A stretch of DNA of 64,000 nucleotides from Chloropicon primus. Its lineage: Eukaryota. The DNA lies in contig CP060765.1 of the NCBI GenBank assembly GCA_023205875.1, positions 248,001 to 312,000 on the forward strand. The letters are read 5' to 3'. The translations under genes were made by a program, and so were the position numbers. Position 1 is the stretch's first letter; each line of letters opens with the position of its first letter. The notes under the pieces are model-generated. The model had not been told where the DNA came from. It saw only the letters and a program-made list of their open reading frames with translations, and did no database searches. Shown one piece after another: positions 1-64,000 of the stretch.

Positions 1-53
1 TGTAGGTTTCCCCTTGTAAGGGCGAGATTCCCTAAATTGAAATCTTCCATTGG

Positions 54-425
54 CCAATCGACAACCGATTCACCTTATCTTTGGGAGAAGGAACGTTGGT
101 GACACCTGAGAGGGGACCCTGGACACTCCCCTAGACCTTGGCCTTGGAGGAGGATGTCCAGGAGGAGGATGGATCCATACCACCACCATGATCATCTGAT
201 CCCAGTCGCCCCGCCTCTCCCTCTTTGGTCTTCCTTCAATCCAATTGACAACCGATTCACCTTATCTTTGGGAGAAGGAACGTTGGTGACACCTGAGAGG
301 GGACCCTGGACACTCCCCTAGACCTTGGCCTTGGAGGAGGATGTCCAGGAGGAGGATGGATCCATACCACCACCATGATCATCTGATCCCAGTCACCCCG
401 CCTCTCCCTCTTTGGTCTTCCTTCA
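54..425. repeat. Near-perfect tandem duplication, 2 x 187 bp, CpG-poor
   Basis: ccaat(c/t)gacaaccgattcacc...ttccttca occurs at 54-238 and again at 241-425 with only about 2 substitutions. Confidence 0.95.
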
Positions 426-465
426 TCGTCCGGGCACATCAGTGTTCCACCACTGCGTACTCCGG

Positions 466-1380
466 TCACGTCAGAGCGACGGGCGACTTGGAACCCCCCC
501 CCCCGCCCTCGTCCTCGTCGTCGTCCTTCCTCCCGTCCTTCCGGTCCTGCAGGCAGGCCGCGAGGGAGAAGAGGAAAGGGTGGTAGAACACGTAGCACAT
601 CGGCACCCAGCTTGGGAAGCCGGAGAACGCGGGGTGCTGCACGATCCCGTTGCCGACGCTCGAGCCCGGCGCGAGGAAAGTGTCAGCCCTCGGGTAGGAC
701 CAGAGGTGGAGCTGGCCGATCAGGAGGCACTCGATCAGGGGGGCCGCGACTCCCGCAAAGACGCTGAGGCCCAGGGACTTGAGGGAGTTCACCCTGTCCT
801 CCCGCTTGCTGCCCTTCCCCGCGAGACGCTTGTCGAACGAAAGCCAGTTGGCGCAAGCGAGCAGGGCCAAGACGGCCCTGATGGTCTTGTAGGGCACGTA
901 GTTCTCGTACAGGATCGCGCTCACCTGGAGGAGCATCCCGAGGACGGCGAACCTGACGAGGACCTCGCTCGGCCTCGTGACCCCATCCCCATCCCCCCGG
1001 CAGAGGAGGAGGTAAAGGCCCCCGTCACACGCGTAGAACGCCGCGAGTAGGGCCGGGACCCACACGCTCGTCTGGGCCCCCATGGGGAGGGCGACGCCGC
1101 CCGCAGCCGGGTTGTACGTGAGCACGCCGGCCCTCCCGTGGATGAGATCGAGCGCAGTGCCGACGGTGGCCCCGAACACCGCCAAACCGCCGAGAGGGAG
1201 GCGCTTCAGCCTCGCCGCACCGAGGGAGGGAGAGGTCTCCCCCTCCTGACCTCCCCCGCCACCCCTGGCCGCCCCAGCCACAGATCCCCGCCATCGACCC
1301 CTAGCCCTCCCGATCTTCACCACCGCACCCCTCCGCCCCGGACCTCTACTGAGTACTGACCCGGTCCCACCCTGCAGCAT
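466..1380 (-). CDS. INSIG-like integral membrane protein, probably organelle-targeted
   Basis: First ATG in frame at 1380 (MLQGGTG); R/G/S-rich leader; several hydrophobic helices; G..LD.IH...GVL.Y and W.YP...FPSWVP..Y.FY motifs typical of plant/algal INSIG-domain proteins. Confidence 0.6.
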   Translation of the reverse strand: MLQGGTGSVLSRGPGRRGAVVKIGRARGRWRGSVAGAARGGGGGQEGETSPSLGAARLKRLPLGGLAVFGATVGTALDLIHGRAGVLTYNPAAGGVALPMGAQTSVWVPALLAAFYACDGGLYLLLCRGDGDGVTRPSEVLVRFAVLGMLLQVSAILYENYVPYKTIRAVLALLACANWLSFDKRLAGKGSKREDRVNSLKSLGLSVFAGVAAPLIECLLIGQLHLWSYPRADTFLAPGSSVGNGIVQHPAFSGFPSWVPMCYVFYHPFLFSLAACLQDRKDGRKDDDEDEGGGGGSKSPVALT

Positions 1381-1789
1381 GACAAAACAAAAACACGATA
1401 AGTTTCTCTTCCTGGCGTCGATGCGGCCAACGAAGGGTTCAACGGAGTGCTTTCGATAAGCACATCTTTCGTGCGTTTCGTTCACCTCCACACCCCGTCC
1501 TCCTCGACGCCCGTGGCAAGGGCTTGGTTCCCAAGGCCGTCCTCCCCTCCTCGTCGTAGATCGAGCGTCACAAGTTCAGTCGCCTCCAAGTCAATCCTCC
1601 ACCAAATGGCGCAAACTTGGTATCGACAGAAAGATCAGAGAGAGAACTATCGCGATCTTGGGCGCCCGCGCCTGTCATCCCACCACCCGAACCTCTGCCC
1701 GTCCTTTTCGTGGTCGCCGCTCTGTTGCCGTTACACGCCTACCCCGCGTCAAGTGTACACTTTGTGTACACCCGTTTCTCACCCCCGGT

Positions 1790-2245
1790 GGTCAAAGGCA
1801 GAGGCCGTTGATCCCAAGGAAAGGAAATCAAGGTGGAGTGAGGTGGAGGCCTAGGAGCACGACAGGGAGGCCAAGAACACGCAGGTTCCGGGGTCGAAGG
1901 CGTGGCCTGGAAGAAGCAGAAGCAGACTAGAGTGGTGGAGAACCGAAAATTCGATCCAGCTTTGCTTTTGGTTTCGCTTGTTGGGGTCAAAGGTGAGGTG
2001 AACCCGTGGTGTCCGAGGGAAACAAAGTGGAGGCCTAGGAGCACGACAGGGAGGCCAAGAACACGCAGGTGCAGAAAGTTGTGGCGTGGCCTGGCAGGAG
2101 CAGGCGAGGGCCAGAGTGGTGGAGGACCGAAAATTTGAGCCAGCCTTGGTTTTGGTTTCGCTTGTTGGGGTCCACGGCAAGGGAAGGACTGCGAGGGAAA
2201 CCCAGGAGGCCTCGGAGGAGAGGAGAGGAGAGGAGGCCAAGAGCT
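1790..2245. repeat. Diverged tandem repeat, ~184 bp period, ~2.4 copies
   Basis: gtggaggcctaggagcacgacagggaggccaagaacacgcagg at 1843 and 2027; agagtggtggag.accgaaaatt...ttttggtttcgcttgttgggg at 1929 and 2113; partial third copy near 2205. Confidence 0.9.
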
Positions 2246-2504
2246 GACGAGGTGTGGAGGAATTTGTAATGGTATAATCCGGCAGCGTAAGGAGAAGGCC
2301 AAAGAACTGGAGGACCGGAGAGTCAAGCCAAGTTGTTCTGCGTTCCCTTTTTTGTTTTGGTGGGGAACCAACCTCTCTCCCCTCGCACACCAGCAGTGTG
2401 CTTTGGTGTGCGAGTTCAAAGGCAGCAACTTTGAGCCTGAAGCACAGCAAGTAGCGGGCTGAGCATCGCGGGGAGCGGTGAAAGAGAGCACAGCAGGAGG
2501 AAAG

Positions 2505-5500
2505 ATGACGGCTTTCGAGGAAGAGATGGAGGAGAAAGACCTCAAGCCCGAGGACATCATGCAGAGCTTGCCCAAGCGCAAGGTCAGGCGCATGAGTGTC
2601 ACCAGGGTTGCCGAGCAGAAGGACTTGAGGAGGTTTTCGATGGGGTTCGACGACGTCAGCAGTATCAGGGAGATACTGACGGATCAGACGTTCTCGTCCA
2701 ACCACACTCCCCCGGACGTTACTGTGGAGAGGAAGACCAAGGAGATAGAGCACACGCTCAAGAGGATGGACACTCTGAAGCGGGCGCAGTCGAGCCGAGC
2801 GGAGTCTCGCAGAGGTCGCATCGAATCCATCTCGATGATGATGGGAGGCGAGGGCTCGCCCCTGGGGACGCCTGGAAGGCCGCACAGGAGGTCGCTCCGA
2901 GGCTCTTTCCAAAAAATCAACAGGAGCGACAAGGCCGCCGCAAACTTGTACGAGCTGATGAAAGGCACGGAGTTCTTCAAGCAACTGCCGCGCAAGGCTG
3001 GCATTGAGGTGTGCCGCCACATCGGTTACAAGAGCATCTCGAAGGGAGGCCTTCTGTTCCGCGTGGGCGAGCCCGGCCTAAGCGTGTTCTTCATCCTATC
3101 GGGCAGCGTCAAGGTTTACCTGCCGGAGAAGGGCAAGGAGGAGGCAGGGGATGGAGAAAGGGCTGCGACTCCCAAGCCGAGGACCAAGACGGTCACCAAG
3201 CGGAGGAAAGTGAAGAGGAAGAAGAAGGTGGATGACGAAGAGGAGGAAAGCAAAGGGAGCGAGGGGTACGAGGATGCCGTGATGGGTTCTGGAGCGGAGG
3301 CGGAGGACGGGGACGATGAGGCCTCGGCGTCGCCTTCAACTCCAGCCGAGGAGGGAGAGGGGGAGGAAGAAGCAGAGGGAGAAGGAGAAGAGGAAGAGGA
3401 AGAGGAGCCTGTCTCGGCTTCCACCTCAGATCCAGCAGTGGAGGAGAGTGAAGCACGGGGCGAGGAGGCGGAAGAGGCGAAGAGCGAGGGGGATCCGGCA
3501 GGGAAAGAGGACATCGCCGCAGAAAGCGAAGTGGAGGTAGTAGAAGAATCGGCCGATGAAGATGCCACGGAGGCCAGCGCAAGCCAAGCCGAATCAGTGG
3601 ACGCACCCGACTCCTCTGCGTCAGGGAAGGAGGAGGGGGACGAGGCTCCGCCTGCAGATCCTGCCGAGGCCGACGAGAAGGTCGAGGAGGAGGAGGCCGT
3701 TGCTGCTGCAGCAGACGAGTCTGAGGGGGCAAAGGAGGCCACTGCCACGGAGGAGAAGACGGTGACGTTCCAAGATGAGGTGGGGGGGTCCACTGACGAC
3801 GGAGAGGAAGACGCGGGTGGATCGGAAAGCAATGACGAGTCAGAGCGGACCGACAGCGACGAGATGGGTCATGACGACGACGATGACGATCTGGCCTCTG
3901 ACGAGGAGTGGGAGTACTATGAATCCGAAGAGAAGCTGCCAGAGGACTACGGGCGGTTCATCGTGGAGCTCCACTCCCCTTCGATGTTCGGAGAGCTAGC
4001 ACTCCTGAGGGAGAGCCCGAGAACTGCGACGGTGGTGTGCGAGCCCGACACCGAACTCATGGAGCTGGAGAGGCACGACTTTGACCGTATCTTGAGGCGG
4101 ATGGGAAACGTCGTGTTCATGCCAGAGAGGCTGAAGGAGATTCTGAGCGTCGAGCCGAAGAGCAGGACGGCGGAGAACAACCTCATGGCCCTCGATCTCC
4201 TGGGGAGGCACAAGTTCTTGCAGAACTTGGACAAGGACATCGCCACACAGCTGATAGGCAAGCTGACGCTCAGCGTCATTCAGGAGAACGAGCTGATCTT
4301 CAGGCAGGGCGAGGTCGGTTCGCAGTTTTATATCATTCTAACGGGAAAGGTGCACGTGTTCGCGGACCGAAGGGGGAAGAAGGAGGAGCCAGAGGAGCAG
4401 AAACCGCCTCCGGAGGACCCAGAGAGCCCGGAGGACAAGAAGAAGGGGAAGAAGGGCAGAAAGGGATCCCCTGACAAGGAGAAGAAGAGCAAGAAGGAGA
4501 GGAAGAAAGCGAGAGAGGCGGAGACGGTAGAGGAGGACACCGCCCCGAAGCAAGGCTTTGAGCAATCTGCCATCATTTCCGAAACAATCTACAGCGGTCA
4601 CGGGGACAGGATGGTCCCTCCGGAGATGTGGGAGGAGGTCTTGGGATCGAAAAAGCAGACCCTCCAGGGCGGGGACTCGTTCGGAGACAGGGCTCTGCTT
4701 CAGAAGCACACCTTGAGGACGGCGTCATGCATCGCTGCTGAGAAGACGGAAATCATGGTCTTGTCCCAAGCCGACTTCAAGAAGCTGTTCGCCAAGGACA
4801 GCAACGAGGTCGAGGGCTTTGAGAGGGTCGCGGAGCTTCTTCAGATTGACTCTGGAGCCAGGAGCAAGGACCAGCTTGACGAGCTGGCCCAGCTTCTGAC
4901 GAAGACGAGTTCTTTCTTCCAGACGCTGGACCCTGGCCTTCATTACGATATCTGCCAGGCGGCGAGTTATAAGCGCTTGCAGTCCAACGACGTTGTCTTC
5001 GTCCAGGGTGAGGTCGGAGACGCCTTTTACGTTGTCTTGCGAGGGACGCTGAGTCTGCACATCAAGGGCACCCCCGGCCTGCCTCCCCCGAAGAAGGAGC
5101 CGAAGGAGCCCCAACCTGGCGAGGAAGACCTCGAGGATGAGCCAGAGGACCTGACCGAAGTCTACGGGCCTTGCATCTCGGTCCTCAGTGGCGGCCAGAG
5201 TTTTGGTGAGCTCGCCTTGCTGCACGGAATGCCCAGAACGGGAACTGTGCTGTGCCAGGACGAATCAGAGCTTCTCGTGCTGTGGAAAGCGAATTATGAC
5301 GAGATTTTGCAGACTTCGCAAGCCAGGGAGCTCGAGCGCCAGGTCGCGTTCCTCCGAAATCTTCCAAACTTGGACAACCTGTCCACGGGACGCTTGATGC
5401 GTATCGCGTACTGCTTCCAACTGAAGGAGCTCTCTCGGGGCTATACCCTTTTGCAGGAAGGCAAGACTTCAGAGAAGGGCCACGTGTACGTTTACATTGT

Positions 5501-6551
5501 CAAGGAGGGCGCCATCAAGATGGTGCGAAAGACGAACATGAAGAAGCTCGCGGGCGACTTCCACGCCAGCGTGGCACCGAGCGCCAGGTTGTCCATCCTG
5601 TCCAACCTGGGCCTGGCCCCAAGAGCAAAGCCTGGCAAGGCTTTGTCGACGACCAAGGGGGGGATCAACACCAACCACGAGGAGACTCTGGGGCTCCCCC
5701 AGGAGACGGAGATCTGCGTTTTGGGTCCCGGAGAAATCTGCGGAGACATCGCTGCGTTCCTTGATGTGCCGCAGCCAGTCTCAGTCACCGCGGTGTGCGA
5801 CACGGTCTTGCACGCGGTGAAGCTGGAGGACCTCATTAGGTCTGTGTCGGACGAGACGATCTTGGAGGAGTTCCGCCACACGAGCAAGAACAGGCTCAAG
5901 TGGATTCTCGAGAGGGAGGCCCGCATCACGAGCACCTGGACATCCTACCTGAAGCAGGCCCAGGAACTGCGGATGACGAAGAACCTTTCCACGCCGAAGA
6001 AGAGCAAGGGCTCCAAGAGGGATGCGTCAGGGAACAAGACTCCGAACTCCAAGAAGGGTGGCAGCAACGAGTCCAGCATCGTGGCTTCGACGGGCATGAC
6101 GAAGACGAGCGTGGTGTTCCAGAGCCGCAGCCTGGTGGAGCGGGCCGAGGAGGCCATCAAGAGCCTCGTGAAGGGGACCCAAAAGCTCGACAGCAAGATG
6201 TGGGACACGATGAAGGGCATGGACGTCTCCATGACGAAGCATTACTGGTCGCCCAGCAAGAAGAACAACCACCCCGAGAGGTCGCACAGCGGCAGCGTCA
6301 AGCTGCCGAGCATCAGCCAAACCTCCACGCCAACGAAGAAATCGAAAGAGAAGTCTCTTGCCCAGATCCTTTCCAGCAAGAGCAGCATGTACCTCTCGCC
6401 AGGACAGACGCTGAGCCCTGTGAAAATTCCGCCGATAGGCACCCCGAGCCGCTTCCGGTACAAGAGGTCGCCGTTCAACTCGAAGGTCGTGCCCAAGAGT
6501 CCAGTGTCGACTCCGACGGGCACCCCATTGTCGCAAAGGACGGTGGCGTAA
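2505..6551 (+). CDS. Protein with four cyclic-nucleotide-binding (CAP_ED) domains and acidic/Lys-rich insertions (CNBD2-like)
   Basis: Repeated (L/I/V)FxxGExGxxF(F/Y)(I/V)xxGx(V/L) and FGELALL...PRT(A/G)TV motifs; first ATG at 2505 (ORF track starts on GTG 2478). Confidence 0.85.
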   Translation: MTAFEEEMEEKDLKPEDIMQSLPKRKVRRMSVTRVAEQKDLRRFSMGFDDVSSIREILTDQTFSSNHTPPDVTVERKTKEIEHTLKRMDTLKRAQSSRAESRRGRIESISMMMGGEGSPLGTPGRPHRRSLRGSFQKINRSDKAAANLYELMKGTEFFKQLPRKAGIEVCRHIGYKSISKGGLLFRVGEPGLSVFFILSGSVKVYLPEKGKEEAGDGERAATPKPRTKTVTKRRKVKRKKKVDDEEEESKGSEGYEDAVMGSGAEAEDGDDEASASPSTPAEEGEGEEEAEGEGEEEEEEEPVSASTSDPAVEESEARGEEAEEAKSEGDPAGKEDIAAESEVEVVEESADEDATEASASQAESVDAPDSSASGKEEGDEAPPADPAEADEKVEEEEAVAAAADESEGAKEATATEEKTVTFQDEVGGSTDDGEEDAGGSESNDESERTDSDEMGHDDDDDDLASDEEWEYYESEEKLPEDYGRFIVELHSPSMFGELALLRESPRTATVVCEPDTELMELERHDFDRILRRMGNVVFMPERLKEILSVEPKSRTAENNLMALDLLGRHKFLQNLDKDIATQLIGKLTLSVIQENELIFRQGEVGSQFYIILTGKVHVFADRRGKKEEPEEQKPPPEDPESPEDKKKGKKGRKGSPDKEKKSKKERKKAREAETVEEDTAPKQGFEQSAIISETIYSGHGDRMVPPEMWEEVLGSKKQTLQGGDSFGDRALLQKHTLRTASCIAAEKTEIMVLSQADFKKLFAKDSNEVEGFERVAELLQIDSGARSKDQLDELAQLLTKTSSFFQTLDPGLHYDICQAASYKRLQSNDVVFVQGEVGDAFYVVLRGTLSLHIKGTPGLPPPKKEPKEPQPGEEDLEDEPEDLTEVYGPCISVLSGGQSFGELALLHGMPRTGTVLCQDESELLVLWKANYDEILQTSQARELERQVAFLRNLPNLDNLSTGRLMRIAYCFQLKELSRGYTLLQEGKTSEKGHVYVYIVKEGAIKMVRKTNMKKLAGDFHASVAPSARLSILSNLGLAPRAKPGKALSTTKGGINTNHEETLGLPQETEICVLGPGEICGDIAAFLDVPQPVSVTAVCDTVLHAVKLEDLIRSVSDETILEEFRHTSKNRLKWILEREARITSTWTSYLKQAQELRMTKNLSTPKKSKGSKRDASGNKTPNSKKGGSNESSIVASTGMTKTSVVFQSRSLVERAEEAIKSLVKGTQKLDSKMWDTMKGMDVSMTKHYWSPSKKNNHPERSHSGSVKLPSISQTSTPTKKSKEKSLAQILSSKSSMYLSPGQTLSPVKIPPIGTPSRFRYKRSPFNSKVVPKSPVSTPTGTPLSQRTVA

Positions 6552-6632
6552 GGAGGGACCCGCAACCGACCAACCACTGACTGTGAACTACTAAAGGAGA
6601 TTTATTACAAATTGTTTTCGAGGCCTCTGCCT

Positions 6633-7154
6633 CTAGTAGAACGTGCCCGTGAAGCCGCACTCAGGGAACTTGGCCTTGGCCTGGTCCGTCGTGTTCTGCT
6701 CCTGGGCCTCCTGAGGCGTCCAGAAGTTAATGACCTCCGTAACCCTGTTCAGCATGGCGATCTTCTCGCTCGCTGGAATCCAGTCCTTGGCCTCGAGCAC
6801 GGCCTTGAGGTTCTCCCACGCGTCGTCCTGGGGCCAGAAGAAGTACTCGGTCAGGGGAGAGCTGTTTCCCTTCCCAAGAATCTGGTCCACAGCGAAGGCG
6901 AGCGTGTCCTTCCCCCAAACGAACTTGAGGCGAAACGTAGGCGGAGACGTCTCTCCCATCCCCTCGAACATCCCTCCGGAGGCATCCTCCGCGACGGCCG
7001 TGGCCCTCAAGCCCTTTCTCAAAGTCCCCTCCCTCGTCTGTGCCCTCCTCCCCGCCTCCCTCGCCGCCACGCCAGCAGCTCTCTGGCAGCGCCCGACACG
7101 CACGCCTCCAGCAGCCGCGCCTCCCACACTCCTCTTCACCAACTGCCTCGCCAT
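6633..7154 (-). CDS. PSRP3: Plastid-specific 30S ribosomal protein 3 (Ycf65 family)
   Basis: LKFVW...AFAVDQ...SPLTEYFFWPQDDAWENLK..LEAKDWI...LNRVTEVINFW signature after an Arg/Ala-rich transit peptide; first ATG at 7154. Confidence 0.92.
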   Translation of the reverse strand: MARQLVKRSVGGAAAGGVRVGRCQRAAGVAAREAGRRAQTREGTLRKGLRATAVAEDASGGMFEGMGETSPPTFRLKFVWGKDTLAFAVDQILGKGNSSPLTEYFFWPQDDAWENLKAVLEAKDWIPASEKIAMLNRVTEVINFWTPQEAQEQNTTDQAKAKFPECGFTGTFY

Positions 7155-7234
7155 CGCTCTGCTCACTCTGCCCGCGCACGCATGGCCAGCCAAAGCACAA
7201 AACAGCGAAAGTCAGTCGAGTTCAGTCTCATGCT

Positions 7235-7330
7235 TCTCCCTCCTCACCCCGTGGGTCATTCCCTTCGAGCGAGGTGTCGTTCGAAAGATCACGAAACGAT
7301 GATTCCCGCAACAACCCTCCCCCTCTGTCT
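7235..7330 (-). promoter_or_regulatory. Oriented upstream element copy (core 7277-7288), 5' of PSRP3
   Basis: Minus strand gagggggagggttg...tcgtttcgtgatctttcgaacgacacctcgctcgaaggg. Confidence 0.7.
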
Positions 7331-7514
7331 CTCTGCCGTCCTCGACCTTCGCTTCGTCCGCAAACTCACCTTCCTTTGCTCGACCCTCGTCGGCCGCTTT
7401 TTCCCGTGTTTTTGGATAAGGCGCTGGTGGTCACAAATCAATCGAGGAGGACATCGTAATCCTCGGGCAAAGGGTGAGGGTGTTTGGTAAGAGATTGGAG
7501 GACGAGAGCGAGTT

Positions 7515-7600
7515 CCGGGGCGAAGGCTACCGCAATCGATGTCATCCTTGCCTCGTGATCTTTCCAAAGATGGCTTCCTCGAAAGAAATGGTGCCCTGAA
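7515..7600 (+). promoter_or_regulatory. Oriented upstream element copy (core 7559-7570), 5' of GATase gene
   Basis: ggggcgaagg...cctcgtgatctttccaaagatggcttcctcgaaagaaatggtgccctg. Confidence 0.7.
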
Positions 7601-7706
7601 GACTGCAGGAGGGAATCGAAACCGAAACGTCTCAGCAAGGCGTTGGAGGTGAGTTCGCGTTGAAGTGGAGGAAGGACGTGGTTGTGCTCGCTTTTGACCC
7701 CAGGGG

Positions 7707-8597
7707 ATGGACAGGAGAAGCGCTTGCTCGAGAGGAGGGCTCTTCGCAGCTCGATCGAGTTCGTCCTCATCGCGGGGAGGAGGAATGCGGCAGAATCGCC
7801 TCGGGGCCAGGTCCACGACGGTCATGATGGCGGGGGCTGACGGGAGGAGGAAGTACGCGATACTTGTCACGGGGGAACCTCTTCCCGAGGTGATGGACAA
7901 GCACGGCGACTTTGAGAAGCGTTTCAAGCGTTTGCTCGCTGAGGATGGCGCGGAGGAGAGCTGGGACGCTTTCAAGGTCTTTCGGGGCGAGAGGTGCGTC
8001 TCTTTGGGCGACTACGACGGCGTGGTTGTGACGGGGTCGAAGTTTGATGCGCACGGGCAGGACGCTTGGATCGCAGACCTCATGGCAGACCTCAGGGCCT
8101 GCCACGAGAGGCGTCAGAGGGTTCTGGGGATCTGCTTCGGCCACCAGGTCCTCGCGCGGAGCCTGGGTGGGAAGGTCGAAAGGGCACAGAAGTGGTCATT
8201 GGGGGCGAACAAGATCGCGTTTGATGCGGAGAAAGTCGGTGAATCCTGTGGGAGGCTCGCGGGAGGCGCCCTTGACGACGGGATCGGGGTGGTCCTCAGG
8301 ATCCACCAGATCCACCAAGATGAGGTCAGCGTGCTGCCTCCAGATGCAACAGCAATCGCGAGCTCCCCCGAGTGCGAGAACGAGGCCTTCGTGATCGGAA
8401 GTCACATCTTTTGCGTCCAGGGTCACCCCGAGTTCGACGACAAGATGGTGGCCGATATGCTCGTCCTGAAGAGAGAGAACGGCTTGGACGGCAGCGTGGT
8501 CGAGGAGGGCTTCGCCCAGCTCAAAGCGAATTCCGTCGACGAGCTCACTTATTCCAAGTGGAGCAGGCTCTGCAGAGCGTTCCTGAAGAGCGAGTAG
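7707..8597 (+). CDS. Class I glutamine amidotransferase-like protein (gamma-glutamyl peptidase-like)
   Basis: YDGVVVTGS, LGICFGHQ (catalytic Cys) and QGHPEF (His-Glu) motifs. Confidence 0.9.
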   Translation: MDRRSACSRGGLFAARSSSSSSRGGGMRQNRLGARSTTVMMAGADGRRKYAILVTGEPLPEVMDKHGDFEKRFKRLLAEDGAEESWDAFKVFRGERCVSLGDYDGVVVTGSKFDAHGQDAWIADLMADLRACHERRQRVLGICFGHQVLARSLGGKVERAQKWSLGANKIAFDAEKVGESCGRLAGGALDDGIGVVLRIHQIHQDEVSVLPPDATAIASSPECENEAFVIGSHIFCVQGHPEFDDKMVADMLVLKRENGLDGSVVEEGFAQLKANSVDELTYSKWSRLCRAFLKSE

Positions 8598-8708
8598 CGA
8601 GCGAAGGGTCGGGCGGTGGGGCCCTCGGCTTCCCGTGGTTGTGTATGGCAAACAAAAGTTTGTTTAATATATACTCCATTTATTTCACCCCACAGCAAGC
8701 AGTAAAGT

Positions 8709-9827
8709 TCAGAACCGGAGGAAGGAGGTGAGGACCATCAGGAGGTCCTGGTATCCTCCGCCCTTCCTCGTGAATAGCCGGCCGTTAATGTTCTTCAGAT
8801 GAAAGATCTTGTCCCCGATTTTGTACTGAAAGTCTGCAAGCTTCTTGTAGTTGATGTCCAGGTCCACCATATTCAGCCTCGTCATGAGGTCGGCCACCAG
8901 AGCGTCCACGGCCTCCGTGGTGTTGCTCGTGTCTATGGCGATCGGAGACAAGGGGGATTGGTCGACGAGGAGCATCCTCCGCCTGTTCCTCTCCAGCAGC
9001 TTGCTCTGGCTCTCCGGGGTAGTCACCTGAGGCAGGGGGGACGACGTGGAGAGCTCCGGGGTGAGCATGCCCGTGCTGGCCATGCCCTTCCCCCTGGGCG
9101 AGGCCTCCATCCTGGCTTGCCTGCTCGTGGGGTCAAGGGGAGTGACCTTGAGCTTGAACTCCCCGCTCAAGTTGCCTGACAGCGATTCCGAGAGCTTGAG
9201 CAGAGGTATTTCCACGCCCATCACGTTGTTTCGCTTCAGTTGCTCTACCGCTATGGCGTTCTCGAGGATGAGGACCCTATTCACCCTCTTCAGCTGGTCC
9301 AGGGAGGTCTCTGCCGCTTCCAAGGCGTACTCACTGTCCTCTGCCCTCGCAGCGGCCTCGGTGGCCTTCGAGTTCGCCGCATCGACCTTGGCCTCGAGCT
9401 CCTCTCTGGTTTCCTTCCTCTCCTTCTTCTCCGAAGCGAGCTGGTCCCTCAAGTCCGCGATAGTTGACTCACTCTTTTCCAAAGCTTTGACCAGTTTCGA
9501 GACCAAGTTTTGCAGGTCCTGGGCCTTTCTTGCGACGCTTTCGCCGCTGACGGAGGGCTCGTCCTCCTCCGCACCCCTCGAGGAGGAGGAGTCGTCCGGA
9601 TACAACTTGTCTTTGCAGGCAGCTTCCGAGGCAGACAGGGCCTTGGCCACTTTCTCGACAAGGGACTTATCCACAATCTCGTAACCCTCGTCGTCAGTTT
9701 GCACATCCTTTGCCTCTGCGTAGTCCACCTCAGCATCGGCACTGGTGAGGACCTGCTCCTTGGCAAAGGCTACGACTCCGCTCCCCTCCGAAGGAGGAGC
9801 TTCTGCTTCAGCTTCAGGCATCATCAT
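8709..9827 (-). CDS. Coiled-coil protein with C-terminal GAS2-related (GAR)-like domain
   Basis: Central heptad-rich segment; C-terminal YKIGDKIFHLKNINGRLFTRKGGGYQDLLMVL resembles the GAR consensus Y.(F/I)G......R.GGG(W/Y)..L..FL. Confidence 0.65.
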   Translation of the reverse strand: MMMPEAEAEAPPSEGSGVVAFAKEQVLTSADAEVDYAEAKDVQTDDEGYEIVDKSLVEKVAKALSASEAACKDKLYPDDSSSSRGAEEDEPSVSGESVARKAQDLQNLVSKLVKALEKSESTIADLRDQLASEKKERKETREELEAKVDAANSKATEAAARAEDSEYALEAAETSLDQLKRVNRVLILENAIAVEQLKRNNVMGVEIPLLKLSESLSGNLSGEFKLKVTPLDPTSRQARMEASPRGKGMASTGMLTPELSTSSPLPQVTTPESQSKLLERNRRRMLLVDQSPLSPIAIDTSNTTEAVDALVADLMTRLNMVDLDINYKKLADFQYKIGDKIFHLKNINGRLFTRKGGGYQDLLMVLTSFLRF

Positions 9828-10499
9828 CTTGGAGTTGACAATTGAAAACAGTTTTGAGCTCTACACCCTTTCGCCTGATTGGCAACCTTGCAGCTACTCA
9901 GATGCAACAACAGCTTGACATGCTGGTGCACGTCACCAGCAACTCCAACGTGACAACGACGAGGATACAGAGGTTATGGGCACCACAGAACAACCCAGAG
10001 AAAGTGTCAAGTCCTCCCTTTGGGTCCGAGCACACAAGTTTTTGACAAAGAGAAACTTGTGGCTTGAGGAGATCAAACTTGAGTTTCGGACTGGTGTCAA
10101 TTGCAGTGCCAGCCTCCCTGGATGCTTGCGCTGTACCTGGAGACACACGCACACTCTCTCTGAAGAGTCCAAGGCCTAGGTTTCTCTCCAGCTGGAAAGG
10201 AAGGATTGCTTGTATAGCGTTAATGATCCAAGGCAAGGAGGTGCATAGATCCCAAGGACAATCTTTCCAAGGGAACTTGGACCAGACAGAGGAGAGGAGA
10301 GAAGGAGGAGAGGGGTAATGCTTGCGTCCCTGGATCCCAACGTGCGCTCCTCGTGACCATCTCCTTGTGCTATCCTTCAACCCCCACGTCCTTAAGTCCT
10401 GATGTTTCCTTCCCTTGGCACCCTCCATCGACCAAGGAAGGGGAAGGTTTGACCCATGTCGTTACAAGAGGCCAAGAGGGTGGGAAGCAAAGAGGAAAG

Positions 10500-10805
10500 G
10501 GAATTATATGGCTTTCGCGGGCGAATGGGCTCACGAGACTCACTCCTTGCGCAGGCTTTACCTTGGGAGTGACCCATCCTATCGCATCCCATCGCATCCC
10601 AGCCATCTTGCTTCAAGCTTTTCACTGGAGGGGGAGGGACTTTGGGTTCGATAGACCAAACTTTTTTGAGTTGCTTTGAATTCATTGGCTTTCGCGGGCG
10701 AATTGTGTGTTCCAACAAACAACCGAGTGGCTTGGCTCACACACCGCCTTACCCTTGGCAGGAGTCGCATCGGCATCACCTTTGCGTGCTTGTTGCCAAG
10801 TGATA
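10500..10805. repeat. Diverged tandem duplication, ~177-190 bp period
   Basis: tggctttcgcgggcgaat at 10509 and 10686; ttacc(c)ttgg and cttg.t..caag blocks recur at similar offsets. Confidence 0.65.
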
Positions 10806-21957: not shown

Positions 21958-23982
21958 TTACTCCTTCTTGCTTAACCGCCACAAGTCCTTGAAGAGGTCG
22001 TGCCACACGAGGTCGTGGCAGGACTTGACGCTCTGGTGGTTCATGCAAGCCTTCCTGAAGTTCCGCAGCTGCCTGCTCTGGTCGCTGGTCAGCTCGATCA
22101 TGTCCACCGCGGCATCCTCGCCGGAGTTCGCCCTCATCTTGTTCATCAGAACGCAATCCACGAGGTACTGTAGCCAGAACACATTGTTCCGAGGGTGGAA
22201 CTCGGCCCAGCTTCCCTCGCCCTTGTCCCCCTCGATGTTCTTGAGCATCTTCCTGTACGTCTCCGCCTGGATGTCACCCTTTGGGCCCTTGAAGAGCCAC
22301 TCGTCGAGGGAAAGGTCGCAGAACGCAACAAAGTCGTCGTCCGCAGTTTGGTTTGCTTCCCCACTCCCCGGATCCCTCGCCTTGGCCTCGAGCCTTGAGA
22401 GCGTGAAGTCGATGATTTGGACCTGCAAGCCGCTCGTGTCGACCTGTATAGGGACGCCCCTCAGCACGTAACGAGTCTTGTGAGAGTCGTCCACGGGGCT
22501 GAGGGAGTTTCCGTTGGACTCTCTGAGAGCCCTCGAGGACAGAGAGGCCGACCTCGGCATTCTCTTCAGAAGGATGTTACCCCAGTGGAGATCCCTGTGC
22601 TCGAATTTGAGCTCCTCCTCCGCCACGGCAAGTCCCATGGTCACCTGCATCAGCATGCTCCTGATCTCCTCGAAACTTCGGAACCTGAAAGACTCCAGGT
22701 CCTCGCCACCGTCGTTGTACACGAAAACGATGTAGAGCTGATCCTCCAAGAAGGTCCCGACGTGGTCGTTTTCCGAGGTGTGGATCTCGTCCCAGGCCTC
22801 CCAGGCCTCCAGCAGGCACGCGGCGTACTTGCCTCTGCAAACAGAGATGCCGTGGGTCTCGATGAAAGTCTTGCAAGAGTTCTGGGTGCCCCCGGATTCC
22901 CTTAGCCTCTTCAGGCAGTTGTGGATGACGACCTCGGCGTAGAGCTCTCCGCTCGTCTTTTGCTTCTCTCCGTTGACGAGCAAGTCGCCATCGATGGGAA
23001 CGACCTTGAGGACCAAGTTGTTGTTCAGCTTGAAAGCCTCCCCAAAGGTTCCCTCGCCAACCTTTCGGACGGAAGCGTCGCACGCCGAGGGAGAGGTCAT
23101 TCGCGCAAGGAACTCGTCGAGGCTTGGGATGCCCCCCTCGCCGGCCCCCTTGGTCAGCTGGCCGCACTCGACCAGGAGCTCGCCCAGGTCGCTTCCAGGG
23201 TCCGGCAGGTCGCCTCCCTCCTCGTCGATCTTCAGGTTGTCCATGACGCCGTGGAGGGAGTCCAGGAGCCCTTCGGCTCCCTCCTCCCCCCTTTCCTCGA
23301 TGGTCCCCATGTCGTTCGTCTCCTGCTGCACGTCTCCTCCCTCCTCGAGCACGTCCTCGACGAGCGTATCAAACTTTGTGCTCAGCCTCAGCACGGACCC
23401 GTTCGAAAACCTGGCGCCGTACCCTTGCACGCTGTCCCTCCTGATGACGACCGAGGACCTCCTGTTCGAAGCCCTCCTGGAGCTGTACGAGAAGTCCCCG
23501 CCGAGGTTGGCCTCCAAAACCGCGTTCTTTGCTGGCTCGGGCGACTCCTCGACCAGCTCGTACGCGTCGACGTCACAGAAATACGACTTCATGTCCTGCA
23601 GGTACTGCGAGTAAGCCTTCTGCTTCTTCTCCTCCGCGTTCGAGGGCATCGCACGCCTGCTGTATGCCCCCTTGGACGCCGACTTCTTCTTCCTCGACCC
23701 CCCTTTCTTCTCCTTCGCGGCCTCGTGAGTCATCACCCCAGAGGAAGAGTAACTCAGCATCCGTCCTATCCAGCTCGTCCTCCTGTCACCGCCACCATCC
23801 GCCACGATCGCCCTCTTCCCTCTCGTACCCTTCCCGACCGAATCCACCTTCACTGGCATCGCATTCTCCTTGTCCAACGCCTCGGCGTCATCCTCAGTCG
23901 TCGCGAGGGCCTCGTATCCGTTGTGCTTTCCCACCTTTCCCCTCGAGCGACGCCTCCTCACGTACGTCAGTATCTCCGCCAT
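21958..23982 (-). CDS. Haspin kinase
   Basis: KVGEGTFGEAF, FEHRDLHWGNIL, IIDFTLSR, LF.G..GD.Q.ETYR.M, W..F.P.NNVFWLQYL haspin signatures. Confidence 0.93.
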   Translation of the reverse strand: MAEILTYVRRRRSRGKVGKHNGYEALATTEDDAEALDKENAMPVKVDSVGKGTRGKRAIVADGGGDRRTSWIGRMLSYSSSGVMTHEAAKEKKGGSRKKKSASKGAYSRRAMPSNAEEKKQKAYSQYLQDMKSYFCDVDAYELVEESPEPAKNAVLEANLGGDFSYSSRRASNRRSSVVIRRDSVQGYGARFSNGSVLRLSTKFDTLVEDVLEEGGDVQQETNDMGTIEERGEEGAEGLLDSLHGVMDNLKIDEEGGDLPDPGSDLGELLVECGQLTKGAGEGGIPSLDEFLARMTSPSACDASVRKVGEGTFGEAFKLNNNLVLKVVPIDGDLLVNGEKQKTSGELYAEVVIHNCLKRLRESGGTQNSCKTFIETHGISVCRGKYAACLLEAWEAWDEIHTSENDHVGTFLEDQLYIVFVYNDGGEDLESFRFRSFEEIRSMLMQVTMGLAVAEEELKFEHRDLHWGNILLKRMPRSASLSSRALRESNGNSLSPVDDSHKTRYVLRGVPIQVDTSGLQVQIIDFTLSRLEAKARDPGSGEANQTADDDFVAFCDLSLDEWLFKGPKGDIQAETYRKMLKNIEGDKGEGSWAEFHPRNNVFWLQYLVDCVLMNKMRANSGEDAAVDMIELTSDQSRQLRNFRKACMNHQSVKSCHDLVWHDLFKDLWRLSKKE

Positions 23983-24504
23983 CGTCCCAAAGTCCTGATC
24001 AATCGACTCGCGGTGCCTCTGCTTCCTTCCAAGAACCTCCTCGCCCTCGAACCTCCTCGCTTCTCTCGTCCTATGCCCACTCCGTCACACCTCCACGGCT
24101 ACGCTCGAATCCCTTCACTCCGTCGTATCTCCCTCGTCCTTGAGCGAAATCGATCAAGTAAGGGGTCAAACGAATGATCACAAAATATTCTATAATAATC
24201 TCAAGACGAAAACGTCTACCTTTGTCGTCGTTCACTTCAATAATGCGCGACAAAGCCGCGCCCTTCCGTCTCCTCCGCACGCGCAGCCTCTGGATCTGTC
24301 ACCCAAAAAAAACACAAAAAAAAACGAATACCTACATAAGAGTGTACCTAGGTCAGACACTCAAATAACGATCTCAGAAAAGTACGTTCATCCCGTGGAC
24401 AAAGGAAGGCGCAGTGACCAAGAGGTTCCCTCCCCAAGAGGACGATTGGGTTTGGGATCGAGAGTTCGGTCAGTGGACACGGTGATGGTTGATATGGTGC
24501 AAGA

Positions 24505-24552
24505 GTTTGGCTCGTGATCTTTCCAAAGAGTCCTTACTCGTTGGATTTGGCC
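24505..24552 (+). promoter_or_regulatory. Oriented upstream element copy (core 24518-24529), 5' of CHR gene
   Basis: ggctcgtgatctttccaaagagtccttactcgttggatttggcc. Confidence 0.7.
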
Positions 24553-24589
24553 TTGATTTGGATAGACAAAAGGTTGGACGACTCTGGGG

Positions 24590-25957
24590 ATGGAAGGAAG
24601 TGAGCTCCTGCAGAAGCGAGAGGACAGGGGACTCCTGGAGGGCGGCGATGGGAACGGCGGGATTTACGCGCAGGTGTCGTATCTGACGATCATGAGGGAT
24701 TTCTTCGCATTGGGGTGGTTGTCCTTTGGCGGTCCGGTGGCCCACATCGCGACCTTCGAGCAAGTCTTCGTCCAGAGGAAGGCTTGGATGTCTTCCTACG
24801 TCTTCACGGAGTTCCTCGCCCTCGGCCAGTGCATAACCGGGCCCACGGCGTGCCAGCTGTCCTTTGCGATTGGAGTGGTGAAGAAGGGCGTTCGGGGGGG
24901 TCTCCTGAGCGGCTCCATGTTCTTGCTCCCGGGGTTTCTCCTGCTGTCCATCATTGGGGCTACCAGTGGAGAGGCCTTCCTCAAGCCCTCTCCCCTGATG
25001 CAGGCGCTCGTCGCGGGGCTTACCTCGGTGGCCATCGCGTTGGTCGCAGGGGCGGCGAAGGCGCTCGGGTCGAAGATATGCGACGACAAGATCACCATTT
25101 GCATCTGCGCGGTCTCCGCGGCCACGGCCTTGTACTGGAAGGGGTCCTTCGTGATGCCTCTGGTGATGGGCGTGGGCGGTGTCGTGACCATCGCGGCGTA
25201 CAGGAACAAGCCTCCCGAGGTTCCAGGCAAGTCTGAGGAGGGGGGAATCAATTCTCTCGGCCTGGGAACCAAGGGTGGCGGCATTCTTCTGGGCGTTTGG
25301 GTCGCTGTGCTGGTAGCCCTTCTCGTCCTCAAATTCATGGAGAAGGGAAACCAAACCTACCCACCCCTTTCGTGGTTCTCGACGTTTTACATGGCTGGGT
25401 CTCTCATCTTTGGCGGGGCGCCAGTTCTCATCCCACTCCTGCTCGACAAGATGACGGCGCCCGGAACCTGCGCCGACTCTCAAGACGACTGCCGGCCGTG
25501 GATGACCGAGGACCAGTTCTACGCTGGCCTGGCCGCGGCGCAGTCAATGCCCGGGCCCATGTTCAACTTCTCTGCGTACTTGGGGGCCGTCATCGCAATG
25601 AACGCCGGGTTTGGAAGCTTTTTCGGCACGCTCGTGTGCTGGGTGGGCTTGCTAGCACCTGGAATCATGCTGATCTTCAGCGTCCTTCCCTTTTGGGGCA
25701 AGTTCAGGACTGTTCCTCTGTACAAGCGAGCACTTCCTGGAATCAACAGCGCTGCGGTTGGTCTCATAGTCACTGCCGTCTTCAAGATGACGTTCCAGGC
25801 GCACGAAAACAGTCCGTTCCCCCAAGCCTCGTCTGCGATCGGTGTCCTGGCGTTCACGGCCGTGTCGTACCTGAAACTTCCCGCGCCCTTGGCCGTGATC
25901 GCGGGAGGCTGCTTGGGCATGATCGCCCACGCAGTGCAACGTCACGAAGGTGCGTAA
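24590..25957 (+). CDS. Long-chain chromate ion transporter (CHR family)
   Basis: LGWLSFGGPVAHIA and GSLIFGG..V.IPLL...GLAAAQSMPGPMFNFSAYLG: two homologous CHR halves. Confidence 0.92.
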   Translation: MEGSELLQKREDRGLLEGGDGNGGIYAQVSYLTIMRDFFALGWLSFGGPVAHIATFEQVFVQRKAWMSSYVFTEFLALGQCITGPTACQLSFAIGVVKKGVRGGLLSGSMFLLPGFLLLSIIGATSGEAFLKPSPLMQALVAGLTSVAIALVAGAAKALGSKICDDKITICICAVSAATALYWKGSFVMPLVMGVGGVVTIAAYRNKPPEVPGKSEEGGINSLGLGTKGGGILLGVWVAVLVALLVLKFMEKGNQTYPPLSWFSTFYMAGSLIFGGAPVLIPLLLDKMTAPGTCADSQDDCRPWMTEDQFYAGLAAAQSMPGPMFNFSAYLGAVIAMNAGFGSFFGTLVCWVGLLAPGIMLIFSVLPFWGKFRTVPLYKRALPGINSAAVGLIVTAVFKMTFQAHENSPFPQASSAIGVLAFTAVSYLKLPAPLAVIAGGCLGMIAHAVQRHEGA

Positions 25958-26054
25958 GCCATTGTAAGCACATCCACTACCACCATTCATCCATCACACT
26001 CCTCCCTCTCTCCCTCTCCTTCCCACCACCAATCCCCATCATCACCAAGGATTG

Positions 26055-26118
26055 TTCCATCCTCCTCATCACAGCACCATTCTTATCAAGTGAGGGCTCT
26101 TTGGAAAGAGCAAGAGAG
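26055..26118 (-). promoter_or_regulatory. Orphan, CpG-decayed copy of upstream element (core 26098-26109)
   Basis: Minus strand ctcttgctctttccaaagagccctcacttgataagaatggtgctgtgatgagg; no minus-strand gene downstream. Confidence 0.55.
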
Positions 26119-26254
26119 CAAGAGACAACGCATCCATCCTCCTCCCTCTCTCCCTCTCTCCCTCTCCCCTTCCTTCCACCATCACCACCATCACCACCAG
26201 GGAGGAGAGCTGGCTGGCTGCTTCAAAGTCTGCAAGTGACAGATCGATCAATCG

Positions 26255-27373
26255 ATGGTGCGCGTGGTGCGCGACCGGGCGGCTGCCAAGGCGGAGGCTC
26301 TGTCGAGGGAGAGGGAGAGGCGAGCGCGGGCGAAGGCCTTCTCATCTTCCGGACGACGGCCACGCCGCGACGGCGGTGACGGGACAGTAGAGGAAAGGAG
26401 CCTCAACATCCACAACGACGACGACGACGACGACGAGGTCGACGAGGTCAAGGAGGAGGAGAGGAGGACGCACGTGGTTTACTTGCCGGAAAGCGCGACG
26501 AGGGAAGAGGTCAAAGGGGAGGAGAGCAGCGGGTGGTTCCGCAACGACGCCTTCTCTTTCGTTTCATGCGAAGTGTTCAAGTTTCTTCTTTACATGCGTG
26601 GCTTGATACCAGACATGTACGATACGCTTGTGCAGGACCACGAGAGGGAGAGGGAGAGGCGCCTCCAGCTCGAGCAGAGGGGTGAAGGGACGGTGGGTCG
26701 TCTTCATCGATCGATGGCTGGCGCGAGATCCTCTTCCAAGTTCACGAGGTTTCGCCAGAAGTCGAGCCAGGTATTGAAGTGTCTCTCGCAGCAGGAGGTG
26801 TTCCTCGGAGGCTCTGGAGAACCACCAGGGGGCTCAGGTGAGGCGGTCGGGTCGATGTGCGAGGTCCTATACATCTTCGGCGCGTCTGTCAGGAAGCCAA
26901 TCGAAGCTTACCTCCTGAGAGCGTCGTGCTCCCCCGCCCTCGAGCCGCCGGCGTCGCCGGCCGCGGGGACGCGAGGCGGAGGCGGTGCGTCCGGCACGCG
27001 AAGGTCGCTGCTGAGCTTCCTTGCCAAAGTGAATAGGACGCTGGTGACGGCGATCATGGGCCTTGAGGACGAGAAGAGGCAAGTGGGCGCCGGGAGCCAC
27101 AAGAGGAGGAGGAGGGGGGACCCCGGAGGGAGGAAACGCAAGGAGATTCCCAAGCGGTGCAAGGTCCACGTCCTCGTCAGAACTTCCGGGGGGGACCAAG
27201 GCAGGCGCTTGGATGGGTTTTTCCCCCAAGTGGGCGTCAATCTCGGTGCCCTGAGCCCTTTGGTGATCTCGATCAAGCCGAAGGGCGACGAGCGGGAGCG
27301 AGCTGAGGGCACCCCTGAAACCCAGATGGGCGGCTGGCTTCAGTGCGCCACGGTCTTGCAAGGAATCCAGTGA
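26255..27373 (+). CDS. p31comet / MAD2L1-binding protein-like (HORMA fold)
   Basis: E.FKFLLYMRGLIP..YD.L, YIFGAS..KP.E.Y and C-terminal WLQC..VLQGI match p31comet/COMET motifs. Confidence 0.7.
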   Translation: MVRVVRDRAAAKAEALSRERERRARAKAFSSSGRRPRRDGGDGTVEERSLNIHNDDDDDDEVDEVKEEERRTHVVYLPESATREEVKGEESSGWFRNDAFSFVSCEVFKFLLYMRGLIPDMYDTLVQDHERERERRLQLEQRGEGTVGRLHRSMAGARSSSKFTRFRQKSSQVLKCLSQQEVFLGGSGEPPGGSGEAVGSMCEVLYIFGASVRKPIEAYLLRASCSPALEPPASPAAGTRGGGGASGTRRSLLSFLAKVNRTLVTAIMGLEDEKRQVGAGSHKRRRRGDPGGRKRKEIPKRCKVHVLVRTSGGDQGRRLDGFFPQVGVNLGALSPLVISIKPKGDERERAEGTPETQMGGWLQCATVLQGIQ

Positions 27374-27484
27374 CACCAGGGGGGAAGGTGTGGGCGTGTG
27401 AAGCAGATGTAAATAAGAAGTAACTATGAATATCCATATGAGTACAAAGCTGTATATTATGGTACAGCAAAATAACAGATATTA

Positions 27485-28357
27485 TTACAAGCAGTGAGCG
27501 TAAGGGTTCTTCATTCCCACGGCCACCACGCGCTCCTCGGCAGTCATGGCCTTGAGCTTGAGGTACTCCTCCTTCGCCATGGCGGCCTTCTGCTCGTAAG
27601 GGACCTTGTTTGTCGGTTCCATCTCCCTCCACTTCTGCCCAGCCATCTTGCTGATCTCCTTGATGGAGGTGGGCTCGGCGCCACTGGAGTTCCTCTCCTT
27701 CCTGAAGTTGGTCAAGAAGATGAAGTAGGCGGTCGGTGGCCTTGGGGGTCCCTTGGCGAGCTTGAACTTCTGTGGCCCGCCACTCGAGATGTAAGCCTCC
27801 TTGGCCTTGAGGTACTCCTCCCTCGCAACAGCGGCCTTCTCCTCGTACGGCGTTCTCTCCTGCGGGGTCAGAGTCTTCCACTTCTCCGAGCCAGCCTTCG
27901 TGCAGTGCACCACGCCCTTGACATCAGGGTGAGTGATCTTGAACTCCTCCCTGAAAGCATCGAGAAAGAAGTTGAAAGCAGTCCTGGCCCTCCTCGGCGC
28001 AAGTGGATCCTTCTCCTTCTTCTTCTTGCCACTCTTGGTCAACTTTGGCTTGGGTGTCTTCTTCACCGGCTTCTTCTTCGCAGCCTTCTTCTTCTTCGGT
28101 GGCTTCTTCTTCGCAGGCTTCTTCTTCACAGGCTTCTTCTTCGCAGGCTTCTTCTTGGGCTTCTTCGGAGTAGCACCCTTCTTCACCTGGGCCTTAGCCG
28201 TGGTCATCGGAGCCTGCGTGAAGGCCGGCGTTGGCATCACCGGATTCATCGGCATAGTGGTCTGGGTCTGTGGCATGTACATACCCGTCTGGCCAGGCAT
28301 CCCGAACCCATAGGGTGGGAAGGCACTGTAAGCACCCATTGGAAACTGCTCAGCCAT
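27485..28357 (-). CDS. Tandem HMG-box protein with Lys/Pro/Ala-rich (H1-tail-like) linker
   Basis: KDPLAPRRARTAFNFF...WKTL...ERTPYEE and PPRPPTAYFIF...KWREM...KVPYEQKA HMG boxes; first ATG at 28357. Confidence 0.9.
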   Translation of the reverse strand: MAEQFPMGAYSAFPPYGFGMPGQTGMYMPQTQTTMPMNPVMPTPAFTQAPMTTAKAQVKKGATPKKPKKKPAKKKPVKKKPAKKKPPKKKKAAKKKPVKKTPKPKLTKSGKKKKEKDPLAPRRARTAFNFFLDAFREEFKITHPDVKGVVHCTKAGSEKWKTLTPQERTPYEEKAAVAREEYLKAKEAYISSGGPQKFKLAKGPPRPPTAYFIFLTNFRKERNSSGAEPTSIKEISKMAGQKWREMEPTNKVPYEQKAAMAKEEYLKLKAMTAEERVVAVGMKNPYAHCL

Positions 28358-29329
28358 GGCTCGAAACAAATCCGGGTTGTAAGGGCTATCTGAAGACGAC
28401 ACGACGACTGGTCTTGGTTGTGTGTTGTCAATGAATTGACAACACACGAATCAATCTCGAACAAAAAAAAATGAGAATCCCTTCTCTCTATCGAAAAGAT
28501 CCCTCTCCTTCTCAACCAAAGGAGGACACTGCTGCACGACACCGCAAGACGATGTGGATGGCAATGGCTTGGCTTAGCACAAAAAAAAAGCAAGCAAGCA
28601 AGCCAACACAGTCTTCTTCCCTCTTCCCTCTTCCCTCTTCCCTCTGTGTTGGATGGATGGATTCCTCTCTCTGTTGATGGCGATGACGAACGACAGGAAG
28701 AAGGGACAACGGAGCGTCAGCACAAAGTCAACTCTTCCTTCCTCTCAGGCAACACAGTCAGACGGCATGACGTATCCACCTTATCACCGCAGTGGACACC
28801 ACACCAAGCCAAGAGAGAGCGAGAAAGATGATGATAAAGAAAAAGAGGAAGAGGAAGAAGAGGAAGAAGAGGAAGAGAAGAAGACGCTCCTTCTTTTTCC
28901 TCGACTTACTTTCGTGTTCCGTTGCTCCTCCAAAGGCTACCTAGGAGGCCTCGTTGTCGGCAAAAAGAAAGTGCGGGTTCAGTTTGTAACCGCTCCGTGT
29001 CCTGCTCAAAGGGAGGGGGTGAAGGTGGGACCTCGCTCGTGTCGCTTCCTTCAGACTCGTGCTCCTTCTGGAGAAGGAGGTCTTGGTTTTTTGACACAGG
29101 CAGAAGAAGAAGAGCAGCAGAAGAAGAAAGAGGAAGAGAAGAGGAAGAGGAAGAGAAGAGGGAGAGGAAAAGGGAGAGGAAGAGGGAGAGGAGAGGAACC
29201 TTTCCCTCTTTATTGTTTTCGTCTTACTATTGTTGCCTTACGATTACGCATCACGTCTGCTGGTCCTAAAACCCTCGGCACAAGGTGTTTGTAGTAATTG
29301 TTATGCTAATCAGGAGGTGGAGTTAGGTC

Positions 29330-29740
29330 AGAGGAAGAGGCAAGAGCGACAAGGACAACAACACAACAAACCCGTGCAAGGGTTTTGAAGAACAAGAACA
29401 AGGGTTCGTCAACCCCTTGGATGAAGCAAGAATAACATAACACACGACGGAGAAGAGACAACCCTTCCCCTTGATGAGAGTTGTACATTAGTTGGTCTTT
29501 TTTTTTTCATAGAGCAAGACGACCATAAGAACAAGAACAAGGGTTTCATGTTTCATGCTCATGCTCGTCAGTATGAACCCTTCTGGGAGTCAAGACCTTC
29601 CCTCTTCTTCTTCTTCCTCCTGCTCGGGAGGGAGGGAGGGAGGGAGTCCGAGTTACAAAAAGAATGGAGGGATGGAGTGGAGCAAGAATAACATAACATA
29701 ACACGAGAAGAGTCTCTTTTAGGTTGTGATTAGTTTAGGT
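29330..29740. repeat. Diverged, indel-rich local duplication
   Basis: gcaaga(g)cgac at 29340/29514, gaacaagaacaagggtt at 29390/29529, gcaagaataacataac at 29426/29682. Confidence 0.6.
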
Positions 29741-30565
29741 TTCACTACTACTTCCTCGTCGCTTTTCTCGCCCTTGCTTGAGGAAGGGACGACGATGTCT
29801 CTTCGGAGGTCGCAAGGCGCTCGAGCTTCAGCATGGCGGATCTTGTTGAGCGCTTTGGCTTCCTCCCCGGCAAAATTGACACCAAGGTGGTTTTAAACTA
29901 GTTCAATTTTGAAAAACAAGGTTCATCTTTTGTCATGTGATCCAAGGCCGACCCCATTCTCCTAATCAACTCCAGGAGGAACCACCCGAGGTACGCTCGC
30001 TCCTCTCCTCTTCCCCTTCCTCCTCCCTCTCCAGCAAGCAAGCATGCAAGAGAAAGAGAGAGAGAGAAAGAGAGAGAGAGAAAGAAATAGAGAGACAGGA
30101 GAAGAGAACAAGAGCCTTCTGTAAATGTCATCCTATAATGGCACCTCCTCCTCCTCCTCCTCCTCCTCCTCCTCCTCCTCCTCTTCCTCCTCTTCCTCTT
30201 CCTCTTCCTTTCCTCGCTTGAGAAAGTGTAAATTCATTCACACCAGAAAAGCGCGCGACGAGAGAGAGAGAGAGGGAGAGAGGGAGAGAGAGCTGAAGGC
30301 CTCCGTGTTCCTCGTTCCTGGTCCTCTCTCGTGCAGACGGCGACATCCTTGGTGACGACCAACCACCGTGACCACACTCGACGCCTCCTTCCCATTCTCA
30401 CGCCAGGTTGCCTCACACGCAAACGAAGACTTGGTCTGAGTCCCCAGGTTGTAACGGACGGAGTTGAGGTCGTGCCGTCCTCGTCCTCGTGTCTTCCCAT
30501 CTTGTCTCGTCTTGTCTCGTCTGGTCTGGTCGAGGAGAAGTCGCCGGCTGTTTCTTCTCTCCGTC

Positions 30566-31241
30566 ATGTCTTCGTCGACGCTGGACGAGAGGTGGTTGGG
30601 AGCCGAAGGCATGCTGTTCCCGGGGGGGACACCGCTGCCGGAGAAGGAAGCCACTCCGAGCAGGGTCAGGGGGTCGTCATCGAGTCCCTCCACGAGCGGT
30701 CTGGTCCACGAGTGCCGCGGTGGAGGCTCTGGCTCGGTCGGCCCAAATTCGCTGGCGTGCATGCCACTCGTCGAGTTCCAGGTGAGAAAGGATGACAGAC
30801 GCGCTCGCTCCCGTGCGGTGCCGTGCGCTTGTGTGCTGCCAATGGTGGCTGGACTGACAAAAGCAACCTGACACCCTCTTCCAGGGCATCTGCCTCGCCT
30901 TGGTGGTCTTCTCGTGGCTGGTCATGTCGATGAAAGGGGAAAGGGGATCGAGGGGGCTCGCGGGAACCCTGAAAAGGATTTGCACGGCGGCGTTAGAACC
31001 CCTGCTTCGGCTGTGGGGCTGCGCGTGCTTCCTGCCGAAGCAGGCTTTTCAGCAGAGGTACTGGTCCAGGCGCAAGTACTTGGCCCTGGGGAGGCTGGAA
31101 AAGTTCAGATCAGACGACCAAGCAGTCGCCTCGAAAATGAAGGAATCCGACAGGTGCCTCGAAGGCGCCGAGGCAGCTCCGACGTCACCCATCGTGGTGA
31201 CGTCGGACAACCGAGAGCTGGAGCGCCGCGTGCCGGCATGA
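30566..31241 (+). CDS. Hypothetical protein with one predicted TM helix; intron 30782-30884
   Basis: CAG|GTGAG donor, CTGAC branch points and CCAG acceptor join frames in phase 0 (..VEFQ|GICLALVVFSWLVM..); further 5' exons possible. Confidence 0.55.
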
Positions 31242-31303
31242 AGCTCTTCTTCTTCTTTTCTGTTGTGTATTACACGAAAATCAGGGTGCCGGTCATTGCG
31301 TGC

Positions 31304-32791
31304 TTAGCCCGTGTCCATTCTGTCCATACCAGGAGCGCTGCTGTTGTCAGAGCTCAATTTCCTGATCAAGTGAGAAAACTCGTCAAAGTCGATGTAGCCA
31401 TCGCCGTTCTCGTCGTACTTTCCCACAATCCCTTCTATGCCCTCCGGATCCTGCCCCATGGCCTCGAGCTCCCGCCTCAGCTCCGCCAGGTCAATGTAGC
31501 CGTTCCCATCGTGGTCGATCTTACTGAACGCTAACTTTATTCTGTGGTCCCAGCCGATGCTGTCCCTCTTTTTCCTCTGCCTTATCCGCAAGGCAGCTGT
31601 GGTGAACTCCAAGTAATCAATCTCCCCGTCTCCGTTGTAGTCCATCCCTTTCAGCATGTCCTGCGCCTCCTTCCTGGACAACGCGCTCGAGTCCGAATTG
31701 GACCCAAAAGGCCCCGAAGCTTTGCTCATGGCCTCCATGAGCTCCTCCATCGATATCGTCCCCGTGTTGTCCCTGTCCATCAGCATGAACTGCTGCCTGA
31801 TGTCTCGGATGTCCTCATCGCTGTAGGTCAAGGCGAGGTTACGCAGGACGACCTTGGTCACCTTGCTGTAGTCCCTGAACTCCTTCATCTTGCTGAGGAG
31901 GGCGATGTCAAGAGGCACGTCTGGCGCGCAGCCATCGACCATCACCCAAGGGTGAGCCAGAGCCTGCGCCGGTGTGAACCTTACCTTGGGGTCCGGGTTC
32001 AGCAGGCAAAGGATCAGGTCCTTGGCCTCGTCAGAGATTTGACTCCATACTGGCGACTGAAAGTGTTTCGCCAGATGCTTCTGGGAGTTGAGTATCATCT
32101 TGAAAATTTTGGTGTTCGCCCTGCCGAAGAACGGAGGCTTGCCGCAGAGAAGGATGAACATGATTACCCCCGCGCTCCACACATCGCTCTGAGACCCGTA
32201 CTTCTTGTGAAGCACCTCCGGAGCTAGGTAGAAAGGGGTGCCGCAAAGGCTGCTGAAGACCTGCCGGTCCGTGTAAAACGTGGACAGTCCAAAGTCAACA
32301 ATCTTCAGTTCGGAGTCTTCCTGCTCATCTGCAAAGAGAAAGTTCTCCGGCTTCAGGTCCCTGTGGATCACGCCCTTCATGTGGCAGGCACCGATGACTT
32401 CGAGCATCTCTCGGACCAACTTTGCCGCATCCTTCTCCGTGTACCTCGTCTTGTTAATGATTCTGTAAAACAGTTCTCCGCCGTGGCACAGCTCCAGAAC
32501 AATCATAAAGTAGCTTGGGTCATCGAAGAAGTCCTTGAGCTGAACCACGTGGTTCACCCCCTTGAGGCACTTCAAGATCTTGGTCTCGCGGTAAACGCTC
32601 TCTATGTCCTCCTGGCTCAAGCTATCTGTCTTCTTGATCGTTTTCACGGCATAGGCCTTGCTCGGGTCGCTCTTGAGAAAGCACTTGTACACGAGTCCAA
32701 AGCTACCACTTCCCAAGTGAGGCCCCAAGACGTAGTGTTCCACGAAGGAGCCACTGCTCTTCAATTCCTCGACGTTCAAGGCGTCCCCCAT
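31304..32791 (-). CDS. Calcium-dependent protein kinase (kinase, junction, 4 EF-hands)
   Basis: LGSGSFG, HRDLKPENFLF, DFGLS, APE; four EF-hand loops (DRDNTGTI, DYNGDGEID, DHDGNGYID, DENGDGYID). Confidence 0.95.
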   Translation of the reverse strand: MGDALNVEELKSSGSFVEHYVLGPHLGSGSFGLVYKCFLKSDPSKAYAVKTIKKTDSLSQEDIESVYRETKILKCLKGVNHVVQLKDFFDDPSYFMIVLELCHGGELFYRIINKTRYTEKDAAKLVREMLEVIGACHMKGVIHRDLKPENFLFADEQEDSELKIVDFGLSTFYTDRQVFSSLCGTPFYLAPEVLHKKYGSQSDVWSAGVIMFILLCGKPPFFGRANTKIFKMILNSQKHLAKHFQSPVWSQISDEAKDLILCLLNPDPKVRFTPAQALAHPWVMVDGCAPDVPLDIALLSKMKEFRDYSKVTKVVLRNLALTYSDEDIRDIRQQFMLMDRDNTGTISMEELMEAMSKASGPFGSNSDSSALSRKEAQDMLKGMDYNGDGEIDYLEFTTAALRIRQRKKRDSIGWDHRIKLAFSKIDHDGNGYIDLAELRRELEAMGQDPEGIEGIVGKYDENGDGYIDFDEFSHLIRKLSSDNSSAPGMDRMDTG

Positions 32792-33014
32792 GCCCTCTCC
32801 CTTCCTCTCTCTGCCCCCTCTCCCTTCTCCCTTCTGTCCTCCAGCACCGAGTGCGCCCCCGTCCCTTCAAAGAGAACCTCCTGAAAACCTTCCGTTACGA
32901 AGCGCTGCAAGGAATGCGATAGGTCTGCCACGCCGTCACCATGTCCTTCCCCTCTTCACAGTTCTGTGACCCTGGCCAAGCAAAGGATGCAAAGTTTTTG
33001 TTCCAAACAAACGA

Positions 33015-33062
33015 CTGGAAGGGCCAAACACCGTCAAGTCGGGTACCTTTCGAAAGACAATC
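33015..33062 (-). promoter_or_regulatory. Oriented upstream element copy (core 33046-33057), 5' of CDPK
   Basis: Minus strand tgtctttcgaaaggtacccgacttgacggtgtttggccc. Confidence 0.5.
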
Positions 33063-33311
33063 GAACGAGGGATCCAAAGATCCCAGCTTTGTGGCGGTGC
33101 GCTCCCTCCCCTTCCTTCCCTTGGAGCTTCTTTGCAAGCAAGTGGTTCTCTGACCTTGGTCTCAAGAGCTCAAAAACTGAGAGATTGAAAAAATCAATTC
33201 CCTCAAAAGAGGAGAGAGGTCTCGAGGCCCTCGACGCTAGAGCAAGCTTTCGAGGAGGAGGAGGGACGAAGGGCGAGGCTGGAGCGAGGGATCGAGGGTA
33301 CTAGACGAAAG

Positions 33312-33385
33312 TACGTCTCACGGTCTTTCCGTCGACGGGTCGCTTGCCCGTTTTGCGTTCCAGGGGACCGGTGAAGGGATTGAGA
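33312..33385 (+). promoter_or_regulatory. Oriented upstream element copy (core 33324-33335), 5' of thioredoxin gene
   Basis: cgtctcacggtctttccgtcgacgggtcgcttgcccg...ggtgaagggattgag. Confidence 0.55.
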
Positions 33386-33420
33386 AGGTCGGGGACGAGG
33401 GAGAGCGAGAGGGGGAAGGG

Positions 33421-34152
33421 ATGAGGTCTTCGAGGTTGACGGGAGGTCTTCGGCGGGACGCGGAGCTCTTCGTCCTCCTGTTGGCGTTGTTCCTGTGCTG
33501 CGCGAGTCACATGCCGCTTTGCGAAGGCGCTGCGGAAGGGAAGCTGACGAAGAACGCGGGAGAAGTGGTCGAAATCACGGACAGCAACTACGATAATCTC
33601 ATCCATGATGGTCCTTGGATGGTTGTCGTGAGTGCGTCCTGGTGCCCCCATTGTAAGCAGCTCGAGCCGACGTGGGTCAAGCTCGCGGAAAAGCTGCGTG
33701 GCAAGGTCAGAGTCGGCAAAATAGACGGGCCAGAGAACAAAATATTGTCGAAGCGGCTGCACGTTGTGGGTTATCCCACGATCTTCCACGTCGACCGGAA
33801 GGGGTTGATAAGGGATTATGGGGACCAGGCCAGGGATCTTGAGAAGCTCTACCAGTTCGCTGTCTCTGGGTACAAGCAGTACGAGCCTTTGCCCTGGTAT
33901 CACACACCGCACTCTCTTTTTGGCCAGATATGCAAACAGATTTTGGAGCTGCCTCGGGACTTGCAAGAGATGTATTCCTTCCTTCACATCGACCTCGGCT
34001 TGAGCGACGTCTTCATCATCTTCTCTGGCATTGTCCTGCCTTTGATCGGTGGGGTCTTCGTCATAGGAGCGATGGACTTGTTCTTCGTGAGGTTTCACTG
34101 CAGGTCTCTCGGCACCCTGGTTCCCGCTCAACCAAACAACAGGGTACAGTGA
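33421..34152 (+). CDS. Membrane-anchored thioredoxin/PDI-like protein (TMX-like)
   Basis: Signal peptide, WCPHC active site, VGKIDG and GYPTIF motifs, C-terminal TM helix. Confidence 0.88.
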   Translation: MRSSRLTGGLRRDAELFVLLLALFLCCASHMPLCEGAAEGKLTKNAGEVVEITDSNYDNLIHDGPWMVVVSASWCPHCKQLEPTWVKLAEKLRGKVRVGKIDGPENKILSKRLHVVGYPTIFHVDRKGLIRDYGDQARDLEKLYQFAVSGYKQYEPLPWYHTPHSLFGQICKQILELPRDLQEMYSFLHIDLGLSDVFIIFSGIVLPLIGGVFVIGAMDLFFVRFHCRSLGTLVPAQPNNRVQ

Positions 34153-34317
34153 GAGAGAGAGAGAGAGAAAAACCTTGCTGGCTCAGCGGCCCAGGCGGAC
34201 GTTGAGAGAAAAGGGGAACGCTCGAGCGTTTGCCTGCTGTGATTTTAATACCCCGATGTAATATAAGTGAAATAGCATAAACAATAACATAATACAACGG
34301 ACGCCTGTCTCGCAGCT

Positions 34318-35204
34318 TCATCCAGTCTCCCCAACCCCTCCGAAGGCTCTGTTATCGAACTCGACCCCAGCAGCCGTAAGGTGGTCGCACAGGGCAAAGG
34401 TGCCGATCTCCCACTTGTCGCTCCCATGCGCTTTGAAGATTGTGCTCAGGCTCGTGTTTGGGATCTTCCCAGGGAACTTGATCCCAGTAATGAGTCTGTG
34501 AATCGAGTTGAGTATCCCCCCGTGCGTTACCACGACGACTTTCCTTCCTCCGAAGTCTTTCTCGATATCATCGAGCGCACTTTGCAGCCTGCTTTGAACG
34601 GAAAGCTGAAGAAGGAAGGCGCGAAGGGGCGACGAGAACGGTCAGACGATGGTGACGACGAGGTTGACGACGGCGACAACATCACCCTGCCTCGCGAGGC
34701 AGGGAAAGAGAAACTCACCTTATCCTCCGATCCCGGGACGACTCTCCCTTTCCTCCACTTGTCAAAGGCATCGGGGACCTTCTTCCTCGCTTCCTGTAAC
34801 GTCAGACCTTCCATAACACCGAGGCACTTCTCTCTGAACTCTTTCTTAAGCTGAAGCTTCACTCCCAACCGCTTTGCTATCTCCTCCGCGGTTGCCGAAG
34901 CCCTCACCAAGTCAGAAGAATAAATCACCTAGAACAATCGTAAACGTGTCAGGATCGAAGAAGCTCTCTTGATCACACCCCTGCCTCCCTGCCTTGTCCG
35001 CCTCACCTCGACTCTCCCACTCCCACTCCCACTCTGCTGCACACTCTGCTGCACCTTGGCCAGGTGCAAAGCAACGTTCTCCGCCTGTTCCCGTCCCCTG
35101 CCGTTCAAAGGGGGATCATTCTGCCCTTGAAGCCGCCCCTCCGCATTCCAATCTGTCTCCCCATGCCTCACCAACACAACCTCTGTCCCCATCCCTCCCA
35201 TCAT
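34318..35204 (-). CDS. Histidine phosphatase / phosphoglycerate mutase family; introns 34929-35006 and 34606-34718
   Basis: LVRHGETDWN..GRLQGQ.D.PLN, YSSDL.RA..TA and VVVTHGG motifs assembled in frame through two GT-AG introns. Confidence 0.88.
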
Positions 35205-35529
35205 TCCCAACCTCCACTGGATGCTTCCAGCTTCGTTTTCCACGCCTTCGATTCTCGTTCCAGTGGAAGACAAACCAAGCCAAGCATCAATCGAAACGTC
35301 GTGAGGCGGAGAGCCTTCGATCGCCGACGCCTTTCACCGCGTCCCTTGCGCCGTCCTCCTCGTCCTCCTCGTCGTCGTCCTCGTCGTCCTCGTCGTCGTC
35401 GTCGTCGTCGTCGTCGTTTACTTTTGTGAAACCAACCGGAGGCGAAGAGAGGTGAGCCGGAGTTCTCTTTTTTTTTCTCGACGGTACGAGAAAGGTCGCT
35501 GCTGAGACGGAAGGAGAGGAAAGAGGTTC

Positions 35530-35575
35530 GATTCCTCGTCTCCCCATCTTTCCAAAGACACCTCGCTTGACGGGA
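35530..35575 (+). promoter_or_regulatory. Oriented upstream element copy (core 35547-35558), 5' of carboxypeptidase gene
   Basis: cctcgtctccccatctttccaaagacacctcgcttgacggg. Confidence 0.6.
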
Positions 35576-35601
35576 TGAGCGACTAAAGGACGATGTTTCT
35601 T

Positions 35602-35633
<32 letters not shown>

Positions 35634-35852
35634 ATGAAGTGCATTGCATTGCGTTTGAAGACGATTGAGGAAGGAGAGGTCGGCACGACGACGACGACGA
35701 CAACGACGACGACGACGAGGGCAGCGTTCTGCATCACTCGGCGGTCGCTTACGCTTACGCGCGTGGCTTCTGCAAGACTCAGGAGGAGGTATCCAGGAAG
35801 AGGTTTAGGAGGTGCCAAGGTTGAACTGTTGGACAGGAGGTTTGTGGGTTCG

Positions 35853-37201
35853 ATGGCGAGTACAGGCTTGGGATTCTCATCTTGCTTCGATTCGGGAAAC
35901 GGGACGCTTCAGAATGTGGAAGAAGCGGACGGCAAGACGGTTATGAAGGTTCTTATCAAGGACGACCCCTACACTGAGGTGGACGGCCGTGCACATAAAA
36001 TGGTGAGTTGGAGGGGCTCTGGGATCAATGGGGTAGTGCCCTTGCCCCTGTCATGCGTCCGTTTGTTCGCTCACTCGCTCAATTCTTCTCCATTTTGCCT
36101 CCGCAGTGGTTCCACTTCAAGGTATCGAACTTGCAAACGTTGAAGGGAAAGCCCCTGACGGTGGTATTGACCAACGCTGGGGACTGCTCGTACCCAGGGG
36201 GCTGGGGAGGAGAGGCCTTGAAGGGGACACCCGAGGGAGCGGCGCCTTACAGGGCTTGCTTCTCCGTGGATCGCACCAACTGGTTGCGCTTGGACGACAC
36301 GAAGTACGTGGACGGCGCGCTTCACATGACGTTAGACGCGAAGGCTCAGACTGCTCTTGGGAGTCAGAATTCTGTTTACTTCGCTTACTTTGCGCCTTAC
36401 TCCCAGGAGCTCCATATGGAGACGATGGCAGGCCTCGTCGCTCAGTCGCCGAAGACGGAAATCAAAACTATTGGGCAAACGCTTGATGGTGCGGACATGG
36501 AAGTGGTCGTGGTGAAGAACCCAGAAGGTGTCGTGGAGAACCCAAAATCGTTGTGGTTCATCGCCAGGCAGCACCCAGGAGAGTCCATGGCGTCGTGGTG
36601 GATGGAGGGCTTCCTTCGCAGGCTTTTGGACCCCGCGGATCCGGTCGCAAACGCCCTTCTTTCCAAGGCCGTGGTTTACGTTGTGCCAATGATGAATCCA
36701 GACGGAGCGAAGAGAGGGTACTTGAGGACGAATGCAGCTGGAGCCAACCTCAACAGGGAGTGGGCAAACCCAAAGGAGGACTACTCTCCCGAGGTTTTCT
36801 GGGTGCTGAAAGAGATGCACAAAACTGGTCTTGACCTCGCTTTGGATGTTCACGGGGACGAGGCCCTGCCATTCAACTTCATCTCGGGTGGCGAAGGATG
36901 CCCCCGCTGGTCAGACCGACTAGCGTCCTTGCAGAAGGAGTTCTGCGAAGCGTACCAGGACGCAAACCCTGACTTCCAGTTGGTTCACGGGTACCCGATC
37001 GACGAGAAGGGGACGGCTAACCTCGCCATTTGCTCAAATGCTCTCTTGGAGGCCTTTGATGCCCCAGTGATGACCTTGGAGATGCCCTTCAAGGACAATG
37101 CGAATGCCCCTGACAAAGCCATGGGTTGGAGCACGGACCGCTGCAAGAAGCTTGGCGAGTCCTCTCTTGATGCCACCCTGAAGGTCGTCGAAAAGCTTTG
37201 A
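35853..37201 (+). CDS. M14 cytosolic carboxypeptidase-like (Nna1/CCP subfamily) zinc peptidase; intron 36003-36106
   Basis: FDSGN, WFHF, YFAYFAPY, ARQHPGE, MNPDG, NLNREW, DVHGDE and TLEMPFKD motifs. Confidence 0.9.
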
Positions 37202-37273
37202 TGACGTCGTTGCCCCCTAAAAGAAGTATATGAATAAAGAATAGTTCGTTCGCTTACTGAAGCCCTGCTACTA

Positions 37274-40200
37274 CTACTTGCTCAAGTTCTCGATCTGAGA
37301 CACAAGGAATTTATTTTCTTCCACGACCTCTTCGTATTCCTTCAGCAACATCTGGTTCTCCTCCTCGCTCGCCACGCATTTGTCCAGGGCAGCCTTCAGC
37401 TCACCTTCCAACTTCTTTCGGATCTCCTTCTCCGTTTGGAGCTTGTTCTCGAGCTGCATGAATGAAGTGTTGCTGCCGCTCGTGGTGTTCGCCTCGTCGT
37501 ATTGCATGGCGAGTTTCAAGGAATCAAGCCTCTCCTCGAGCTCCGCCCTCTTGACCTGGTCCACCTCCATCTCCAGCTGCTGCCTCAGCCTAGCAAAGTC
37601 CGAAATCAAAGCTGCTGTCTGGCCCCGGCCTTCGAGCTGGAGCTGCTGGGAAACGACCTGGATGACCCCTTCCGCCCTCTTCTTCTCGTATTCGACGCGA
37701 GACTCCATGTCGTACAGCTTGCTGATAGCTGTGGCAGTGCGCTCTTCTGCAGCCTGCTTTTGGGAGTTGGCATTCCTCAGCTGCTCCTTCATCTCCTCGA
37801 GCTCGGTCTGACTCTGCTCCGCGATGGCTTCGAATTCTTTGAGCTTGCCCTCGGCTTCCTTGGACTTTATCTCAGCCTCTTCCGCTTCCTTCTTCACAGT
37901 AGTCATCGTCGCCTCGTAGGATTCGAGCTCATGGTGCTCCATCTCCACCCTCTGTTCCAGCTCCTTCATGCTCGTCGTCGCCTGCAGGACTTGGTCGTGG
38001 AGCTCTTGATTCTCAAGCTCCAGGTTCTCCGCGAGTTCCTTCTTCTCCTTCTCGTGGGTCTGCTTCAGCTCCACGATCAAGGAAGATGCCTCCTCGCACG
38101 AGGCCTCCGCTTCAGACAATTTCACTGAAGTCTCCTCAAGCTCTTTGCTCAACTCATCCTTCTGAACGGTGGCCTTCTCCATCTCTTCCTTGGCCTCCTC
38201 CAGCTCTTTGGTGACCTTTTCCACTTGTTCCTCAGAAGCAGCCTTTGCGGATTCAAGCTCTTCATCCCTGGTCTCGACGGTGCTCTTCAACTCCTTGATG
38301 GTCGCCTTCATGTCGGCAGATTTCTCCTCCTCTTCCTTGAGAAAAGATTCCGCCTCCTCGAGGGACGACTTGCATGTCTTGAGCTCCTTCTCGGCACTGT
38401 CCTTGGCCTTCTTGGCGCCTTCTACCTCCTCCTGAACCGCAACCATCTCCTTCTCTTTCTCAACAAGTCTTTCGGTAAGCTCGTCAACCTCTTGGAGCAG
38501 GAGAGATGCCTCTTCCATTGTATTCTGGAGTTTCTCCTCCTTCTCCTTCAAAGCTTTTTTGCTCTCGGCCTCCTTTTCGTTGAAACTTTCCTGCGCCTCG
38601 GCGAGCTCCTTCGAGGCCGATTCCGCCTTTGCTTCAGATTCCTTTGCAGCAGACTCGACCGTCTCCCTCTCTTTCTTTTCCTCCTCGAGCTCCTGTGACA
38701 CGCGGTCCTTCTCGGCCTCGATTTCAGAGAGTTTGGAGGAAAGCTCCTTCACGCTCTCCTGGGCAGAGCTAATCACCTTTTCGCTCATTTCCACGCTCCT
38801 TTTCATCTCGCTGTCTATCTCGTCCACGAGGGTCTTCAGGGCCTCGTCCAACCCCCTCTCCCCCAAGATGGTGTCGAACTCGTTCGTCTTCTTGTCAGCC
38901 TCCACAAAGACCCTGGCGGCTTTGATGCTGATCTCGTTCAGCTTTTGCTGGAAGGCGTCCAGCAATTGGTTGGACTCGAGCTGCAACCCCCCGATGTCTT
39001 TCTTGAACTTCGCCCGCGTGGCCTTCCTCTCTGTGGCGGCCTCCTCCTTAATCTTCCTTGCCTCTGCGAGGTCCTCGGCCACGGCAAGGCTATCCTGCTT
39101 GTGCTTCTCCGCCATCTCGGCCATCTCTTGCTTCTGGCCTTCTATGACTTGTTCCCTCTCCTTCAGCTCCTGACCGAGCTCCTTGAGGTTCTTGCTGTCG
39201 CTCTTGTAGTGCCTGTTCAGGTTCTCCACGCAAGAAGACAGCTTCCGGATCTTTTCCTCCGCGGTCACCAGCTTGGACAAGACGGAGCTGCTCACCCTCT
39301 CGTCGATGCGGTCCTGAGCGACATCCATGGCTTTCCTTATGTTGCTATCGAGGGTAGAGATCTCCTCAAAGGTCTTCACCTTCCAGCCTATCAAGTCTTG
39401 CTCCTGGTTGTTGGTCAGGGACTTGAACTGGTCGTTCTCCAGCCGGATGACTCTCAGCTTCTCCCTCATGTCCTCGAGCTCCTCCACGGCTGCCTTCTGC
39501 TGGATCTCGGCCTTCTCCTTGCCAATCTTCAGCTGGTGGTTCTCGTTGACAAGGTCAGAGAGCTTCTTCTCCGTGGCGTTCACGTTGTCGCTCGTCTGAA
39601 ACTTGTTGTACTTCAAGAACTGGTTGTAGGCTGCGTGCGTGTCCTTCACCGTTTGGTCTATGGGGTGGCCCGGCCCCTTCTTCGACGCGAATTGGGCCTG
39701 GTGCACGTAGGACGCCCTGCCGAGGTCCGTCGAGTGCGTCTTCCTGGCCCCGAGCTTCTCGCTGCTGCTGAAAGCTTTGAAGGTCAGGTAATCCATGTGA
39801 GCCCCCACCGTCGGGTCGAGCTTGTTGGGATCCACGAGCACCGTCCTCGCTTCGGACATGTGCAAGTCCCCGTCGTGCTCGACCGTGTTGGGAACATGAA
39901 AGCTAGCCTCCGTCCTCGTCGACTTGTGCAAGTCGTGGGCGATGTCCACGTTCTTCAGCACCTGAGCCCGAAGTGCGGCCCTCTTGTCCGCGTCCTCGTA
40001 CGACGAGAATTTGGATGCGGAGGACGAGGACGGCGGGGGGACCTTGTTCTCGCCCTCCTCGCCGTCTTCCGCGGCGGGGGCATGACCACCCCCCTTCTCC
40101 ACCTTCCTGGCGCTTCCCCTCACTCCAGGAACGCTCGCACCGTGGACCACCTGGTCTCTCCTGTCCAGGTAAGCGATGCGCTCCTCGAGCTTGCTGAGGA

Positions 40201-40813
40201 GGTCCTGTGCGTTCGCGCTCTGAACCTCCGCGGACGCCAAACGGTTCTCCGACATGGACTCCCTCGCCCGTACCCACTTGTCGTAGTTGGACGACCGAAT
40301 CATCACCTCGTGCTTGGACCTCTCCGTCTCGCTCAGCTTCTGCTTCGTCTGCCGCAGCTCCTCCTCTAGGCCCCTCATCGTTTGGTTCATCGTCACCAGC
40401 TCCTGCGCCGCGATAGCGCTCTTGCGGCTCTCCTCCGCCAAACAATGCGTGGACTCGGTCAGCTCGTCCCTCGTCACCTCTATCTGCTTCTTCATGTCCG
40501 CGATCACCATCGTGCTCGACGGCTCTGCCTGCATCCTCTTGGTCTTCTCCCTCTCCTCCTTCTCCAGCTTGATCTTCATGCCCAGCAGCTTTCGCACCAG
40601 TTCCGTCTTGGACACCTCAAGCACCCGAGTGCTCTTGGCATGGCTGTCCGCCAGCCTCTCCGCGTGCTTCCTCGCCGCCCTCTCGTGAGACAGGAGCCGG
40701 GCGTACTCCTCATCCTCGCTGTACGGAACCCTCGCCTTGCTCGAGGACGGCACCGTGCTCCTCGCCTCGAACGTAGCCCTCGTCACGTCCTTGAGCGGCG
40801 TGAACGTCTCCAT
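37274..40813 (-). CDS. Large coiled-coil protein of unknown function
   Basis: 1179-aa uninterrupted ORF, E/K-rich heptads, typical codon bias. Confidence 0.8.
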   Translation of the reverse strand: METFTPLKDVTRATFEARSTVPSSSKARVPYSEDEEYARLLSHERAARKHAERLADSHAKSTRVLEVSKTELVRKLLGMKIKLEKEEREKTKRMQAEPSSTMVIADMKKQIEVTRDELTESTHCLAEESRKSAIAAQELVTMNQTMRGLEEELRQTKQKLSETERSKHEVMIRSSNYDKWVRARESMSENRLASAEVQSANAQDLLSKLEERIAYLDRRDQVVHGASVPGVRGSARKVEKGGGHAPAAEDGEEGENKVPPPSSSSASKFSSYEDADKRAALRAQVLKNVDIAHDLHKSTRTEASFHVPNTVEHDGDLHMSEARTVLVDPNKLDPTVGAHMDYLTFKAFSSSEKLGARKTHSTDLGRASYVHQAQFASKKGPGHPIDQTVKDTHAAYNQFLKYNKFQTSDNVNATEKKLSDLVNENHQLKIGKEKAEIQQKAAVEELEDMREKLRVIRLENDQFKSLTNNQEQDLIGWKVKTFEEISTLDSNIRKAMDVAQDRIDERVSSSVLSKLVTAEEKIRKLSSCVENLNRHYKSDSKNLKELGQELKEREQVIEGQKQEMAEMAEKHKQDSLAVAEDLAEARKIKEEAATERKATRAKFKKDIGGLQLESNQLLDAFQQKLNEISIKAARVFVEADKKTNEFDTILGERGLDEALKTLVDEIDSEMKRSVEMSEKVISSAQESVKELSSKLSEIEAEKDRVSQELEEEKKERETVESAAKESEAKAESASKELAEAQESFNEKEAESKKALKEKEEKLQNTMEEASLLLQEVDELTERLVEKEKEMVAVQEEVEGAKKAKDSAEKELKTCKSSLEEAESFLKEEEEKSADMKATIKELKSTVETRDEELESAKAASEEQVEKVTKELEEAKEEMEKATVQKDELSKELEETSVKLSEAEASCEEASSLIVELKQTHEKEKKELAENLELENQELHDQVLQATTSMKELEQRVEMEHHELESYEATMTTVKKEAEEAEIKSKEAEGKLKEFEAIAEQSQTELEEMKEQLRNANSQKQAAEERTATAISKLYDMESRVEYEKKRAEGVIQVVSQQLQLEGRGQTAALISDFARLRQQLEMEVDQVKRAELEERLDSLKLAMQYDEANTTSGSNTSFMQLENKLQTEKEIRKKLEGELKAALDKCVASEEENQMLLKEYEEVVEENKFLVSQIENLSK

Positions 40814-41237
40814 TCTTGAGTCGTGGACTGCTGTGCTGTTAATTAATATAGATATAGATATATCTATACTATCGATATAGGAGGGGAGTCGTCAATGCTT
40901 GCTGGTCAAACGTCTCAAGCAATCACGAGCAGAGCACACAGGCTTTTGGGCCAACCTTCCGCTTCCTGCCTGAAAAAGAGGATAAAGATGCTGCTGTGCT
41001 CAATGCCAAGATGCGGTGGTGCTTCTCGAATTCCAATGTCTTTGCGAGAGAGAGAGAGAGAGAGAGAAACACAAGCTCAAGTCTAACACAGATTTGCGTT
41101 GGACGGCCAGGCACGCGCACACAGCGCACTGAGGACAGGAGACACGGTTTGGTTCGTCGTAGTACCGCTCTCTTGCTGTCCTGTCCTGTCGCCCGGCGAA
41201 CAACAAGTGTTGACAATGTTGTCCAACGACCCCCCTG

Positions 41238-41268
41238 CTAAACCTAAAAACCTAAAAACCTAAAACCT
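41238..41268 (+). repeat. Telomere-like CCTAAAA(A) tandem repeats (TTTTTAGG on minus strand), ~3.5 units
   Basis: ctaaa cctaaaaa cctaaaaa cctaaaa cct. Confidence 0.6.
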
Positions 41269-41779
41269 CTTGGGGATAATGTCTTTCAAAGCATAAACAA
41301 ACATTGTTCTATACAAGACCTTCCTAAATTCTACCACTAACATTATTCAATAACATTAATCACGTGTTATATGTAATGTCTATAATAGAAATATGTATTG
41401 ACTTGAAACAAAATGTTTATATTGATGATTGAGTGACGTTTTTCCTGGAGACTTCTTCGGGCGCGTCGCAACAACGTTTTCTACTGCTAGAGCGTGGTGC
41501 TAATATCTTAGATAGAATGCTGAATTTTGTATTCGGTTTTAAAGCTACGTCAATCAAGTAAGTTCGATCCCTACGATGGGCACGCGTTTTTCTTTTTGTT
41601 TTTGAATTTCAAAATATCTGGTCGGGTACCCTGGGTTGCAAAGAGGAGGAATTGGACAATTCTTGGGGGAGACCGGAATCATCAGCGTCATCAAGGGGCG
41701 TCGACCAAGGTAGGTGCTTTGAACGCGTAATGGTTGAGCAGAGGATCTCAAGCGCGGTAGTGGCCTACGCAGGCGGATG

Positions 41780-41825
41780 CTTCGTCTTGTGATCTTTCCA
41801 ACGACCTCTCGCTTGCCCGAGATGG
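41780..41825 (+). promoter_or_regulatory. Oriented upstream element copy (core 41793-41804), 5' of HD-like gene
   Basis: ttcgtcttgtgatctttccaacgacctctcgcttgcccgaga. Confidence 0.65.
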
Positions 41826-42194
41826 CGAACGTGGGACCAGGTTGCGACGCGGGTTTCGAGTATGCTTGCTGACCCTCCTTTGCTTTTTTTTTGTGTCCGT
41901 TCATGGGATGATTGGCAGGGCGGAGGGAAGGAGCGACCCCTAAGAGGTGCGCCGGGGAGGTCGCAACGTCGACGCGGAGGGTTTCGCCGAGGACCGCGCA
42001 CACCGTTGCGTTACGTCGCGATTGGACGACCTGGGACCCTGACACCTTTGCAACACTAGGAGACCGAGGCCAAAGCGCAGACCATCAGATCATCATCAAT
42101 AACAACAACAACAGCTTCGCACAGGCAGTCTACGTGAGCATGATCCCGTGCGCGTGAGATATACGTCCTGCGCAACGGGAGCAGCGGAGAGGAT

Positions 42195-43862
42195 ATGCTT
42201 GAAACGCCCGAGAGAACGAGCAGCAAGGAACAAAAGGAGACAACGACGACGACTATGACGACGACGACGACTCTGGGGGAGGAGGAGAGGCAGCAGCAGC
42301 AGCAGCAGCAGGACACGACGACGGTGAGCACGATGACGACGACGACGACGACGAGCACGAGGAGCACGGGGGAGGCCAGCAGCAGCAAGAGCGCCGGTGA
42401 CGCTCATTGCTGCCCGGGGGACTACCCCATTTTCTACCCCATGGCGAACAGGGGGGACTACACCTACGCCTCGGCCAAGCCCCTGTTCCTCAACGTCCTT
42501 TCCGAGGCCTTCGACGCGCCCTCGGTGAAGAAGAGGCTGAAGAAGGCCTCGGTGCCAAAGCAGGCCCTGGCGAGGTGGGCCGACTTCATGGCGTCCTGCT
42601 ACATGCAGGACTCGAGGAAGTTCCACTCCTTCGGGCACATCATGAAGCTCTGCCAGGACTCTGAGCCCCTGGTCAAGGTCGCGGTCCTGTTCCACGACGT
42701 TGCCTACTTCCAGGTGGACAACAACCCGCCCCCGAACTCCTCGAGGTTCCTCGAGGACGTCCTCACCCTGGACGAGGCGGAGAAGAGGGAGCACATCTAC
42801 CGCGTGGTGGGGAGCGGGTGCAACCACCCCGGGGTCCTCACCTGCCTGAAGATTTTCAGCATCAAGCTCGGCCAGAAGCTCGACCCGACCATAGGCCTGA
42901 ACGAGTTCGCCAGCGCCCTCATCGCGTCCAGGCTGCTGATGGAAGAGGAGGCCGTGACCCTGGACATGGTCGCCGAGATCTGCGCGGTGATCGAGGGCAC
43001 CATACCGTTCAGGACCAACCAGTGGACGGAGAGGCTGCACAGCAACTTGCTGGAGGCGAACGAGGAGTTCAAGATGGGTAGGACCGAGGAGGAGCTCGAG
43101 GACACGATCCGGTCGGTGGTCAACCTGGCGAACAGGGACGTGGGGGACTTCGGTGAGAAGGACGCCCTGCTCTTCCTCGACGGGACCTGGGACTTGCTCG
43201 TCGAGAACAACCCCAGGATCTGGAGGGAGGGCGAGAGGTGCCCCGTCCAGGTGTACAGGTCGGGCTTGCAGAAGACTCACGGCTTTTTGAGCACGGTGCA
43301 GACGAAGCTCATCTTCAGCAAGTTCAGGGACACCCCGTCCCAGGCGCATTTTGACTTGCTGTCCTCCAGCGCGGCCAAGAACGTCGAGGTGAGCCGCATC
43401 TACAGCGGCATGAAGTTCGTCCTTTGCCTCATCGCGGAGGCCCTGGAGATAGTCCACAAGAAGGCCTCTCAGGTCGACCCGGAGAACTGCAAGAAGGAAG
43501 TCGTCTCGGTGGGAGACACCAGCGACGACCTGGACAGGGCCAAGAAGAAGAGGAAGGTGGAGGACGGCGGCGGCGCCGAGGGGCTGGCAAGGAGCCCACG
43601 CAGCCTCGGCGTGTCGAGACTCCTCTCGTTCCACAGAACCATCAAGCACGGTGGAATGGACGAAGTGTTGACCATCTTGGCAAAGCACTTGATGGAAAGC
43701 TTTGGAGGCAACGTCGAAAAGATTGAATGGCTCATATCGAACTTGAAGGAGGAGGCCAACCCGCAGCCCTACAAGGGTTTTACTAGGGAGCGTGCCCTCG
43801 CTATTTTGAACAGGTGCCCACAGAATGTTGTAGAAAATGTAAAGAGAGTGTTCTCATTGTAA
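42195..43862 (+). CDS. HD-like putative metal-dependent phosphohydrolase with low-complexity T/Q N-terminus
   Basis: R.FH...H and LFHDVAYFQVD, NEF.SA, IEGTIPF, LANRDV motifs; intronless with strong GC3 bias. Confidence 0.6.
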   Translation: MLETPERTSSKEQKETTTTTMTTTTTLGEEERQQQQQQQDTTTVSTMTTTTTTSTRSTGEASSSKSAGDAHCCPGDYPIFYPMANRGDYTYASAKPLFLNVLSEAFDAPSVKKRLKKASVPKQALARWADFMASCYMQDSRKFHSFGHIMKLCQDSEPLVKVAVLFHDVAYFQVDNNPPPNSSRFLEDVLTLDEAEKREHIYRVVGSGCNHPGVLTCLKIFSIKLGQKLDPTIGLNEFASALIASRLLMEEEAVTLDMVAEICAVIEGTIPFRTNQWTERLHSNLLEANEEFKMGRTEEELEDTIRSVVNLANRDVGDFGEKDALLFLDGTWDLLVENNPRIWREGERCPVQVYRSGLQKTHGFLSTVQTKLIFSKFRDTPSQAHFDLLSSSAAKNVEVSRIYSGMKFVLCLIAEALEIVHKKASQVDPENCKKEVVSVGDTSDDLDRAKKKRKVEDGGGAEGLARSPRSLGVSRLLSFHRTIKHGGMDEVLTILAKHLMESFGGNVEKIEWLISNLKEEANPQPYKGFTRERALAILNRCPQNVVENVKRVFSL

Positions 43863-43951
43863 GCATTGGCGTAAACTATTCGCATAAATATATTGGTTGG
43901 AAGCAAACAAAGGTGTGTGGAATCAAGATCGTACTCTTTTTGTGCCAAAAC

Positions 43952-46501
43952 TTAGTCCTTCTTCGCCTCGAAGAGGCACATGTAAGCCAGGTGCAGCGGG
44001 GGCTTCTCTGATCGCGCCACCTTCTCGTCGTTCATGATGTACCAGTCGCTCCCCCTCCTCACGTGGGCCACGTAGTGCCCAGAGCCCGTGTTCTTTCCGA
44101 TGTGGCTCACAATCCCGGCCAACCTGTAGTTTCCGGGCACGTCTTCGTATTTGTCGCCTTCGCCAGGCTTGTTGCCATCGCCCTTCTTTTGCGTCTCGAT
44201 CGCATCGATTGCTCCCTCCAGATCGTCTGCATGGCTGAACAGCCAATCCGCGGCCCGCTCCACCGAGCCCTGGCACGCGTCGAGCGCAGCGTTACACTGC
44301 CTTTCCGTGAAGCCCATGGAGGTGAGCATCATGATCGACTCCTGGCTGTGACCTGCGGGTGGTCCTCCAACTTGAACCCCTGTCCCCCGGATGGGATCGT
44401 TGAAGTCCGCGTCTTCCATGTGCTGGAGGATCCACTCCATGCAAACCTCCGCCGAGGCGTTCTGCATCGCGATTGCCGCCCTCTTGCACCCATTCTCACT
44501 GAAGCCCATGCCCATCAGCTGATTCACGATCTCCTGGTTCGGGGTCACGGCGGCCGGCTCCTCTTTGCTTGGGCTTCCCTCCGGCAGCTCCTGCTCCCCC
44601 GGCTTGAGCCCCGCGCTCCTGTAGCCCTCCAACGAGATTTCGTCTGGAATGTCCACGTTGACCTCCATTTTGCAAGGCCGCCAGCTCGCGTCCACGTAAT
44701 ACCTCCTGAGATACACGACCAGATACGGGGGGAAAGACTTGAACCTAACCGTTCTCGAGGCTGCCGTCTTCCTCATCACGGCCGCGGAGTAAAAGTCGTC
44801 CAGCACCTCCTCCTGAGCAAAGCTGTCCAAGCAGGCTTGGAAGGGAACGTTCGGAACGACTTTGGGTTCCTCCGCCCCTTTTGTTTCCTCCAACTTCAGC
44901 TTCTTGTTCTGCCTCTCTTCGTACTCCCTGATCTCCTCCAGGTTCGTGGCCTTGTCGAGGGGAATGCTGAGTGCCAACACGTTGTCCTCCCTCTGCTTGT
45001 ACATGACCTTCTTGCTCTCGCCGCACTCAAACCTGTCCTCGAACTGGAAGGTGAAGTGGGAAGAAGTCCGTTTGAAGGATTCGGGCAGGAGGCTGCCATC
45101 CGCCCTCTCTGCCCTGGACACTTGCTCCAGGAAGTGCTGGAAGAATTCGACGGAATCCTGCTGCCTCGAGGACGAAAATTCGGGGTGGCCCCGACCGATC
45201 AGCGTCTTGAACATGTTCGGCGACACGCTCAAAGTGCAGTCGCCCTCCTCTTTCCCCTCCTCCCTCGGCACGCCTTGGGCGAGTACGAGGGCTCTCGACA
45301 GCTTGGCCATCTGCACCACCAAGGTGCTCTGGGGCTTCTTGCCGCTGGAAGAAGAAGAAGAAGAAGAGGCCTGGGCGGCGAATGCATCGAAGATGCCCTG
45401 GGCGTGAGCCGCGTAGGTTGACTTGACGCCGCTGGTGCTGCAAACCAACTGCATGACGGAGTTCATGTAGCAGCTGTTGCCCAAGTTTTTCAGCCCAACC
45501 AGTCCCGGCCCCCCGGCCGGCACGAGCTTGCTGCCCTCCTCCGTAATGGAATCAAACTCGTGCTTGAGGTTCAAATCGATCTGCATCTCTGCCATCGTCT
45601 TGTCCGTCTTCTCCATCTCGAGCATGTTGATCCCCCAGTGCTGCAAGTGCTTCGACAGCAGTGGGTTGATTACCATGTCGTTCTCGTCCGGCGCGTAGCA
45701 GAAAACGTCGGCGCCCTTTGGGGTGATCGTCCCCAGCTTCACCGCGAGGGGAAACATCGAGCCCGTCGCCTCGTAGTGGGTCAGGGCGGCCCCGCACCCC
45801 CCGGTGCCGTCAAAGTTCCTTCGACCGCAACCGATGTAGCCGTCCGAGAGGTTCAGCCACAAGTTCGTCTTCGCCCCGCAGCTCGCGCACCTCCACTTCT
45901 CCGGGTCGCTGGAGACCGGGACGGGGCTCTCGTCCTGCATCAGGGCCTCCGCGTACTTGGTCACCTGCAACTCCTCCTTCCACTCGGAGATCAGGCTCTC
46001 GGTGTGACCGTCCTTGTGGCTCATGATGGCGCTCACGCACTCGCCCACCACGGGAGGCAGGCCATCGCAAGGGAGACCCACCTCCACGTTGTCCGGGTAA
46101 GCCACGAGCGAGAGCTTCTCTTCGACCTCGTACTTTTGATCATCCAACTTGAAGCCGTTCTCCGTTCCAAGGGCGAACTCCGTGACGCCCTCGTCCTTCT
46201 TGCCGTCGGAGCCGTCGCCGTCGTCACCCTTCTCGACCTTGGTCCTCCTGATCCTCAGGAACAGCCCCCCCTTGTCGGCATGGAGCGCCAGGCCGAGCGA
46301 GTCCTCCGAGTACCCGATCCAGGTCTTGAGCGAAACGAGGACGCCTCCTCCCTCGGACGAAGACGACGAAGGCGAAGCACCTCCTCCCGTAGTGAACGCG
46401 TTCGCGAACGTGTACGCGCACTCGTCCTTCCACACCTCGTCCGCCTCCCTCGGCACTCGTACCAAACCCTTCTCCACGTACTTGGCCGCGATCCCCTCCA
46501 T
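43952..46501 (-). CDS. UBP14: Ubiquitin-specific protease 14 (USP5/isopeptidase T ortholog): ZnF-UBP, USP domain, 2 UBA
   Basis: NLWLNLSDGYIGCGR, FPLAVKLGTIT, GLKNLGNSCYMNSVMQ, QQDSVEF, two MGF UBA motifs, SHIGKNTGSGHYVAH. Confidence 0.95.
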   Translation of the reverse strand: MEGIAAKYVEKGLVRVPREADEVWKDECAYTFANAFTTGGGASPSSSSSEGGGVLVSLKTWIGYSEDSLGLALHADKGGLFLRIRRTKVEKGDDGDGSDGKKDEGVTEFALGTENGFKLDDQKYEVEEKLSLVAYPDNVEVGLPCDGLPPVVGECVSAIMSHKDGHTESLISEWKEELQVTKYAEALMQDESPVPVSSDPEKWRCASCGAKTNLWLNLSDGYIGCGRRNFDGTGGCGAALTHYEATGSMFPLAVKLGTITPKGADVFCYAPDENDMVINPLLSKHLQHWGINMLEMEKTDKTMAEMQIDLNLKHEFDSITEEGSKLVPAGGPGLVGLKNLGNSCYMNSVMQLVCSTSGVKSTYAAHAQGIFDAFAAQASSSSSSSSGKKPQSTLVVQMAKLSRALVLAQGVPREEGKEEGDCTLSVSPNMFKTLIGRGHPEFSSSRQQDSVEFFQHFLEQVSRAERADGSLLPESFKRTSSHFTFQFEDRFECGESKKVMYKQREDNVLALSIPLDKATNLEEIREYEERQNKKLKLEETKGAEEPKVVPNVPFQACLDSFAQEEVLDDFYSAAVMRKTAASRTVRFKSFPPYLVVYLRRYYVDASWRPCKMEVNVDIPDEISLEGYRSAGLKPGEQELPEGSPSKEEPAAVTPNQEIVNQLMGMGFSENGCKRAAIAMQNASAEVCMEWILQHMEDADFNDPIRGTGVQVGGPPAGHSQESIMMLTSMGFTERQCNAALDACQGSVERAADWLFSHADDLEGAIDAIETQKKGDGNKPGEGDKYEDVPGNYRLAGIVSHIGKNTGSGHYVAHVRRGSDWYIMNDEKVARSEKPPLHLAYMCLFEAKKD

Positions 46502-46519
46502 CCCTCTCTCCCTCTCTCT

Positions 46520-46592
46520 GAATCCTCAAATCCTCACCAGAGCTCCGCTCTCTTCGAGCGACGGCTCTTTCGAAAGAGGAAGAGACGACCTT
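46520..46592 (-). promoter_or_regulatory. Oriented upstream element copy (core 46566-46577), 5' of UBP14
   Basis: Minus strand tcgtctcttcctctttcgaaagagccgtcgctcgaagagagcggagctctggtgaggatttgagg. Confidence 0.7.
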
Positions 46593-46764
46593 GGCGATTG
46601 TTCCGCTCAATAACACCGCCAACGCCGCAAACCTCGACCCCGCAACCTAATCACCGTCCTCTCGCGTCCCTCCACCTCCCGAGCGATCGCGATTGATGAT
46701 CATTTGATTTGACCGTTCAAACGAACGAGCGACAGAAGGGGATCGATCGTTGGCGATCGCGATC

Positions 46765-46800
<36 letters not shown>

Positions 46801-47243
46801 AGGAAGTGATCGTGAGGGAGGAGATGGTGAGGGGGTCAAAAAACATGATCCAACTTTGTTTTCTCTTTCGAATGATACGTCCCTTGCCCTTGTTGACCCC
46901 CGGAAAAGAAAAAAAACGAACGAACTTGTCGTTGCTCGTTCGCCTTTCGATGGGTGTGAAGATGCATGCAGAGGAAGCCTGACACGAACTCAAAATCTTT
47001 CTCTTGTTCTCTCAGACGAGGACAGTTTTGGGCAGTGAGGCTGACAAAAAGCTTCGAAACGTTCTCAGAACTTTTGCTGCTCATTCATTCATTCATTCAA
47101 TCAATCACGGAAGACTCAGACTCAGAGAGACCACCACCGCAGGATTGGATTGAACTGGATTGATTCGACCGCGTATCGTCATCGTCGTCGTGTCACTGGC
47201 TGCCGTTTCAGTGAGTTGAAGAGAGAGGGGAAAAAAGAGAGGC

Positions 47244-50200
47244 ATGAGTAGCGCGGTTCTGTCGCCACTCGGGGCCCACAATGGGCAGCGGAGGCTGAAG
47301 ACGCTCAAAGAGTTACAGGCCAAGGACAAGAGAACCTTGCTGGAGGAGAAGGACCAGGTCGCCGGGAAGACGGCGAGGAGTGCCGGAAACGGGGACAAGG
47401 AGAACGACGGGGCACGAGGTCCTGTCGCTCCCAATGCTGTTGCTATCCAAACCGCCGAGAACTTCGTGACGGCGAAGAGCTTGGAGGAGGCGCTCGAGTC
47501 GATCGATGTGAAGGCGGAAGGAAACCCCGCCGCCACCACCGTGGAGGACAAGGTGGAGGACAAGGTGGAGGGAGGAAGGGCGAGCCGAGGCGCTGGTGAG
47601 GTCTGCGACCAGGTCCTGAGACTCCAAGACGCTTCGGGTGACGTTCCGTACCTTGACTTCGGCGTCGTCGAGCTCGGGGGGAGCAAAACGGTTCTCTTCC
47701 AAGTGCTGAACGACTCCTTCGACAGGCAGAGGCTTCAGCTCGACCGAATGCCCACGGAAAAGGGGTTCGCCCTCACCGAAGGACCCAGCGAGGCGTCTTC
47801 CGGCATGCAGGTGGAACAGGATGAGGACGACTACGACGGGACTTATTACTTTGAGGCCCAGGGGAGGGCCCAAATTGGGGTGAGGTGGAGCCCCACCGAG
47901 CTCGGGACCACCCGGGAGATCATCCACTTCAAGCTGAGAAGCGACAGACAAAGGTTGCAGTGCATCGTTTTCGGAAGGTGCGTCGGAAAGGGCGAGGCCC
48001 TCGAGGCCAAGCACCAGAAGAAGAAGAGGTTCCTCGCCGGATCCGGCAAGAGGCTTGCGCACAACATCCAGAAGACCAAGAAGCACAAGGTTGGGGGCGG
48101 CAAGGAGGGAGCAAAGCAGGCCGTGAGGAGCAGGCCTGGCTTCACCGCCTTCCACACGGATTTGTGGAGGCAGAAGCAAGAGAGGGCTTTCGCCGCCTGG
48201 CTCAACATGGTGTTCCTCGCCCAAATCACTTGCTGCGCCGTGAAGAACAGGGTAAGAGCGTGGAACGACTGTCAGTTTGACGCAAAGGTGCAAAACAAGC
48301 TTTGGGACTACTACACGAAAAACGAGACGCTCAAGAGGGCGATGCTGAATGTCGAGAAGCTCATAGATTCGGGAAAGCTTGCTCTCACGGAGAAGGGATC
48401 CTCCCTCTTCACCGATCTAAGGATCAAGAAGCAGGCCGTGAGCGCCATCATGTCGTACAATTCCTTCTGGCTCAAGCAGGGCTTGCAAGTCATACTCGGA
48501 GCGCAGATGCCGATGACGGAAGATTATACCGACGCTCAGCTACGAGAGCTTGTCCTGAATTTTCTGATAGAGGACCAGACGGCGGCCAAGAGGCTCTCCA
48601 CGGGGGGGAGCCAGGATGGAAAGCTCAAGTCGGGGTACACGAAAGCTAGGGCCAGGGAGTTTCTGAAGAAGTTTTTGTTGATGGTTAAACTCTTGGACCA
48701 GCTGATGATGGAGGAGGACACGTACGATATGCCGCTCCTGTTTAGGGGCAAGGGGAAGGTGAAGTCTTCCCAGAGCATGGTACAGAGCGTGATTGGCGAG
48801 AGTTTGCACGGGGAGGGCAACGTCTTGAGGCACCTCAAATTCCATGGGTATGCGTTGTCCTACGAGCAGGCCCCTTTGCTAGAATACAACTTCAAGATAA
48901 ACAACTTGGCAGTAGACTTGAGGGATGGAGTACGATTGAGCAAGCTAGTGGATTACATGAATGACAAGAGGGAGGACCTGATCTCAAAGGCTAAAATCTC
49001 ATCGAAGTCCAAGGCAGCGAGGATGTCAAACACAGAGAAAGTCTTTGCTCAGATGAAGAAGTTGGGGATTAGCTTGAACGGAGTTCTGTCAAGGTTTGGG
49101 TTGTTGGATCTCAAGCCCAAGGACATCGTTGAGGGTGACCAGGAACTGACATTGCAGTTTCTTTGGAGGGTGATGAGAGACTGGCAGATTCCTCACCTCA
49201 TCAAGGCGCCCTCGCTGGAAGTTGAGATCGACCGGATAAGTGACGGGAAAAAAATTGAGGATTCCTACTTTGATAGAGATGAGTCTCTCGCAGCCCACGC
49301 TGGCGAACGTGTCATCAACTTGCTGTTGAAGTGGGCCCAAACCATATGTGCAGGGCATGGCTTGAAAATCAGGAACTTCACTTCTTCTTTTGCGGACGGG
49401 CATGCACTGTGTCTTATTGTCAACCGCTACGCCCCGGAGCTCTTGAGTCTTGATAGCGTGCAAAGGGTGAGTGCACAAGGCGATGATGTCTCAAGGAACG
49501 CCCCGAAGTCAGAGAGGGAAATCGAGCAAGTCAGGTCGAATTTCACGGTCATGAATGAATGCTTGAGCCACCTCGGTGGCGTACCGAGGATGCTTTCATT
49601 TTCTGATTTTGATTCGTATGGCCCAGATGAGATTGCGGTGATATCATTTTTGGCTTTCCTTGCATCTCGCATGATGAAGCTGTCCAAGGAGGACAGGTCG
49701 GCTCTGGTTATCCAAAGAAAATGGAGAGACTCGAAGGTGCCCCCACAAAAGCCTCTTGAGACGTTGAAGTTGTGGATCAAGAGTGCCCAAGTCATTGAGA
49801 GAGGATGGAAGGCTTACTTGGATCGGAAGTTCTCTTCCGCTGAATGGCTCGAGAAGCTGGAAGCCGCTACAAAGATACAAAGGGCTTACAGGACTATGAC
49901 TGTAGTCAGGGGTGCGAGAAAGCAAGTAGCGCAGAAAATAGCGGATGTCACGAGGATTCAGGCAGTGTGGAGAATGAGGAGCATCAGGACCGAGCATTTC
50001 CAGATGCAAAGAAGTGCTCAGACAATACAAGCACAGTTCCGGGCGTGGAGTGCAAGAAAGCACTTCAGAGATTCATTCCTTATACCAAGGATTCTATATT
50101 CTGGACTTGTACACAAGAAAGCGCTTGAGCAACATCGTGCAGATGAAAAGAAAAACCTGTCTGCGGTACTCATTCAAGCACATTTCCGCATGATGATTCA

Positions 50201-53200
50201 AAAGAGGCAAAGGAAAGACGCCTTGAATGCCATTGCGCTCATCCAGAAGCACATGAGACGCGAAATTGTTTACCGCCAGATGCGATCACTCCACAGTTCG
50301 GCTGTGCGAATACAAAGCACTTTCAGAAGCTACATCATTAGGAAGCAGGACCGGCATGCACAGAGCGCTGCGGTGAAGATTCAAGCGTCTTTCAGGGCCC
50401 ACAGGCAGATGATGCAGTTCAAGAGGGACATGGCTGGTGTAGTGAAGGCCCAGAGCATGATCCGTACTTGGCTCGTGCAGCAATCTATCAAGCAGCAAGG
50501 GGAGGCTGCTGTTTGTGTGCAGAAGGCGTACAGGACCTACATCATTAGGAAGCAGTACCAGCATGCACAGAGCGCTGCCGTGAAGATTCAAGCGTCTTTC
50601 AGGGCCCACAGGCAGATGATGCAGTTCAAGAGGGACATGGCTGGTGTAGTGAAGGCCCAGAGCATGGTCCGTACTTGGCTCGTGCAGCAATCTATCAAGC
50701 AGCAAGGGGAGGCTGCTGTTTGTGTGCAGAAGGCGTACAGGACCTACATCATTAGGAAGCAGTACCAGCATGCACAGAGCGCTGCCGTGAAGATTCAAGC
50801 GTCTTTCAGGGCCCACAGGCAGATGATGCAGTTCAAGAGGACATGGCTGGTGTAGTGAAGGCCCAGAGCATGATCCGTACTTGGCTCGTGCAGCAATCCA
50901 TCAAGCAGCAAGGGAGGCTGCTGTTTGTGTGCAGAAGGCGTACAGGACCTACATCATTAGGAAGCAGTACCAGCATGCACAGAGCACTGCCGTGAAGATT
51001 CAAGCGTCTTTCAGGGCCCACAGGCAGATGATGCAGTTCAAGAGGGACATGGCTGGTGTAGTGAAGGCCCAGAGCATGGTCCGTACTTGGCTCGTGCAGC
51101 AATCCATCAAGCAGCAAGGGAGGCTGCTTTGATGATCCAATCTACCTACAAGTGTTTTGTCGCTAAGAAGCTTCTTGGTCAGCACAAGGCCGCTGTTTGT
51201 GTGCAGAAGGCGTACAGGACCTACATCATTAGGAAGCAGTACCAGCATGCACAGAGCGCTGCCGTGAAGATTCAAGCGTCTTTCAGGGCCCACAGGCAGA
51301 TGATGCAGTTCAAGAGGGACATGGCTGGTGTAGTGAAGGCCCAGAGCATGGTCCGTACTTGGCTCGTGCAGCAATCTATCAAGCAGCAAGGGGAGGCTGC
51401 TGTTTGTGTGCAGAAGGCGTACAGGACCTACATCATTAGGAAGCAGTACCAGCATGCACAGAGCGCTGCCGTGAAGATTCAAGCGTCTTTCAGGGCCCAC
51501 AGGCAGATGATGCAGTTCAAGAGGGACATGGCTGGTGTAGTGAAGGCCCAGAGCATGATCCGTACTTGGCTCGTGCAGCAATCCATCAAGCAGCAAGGGG
51601 AGGCTGCTGTTTGTGTGCAGAAGGCGTACAGGACCTACATCATTAGGAAGCAGTACCAGCATGCACAGAGCACTGCCGTGAAGATTCAAGCGTCTTTCAG
51701 GGCCCCCAGGCAGATGATGCAGTTCAAGAGGGACATGGCTGGTGTAGTGAAGGCCCAGAGCATGGTCCGTACTTGGCTCGTGCAGCAATCCATCAAGCAG
51801 CAAGGGGAGGCTGCTTTGATGATCCAATCTACCTACAAGTGTTTTGTCGCTAAGAAGCTTCTTGGTCAGCACAAGGCCGCTGTTTGTGTGCAGAAGGCGT
51901 ACAGGACCTACATCATTAGGAAGCAGTACCAGCATGCACAGAGCGCTGCCGTGAAGATTCAAGCGTCTTTCAGGGCCCACAGGCAGATGATGCAGTTCAA
52001 GAGGGACATGGCTGGTGTAGTGAAGGCCCAGAGCATGGTCCGTACTTGGCTCGTGCAGCAATCTATCAAGCAGCAAGGGGAGGCTGCTGTTTGTGTGCAG
52101 AAGGCGTACAGGACCTACATCATTAGGAAGCAGTACCAGCATGCACAGAGCGCTGCCGTGAAGATTCAAGCGTCTTTCAGGGCCCACAGGCAGATGATGC
52201 AGTTCAAGAGGGACATGGCTGGTGTAGTGAAGGCCCAGAGCATGATCCGTACTTGGCTCGTGCAGCAATCCATCAAGCAGCAAGGGGAGGCTGCTTTGAT
52301 GATCCAATCTACCTACAAGTGTTTTGTCGCTAAGAAGCTTCTTGGTCAGCACAAGGCCGCTGTTTGTGTGCAGAAGGCGTACAGGACCTACATCATTAGG
52401 AAGCAGTACCAGCATGCACAGAGCGCTGCCGTGAAGATTCAAGCGTCTTTCAGGGCCCACAGGCAGATGATGCAGTTCAAGAGGGACATGGCTGGTGTAG
52501 TGAAGGCCCAGAGCATGGTCCGTACTTGGCTCGTGCAGCAATCCATCAAGCAGCAAGGGGAGGCTGCTTTGATGATCCAATCTACCTACAAGTGTTTTGT
52601 CGCTAAGAAGCTTCTTGGTCAGCACAAGGCCGCCGTGCTTATTCAGTCTATCTTCAGGGGGCACTTTGCAAAGAAGATGTTGTCGAGGAAACTTGAGGGT
52701 ATTGTGCTTATTCAAAAGTACTTTAGGGGCCACAAGTGCAAGAAGAGGTATAGACGTTACCAGAAGATGAAGAAGGCGATGGAGGAGTTTGCTAGAGCTG
52801 CCAAGCTTTTTACATTGAAATCAGCAGCTGCAATCAAGATACAGAGCAACTTCAGGAGCTTCACGTGCAGAAAGAAATTCCAAGCCCTGGTTCTGAAAGC
52901 CAAAGCTGCTGTGAGGATTCAGTCTGCTTGGAAATCTCACGAGCAGCAAAAGCGATACAACGCTGTCATGAATGCTCGCAGCGTTCTTAGGAAGTACCTG
53001 CCATTCCTGGTCGACAGATCCCACTTCCTTCGTATGAAGAGAGCATCCATTGCGATCCAGTCGGCTTACAGGAAGCACCACAGCAAAAGGGTCCAGAGTG
53101 CTGGTGTCATTCAAAAGCATATTAGAAGTGTGCTGGCAAGAATTGAAGTTCACAAGAGGGAAAGAAGCATTGCCACAATCCAAGCGCACATGAGATCCTA

Positions 53201-54035
53201 CATGACAAGGCGCTCGAGCAGCAAGGAGCTCAAGTCCATCAGGAGCAGACTCTTTGGTGCTAGCGAGAGGGTAAGGGCAAACCCAAAGCTCAGCATCGGG
53301 TACCAGACATCTGCTGCACTCCGGGGTCTAGTCAAAGCAAAGACTATTCACAGCGCGATCAGCTTGTGCAAGGTTATCAGCTTCAGCACCAGATACTCGT
53401 CGAAGTGCTGCGTGATGGTCTATGAGGACAAAACTGCGATCGCCTCCCTGCTGAGACTCATGAGAGCTTGCAACAGGAGCCAGCCCCACGTTGACTTCCT
53501 CAAGCAGGTGATGCCAGCTCTGCAGAACATCGTCGAATGCGGCAGACCCAACGCCAAGTCCCCAGTGCTGACTGAGGAGCTCGCCGAGGTTCCTGACATT
53601 TTCACGACTCTGAGCGAGCTCTTGCAGATGTTCAGGGGCAACCCTGACATCTTCCAGCCGACCGCCAAGGTCTTGCACGCCCTCGTCAGCTGCGGGAAAG
53701 GGGTTGGGTCCCTGGACGCCTTGAGTGACGAGATGAAGGGAATGAAAAAGAAGCTGGAGGGCATTTCCCAGATTCTGAAGCAGAAGTTGAGGCTGGAGAA
53801 GAAGTACATTGACCACATGGAGAACAAGAAGGGGTCTGATGTGTCCGCTAGAGAGTCGGCAAAGAAGGTGGTGCAAATCACGAAGGATTTGCAGTCGCTG
53901 TACGATATCCTCAACTGCTTCGGCGATGCCCCAGCCGGGGAATACTCTGTGGTCGAGCCACGCAGCGCAAAGAACACCATCGTGAGAAAGGCCTTTATGG
54001 AGACGCAGAACATCCCATCGCTAAACAGGATGTAA
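47244..54035 (+). CDS. ASPM: Abnormal spindle-like microcephaly-associated protein (ASH, 2 CH, many IQ, ARM-like C-terminus); three 1-nt G-run deletions (~50840, ~50913, ~51120) break the frame as given
   Basis: ASH-like LDFG.V..G, QERAFAAWLN, YNSFWLK.GL, INNLAVDLRDGVRL.KL, DIVEGD.ELTL.FLW, LLKW...IRNFTSSFADG, IQxxxR repeats, CNRSQPH. Confidence 0.9.
50330..52633 (+). repeat. Coding tandem array: ten 207-bp units (3 IQ motifs each) interspersed with four 66-bp units
   Basis: gcagatgatgcagttcaagagg at about 50405, 50612, 50819, 51024, 51296, 51503, 51710, 51983, 52190, 52463; ALMIQSTYKCFVAKKLLGQHK unit at about 51128, 51815, 52295, 52568. Confidence 0.95.
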
Positions 54036-54537
54036 TAATCCTGCACGAATCGAACGTACCGTGAAGAGGACGACGACCCCCGCGCAGCGCTAGAAAATTC
54101 TTGACGAGAGAGGGGGACGGAGGAGAGGAGGAAGCTACGACGCGTCAACACGACACAACTAAAAGCAATGGACTTACTTATATTTTATTTATTGAACTAT
54201 CACTGAACACTTGTCTTGCCTTGAGACCTGCCTCTCCAGCCTCTGGTGCAACATCGACCAAGCACGCAGATGCCTCGCCCCTCTCAGTCCACATATACAT
54301 CCTAAACCCCTCCCATTCCTTGGCATTCAGAGCGTGCAACCTCTCCAACCCCTAGGCCTGGCCATTGCGCACCTCCTCGCCCCTCGTCTTGCAATCACCA
54401 TACTACCCTTGGCTCCCGAAGTCAGTCCCATCCATTAATGTCATAATTCTCTCATAATTATGATTTTTGCTTTCTCGAGATAAAGGAGAAGAAGAGGTTT
54501 GCTGTTTGCTCTTGACGACGAACGACGGACGGAGGCC

Positions 54538-55198
54538 ATGGCGATGAGCAGCGCGCGGAGGCCACCGAACACGAGCACCGTCCCCTGCAGCGGATGCCAC
54601 ACACTGTTGAGCTATGCCACGGGTGCCCAGAGCGTGCGTTGCGGTACGTGGCTCGCAAGTTTTTTGTGCGTTACGGGGTGGAGGGGTCTTGTAACTGACC
54701 GAAGTCGTGCGTGTGTGTGTATGTTTCTCTTCTTCTCTTTTTCTTGCCTCTGCGTTTCAAGTCTTGTGCTCGACGGTGACTGACGTCCGACCGGTGAGTC
54801 ACCTCATCTGCGGGGGGTGCCGCACCGTCCTCGCCTACCCGTCGGGTGCCGCGAGTGTGAGGTGCGCTGTGTGCGATTCCTTGAACACCACGATTCGTAG
54901 AGACGTAACCGCAGTGGTGAGGTGCGTGGGTTGCAATACCGACCTGAACTACCCGTCAGGAGCGTCCAGCGTGAGGTGCTCCCTGTGCCATCACATCAAC
55001 CAGGTCCGCGGAGGCTCCCGGATAGCCCAAAGCCAGGGACCGGGCCCTTTACTGGCGGGCCTGCAGCAGCAACAGCAGCAACAGGAGGGGCTGGAAAGTT
55101 TTGGGAGGAAGAGCTCAACCTTGTACGTCATCCAGAACCCCTGCAAGGACGGCGAAGAGTGTTTTAACATGGCGATAGGCCTGAAGATCGCGGCGTGA
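54538..55198 (+). CDS. LSD1/LOL-type zinc-finger protein (3 CxxC..YPxGAxSVRCxxC fingers); intron 54644-54761
   Basis: Three LSD1 fingers (first completed by splicing) and the C-terminal V.QNP motif characteristic of the family. Confidence 0.9.
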
Positions 55199-55313
55199 GG
55201 CGGCACCCCTGTAAGATATCAACAAGTTCGCAATGGATATTCAGTAGTACTATACAACAAAAGGTTTTCATTTTTTCGTTTTTCACTTGGCGATGACGAG
55301 CCCTTCGCACCAA

Positions 55314-56825
55314 TCAGTTGCTCACTTTGACCGTCGAAAGTATCTTCTCCAAAAGGATCGGCACCTGCGACTTGTCAAAGTAGATCTCCTCCTTGAGATA
55401 TTCTGGCAACTTGGAGTCCAACGTGCCGAAACTGACTGGGGTGTACCCAATGTCCGATGTGTCAGCGGTAGGATCTGAGAGCTTGGAGCAATCCAACTCG
55501 AAGGAGAACCCTGTTCGGGTGTGGGAGACCCTGTAGACCTCCTTCTTGTGGGAGTGCACGATCACCTCGAGGCCCGTTAAAAGAGGCACCAGGAAGAAAC
55601 TGTCGCTGCCCCCCGATCCACTCAGAGATGATTCTGATCTCAAGGTGGTGTTCTCTTCTTTGAGTTTGTTGACTTCGCTTTCGAGCTCACTCGTGAGTTG
55701 CTCCAACTGGGCTTTCTTGTTGCCCAAGTACACCAGCTTCTCGTGAGCCTCTTTCACGCTTTCCTCGACGGCTAGGTTCACCATGTCCGCTTGCTTGTAT
55801 GCTTCCTGCTTCCAGTGCTTTATCAGCTTGTCGCTCGCTTCTTGCTGCTTCAAAATGTTCTTGCTCTGCTCCTCCAGCATGGATTGCACGTGGGACATCC
55901 TCGAGGACTGGTGCGCCAAATGAGGTGCGCGAAGGGGAGAAAGAGAGAGAGAGAGAGAAAGTCAGCGACCGACTTCAAAACGGAACGACAAAAGAAACTG
56001 CCATCCAGCCTCCTTACCTTGAGCTCTTGGTACTTCATCTTCATCTCATTGTACTGCTCGAGCAAGTCCTTGAGGACAGACGACTCGCCCACGCTGCGGC
56101 TCAACTGCTCGACGATCGTGGTGTTCAGGCCGTCGCCTCCCTTCTTGGTGGGGAGGTCGCCCATGTCATACAAACCCTCCAACTTCTTTGAAGTTTTTGA
56201 GATCTTCTTCTTCGATACGTTGGTGCGGAACCTGCCCAAGTCGGGCGTGTCCATCTCAGAATCCGACATGGCGGCCGTCTCCTTTGGACTTTCTTCGTAC
56301 TCCACAGCAGCTGGAGTCTCCGGCTGCGCCTTCTTCGGAGGTCTTCCGACCTTCTTCTTCTTCTTTACCTCTTCCTTGTTCGCGGGCTCCCTCTTCTTCC
56401 TCTTCTGCGGTGGCTTCGCCGCCTTCTTGGGCTTCTCCGCACTGATCTTGAAGTCCTTGGGCCTCGATGGAGCGACCGCAAGGAGGGACTTGGCGGCTTG
56501 CACGACCTCCACCTTGGCCTCTTCCTTGGCTTTCTCGGCAACTTTTTTCGCCGCGGTGCTCTTTCTCTTCCTTGGCTTTCTGTTCTCCTTGGGCACCTCC
56601 TGGTGAACCGTCTGCGAGGAAGAAGACGAAGAAGAAGACGAGAAGCGTTTCAGTCAAAACAAATAGCTCAAAGTAAGACGGTTCTCTCGGGTTGGTCTGC
56701 GAAACCCAACTTACCGTGCTCTTCAACCAACTCGGAGTGTTCGAGCCATTACTCTCCAGAGCTTTCACGTTGTAGTTCACGGGCTTTCTCTGCCTCAAGG
56801 CCCTCGGGTTCTCCGTCGACGACAT
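55314..56825 (-). CDS. TITAN9/Csm1-like (monopolin) kinetochore protein; introns 56612-56714 and 55908-56017
   Basis: Basic N-terminus, coiled coil, then LLTGL...H..TGFSFEL...YTPVSFGT....LPEYLKEEIYF...Q.P RWD-like C-terminus; both introns canonical and in phase 0. Confidence 0.65.
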
Positions 56826-56919
56826 CGTGATGACGCCAACTCACGCGCGTGCTCTCCTCGCCCTCGTCGCCTTCCTCTCGCTCTCTCCAGGAGTCGAGTC
56901 ACCTTCTCTCTCCCGTTTC

Positions 56920-57165
56920 CCGTCCTCAAATCCTCAAAACCTCGACGAATCCTTCCACAAAGGAGTCAAACGAAAGATAAAGAAATGATCCTTCCGTCTG
57001 TTTGACTCTTATCCTTCTCTTTGTCTTCAAACGCCTCTACGTCGTCGCGAAGCTTCCCTCTTTCCTCCTCCGACAGATGCCCTCAACCTCTTTCGCGTCC
57101 TCAAATCCTCACCACTGCGCCGTTGTTTTCGAGCGAAGGCTCGTTCGAAAGAGAGAGAGACAAGA
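56920..57165 (-). promoter_or_regulatory. Two tandem upstream-element copies 175 bp apart (cores 56966-56977 degenerate, 57141-57152)
   Basis: tcctcaaatcctca at 56923 and 57098; minus strand tctttcgaacgagccttcgctcgaaaac...gtggtgaggatttgagg. Confidence 0.65.
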
Positions 57166-57378
57166 GATCCGCCTGTGCCTCTCTCCACCGTCCCAATGTC
57201 CTCCGTAGTACCTCAAAAGGCCTCGTCTTCGTCGCCGTCGTCGCCTCCCCTTCGCGCTCCTGTAGTTGACCGTTGTAGCTGTCAGTTTTGAAATTTTGAG
57301 GATTTTTGGAAATTTCTCAAAATAAAATTGAATTTCAAATGTGAAGTATCATAACGACTGTCGTACAATAGGGCAAAC

Positions 57379-57655
57379 CACCACCTAAGGTAAGGAGGAG
57401 GACCAAGGGAGGGCGACCAGAGCCAGGGAGGGACACGCCTTGGGGAGTCCGGGGTTTGTTCCATCGAACTGCCACTTTCTCTTGCCACTTTGAGGTTCTG
57501 GGTTATCTTTTCACGAGGCCAAAGGCTTGTCAGGCTCAAGGCCAAGGCCACCACCACCACCACCTAAGGAGGAGGACCAAGGGAGGGAGGGCGACCAGAG
57601 CCAGGGAGGGACACGCCTTGGGGAGTCCGGGGTTTGCTCCATCGGATTGCCCTTT
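57379..57655. repeat. Tandem duplication, 178 bp period, CpG-poor
   Basis: agccagggagggacacgccttggggagtccggggtttg at 57421 and 57599; ccaccacctaagg...ggaggaggaccaagggaggg precedes both. Confidence 0.9.
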
Positions 57656-57775
57656 GGTCTGCCTCGTCCAGTTTGCAGAGGAGAGGTCTTGGTGTCGAGG
57701 CAAAGGAGAGTCCTCCTGTAGGGCATTGAATTGATTGCATTGCATTGCATTGATTGAGGTGGGTGACCAATAACA

Positions 57776-57783
57776 ACACACAC

Positions 57784-57842
<59 letters not shown>
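57776..57842 (+). repeat. Compound (CA)n(GA)n microsatellite just upstream of ATG 57868
   Basis: Direct reading of sequence. Confidence 0.95.
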
Positions 57843-57867
57843 ACTTTGAGAGGACCACCCGAGCTCG

Positions 57868-59304
57868 ATGGTGCTGGAGACTTTGTTTTCCGACTTCAAA
57901 GTCAGCGCCCACGTGGACGAGAATGAAGCGAGCCCGAGCCCTGGACCGAGGTGGGCTCACACCTTCAGTGCCCTCCACGAGATAGGAGAGGCTTATCTTA
58001 TCGGTGGGGTGACGTCCGCAAAGGACTTGAGTGCATTAGACGAGTCGGTCTACTGCTTGAACTTGCGGACTCTCAAGTGGGAGGAAGTGGAGACAGAGAA
58101 GGGGACAGAGTGTGGGGTCTGCTCAAGGCGAGCCTTCCACACCACGACGCAGGTGAGCGACTACGAGCTCGTTGTCTTCGGGGGCTGGACAGGGATCAAG
58201 GAGCGGGACAATGCTGTGTACGTGTTCAATGCTCTGAAGAGGGAGTGGACGTTTCCGCAAATATCAGGGAGGACGAAGCCTGAGCCGAGGCAAGGGCACT
58301 CGGCAACCAAAATAAATGCCGCGGACATCGCGGTGTACGGCGGATGGAGCGGGGAAAGCTTCTGCGACTCGCTGTACATCCTTGACACTTGCGCCTGGTC
58401 TTGGACGAAGGTTGAGACCTTTGGGATCAGCCCGCAGCTCGCGGATCACACCTGCTACATGAAGGAGTGGTGGTTGCACTTCAGCGGAGGCTTTGGCGCG
58501 GACGGCGAGAACGCCATGACGCACTCTCTGGACCTGGTGACCAAGGAATGGAGCGAGCAGGCAGAAAGCGGGAGGACGGCTCTGCTTGACTTTTCTTTGG
58601 ACAGGATAGCCGAGGTAGGCCAAAGTGAGCTCAGGATAGGACCGTACTTGGTGAGGTTCGGGGGGTGCGACGTCAGCAGCGGCCTGTACGAGGACAGGAA
58701 CTACTCTAATGTCTTAGAAGCCAGGCAGATTCGTGGAGGCGAGGACGCCAAGATCCCGTCAAAGGCGACGCACCACAACCGAGCTTCGAGCTCGGACGTG
58801 AATTATGGGCCAGTCCAGGTGGACCTCATCTCCCCGAGGGCGTACCACTCGTGCACCCAGGCTTCAAAGTTCTGTGTCCTGGCGTATGGGGGGCGAGACA
58901 AGGCCCAAGCTTTTGGTGACTTGTGGATCATCATGCTCCCGGAGAAGATTGTTTTGGACCAGCAGGCGGGCAGCAAGACCGAGTCGAGGTCAGTTGAGCC
59001 CAACGAAGTCGTCCTGCATTCGAGAGTCCACCCGTCGCTGCTCCAAGGGACCGCCAGGGAGGAAAGGCTGATAGAGAGGCACGTGGCCAGGTCTCAAATC
59101 ACGGACCTGGTGTCTGACCTGAGGAACTCGGTGGCGGACAAGGACACGAACCTCAAGCTGGAGCGGATGAACCACAGAAATAAGATCGAGTGGCTCAAAG
59201 AACAAATCGAGAGCGTCCAGACCGACCTTCAAAAGCTTCACAGCTACAAGGAATCTCTTGACCAGGTTCAGCAGCTGGAATCGGGCGAAGGGAATGAGGA
59301 GTAA
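57868..59304 (+). CDS. Kelch-repeat beta-propeller protein with C-terminal coiled coil
   Basis: PGPRWAHT..YLIGG, RAFHT..VFGG, PRQGHS..VYGG, PRAYHS..AYGG repeats with spaced Trp. Confidence 0.88.
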   Translation: MVLETLFSDFKVSAHVDENEASPSPGPRWAHTFSALHEIGEAYLIGGVTSAKDLSALDESVYCLNLRTLKWEEVETEKGTECGVCSRRAFHTTTQVSDYELVVFGGWTGIKERDNAVYVFNALKREWTFPQISGRTKPEPRQGHSATKINAADIAVYGGWSGESFCDSLYILDTCAWSWTKVETFGISPQLADHTCYMKEWWLHFSGGFGADGENAMTHSLDLVTKEWSEQAESGRTALLDFSLDRIAEVGQSELRIGPYLVRFGGCDVSSGLYEDRNYSNVLEARQIRGGEDAKIPSKATHHNRASSSDVNYGPVQVDLISPRAYHSCTQASKFCVLAYGGRDKAQAFGDLWIIMLPEKIVLDQQAGSKTESRSVEPNEVVLHSRVHPSLLQGTAREERLIERHVARSQITDLVSDLRNSVADKDTNLKLERMNHRNKIEWLKEQIESVQTDLQKLHSYKESLDQVQQLESGEGNEE

Positions 59305-59396
59305 AACAAAACCGAAAGAAAAAATATTATATGATACAGAATGATACAATATTGATTTTTGTTTGCCAGGCTATCTTACACCTCCTCCTCCTTCCT

Positions 59397-61299
59397 TCAC
59401 AGCTTACTCAAAAGGACCATGGTAAAGAAGAAGAGGGGAATGTACAAGTTGTCCAGGTGAGGCGTGAAGGCTTCCAGGAGACACATCCCAACGCAAAGGG
59501 CGACAAAGGTTGGGGTGCTGCCGATTAGCTGGCCACCGACCATGCGATCCCAAGTCAGCGCAAAGGCCACTGTCCCGAGTATGGCGGCACAAGTGCCCTC
59601 CAGGGTCTTCTTGGATCCTCTGCAGATTGCGAGTCTCCCAAAGTTCTTGCCCACCAAGACGCCCAGAACATCGGCGATGCCGAGGGCAAGAATCCCAGAG
59701 GACAAGAGGAGCAAGTCTGCCTCCTCGGTCTGAGCACGATCGTCGGAAGAAGCTGCGCGTATGTTGAACCAGAACGGCACGGACAACCCCAGCAACAGAG
59801 AAAGGTGGGAGAGGATCAGAGTCCCTGAGTCCCTCGAGTCCGTGAACCTTCCGAAGAAGGAGGTCATCCGTTCCGAGATTGAACTTTCCTTGCATTGTAT
59901 TCTCACAAACTCGCACAGGACCAGGGCGCACAGCACGCTTGCACTGCAAAACCTCAGCAGTGGCACCGCCTGTCCCGCCCCTTCCGCCCCGCCAGACTGT
60001 GCGTGGGTGTGCACGGCCGAGGCAAACACGGCAAGAGCTGCCACATGAAACAGCTTGCGCACCACGATGTTCGCCACGTACCCCCCCGTCGCCACGAGGG
60101 CGATCGCGGGTATCGCGATGCACACCACGCAGAACCAAAACAGGAGGAGGCGTACGTTTGACTCCACGCCGAGCAGGAGCAGGTCTGCCGTGCGAAATGC
60201 CTCCACCAGGCCCAGCATGCCCACGACGTACTGAAGGGCGATCAGGAAGCATATCGCAGCTGCGGTCACGACGCTTCGAAGGTCTTGGTGGTGAGACCCC
60301 GATAGACGCATCACTAGCGCGATGAACATCACCGAAGCGAACAGCAGCTGCCCTTGAACGAGGACTTTCACCCCGCCAGCGCAAGGAGCGGCCGCGCTCG
60401 GTGGCTCCTGATCCTCGAAGAACCAAGGGAAGTGCCAACCCAATTCAAATGGTAGAATTCCGCCCAGGGGCGCCAGAACCCAAGTCACCAGGGTCCAGAA
60501 CCTCGGCGGGGTTCCGGAGCTCCTCGGGCTCGGGTGATCCCAAACGTCCCCGCCCGGGGGGACGAACCACCTCGAGTGCCAGTCCATGAGGCACCACAGG
60601 ACCACGCAGACGCAGCCGTTGGAGATTAGGAGGGCGTCCCCGCTCGCGACTTGAAACCTGCCCTTGGCAAGGAGTCCCAACTCGGAGCAAAAGTAAGCGA
60701 GGGGGATGCAGATGGTTGTGAACCAGGTGTAAGTCTCCTGGAGGTGGTGCAGGTGCCCCAGGGCCTGGGCAACGGATATGAGGCAGGCCGCCTGGATTCC
60801 CGCTGACGCTCCCAACGCTCGCGCATGCTTCCAGTTCGACGCGGCGACGCTCAGGGACACGAAGGTCCCCAGGAGCTCCGGCATCAGCCTCGACCCGTCC
60901 CTCTCCGCATTGGCCCTCGAGGCGCCCGCGAGAGTCGCGAGGGTGAACGTGCCGAGCAGGTGACCCTGCGGGGAGCCCTCCTCGGCATCTATCGCTCCCG
61001 CCAGCGCCGCCGCGCAACCCAGGGAGAGCGTGAGCGAGGTCACCGCGGAAACGTGGACCTGAAGCGAGACAGGGAAGGGGGAGGTGCGCACGCCACGTCA
61101 GTCGAGCTCCTTCGAGGAGCTGAGGAGGAACAAAATAAAAAACGAACGGGCTTCTCACCTCACTTGGTTCTCCGACGACGGCTACGCTCGCCGCTCCGTT
61201 ATAAAAGGAGTACAGGCAGTACGTGGCGTACAGCGTCCCGAGGGCGAGGACGACGCTCTCCCCCCCGGAGGACCTCAAGAACGGAAGGCACTCGCGCAT
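59397..61299 (-). CDS. Dolichol kinase; intron 61059-61158
   Basis: RKLFH, F.DSRDSG.LILSHL.LLLG..VP.W, GI.ALGIAD....VG...G......SKKTLEGT, LEAFT..LDNLYIPL motifs. Confidence 0.9.
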
Positions 61300-61349
61300 C
61301 CCTCCCGAGGGTATCCTCGCCTCTGCCTCTTCCAGTCCCCCAACCCTTT

Positions 61350-61420
61350 CGCGTCCTCAAATCCAAACCACGAAGCCAAATCTTTCGAGCGAGGGCTCTT
61401 TCGAAAGATCGAGAGACGCT
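61350..61420 (-). promoter_or_regulatory. Oriented upstream element copy (core 61397-61408), 5' of dolichol kinase
   Basis: Minus strand cgtctctcgatctttcgaaagagccctcgctcgaaagatttggcttcgtggtttggatttgagg. Confidence 0.72.
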
Positions 61421-61659
61421 TGGTCTCCCTTTTCAACTCACCCTACCTCCCCTCGACCTCCCTCGCCCCCACTCCCTCCTAACCTCCGCCCCCTTCACCA
61501 GCCAAAACGATCGACGATCGCGATCGCCAAAATCACGTGTGCCTGGAGATTCTCTGCCCACCAAGAGCTCTGACGAAGAGGGAAACGTCTTTGCGCCAGT
61601 TTTAGGGACGTAGGGGCGACGCGAGGGGCAAAAAGGCCGGGGTCTTTCGAAAGTACGCT

Positions 61660-61875
61660 TCGATACCTTTCGAACGAGCCCTCGTTCGACCGTTTTCGCG
61701 CCCGGAGTGGTCGAGAGAATCCGCGCGACGACGGGGATTGAAGGTGTGGTCAGGGAGGGGAGGAGGGTTATCTGGAGAGAGAGAGAGCGAGGGAGAGAAG
61801 GTGAGAGGGGGAGGGTTGGGTAGACGGAATCCTTGTCTCGTGATCTTTCGAAAGAGCCCTAGGTCGACCGCTTAG
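61660..61875 (+). promoter_or_regulatory. Two tandem upstream-element copies 178 bp apart (cores 61666-61677, 61844-61855), 5' of ABC gene
   Basis: cctttcgaacgagccctcgttcgaccg and gagggggagggttggg...gtctcgtgatctttcgaaagagccctaggtcgaccg. Confidence 0.7.
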
Positions 61876-61919
61876 GCGCACGACGTCGGGATTGGTTCGC
61901 TACGAGAGGCTCAGCCGGG

Positions 61920-64000
61920 ATGATGACGGTGAGGCAGCGAGGCGTTGGCTGCTCCGCGGGGTGGTCGGGGGCGAGGAGGGCGCCCGGTGGGTGGAGGCCC
62001 GGCGAGGGGAGCGGACCTTGGCGGAGGAGGGCGCGGATCCGGGTGAGGGCGAGGGCCCTGGGGGGGCTGAGGCTGTTCTCGGAGTGGTGGGAGGTGGGTT
62101 TGAGGACGGAGGACAGGAGGGAGGACGCGAGGAGGGAGAGGGGGGAGACGGAGCCCAGCACCAGCGGATCTGAGAAGGAGAAGGCCGTCACCCTCCTGGA
62201 GTTTGTGAGGATCATGTTCGACCTCCTAAAACCGTACAAGGCCATGTTCGCTTTTGGCCTGGTGACGCTGTTCCTGGCCGCCGGGGCGGAGCTCATGCTG
62301 CCGCACTACACGGCTAAGACGATCTTCAGCATACAAAAGGGGAACACGGAGCTCTTCTACCACTGCATCAAGTGTCTTCTGGGTCTGTCCGTGGCCTTCA
62401 GCGTCACTGCCAGCATGCGAGGGATGACTTTCGGCTTCCTGAACCAGAGGTTCGTGTACAAGCTGAGGACGAAGCTGTTCGAGAACCTCCTTAGGCAGGA
62501 CATCACGTTCCACGACCAGTCGGACGTCGGCGTGCTCACGAGCAGGCTGACGTCGGACTGCAGCTCCATGTCCCGCATTTTGGGGATGAACATCAACCTG
62601 CTCATTCGGAACGTCTTCAAAACGATTGGAGGGGCGGCTTACCTGTGGGTCATGAGCCCCAGGTTCTTCGCCCAGACCCTAGTGTCCCTGCTGGTGATCC
62701 TGCTCATCAATGTCAAGTACGGGATCTACTCGAGGAAGGCGGCCACCACGGAACAGGAGCAGCTGGCACTGGGAAACCAGATAGCGACAGAGGTGCTCAC
62801 GCTGATTCGGACGGTGAGAATTTTCGGCACCGAGCCCAGGGAGCAGAGCAAGTACGCGAGGTCCCTGGAGCATCTCATCAGGATTGGCGCGAGGCAGATC
62901 GTGGCCTATGGAATGTTTCTCACCTCGGCCACGTTTTTGGTGAATGCCACGGAGGCTCTGTGCTTGCTCTACGGGGGGTGGTGCTGCTTGAGGGGAGAGA
63001 TCACCGCGGAGCAGCTGACGAGCTTCCTGTTCTACATTGAATTCGTGGTGCAGTCGGCCTTGGCGTCGTCCGAGCAGGTGGCCAACATCAACACGGCCGT
63101 GGGGTCGAGTGAGAGGGTGCTGACCTTGTTGAGGAGGAAACCAGATCAGCATCTCGCCGCGGGTGAAGAGGTAGAGGAGGAGGACCGGGGCTCAAAGCAA
63201 GAGATGCGCCGCCTGGAGGACTTCAAAGGGAATTTGGAGTTCAAGGACGTGAGCTTCACTTATCCCAACCTGAATCTGGGTGGTGCGGGGGGCCTCGGCG
63301 CGCAACAGGAGGTTGAGAAGGAGGAAGAGCCAAAGATGACTTTGAGAAAGATTAACTTGTCCCTCAAGCCGGGAACTGTCACTGCCCTGGTGGGCCCGTC
63401 TGGAGGGGGGAAGTCCACGCTGGTGGCGTTGCTCCAGTCCCTGTACCAGCCAACCTCTGGCCAGATCCTCGCAGACGGTGTTCCGATTGAAACCATTGAC
63501 CCCGAGTGGTACCGCTCTCAAATCGGTTACGTGGAACAGGAGCCAAAGCTCTTTGATCTGCCGATCGGGGAGAACGTGGAGTACGGAGCGAGGGAGTGGA
63601 CGGAGGGGGAGATTGTGCCGATTGACAAGGTCGCGGTAGAGAACGCGGCGAGGGAGGCCAATGCCCTGGAATTCATAGAGGATCTTCCGGAATACCTTGA
63701 CACTTGGGTCGGCAACTCGACGCTTAGCGGGGGTCAGAGGCAGAGGATCGCACTGGCGAGGGCCTTGATTCGTTCGCCGAAGATTCTCATCCTCGATGAG
63801 GCGACATCGGCCCTGGACGCCGAGAGCGAGTTCCAAGTCCAGAGGGCCCTGAACAAGGTCTTCAACCAGAAGGACAAGAGCGTCTTGGTCATCGCTCACA
63901 AGCTGTCCACGGTGACCAGCGCCGACAACATCCTGGTCCTCAAGGACGGCGAGGTCGTCGAGCAGGGAACTCACTTGGAGCTCACGGCCGCGGACGGGGT
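61920..64000 (+). CDS. ABCB half-transporter (TAP/ABCB26-27-like), 3' end outside the window
   Basis: Open frame from ATG 61920 (absent from the ORF track because no stop is reached): TM domain, Walker A GPSGGGKST (63393), LSGGQRQRIALARAL, ILILDEATSALD, IAHKLST. Confidence 0.92.
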   Translation, partial: MMTVRQRGVGCSAGWSGARRAPGGWRPGEGSGPWRRRARIRVRARALGGLRLFSEWWEVGLRTEDRREDARRERGETEPSTSGSEKEKAVTLLEFVRIMFDLLKPYKAMFAFGLVTLFLAAGAELMLPHYTAKTIFSIQKGNTELFYHCIKCLLGLSVAFSVTASMRGMTFGFLNQRFVYKLRTKLFENLLRQDITFHDQSDVGVLTSRLTSDCSSMSRILGMNINLLIRNVFKTIGGAAYLWVMSPRFFAQTLVSLLVILLINVKYGIYSRKAATTEQEQLALGNQIATEVLTLIRTVRIFGTEPREQSKYARSLEHLIRIGARQIVAYGMFLTSATFLVNATEALCLLYGGWCCLRGEITAEQLTSFLFYIEFVVQSALASSEQVANINTAVGSSERVLTLLRRKPDQHLAAGEEVEEEDRGSKQEMRRLEDFKGNLEFKDVSFTYPNLNLGGAGGLGAQQEVEKEEEPKMTLRKINLSLKPGTVTALVGPSGGGKSTLVALLQSLYQPTSGQILADGVPIETIDPEWYRSQIGYVEQEPKLFDLPIGENVEYGAREWTEGEIVPIDKVAVENAAREANALEFIEDLPEYLDTWVGNSTLSGGQRQRIALARALIRSPKILILDEATSALDAESEFQVQRALNKVFNQKDKSVLVIAHKLSTVTSADNILVLKDGEVVEQGTHLELTAADG

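What the first reader, a model, noticed from the sequence alone, without database searches (positions are those of the whole stretch)
54..61875. Intergenic tandem duplications all share a 175-188 bp period
Seen in sequence: tandem repeats have periods 187 (54/241), 184 (1843/2027), 177 (10509/10686), 188 (15156/15344), 183 (20826/21009), 175 (56923/57098), 178 (57421/57599) and 178 (61666/61844), plus a rougher one starting at 174 (29340/29514). Three are tandem pairs of the upstream element; the others show no obvious similarity to each other and range from nearly identical to highly diverged, implying repeated independent events. Established knowledge: 175-190 bp is a typical nucleosome repeat length. 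Inference: either a mutational process duplicates one nucleosome's worth of DNA (linker-to-linker breaks, Okazaki-fragment-sized slippage, or reintegration of mononucleosomal circles), or selection retains only insertions that preserve nucleosome phasing.
Basis: partly seen in the sequence, partly recalled or inferred. Interest (0 to 1): 0.85.

Follow-up and report, generated by a model that had tools for sequence, protein, structure and literature searches.

The report
Alga duplicates DNA in nucleosome units

Summary
Real. In an unbiased scan, 8 of 14 non-coding repeat events lie at lags 175-188 (P about 3e-7). Units are mutually unrelated apart from a shared upstream element in three, and adjacent copies are 56-98% identical. 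The ninth case (29340) is not confirmed; 61660 is weak. The DNA is Chloropicon primus chromosome 12. Genome-wide test: the genome paper's long-read table of heterozygous indels has 24 of 73 events of 100 bp or more at 165-193 bp (3.7 expected), plus 2x-4x multiples. One is this window's 187-bp unit. The paper's main text never mentions nucleosomes. Best reading: a mutational process that miscopies one nucleosome repeat, likely at lagging-strand (Okazaki) junctions. Precedent: unselected S. pombe duplications peak at 150 nt, near its 154-bp repeat. Rivals: selection for nucleosome phasing; meiotic double cuts (events are enriched on small chromosomes). The nucleosome repeat length was not measured, and coding DNA shows no 180-bp signal. 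The scan had not noted this before; a length-locked (61/70 bp) analogue was noted in an archaeon.

The parts
54..425 (.). Youngest array: two 187-bp copies, 98% identical, just 3' of the 466-1380 (-) ORF; copy number differs between haplotypes in the published long-read table
   Evidence: junction bridged by X4 and X5 contigs; same unit listed as 188-bp heterozygous insertion on chromosome 12, 11 reference and 5 alternative reads
1843..2369 (.). Three-unit array (1843, 2027, about 2205; lags 184 and about 178) in the divergent 5' region before the cNMP-binding gene at 2505
   Evidence: (lags 184, 182, 366)
10501..10789 (.). Old pair, lag 177, between divergent ORFs; ends uncertain
   Evidence: 56%, z 5.3; inside one X1 contig
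15141..15497 (.). Old pair, lag 188, in the long divergent region before the LARP1 gene; ends uncertain
   Evidence: (E 3.7e-6); inside one X1 contig
20825..21190 (+). Pair, lag 183-184, each unit with the upstream element near its middle (cores at 20897 and 21080)
   Evidence: more alike than any of 187 dispersed element pairs
56854..57203 (-). Old pair, lag 175-178, each unit with the upstream element (cores at 56985 and 57160)
   Evidence: only 2 of 187 dispersed pairs score as high
57377..57725 (.). Pair, lag 176-178, before the kelch gene at 57868; unrelated to the neighbouring array
   Evidence: (E 1.4e-30)
61658..62015 (+). Two upstream elements 178 bp apart; possibly an old duplication whose second copy runs into the ABC-transporter start codon at 61920 (weak)
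   Evidence: not above dispersed pairs
7168..7369 (-). 202-nt intron in the 5' leader of the PSRP-3 gene holding one copy (core at 7296) of the dispersed upstream element; shows the element can be transcribed
   Evidence: spliced joint 7167-7370 with CT..AC ends in X3

Best explanation
Non-coding DNA of this alga gains and loses head-to-tail copies in steps of about 180 bases regardless of sequence, and the step is likely one nucleosome repeat, likely set by mutation itself: a lagging-strand (Okazaki-fragment) end would slip or re-prime one nucleosome back and copy that unit twice. Shown: the size peak in the window and genome-wide, unrelated units, ages from polymorphic to about 45% diverged, and multi-unit alleles. 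Inferred: (1) 180 bp is this species' nucleosome repeat (about 0.85); (2) the peak arises at mutation and not only through selection (about 0.7); (3) the event is replication slippage at nucleosome-spaced fragment ends, helped by short imperfect homologies (about 0.5 overall). Once two copies exist, slippage or unequal exchange between them would add or remove whole units, giving the 2x-4x alleles and the three-copy array. Most such events in exons would be removed, so survivors collect in leaders and divergent promoter regions, where a whole-nucleosome step would also leave downstream phasing intact.
For: Window: 8 of 14 events at 175-188 bp; units unrelated (cross-scores 17-30, and 45-46 only among element-bearing units). 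Genome-wide: 24 of 73 heterozygous indels of 100 bp or more at 165-193 bp, mean 179, SD 8, against 3.7 expected from a power law fitted to the other sizes (Poisson P 2e-12; 7 at 130-159 and 7 at 200-229), and 7 at 325-395 against 2.25 (P 0.008) (PMC6731263 Supplementary Data 8 read whole). By eye, the 336, 361, 386, 559 and 665-bp alleles are 2, 2, 2, 3 and about 4 internal copies of 166-193-bp units. For mutation over selection: the peak is already present among heterozygous differences in a clone of 0.05% divergence; it rises above shorter sizes, whereas a filter can only restore the baseline; 31 indels of 65-109 bp, the most phase-disrupting sizes, are tolerated; at least one 181-bp insertion (chr16:404436) reads by eye as coding sequence. 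Precedent: unselected subclonal tandem duplications in diploid S. pombe peak at 150-nt spacing, absent in E. coli and mitochondrial DNA (PMC8639346, sections 6 and 10 read); S. pombe's repeat is 154 bp and it lacks H1 (PMC12961432 passage), whereas C. primus has annotated H1 genes, which fits a longer repeat. In yeast rad27 mutants, duplications of median 148 bp have breakpoints at dyads with Okazaki ends (PMC13334657 passages). Junction DNA is GC-rich (0.62-0.64) at 4 of 6 junctions. AA/TT spacing peaks at 175 bp outside the masked arrays (6 of 200).
Against: No nucleosome map; coding DNA shows no 172-190 bp period in any of 7 features, and the GC comb outside the arrays is not significant (59 of 200). 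The residual AA/TT period may come from older decayed duplications, so it is not fully independent. Junction phase is inconclusive (mean 0.21 of a unit, Rayleigh p about 0.1; the youngest and best-defined junction, 241, is AT-rich as the linker model predicts). Clean flanking microhomology was not shown. Only 1 of the 24 peak indels could be matched to a tandem pair (the others' flanks were not available), and many may be gains or losses in existing arrays, which says nothing on how the first pair arose. Replication slippage does not predict the small-chromosome bias (4 of 125 on chromosomes 1-8, 20 of 96 on 9-20; P 4e-5, post hoc split). FEN1 and DNA2 are annotated and expressed, so there is no known defect. 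Dan et al. do not themselves attribute their 150-nt peak to nucleosomes in the sections read.
Confidence: 0.5

Rival explanations
1. Duplications arise at all sizes; selection keeps only those that add whole nucleosomes, because off-phase insertions near promoters of a very compact genome disturb positioned arrays.
For: Seven of the eight arrays sit in 5' or divergent regions. Indels of 100 bp can be visible to selection in Chloropicon on nutrient cost alone (PMC13344279 passage). Compact green algae have strongly positioned nucleosomes (PMC12636532 passages). All three same-strand neighbouring element pairs are 175-183 bp apart. Length-only selection predicts no fixed junction phase, which one search does not exclude.
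Against: The peak exceeds the counts at shorter sizes and is present among young heterozygous alleles; 65-109 bp indels are common (31 of 221); ATG-to-ATG distances of 9 divergent pairs are not multiples of 180; an unselected peak at about the repeat length exists in S. pombe.
Confidence: 0.2
2. Meiotic or recombinational origin: two breaks (SPO11 double cuts) in neighbouring linkers on different chromatids are joined, or chromatids pair one nucleosome out of register, giving reciprocal one-nucleosome duplications and deletions at promoter hotspots.
For: Enrichment on small chromosomes, which usually have more crossovers per base (recalled); promoter location; double cuts give tandem duplications, and microdeletion classes of about 140, 180 and 230 bp in mouse (10.1101/2020.06.23.168138 passages); a SPO11-type gene is annotated.
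Against: In mouse the main classes are about 30 and 60 bp and need ATM loss; predicted linker junctions are seen in 1 of 5 arrays; the annotated gene is named topoisomerase VI subunit A; the small-chromosome split was post hoc.
Confidence: 0.17
3. Mononucleosomal fragments or circles are excised and reinserted next to their source.
For: Unit size and multiples fit a nucleosome ladder; double cuts can release circles.
Against: All copies are adjacent and direct; self-BLAST shows no dispersed copy of the non-element units; junctions are mostly not AT-rich.
Confidence: 0.05
4. The period reflects a 180-bp mobile element or a promoter motif that recurs at fixed spacing, not sequence-independent duplication.
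For: A 60-80 bp element occurs 21 times in the window, 0 in 5 shuffles; it is in 3 of 8 arrays and by eye in about 6 of the 24 peak indels; the 61658/61836 pair is explained by it alone.
Against: Five arrays lack it and are unrelated to each other; homology covers the flanks at 20825 and 56854; it also occurs in off-peak indels of 153, 199 and 274 bp; no terminal inverted repeats in self-BLAST.
Confidence: 0.04
5. Assembly or variant-calling artefact.
For: The window has likely indel errors in the IQ-repeat array at 50324-52633 and differs from X1 contigs at several places.
Against: Seven pairs are 56-81% identical, which a false duplication cannot give; the near-identical one is bridged in two other samples and seen as a long-read allele.
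Confidence: 0.01

Closest known systems
Microhomology-mediated tandem duplications (MTDs) of S. pombe (Dan et al. 2021, PMC8639346)
   Same: Locus-unique head-to-tail duplications, reversible, with a nuclear-only size peak (150 nt) close to the species' nucleosome repeat (154 bp, PMC12961432).
   Different: There a side remark on rare subclonal events, not tied to nucleosomes in the sections read; here the class makes a third of all heterozygous indels of 100 bp or more, forms multiples, and has built up in non-coding DNA at about one array per 2.5 kb (8 in 19.7 kb). Clean microhomology not shown here.
Small inverted triplications of yeast rad27/FEN1 mutants (PMC13334657)
   Same: Nucleosome-scale duplicated segments (median 148 bp) with breakpoints at dyads and Okazaki ends.
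   Different: Inverted middle segment, broad sizes, needs FEN1 loss; here direct repeats, narrow size (SD 8 bp), FEN1 annotated and expressed.
SPO11 double-cut deletions and duplications (10.1101/2020.06.23.168138)
   Same: Two nearby breaks give deletions and tandem duplications in discrete size classes, one near 180 bp.
   Different: Mouse hotspots, mainly 30 and 60 bp classes, mostly without ATM; no link to meiosis shown here.
Centromeric satellites with nucleosome-length monomers (e.g. 171 and 178 bp, recalled; phasing discussed in PMC4053949 passages)
   Same: Unit near one nucleosome; grows and shrinks by whole units.
   Different: One family in high copy at centromeres; here 2-4 copies of many unrelated units in gene flanks, like satellite seeds.
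Introners of Micromonas and Aureococcus (PMC9860276 passages; Huff 2016 not held, recalled)
   Same: Nucleosome positions shape new insertions in compact algal genomes.
   Different: Transposon families inserting in linkers as introns; here local duplication of resident DNA, no family.

Membership tests
Microhomology-mediated tandem duplication (MTD) | Head-to-tail direct copy of locus-unique DNA | tested here: met
Microhomology-mediated tandem duplication (MTD) | Exact microhomology pair (4-25 nt) at both ends of the unit | tested here: inconclusive
   Only imperfect matches between left flank and unit end at 54 and 1843; ends of older units are blurred
Microhomology-mediated tandem duplication (MTD) | Copy number changes by whole units | tested here: met
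   187-bp unit heterozygous in long reads; multi-unit alleles; three-copy array
Microhomology-mediated tandem duplication (MTD) | Size peak present among de novo, unselected events | not testable with these tools
   No raw reads or mutation-accumulation data; only contigs were offered
Okazaki/FEN1-linked small inverted triplication | Inverted middle segment between direct copies | tested here: not met
   Copies are adjacent and direct; no local inverted match
Okazaki/FEN1-linked small inverted triplication | Breakpoints at nucleosome dyads | tested here: inconclusive
   Composition proxy only: GC maximum at 0.13-0.24 of the unit in 4 of 5 arrays, 0.52 in one; p about 0.1
Nucleosome-quantised variation (any mechanism) | Unit length equals the measured nucleosome repeat length | not testable with these tools
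   No MNase data; proxy AA/TT period 175 bp in non-coding DNA, none in coding DNA
Nucleosome-quantised variation (any mechanism) | Genome-wide size peak with integer multiples | tested here: met
   24 vs 3.7 expected at 165-195; 7 vs 2.25 at 325-395
SPO11 double-cut duplications | Breakpoints at meiotic break sites, SPO11-dependent | not testable with these tools
   Only the indirect small-chromosome bias
Satellite DNA | One sequence family in long high-copy arrays | tested here: not met
   2-3 copies per locus, unrelated units
MITE / Introner | Dispersed copies of one element with terminal inverted repeats or target duplications | tested here: not met
   Units unrelated, no dispersed full-length copies or terminal inversions

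The most novel reading that the evidence does not exclude
Chloropicon has a wild-type mutational process that measures one nucleosome and ignores sequence, and it is the main source of 100-700 bp length change in unique non-coding DNA, so the genome grows and shrinks in nucleosome quanta, duplicates +1-nucleosome/promoter units to make new leaders, and keeps seeding nucleosome-length repeats. Nucleosome-sized satellite monomers elsewhere would then come from mutation bias and need no selection for phasing.
Probability: 0.4. Interest if true: 0.9.

Novelty: new variant of a known kind. Interest (0 to 1): 0.8.

Why it matters
Why so many tandem repeats and satellite monomers are about one nucleosome long is an old question: selection for phasing, or a mutation that copies one chromatin unit. 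Here hundreds to a few thousand (extrapolated from 8 per 19.7 kb of non-coding DNA) independent, unrelated units of graded age, plus segregating alleles, sit in a 17-Mb cultured genome. MNase-seq, Okazaki-fragment mapping and one deep long-read run can separate the two. It would also be a natural, heritable footprint of chromatin on the structural mutation spectrum, and a route to duplicate transcription-start units without moving nucleosome phase.

Tried and rejected
No whole genome was held for this window, so no direct genome-wide period histogram. Motif scans for more Chloropicon DNA gave 22 metagenome, 12 viral and 1 prokaryote loci, none with the rest of the element except a weak score for L035: unused. 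Marine metagenomes X6, X9, X10 and run X8 laid on 1-20000 gave short low-depth pieces and no joint across any array: no information on ancestral single-copy states. No RNA holder was listed as on record. Whole-window composition showed about 176-184 bp peaks, but in 38 kb of coding DNA none of 7 features passed codon shuffles, so a sequence-based repeat length from genes was rejected; CpG is not periodic (o/e 0.83), so no sign of Micromonas-type linker methylation. The Rayleigh test on indel sizes is invalid for a skewed distribution and was ignored. Breakpoints in the published table cannot give junction phase: the chromosome 12 insertion is listed as a rotation starting about 130 bp inside the unit. 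ATG-to-ATG distances of 9 divergent pairs are not quantised. Whether the upstream element marks a dyad or a linker could not be decided (whose last part failed; redone). No Rfam match in the window. Supplementary Data 2 has no gene coordinates. Huff and Zilberman 2014, Huff 2016 and one S. pombe mapping paper are not held.
Full report
Source. The window is gene-dense, 57% GC, with few introns. Three of 8 proteins looked up share 90% clusters with named Chloropicon primus proteins, among them A3770_12p66200, so this is chromosome 12 of that species. No whole genome was held.

The observation. An ungapped scan of all lags from 20 to 3000 shows that complex non-coding direct repeats fall almost only at 174-188. 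After masking simple repeats, 14 events score 18 or more in non-coding blocks; 8 lie at 175-188, against 0.12 events per replicate in 25 Markov nulls; binomial P 2.8e-7 given 5.8% opportunity. The other six are lags 140 (CT-rich), 313 and 331 (GAA-rich), 139 (19 bp), 114 (by eye a coding zinc-finger repeat) and 374 (about twice the unit, at the 56854 array). Adjacent copies are 98, 81, 74, 69, 61, 57, 56 and 56% identical, z 5.3-29.5. The 1843 array has a third copy. The 61658/61836 pair is matched by 20 of 187 dispersed element pairs and stays doubtful; 20897/21080 (0 of 187) and 56985/57160 (2 of 187) hold. Units from different arrays are unrelated except through the shared element.

Not an artefact. 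Contigs of X4 and X5, from other samples and studies, bridge the 241 junction, each with one letter swapped between the copies' two variants, a hint of further alleles; X1 contigs span 10678 and 15329 (X1 may be the source). Wild metagenomes were too thin.

Genome-wide test. The genome paper (PMC6731263; passages, section 24 and three supplementary tables seen) lists heterozygous indels called by PBSV on PacBio reads. I read Supplementary Data 8 whole: 221 indels of 20 bp or more, 73 of 100 or more; none dropped. Twenty-four are 165-193 bp (mean 179, SD 8), against 3.7 expected from a power law fitted to sizes 50-1000 outside the peaks (P 2e-12); neighbouring 30-bp bins hold 7 and 7; 325-395 bp holds 7 against 2.25 (P 0.008). 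The window range (175-188) was fixed before this table was seen. By eye, the 336, 361, 386, 559 and 665-bp alleles contain 2-4 copies of 166-193-bp units. The 188-bp insertion at chromosome 12:257865 is the window's 54/241 unit. The other 23 could not be checked for tandem structure. Peak events are 4 of 125 on chromosomes 1-8 and 20 of 96 on 9-20 (P 4e-5, post hoc). About six carry the upstream element by eye; most are unrelated; one (chr16:404436) reads as coding.

Surroundings. Seven arrays lie in 5' or divergent regions, which hold most non-coding DNA (convergent gaps are 70-111 bp); one is 3' of a gene and transcribed. A 60-80 bp element with a TCTTTCGAAAGA-like core occurs 21 times, 0 in shuffles, pointing at the next start codon, most often 80-160 bp away; divergent pairs are 242-348 bp apart. 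One copy lies in a spliced 202-nt leader intron, so it can be downstream of the start site. It sits mid-unit at 20825 and 56854. Whether it marks a dyad or a linker is open.

Is 180 the nucleosome repeat? Not measured. Non-coding AA/TT autocorrelation peaks near 180, 360 and 540; with both copies of seven arrays masked (for 61660, up to the start codon), the best period among 110-260 is 175 (6 of 200 permutations), GC 180 (59 of 200, not significant). Coding DNA shows nothing. H1 genes are annotated (table cut when stored). The strongest argument is the ladder of sizes in unrelated sequences.

Mechanism. Mutation is favoured over selection because the peak is present in young heterozygous alleles (0.05% divergence), exceeds shorter sizes, and coexists with 31 indels of 65-109 bp. 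In diploid S. pombe grown 25 generations, subclonal tandem duplications peak at 150-nt spacing, not in E. coli or mitochondria (PMC8639346, sections 6 and 10 and passages); its repeat is 154 bp (PMC12961432, one passage). The pairing of these two facts is my inference. Okazaki ends lie near dyads, and rad27 duplications of about 148 bp break there (PMC13334657, passages). In the window the AT-rich part lies inside the unit in 4 of 5 definable arrays, and at the junction in the youngest: inconclusive, leaning away from linker-to-linker cuts. The small-chromosome bias is better met by a meiotic route (10.1101/2020.06.23.168138, passages). Strong selection in a compact genome (PMC13344279, passages; PMC12636532, passages) cannot be excluded. 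Odds: slippage 0.5, selection 0.2, recombination 0.17, circles 0.05, element 0.04, artefact 0.01.

Novelty. The genome paper's main text has no mention of nucleosomes; in the 14 of 20 supplementary files searched the word occurs only in gene names (files 14 and 17-20 unseen, 16 cut). Ten library searches (listings and abstract starts) showed no report of nucleosome-quantised indels or duplications in Chloropicon or as a genome-wide natural pattern. The library lacks most subscription papers, including Huff and Zilberman 2014 and Huff 2016 (recalled only), which treat nucleosome-shaped algal genomes and could hold a related remark. Introners (PMC9860276, passages) and satellites (PMC4053949, passages) fail membership. 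Earlier scan notes held nothing on this genome or sequence; one note gave the S. pombe paper.

Verdict. Real, genome-wide and apparently unremarked; a new variant of local tandem duplication with a nucleosome-scale ruler. Interest 0.8.

Noticed in passing
window, 21 sites (e.g. 7296-, 7551+, 24510+, 33316+, 46585-, 61416-): Conserved 60-80 bp gene-oriented element with a TCTTTCGAAAGA-like core, mostly 80-160 bp before start codons, once inside a leader intron; no Rfam match; likely a core-promoter or +1-nucleosome element, not found described in the searches made.
   Followed up: partly
window 47244-54035: ASPM-like gene (ASH, CH, IQ domains) split into two ORFs; the IQ array of 207- and 273-bp units has single-base indels (lags 205, 206, 272), likely assembly errors.
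   Followed up: no
window 29388-29760: Repeats at lags 139 (19 bp exact) and 255 (about 80 bp) in the long region after the HMG-box gene; off-ladder duplications.
   Followed up: partly
window 54585-54990: Repeats at lags 114 and 223 that read by eye as LSD1-type zinc fingers (name recalled), in a gene missed by the ORF list.
   Followed up: no
window 25979-26203: CT-rich pair at lag about 143 around an upstream element that points away from the nearer start codon at 26255.
   Followed up: no
PMC6731263 Supplementary Data 8: Nucleosome-size heterozygous indels are absent from chromosomes 1-3 (0 of 57) and common on chromosomes 9-20 (20 of 96); a 2.66-2.71 kb insertion recurs on chromosomes 3, 6 and 17, likely an active transposon.
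   Followed up: partly
window 2347-2374, 10432-10439, 15002-15043: Clusters of differences between the window and X1 contigs (alleles or assembly errors), two of them beside or inside arrays.
   Followed up: no
L002:103-500: A metagenome contig with repeats at lags 174-177, 364-366 and 543, unrelated to this window (42% GC).
   Followed up: no

What the first reader, a model, noticed from the sequence alone, without database searches (positions are those of the whole stretch)
7235..61875. A conserved, strand-oriented ~50-110 bp element precedes at least 13 of ~28 genes
Seen in sequence: read on the gene's sense strand, a motif of approximate consensus (GAGGGG.AGGG..)...TCGTCTCGTGA-TCTTTC(C/G)AAAGA-GCC.TCGCTCGAAAGA-(A/T)TTGG......GGTGAGGATTTGAGG recurs. 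Cores are at 7277(-), 7559(+), 20530(-), 20905(+), 21088(+), 24518(+), 33046(-), 33324(+), 35547(+), 41793(+), 46566(-), 56966(-, degenerate), 57141(-), 61397(-), 61666(+) and 61844(+). All 16 lie in 5' flanks, with the nearest copy 60-390 bp upstream of the ATG and pointing into the gene. Divergent pairs (PSRP3/GATase, GDT1/21263, CDPK/thioredoxin, dolichol kinase/ABC) carry mirror-image copies. I saw none inside coding sequence or convergent 3' gaps. The 12-bp core is a palindrome when TCTTTCGAAAGA, and its TCTTTC can also pair with a GAAAGA that closes a 28-nt span. The served genes are functionally unrelated, which argues against an ordinary pathway regulon. Inference: it could be a long sequence-encoded core promoter or +1-nucleosome positioning signal, a 5'-UTR RNA structure, or a domesticated or promoter-targeting short repeat. 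I do not recognise it as a described algal promoter element.
Basis: partly seen in the sequence, partly recalled or inferred. Interest (0 to 1): 0.92.

Follow-up and report, generated by a model that had tools for sequence, protein, structure and literature searches.

The report
Built-in first-nucleosome seat at algal genes
Most genes in this stretch of a tiny green alga's genome start with the same DNA element of about 145 bases. It has the length and 10-base rhythm of DNA wrapped round one nucleosome, likely fixes where the gene's first nucleosome sits, and is apparently undescribed.

Summary
The element is real and longer than reported. There are 19 strong and 2 weak copies, and 17 of 26 genes carry one in the sense direction. 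Organism: a Chloropicon alga, not C. roscoffensis.

Aligned on the invariant core, copies show a 10.0-10.3-bp AT/GC rhythm from about -80 to +65 and none beyond (p<1e-5 upstream of the core). That is one nucleosome's length, best-fitting dyad near -8. Spliced RNA contigs of two genes contain the element, so it lies in the 5' UTR, and start codons always fall beyond it. Tandem copies are 175-183 bp apart. A 180-184-bp AT periodicity in gene bodies is phased to the element (p 0.0004-0.004), not to the ATG. RNA structure, tRNA/SINE boxes, terminal repeats and target-site duplications were tested and not found.

Best reading (0.7): a DNA-encoded +1-nucleosome positioning element. Unlike the animal versions, seen in aggregate, it has invariant bases recognisable in single copies. 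That suggests a specific reader protein or a repeat origin. No chromatin or start-site data, whole genome or relative's DNA could be tested. The scan's earlier notes held nothing similar.

The parts
7224..7369 (-). element footprint (-81..+65), core T at 7288, before PSRP-3/Ycf65 gene
7478..7623 (+). element footprint, core T at 7559, before GATase gene; divergent partner of 7288, 271 bp apart
20477..20622 (-). element footprint, core T at 20541, in the 5' UTR of GDT1; RNA contigs reach 20649-20660
20824..20969 (+). element footprint, core T at 20905, first of a tandem pair in the 5' UTR of gene 21263; RNA contigs reach 20802-20876
21007..21152 (+). element footprint, core T at 21088, tandem duplicate 183 bp downstream; homology to its twin spans about -80..+72
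24437..24582 (+). element footprint, core T at 24518, before chromate transporter gene
32993..33138 (-). element footprint, core T at 33057, before CDPK gene (most divergent strong copy)
33243..33388 (+). element footprint, core T at 33324, before thioredoxin-domain gene
35234..35379 (-). weak copy, anchor 35298, before a gene that looks like a histidine phosphatase/PGM by eye (ATG about 35203); keeps +4,+5,+6,+11,+12,+17,+21,+23
35466..35611 (+). element footprint, core T at 35547, before M14 carboxypeptidase gene
41712..41857 (+). element footprint, core T at 41793, before unknown gene 42195
46513..46658 (-). element footprint, core T at 46577, before UBP/USP5-type deubiquitinase gene
56913..57058 (-). 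element footprint, core T at 56977, second of a tandem pair (175 bp) before gene 56825
57088..57233 (-). element footprint, core T at 57152, first of that pair
61344..61489 (-). element footprint, core T at 61408, closest to consensus, before gene 61299
61585..61730 (+). element footprint, core T at 61666, first of a tandem pair (178 bp) before ABC transporter gene
61763..61908 (+). element footprint, core T at 61844, second of that pair; ends 12 bp before the ATG
1570..1715 (-). weak copy, anchor 1634, before unknown gene 1380

Best explanation
A DNA element of about 145 bp, with an invariant-base core and a 10-bp AT/GC rhythm, sits at the start of most genes in this window and likely acts as a sequence-encoded seat for the +1 nucleosome.

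Shown: the rhythm runs from about -80 to +65 and stops on both sides; the core is ungapped; the element is transcribed in two genes; start codons lie beyond it; gene-body composition repeats every 180-184 bp in phase with it.

Inferred: (1) a histone octamer wraps the element with its dyad near -8; (2) transcription would start about 20-40 bp before its upstream edge, next to an AT-rich gap of 95-200 bp shared by divergent genes; (3) downstream nucleosomes would be spaced off it; (4) the invariant bases, one to three helical turns downstream of the predicted dyad, are more specific than histones need and are probably read by a protein such as a remodeller or general transcription factor (about even odds); (5) tandem copies likely arose by nucleosome-length duplication.
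For: Rhythm: 16 independent copies give period 10.2 at -80..-20 (p<1e-5), 10.0 at -45..-12 (p=5e-4) and 10.1 at +35..+66 (p=0.005). There is none at -150..-82, +66..+140 or +140..+250 (p 0.19, 0.62, 0.84). The first test, on -112..-12 with limits set before the profile was seen, already gave p<0.001 for WW, with SS in counter-phase. Leave-one-out upstream score peaks at register 0 with side peaks at -10 and +9. Best symmetric fit puts the dyad at -8.

Spacing: tandem copies are 183, 175 and 178 bp apart; divergent cores 258-364 bp. The window's AT power spectrum peaks at 180 bp. On the same coding-side bases of 15 genes, the AT periodicity is phased to the element (p 0.0004-0.004) and not to the ATG (p 0.09-0.25). 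It is carried by third codon positions (p=0.007). Five of 6 local non-coding duplications have offsets of 176-188 bp, and the twin copies align over -80..+72.

Position: spliced contigs cover the element and reach -103 to -119. AT content drops from 0.51-0.59 to 0.33-0.36 at about -110. No ATG falls before +73. TATA-like boxes: 0 of 18.

Constraint: 11 of 45 core columns are at least 18/19 identical, against 0.9 expected from uniform decay. The alignment has no gaps.
Against: No nucleosome map or start-site map exists here, and contigs cannot show starts. Gene-body AT maxima extrapolate to +35..+65, 20-45 bp short of the predicted first-linker centre near +83. The sequence's own best two-fold symmetry is at +14.5, not -8, and a dyad at -18 fits almost as well. 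In the upstream half, 2 of 5 held-out copies show no rhythm; all 5 are positive downstream. The -80 and +66 limits were chosen. Seven of 15 leaders hold upstream ATGs, so some gene models or start sites may differ. Nine of 26 genes have no copy. Only 64 kb was examined, and a rhythm inherited from a common ancestor would also be phase-locked.
Confidence: 0.7

Rival explanations
1. The 45-bp core is the binding site of an abundant sequence-specific, perhaps dimeric, DNA-binding factor in the 5' UTR. It acts as a barrier that phases nucleosomes, like a yeast general regulatory factor (recalled); the element is not itself wrapped as inferred.
For: Invariant columns C2, T4, T5, C6, G11, T21, G23. 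Two-fold symmetry centred at +14.5. Gene-body AT maxima extrapolate onto the downstream half of the element.
Against: A 10-bp rhythm runs 70 bp upstream and 30 bp downstream of the core, in one phase, over one nucleosome length. Tandem copies keep nucleosome-repeat spacing.
Confidence: 0.13
2. The element is a nucleosome-sized short repeat that spread to 5' ends by targeted insertion or gene conversion, and is a relic or passenger. As an origin, rather than a present function, this is compatible with the best explanation (about 0.4).
For: Pairwise identity is more spread than independent columns allow (p=0.001), and two unlinked copies share 18 exact bases in the tail (p=0.003). Positions 22 and 25 are linked (p=0.004). 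The +7..+42 patch of 21088 is closer to 46577 (24 of 36) than to its own twin (18 of 36). Other transcripts match copy 26109 at 88% or more.
Against: No terminal inverted repeats or target-site duplications beyond cross-copy background. No A box in 19 copies; B-box-like hits in 3 of 19 at unrelated places. No indels in the core at about 73% identity to consensus, and strongly uneven column conservation. Strict orientation, and ATGs kept outside it in a streamlined genome.
Confidence: 0.12
3. The element works as RNA: a 5' UTR hairpin or a linear site for an RNA-binding protein that controls translation or stability.
For: It is transcribed and strand-oriented. A 28-nt span can pair in 75% of cells, with one compensatory change.
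Against: Covariation is at shuffle level for all three candidate structures. RNAalifold predicts 0 pairs. Mean folding z is +0.19 and only 4 of 19 copies form the hairpin with P>0.5. Rfam 0 hits. A DNA-helix rhythm and an orphan antisense copy are not explained by RNA.
Confidence: 0.04

Closest known systems
Periodic downstream element (PDE) of human Pol II promoters (PMC7641323; passages read)
   Same: About 150 bp, 10-bp periodic, downstream of the start site, ends abruptly, read as a +1 nucleosome positioning element.
   Different: The PDE is described from base distributions averaged over many promoters aligned on mapped start sites. Here single copies align by invariant bases without any start-site data.
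DNA-encoded N+1 signal in animal promoters lacking core elements (PMC5055345; abstract and passages read)
   Same: WW and SS in counter-phase at 10.3 bp, at TATA-less promoters, proposed to set the start site at a fixed distance.
   Different: Degenerate dinucleotide classes, with no fixed long consensus in the passages read.
Periodic WW at +1/-1 nucleosomes of ubiquitous and germline promoters in C. elegans (PMC7706728; passages read)
   Same: Start site about 20 bp before the +1 edge, 120-140-bp gap, often bidirectional, signal also at -1 nucleosomes, absent from another gene class. The geometry inferred here is close (22-38 bp; 95-200 bp).
   Different: Mainly a TT rhythm; the passages read report no base-invariant 45-bp core, tail module or tandem duplicates.
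Nucleosome-periodic methylation and composition of prasinophyte genomes (PMC12695648 and PMC12633428; passages read; the 2014 and 2015 source papers were not held)
   Same: Compact green algae with regularly phased nucleosomes downstream of start sites.
   Different: Those reports concern linker 6mA and 5mC, not a sequence element; 'Chloropic' does not occur in the main text of PMC12695648. CG periodicity is not significant here.
Satellite monomers with an embedded protein box, such as alpha satellite with the CENP-B box (recalled, no call)
   Same: Nucleosome-sized unit with a sequence-specific box inside.
   Different: Dispersed singly or in pairs at gene starts; the recalled box core matched 0 of 19 copies.

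Membership tests
DNA-encoded +1 nucleosome signal (PDE / N+1 / periodic WW) | 10-bp WW rhythm with SS in counter-phase | tested here: met
   period 10.0-10.3, p<1e-5 upstream of the core
DNA-encoded +1 nucleosome signal (PDE / N+1 / periodic WW) | about 150 bp long with abrupt ends | tested here: met
   signal from about -80 to +65, none outside
DNA-encoded +1 nucleosome signal (PDE / N+1 / periodic WW) | begins 20-50 bp downstream of the transcription start | tested here: inconclusive
   the longest contigs of two genes reach 22-38 bp beyond the edge, but contigs cannot show starts
DNA-encoded +1 nucleosome signal (PDE / N+1 / periodic WW) | a nucleosome occupies it in vivo | not testable with these tools
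   no chromatin data; indirect support from 180-184-bp phasing
DNA-encoded +1 nucleosome signal (PDE / N+1 / periodic WW) | promoters lack a TATA box | tested here: met
   0 of 18 copies have a TATA-like box at -170..-100
DNA-encoded +1 nucleosome signal (PDE / N+1 / periodic WW) | degenerate, seen in aggregate, without invariant bases | tested here: not met
   7 invariant and 4 near-invariant columns in 19 copies; this is what makes it a variant
MITE / non-autonomous DNA transposon | terminal inverted repeats | tested here: not met
   mean longest match 5.2 against 5.0 cross-copy
MITE / non-autonomous DNA transposon | target-site duplication | tested here: not met
   5.6 against 5.5 cross-copy; old copies could have lost them
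tRNA-derived SINE or TFIIIC site | A and B boxes at fixed places (motifs recalled) | tested here: not met
   A box 0 of 19; B box 3 of 19 at unrelated places; no tRNA
Structured 5' UTR RNA | compensatory base changes and a shared fold | tested here: not met
   Rfam 0 hits
3' splice or trans-splice acceptor | invariant AG after the pyrimidine tract, with splicing there | tested here: not met
   A at +10 in 11 of 19; contigs read through unspliced
Satellite with CENP-B-type box (recalled) | long tandem arrays and the box core | tested here: not met
   at most 2 copies in tandem; core 0 of 19

The most novel reading that the evidence does not exclude
Chloropicon has replaced ordinary core promoters at about two-thirds of its genes with one base-specific, nucleosome-sized element, some 5,000 copies by extrapolation. 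It is read by a dedicated protein on the wrapped +1 nucleosome and kept alike by sequence exchange between copies: a dispersed promoter satellite that defines a gene start from downstream.
Probability: 0.3. Interest if true: 0.93.

Novelty: new variant of a known kind. Interest (0 to 1): 0.8.

Why it matters
How much DNA sequence, rather than remodellers, sets the +1 nucleosome and the start site is a long-standing question, and known signals are weak averages. Here one lineage offers a natural, alignable positioning sequence, in thousands of copies if the window is typical. Mutating single columns, or inserting 5 versus 10 bp, would test the question directly. It also explains why a streamlined genome keeps long 5' UTRs. 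It would predict start sites for annotation, and could supply natural positioning sequences and promoter parts for algal engineering.

Tried and rejected
Relatives: pattern scans gave 15 loci in metagenome contigs, 1 and 0 in viral contigs and 3 in prokaryote genomes. Of these 19 loci, 18 could be scored. Seventeen scored -10 or lower outside the search pattern; true copies scored -2 to +43. The other, L014 (+4.5), is a single match in a CT repeat of a eukaryotic contig that looks Bathycoccus-like by eye. All are taken as chance. Whether those collections hold any Chloropicon DNA is unknown, so this says nothing on conservation. A protein-based locus search of viral contigs gave only 2 weak unrelated hits.

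No whole genome is held. RNA contigs were laid on 12 kb only, covering 6 of the 19 strong copies; the chromate transporter had almost no cover, which is no evidence.

CG and GC periodicity phased to the element: not significant. A 10-bp rhythm in the information content itself: not distinct. Depletion of upstream ATGs: 25 sense against 33 antisense, not clear. A 6mA role for the ApT sites at -1, +28 and +47 was considered and is untested.

The scan's earlier notes gave nothing relevant. Three background papers were not held.
Full report
Setting. The window is intron-poor eukaryotic DNA of 56.7% GC with about 26 genes. The closest named relative of its GATase is Chloropicon roscoffensis, at 60% identity, so the organism is another Chloropicon. 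GC and gene density fit C. primus as described in PMC6731263 (57.5% GC, 0.5 genes per kb; passages). The species is inferred, not shown. No whole genome was held. Position +1 is the first T of TCTTTC on the gene's sense strand.

The observation. All 16 copies are present. A profile finds three more strong copies (24177-, 26109-, 46864+) and two weak ones (1634-, 35298-). The 19 strong copies score 30-61 bits; 60 shuffled windows never exceed 18. All 19 avoid gene bodies (p about 3e-11). Eighteen point into a gene and serve 15 of 26 genes, or 17 with the weak copies. One, 26109-, faces the 3' end of a gene and backs onto gene 26255+. MAFFT aligns 100 columns without a gap, with C2, T4, T5, C6, G11, T21 and G23 invariant. 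Eleven of 45 core columns reach 18/19, where uniform decay gives 0.9; without the seed hexamer it is 5 against 0.3. This is selection on particular bases at fixed spacing.

It is inside the transcript. Contigs of four runs were laid on 16500-28500, which holds 6 of the 19 copies. They are spliced at two introns, so they derive from RNA. For GDT1, three runs extend 108, 113 and 119 nt upstream of the core. For gene 21263, contigs extend 103, 76 and 29 nt upstream of the first copy and read through both copies unspliced. Contigs cannot show true starts, so these are lower limits. The haspin contig stops at the core and the chromate transporter is barely covered. Contigs from other loci match copy 26109 in 3 of 4 runs. 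Their loose ends carry the GAGGATTTG-type tail in the same register (+43 onward), so the element occurs in other transcripts too.

It is not an RNA structure. Three candidate pairings show covariation at shuffle level (81, 178 and 156 of 500 shuffles reach it). RNAalifold predicts nothing, single copies fold no better than shuffles (mean z +0.19), and Rfam has no hit. It is not a splice acceptor either.

It has the anatomy of nucleosomal DNA. WW dinucleotides peak near -75, -65, -55, -45, -34, -25, -16, +8, +29, +48 and +61, with SS between them. The core has extra out-of-phase peaks at -12 and +3. The upstream region played no part in choosing copies, yet it gives period 10.0 at p<0.001. In 16 independent copies p is below 1e-5 for -80..-20 and 0.005 for +35..+66, and 0.19-0.84 for three flanking regions (limits chosen). 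The spectrum has one clear peak at 10-10.5 bp. Cross-validated scores peak at register 0 with shoulders one turn away. A symmetric 147-bp template fits best with its dyad at -8, next at -18. The footprint is thus about -81..+65. It starts 22-38 bp after the longest transcript ends and finishes before every ATG (minimum +73).

It is tied to the nucleosome repeat. Tandem copies lie 183, 175 and 178 bp apart and six divergent pairs 258-364 bp apart, which leaves predicted gaps of 95-201 bp. The window's AT content has a power peak at 180 bp. Downstream of the element this oscillation is coherent across 15 genes (period 180-184; p 0.0006-0.007 for four AT measures over ranges to 1,700 bp, of six measures tried), and lives in third codon positions. 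It is lost when the same bases are aligned on the ATG. Five of six local non-coding duplications have offsets of 176-188 bp. Against this reading, the AT maximum extrapolates to +35..+65 rather than to the predicted linker centre near +83, and the core's own symmetry axis is +14.5.

Origin. No terminal repeats, target-site duplications, Pol III boxes or tRNA were found. But the copies are not independent draws from one profile. The tail is nearly all-or-none, two unlinked copies share 18 exact bases, positions 22 and 25 are linked, and one tandem twin has a middle patch closer to distant copies. Descent or sequence exchange among copies is therefore plausible, with selection preserving helical phase.

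Mechanism. I commit at 0.7 to a sequence-encoded +1-nucleosome seat. The rhythm would set rotational and translational position, the start site would follow at a fixed distance upstream, and gene-body arrays would be spaced from it. The invariant bases lie one to three turns downstream of the predicted dyad and are probably read by a protein (even odds; none identified). C. primus encodes TFIID subunits and histone H1 (supplementary table searched by term). Rivals: a barrier factor on the core (0.13), a relic repeat (0.12), an RNA element (0.04).

Comparison and novelty. It works like the human PDE (PMC7641323, passages), the animal N+1 signal (PMC5055345, abstract and passages) and the C. elegans periodic WW signal (PMC7706728, passages), and meets their tested features of rhythm, length and TATA absence. 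It differs in being base-specific and recognisable copy by copy. Seven full-text searches (listings only, apart from the papers named) found no description in Chloropicon or other algae. The C. primus paper's main text has no 'promoter' or 'UTR', nor do the two supplementary PDFs searched; 17 of its 20 files were not searched. It reports 4% non-coding repeats. Extrapolating 19-21 copies per 64 kb gives about 5,000 copies and 4-5% of 17.4 Mb, so the element may have been masked as an unnamed repeat (inference). Most subscription journals, bioRxiv supplements and repeat databases were out of reach. Conservation in relatives could not be tested.

Verdict. A real feature and a new variant of a known kind; interest 0.8. 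If a dedicated reader and concerted spread are confirmed (probability 0.3), it would be a new type of promoter architecture.

Noticed in passing
window 54-425, 1843-2330, 15148-15381, 57377-57655: Local non-coding tandem duplications unrelated to the element have offsets of 187 (99% identical), 184, 188 and 176 bp. This suggests duplication in nucleosome-length steps.
   Followed up: partly
window, -114 to -107 of copies 20541, 20905, 24177, 24518, 35547: A short AGGCK motif sits where the transcript contigs end in 5 of 18 copies, against 0.7 expected. It may be an initiator-like signal; it was picked by eye first.
   Followed up: partly
window 21089: Runs X1 and X3 read A instead of the otherwise invariant C at +2 of the second tandem copy, as if the spare copy tolerates change.
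   Followed up: no
window 25988-26187: The purine-rich upstream part of orphan copy 26109 is repeated 143 bp away, and the copy carries an 8-bp duplication just upstream of its core.
   Followed up: no
window 47244-54035: The ASPM-like gene holds an array of IQ repeats spaced 206-273 bp and is split into two ORFs at 50855/51132: an intron, or a frameshift or assembly slip in the repeat.
   Followed up: no
window 19180-19282: RNA contigs join the convergent LARP1 and GDT1 transcripts, and a 101-nt minus-strand intron spans the end of the GDT1 ORF, so the ORF's stop is not the real one.
   Followed up: no
genes at 2505, 9827, 11098, 14518, 16719, 28357, 40813, 57868: Genes without the element include cNMP-binding, MADS, LARP1, HMG-box and Kelch genes, several with long 5' gaps holding CA or GA microsatellites. 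This may be a second, regulated promoter class.
   Followed up: partly
window 21263-21823: A short two-exon gene (intron 21406-21545) behind the tandem pair has by far the deepest contigs in all 4 runs, though contig depth cannot rank genes; its protein was not searched.
   Followed up: no
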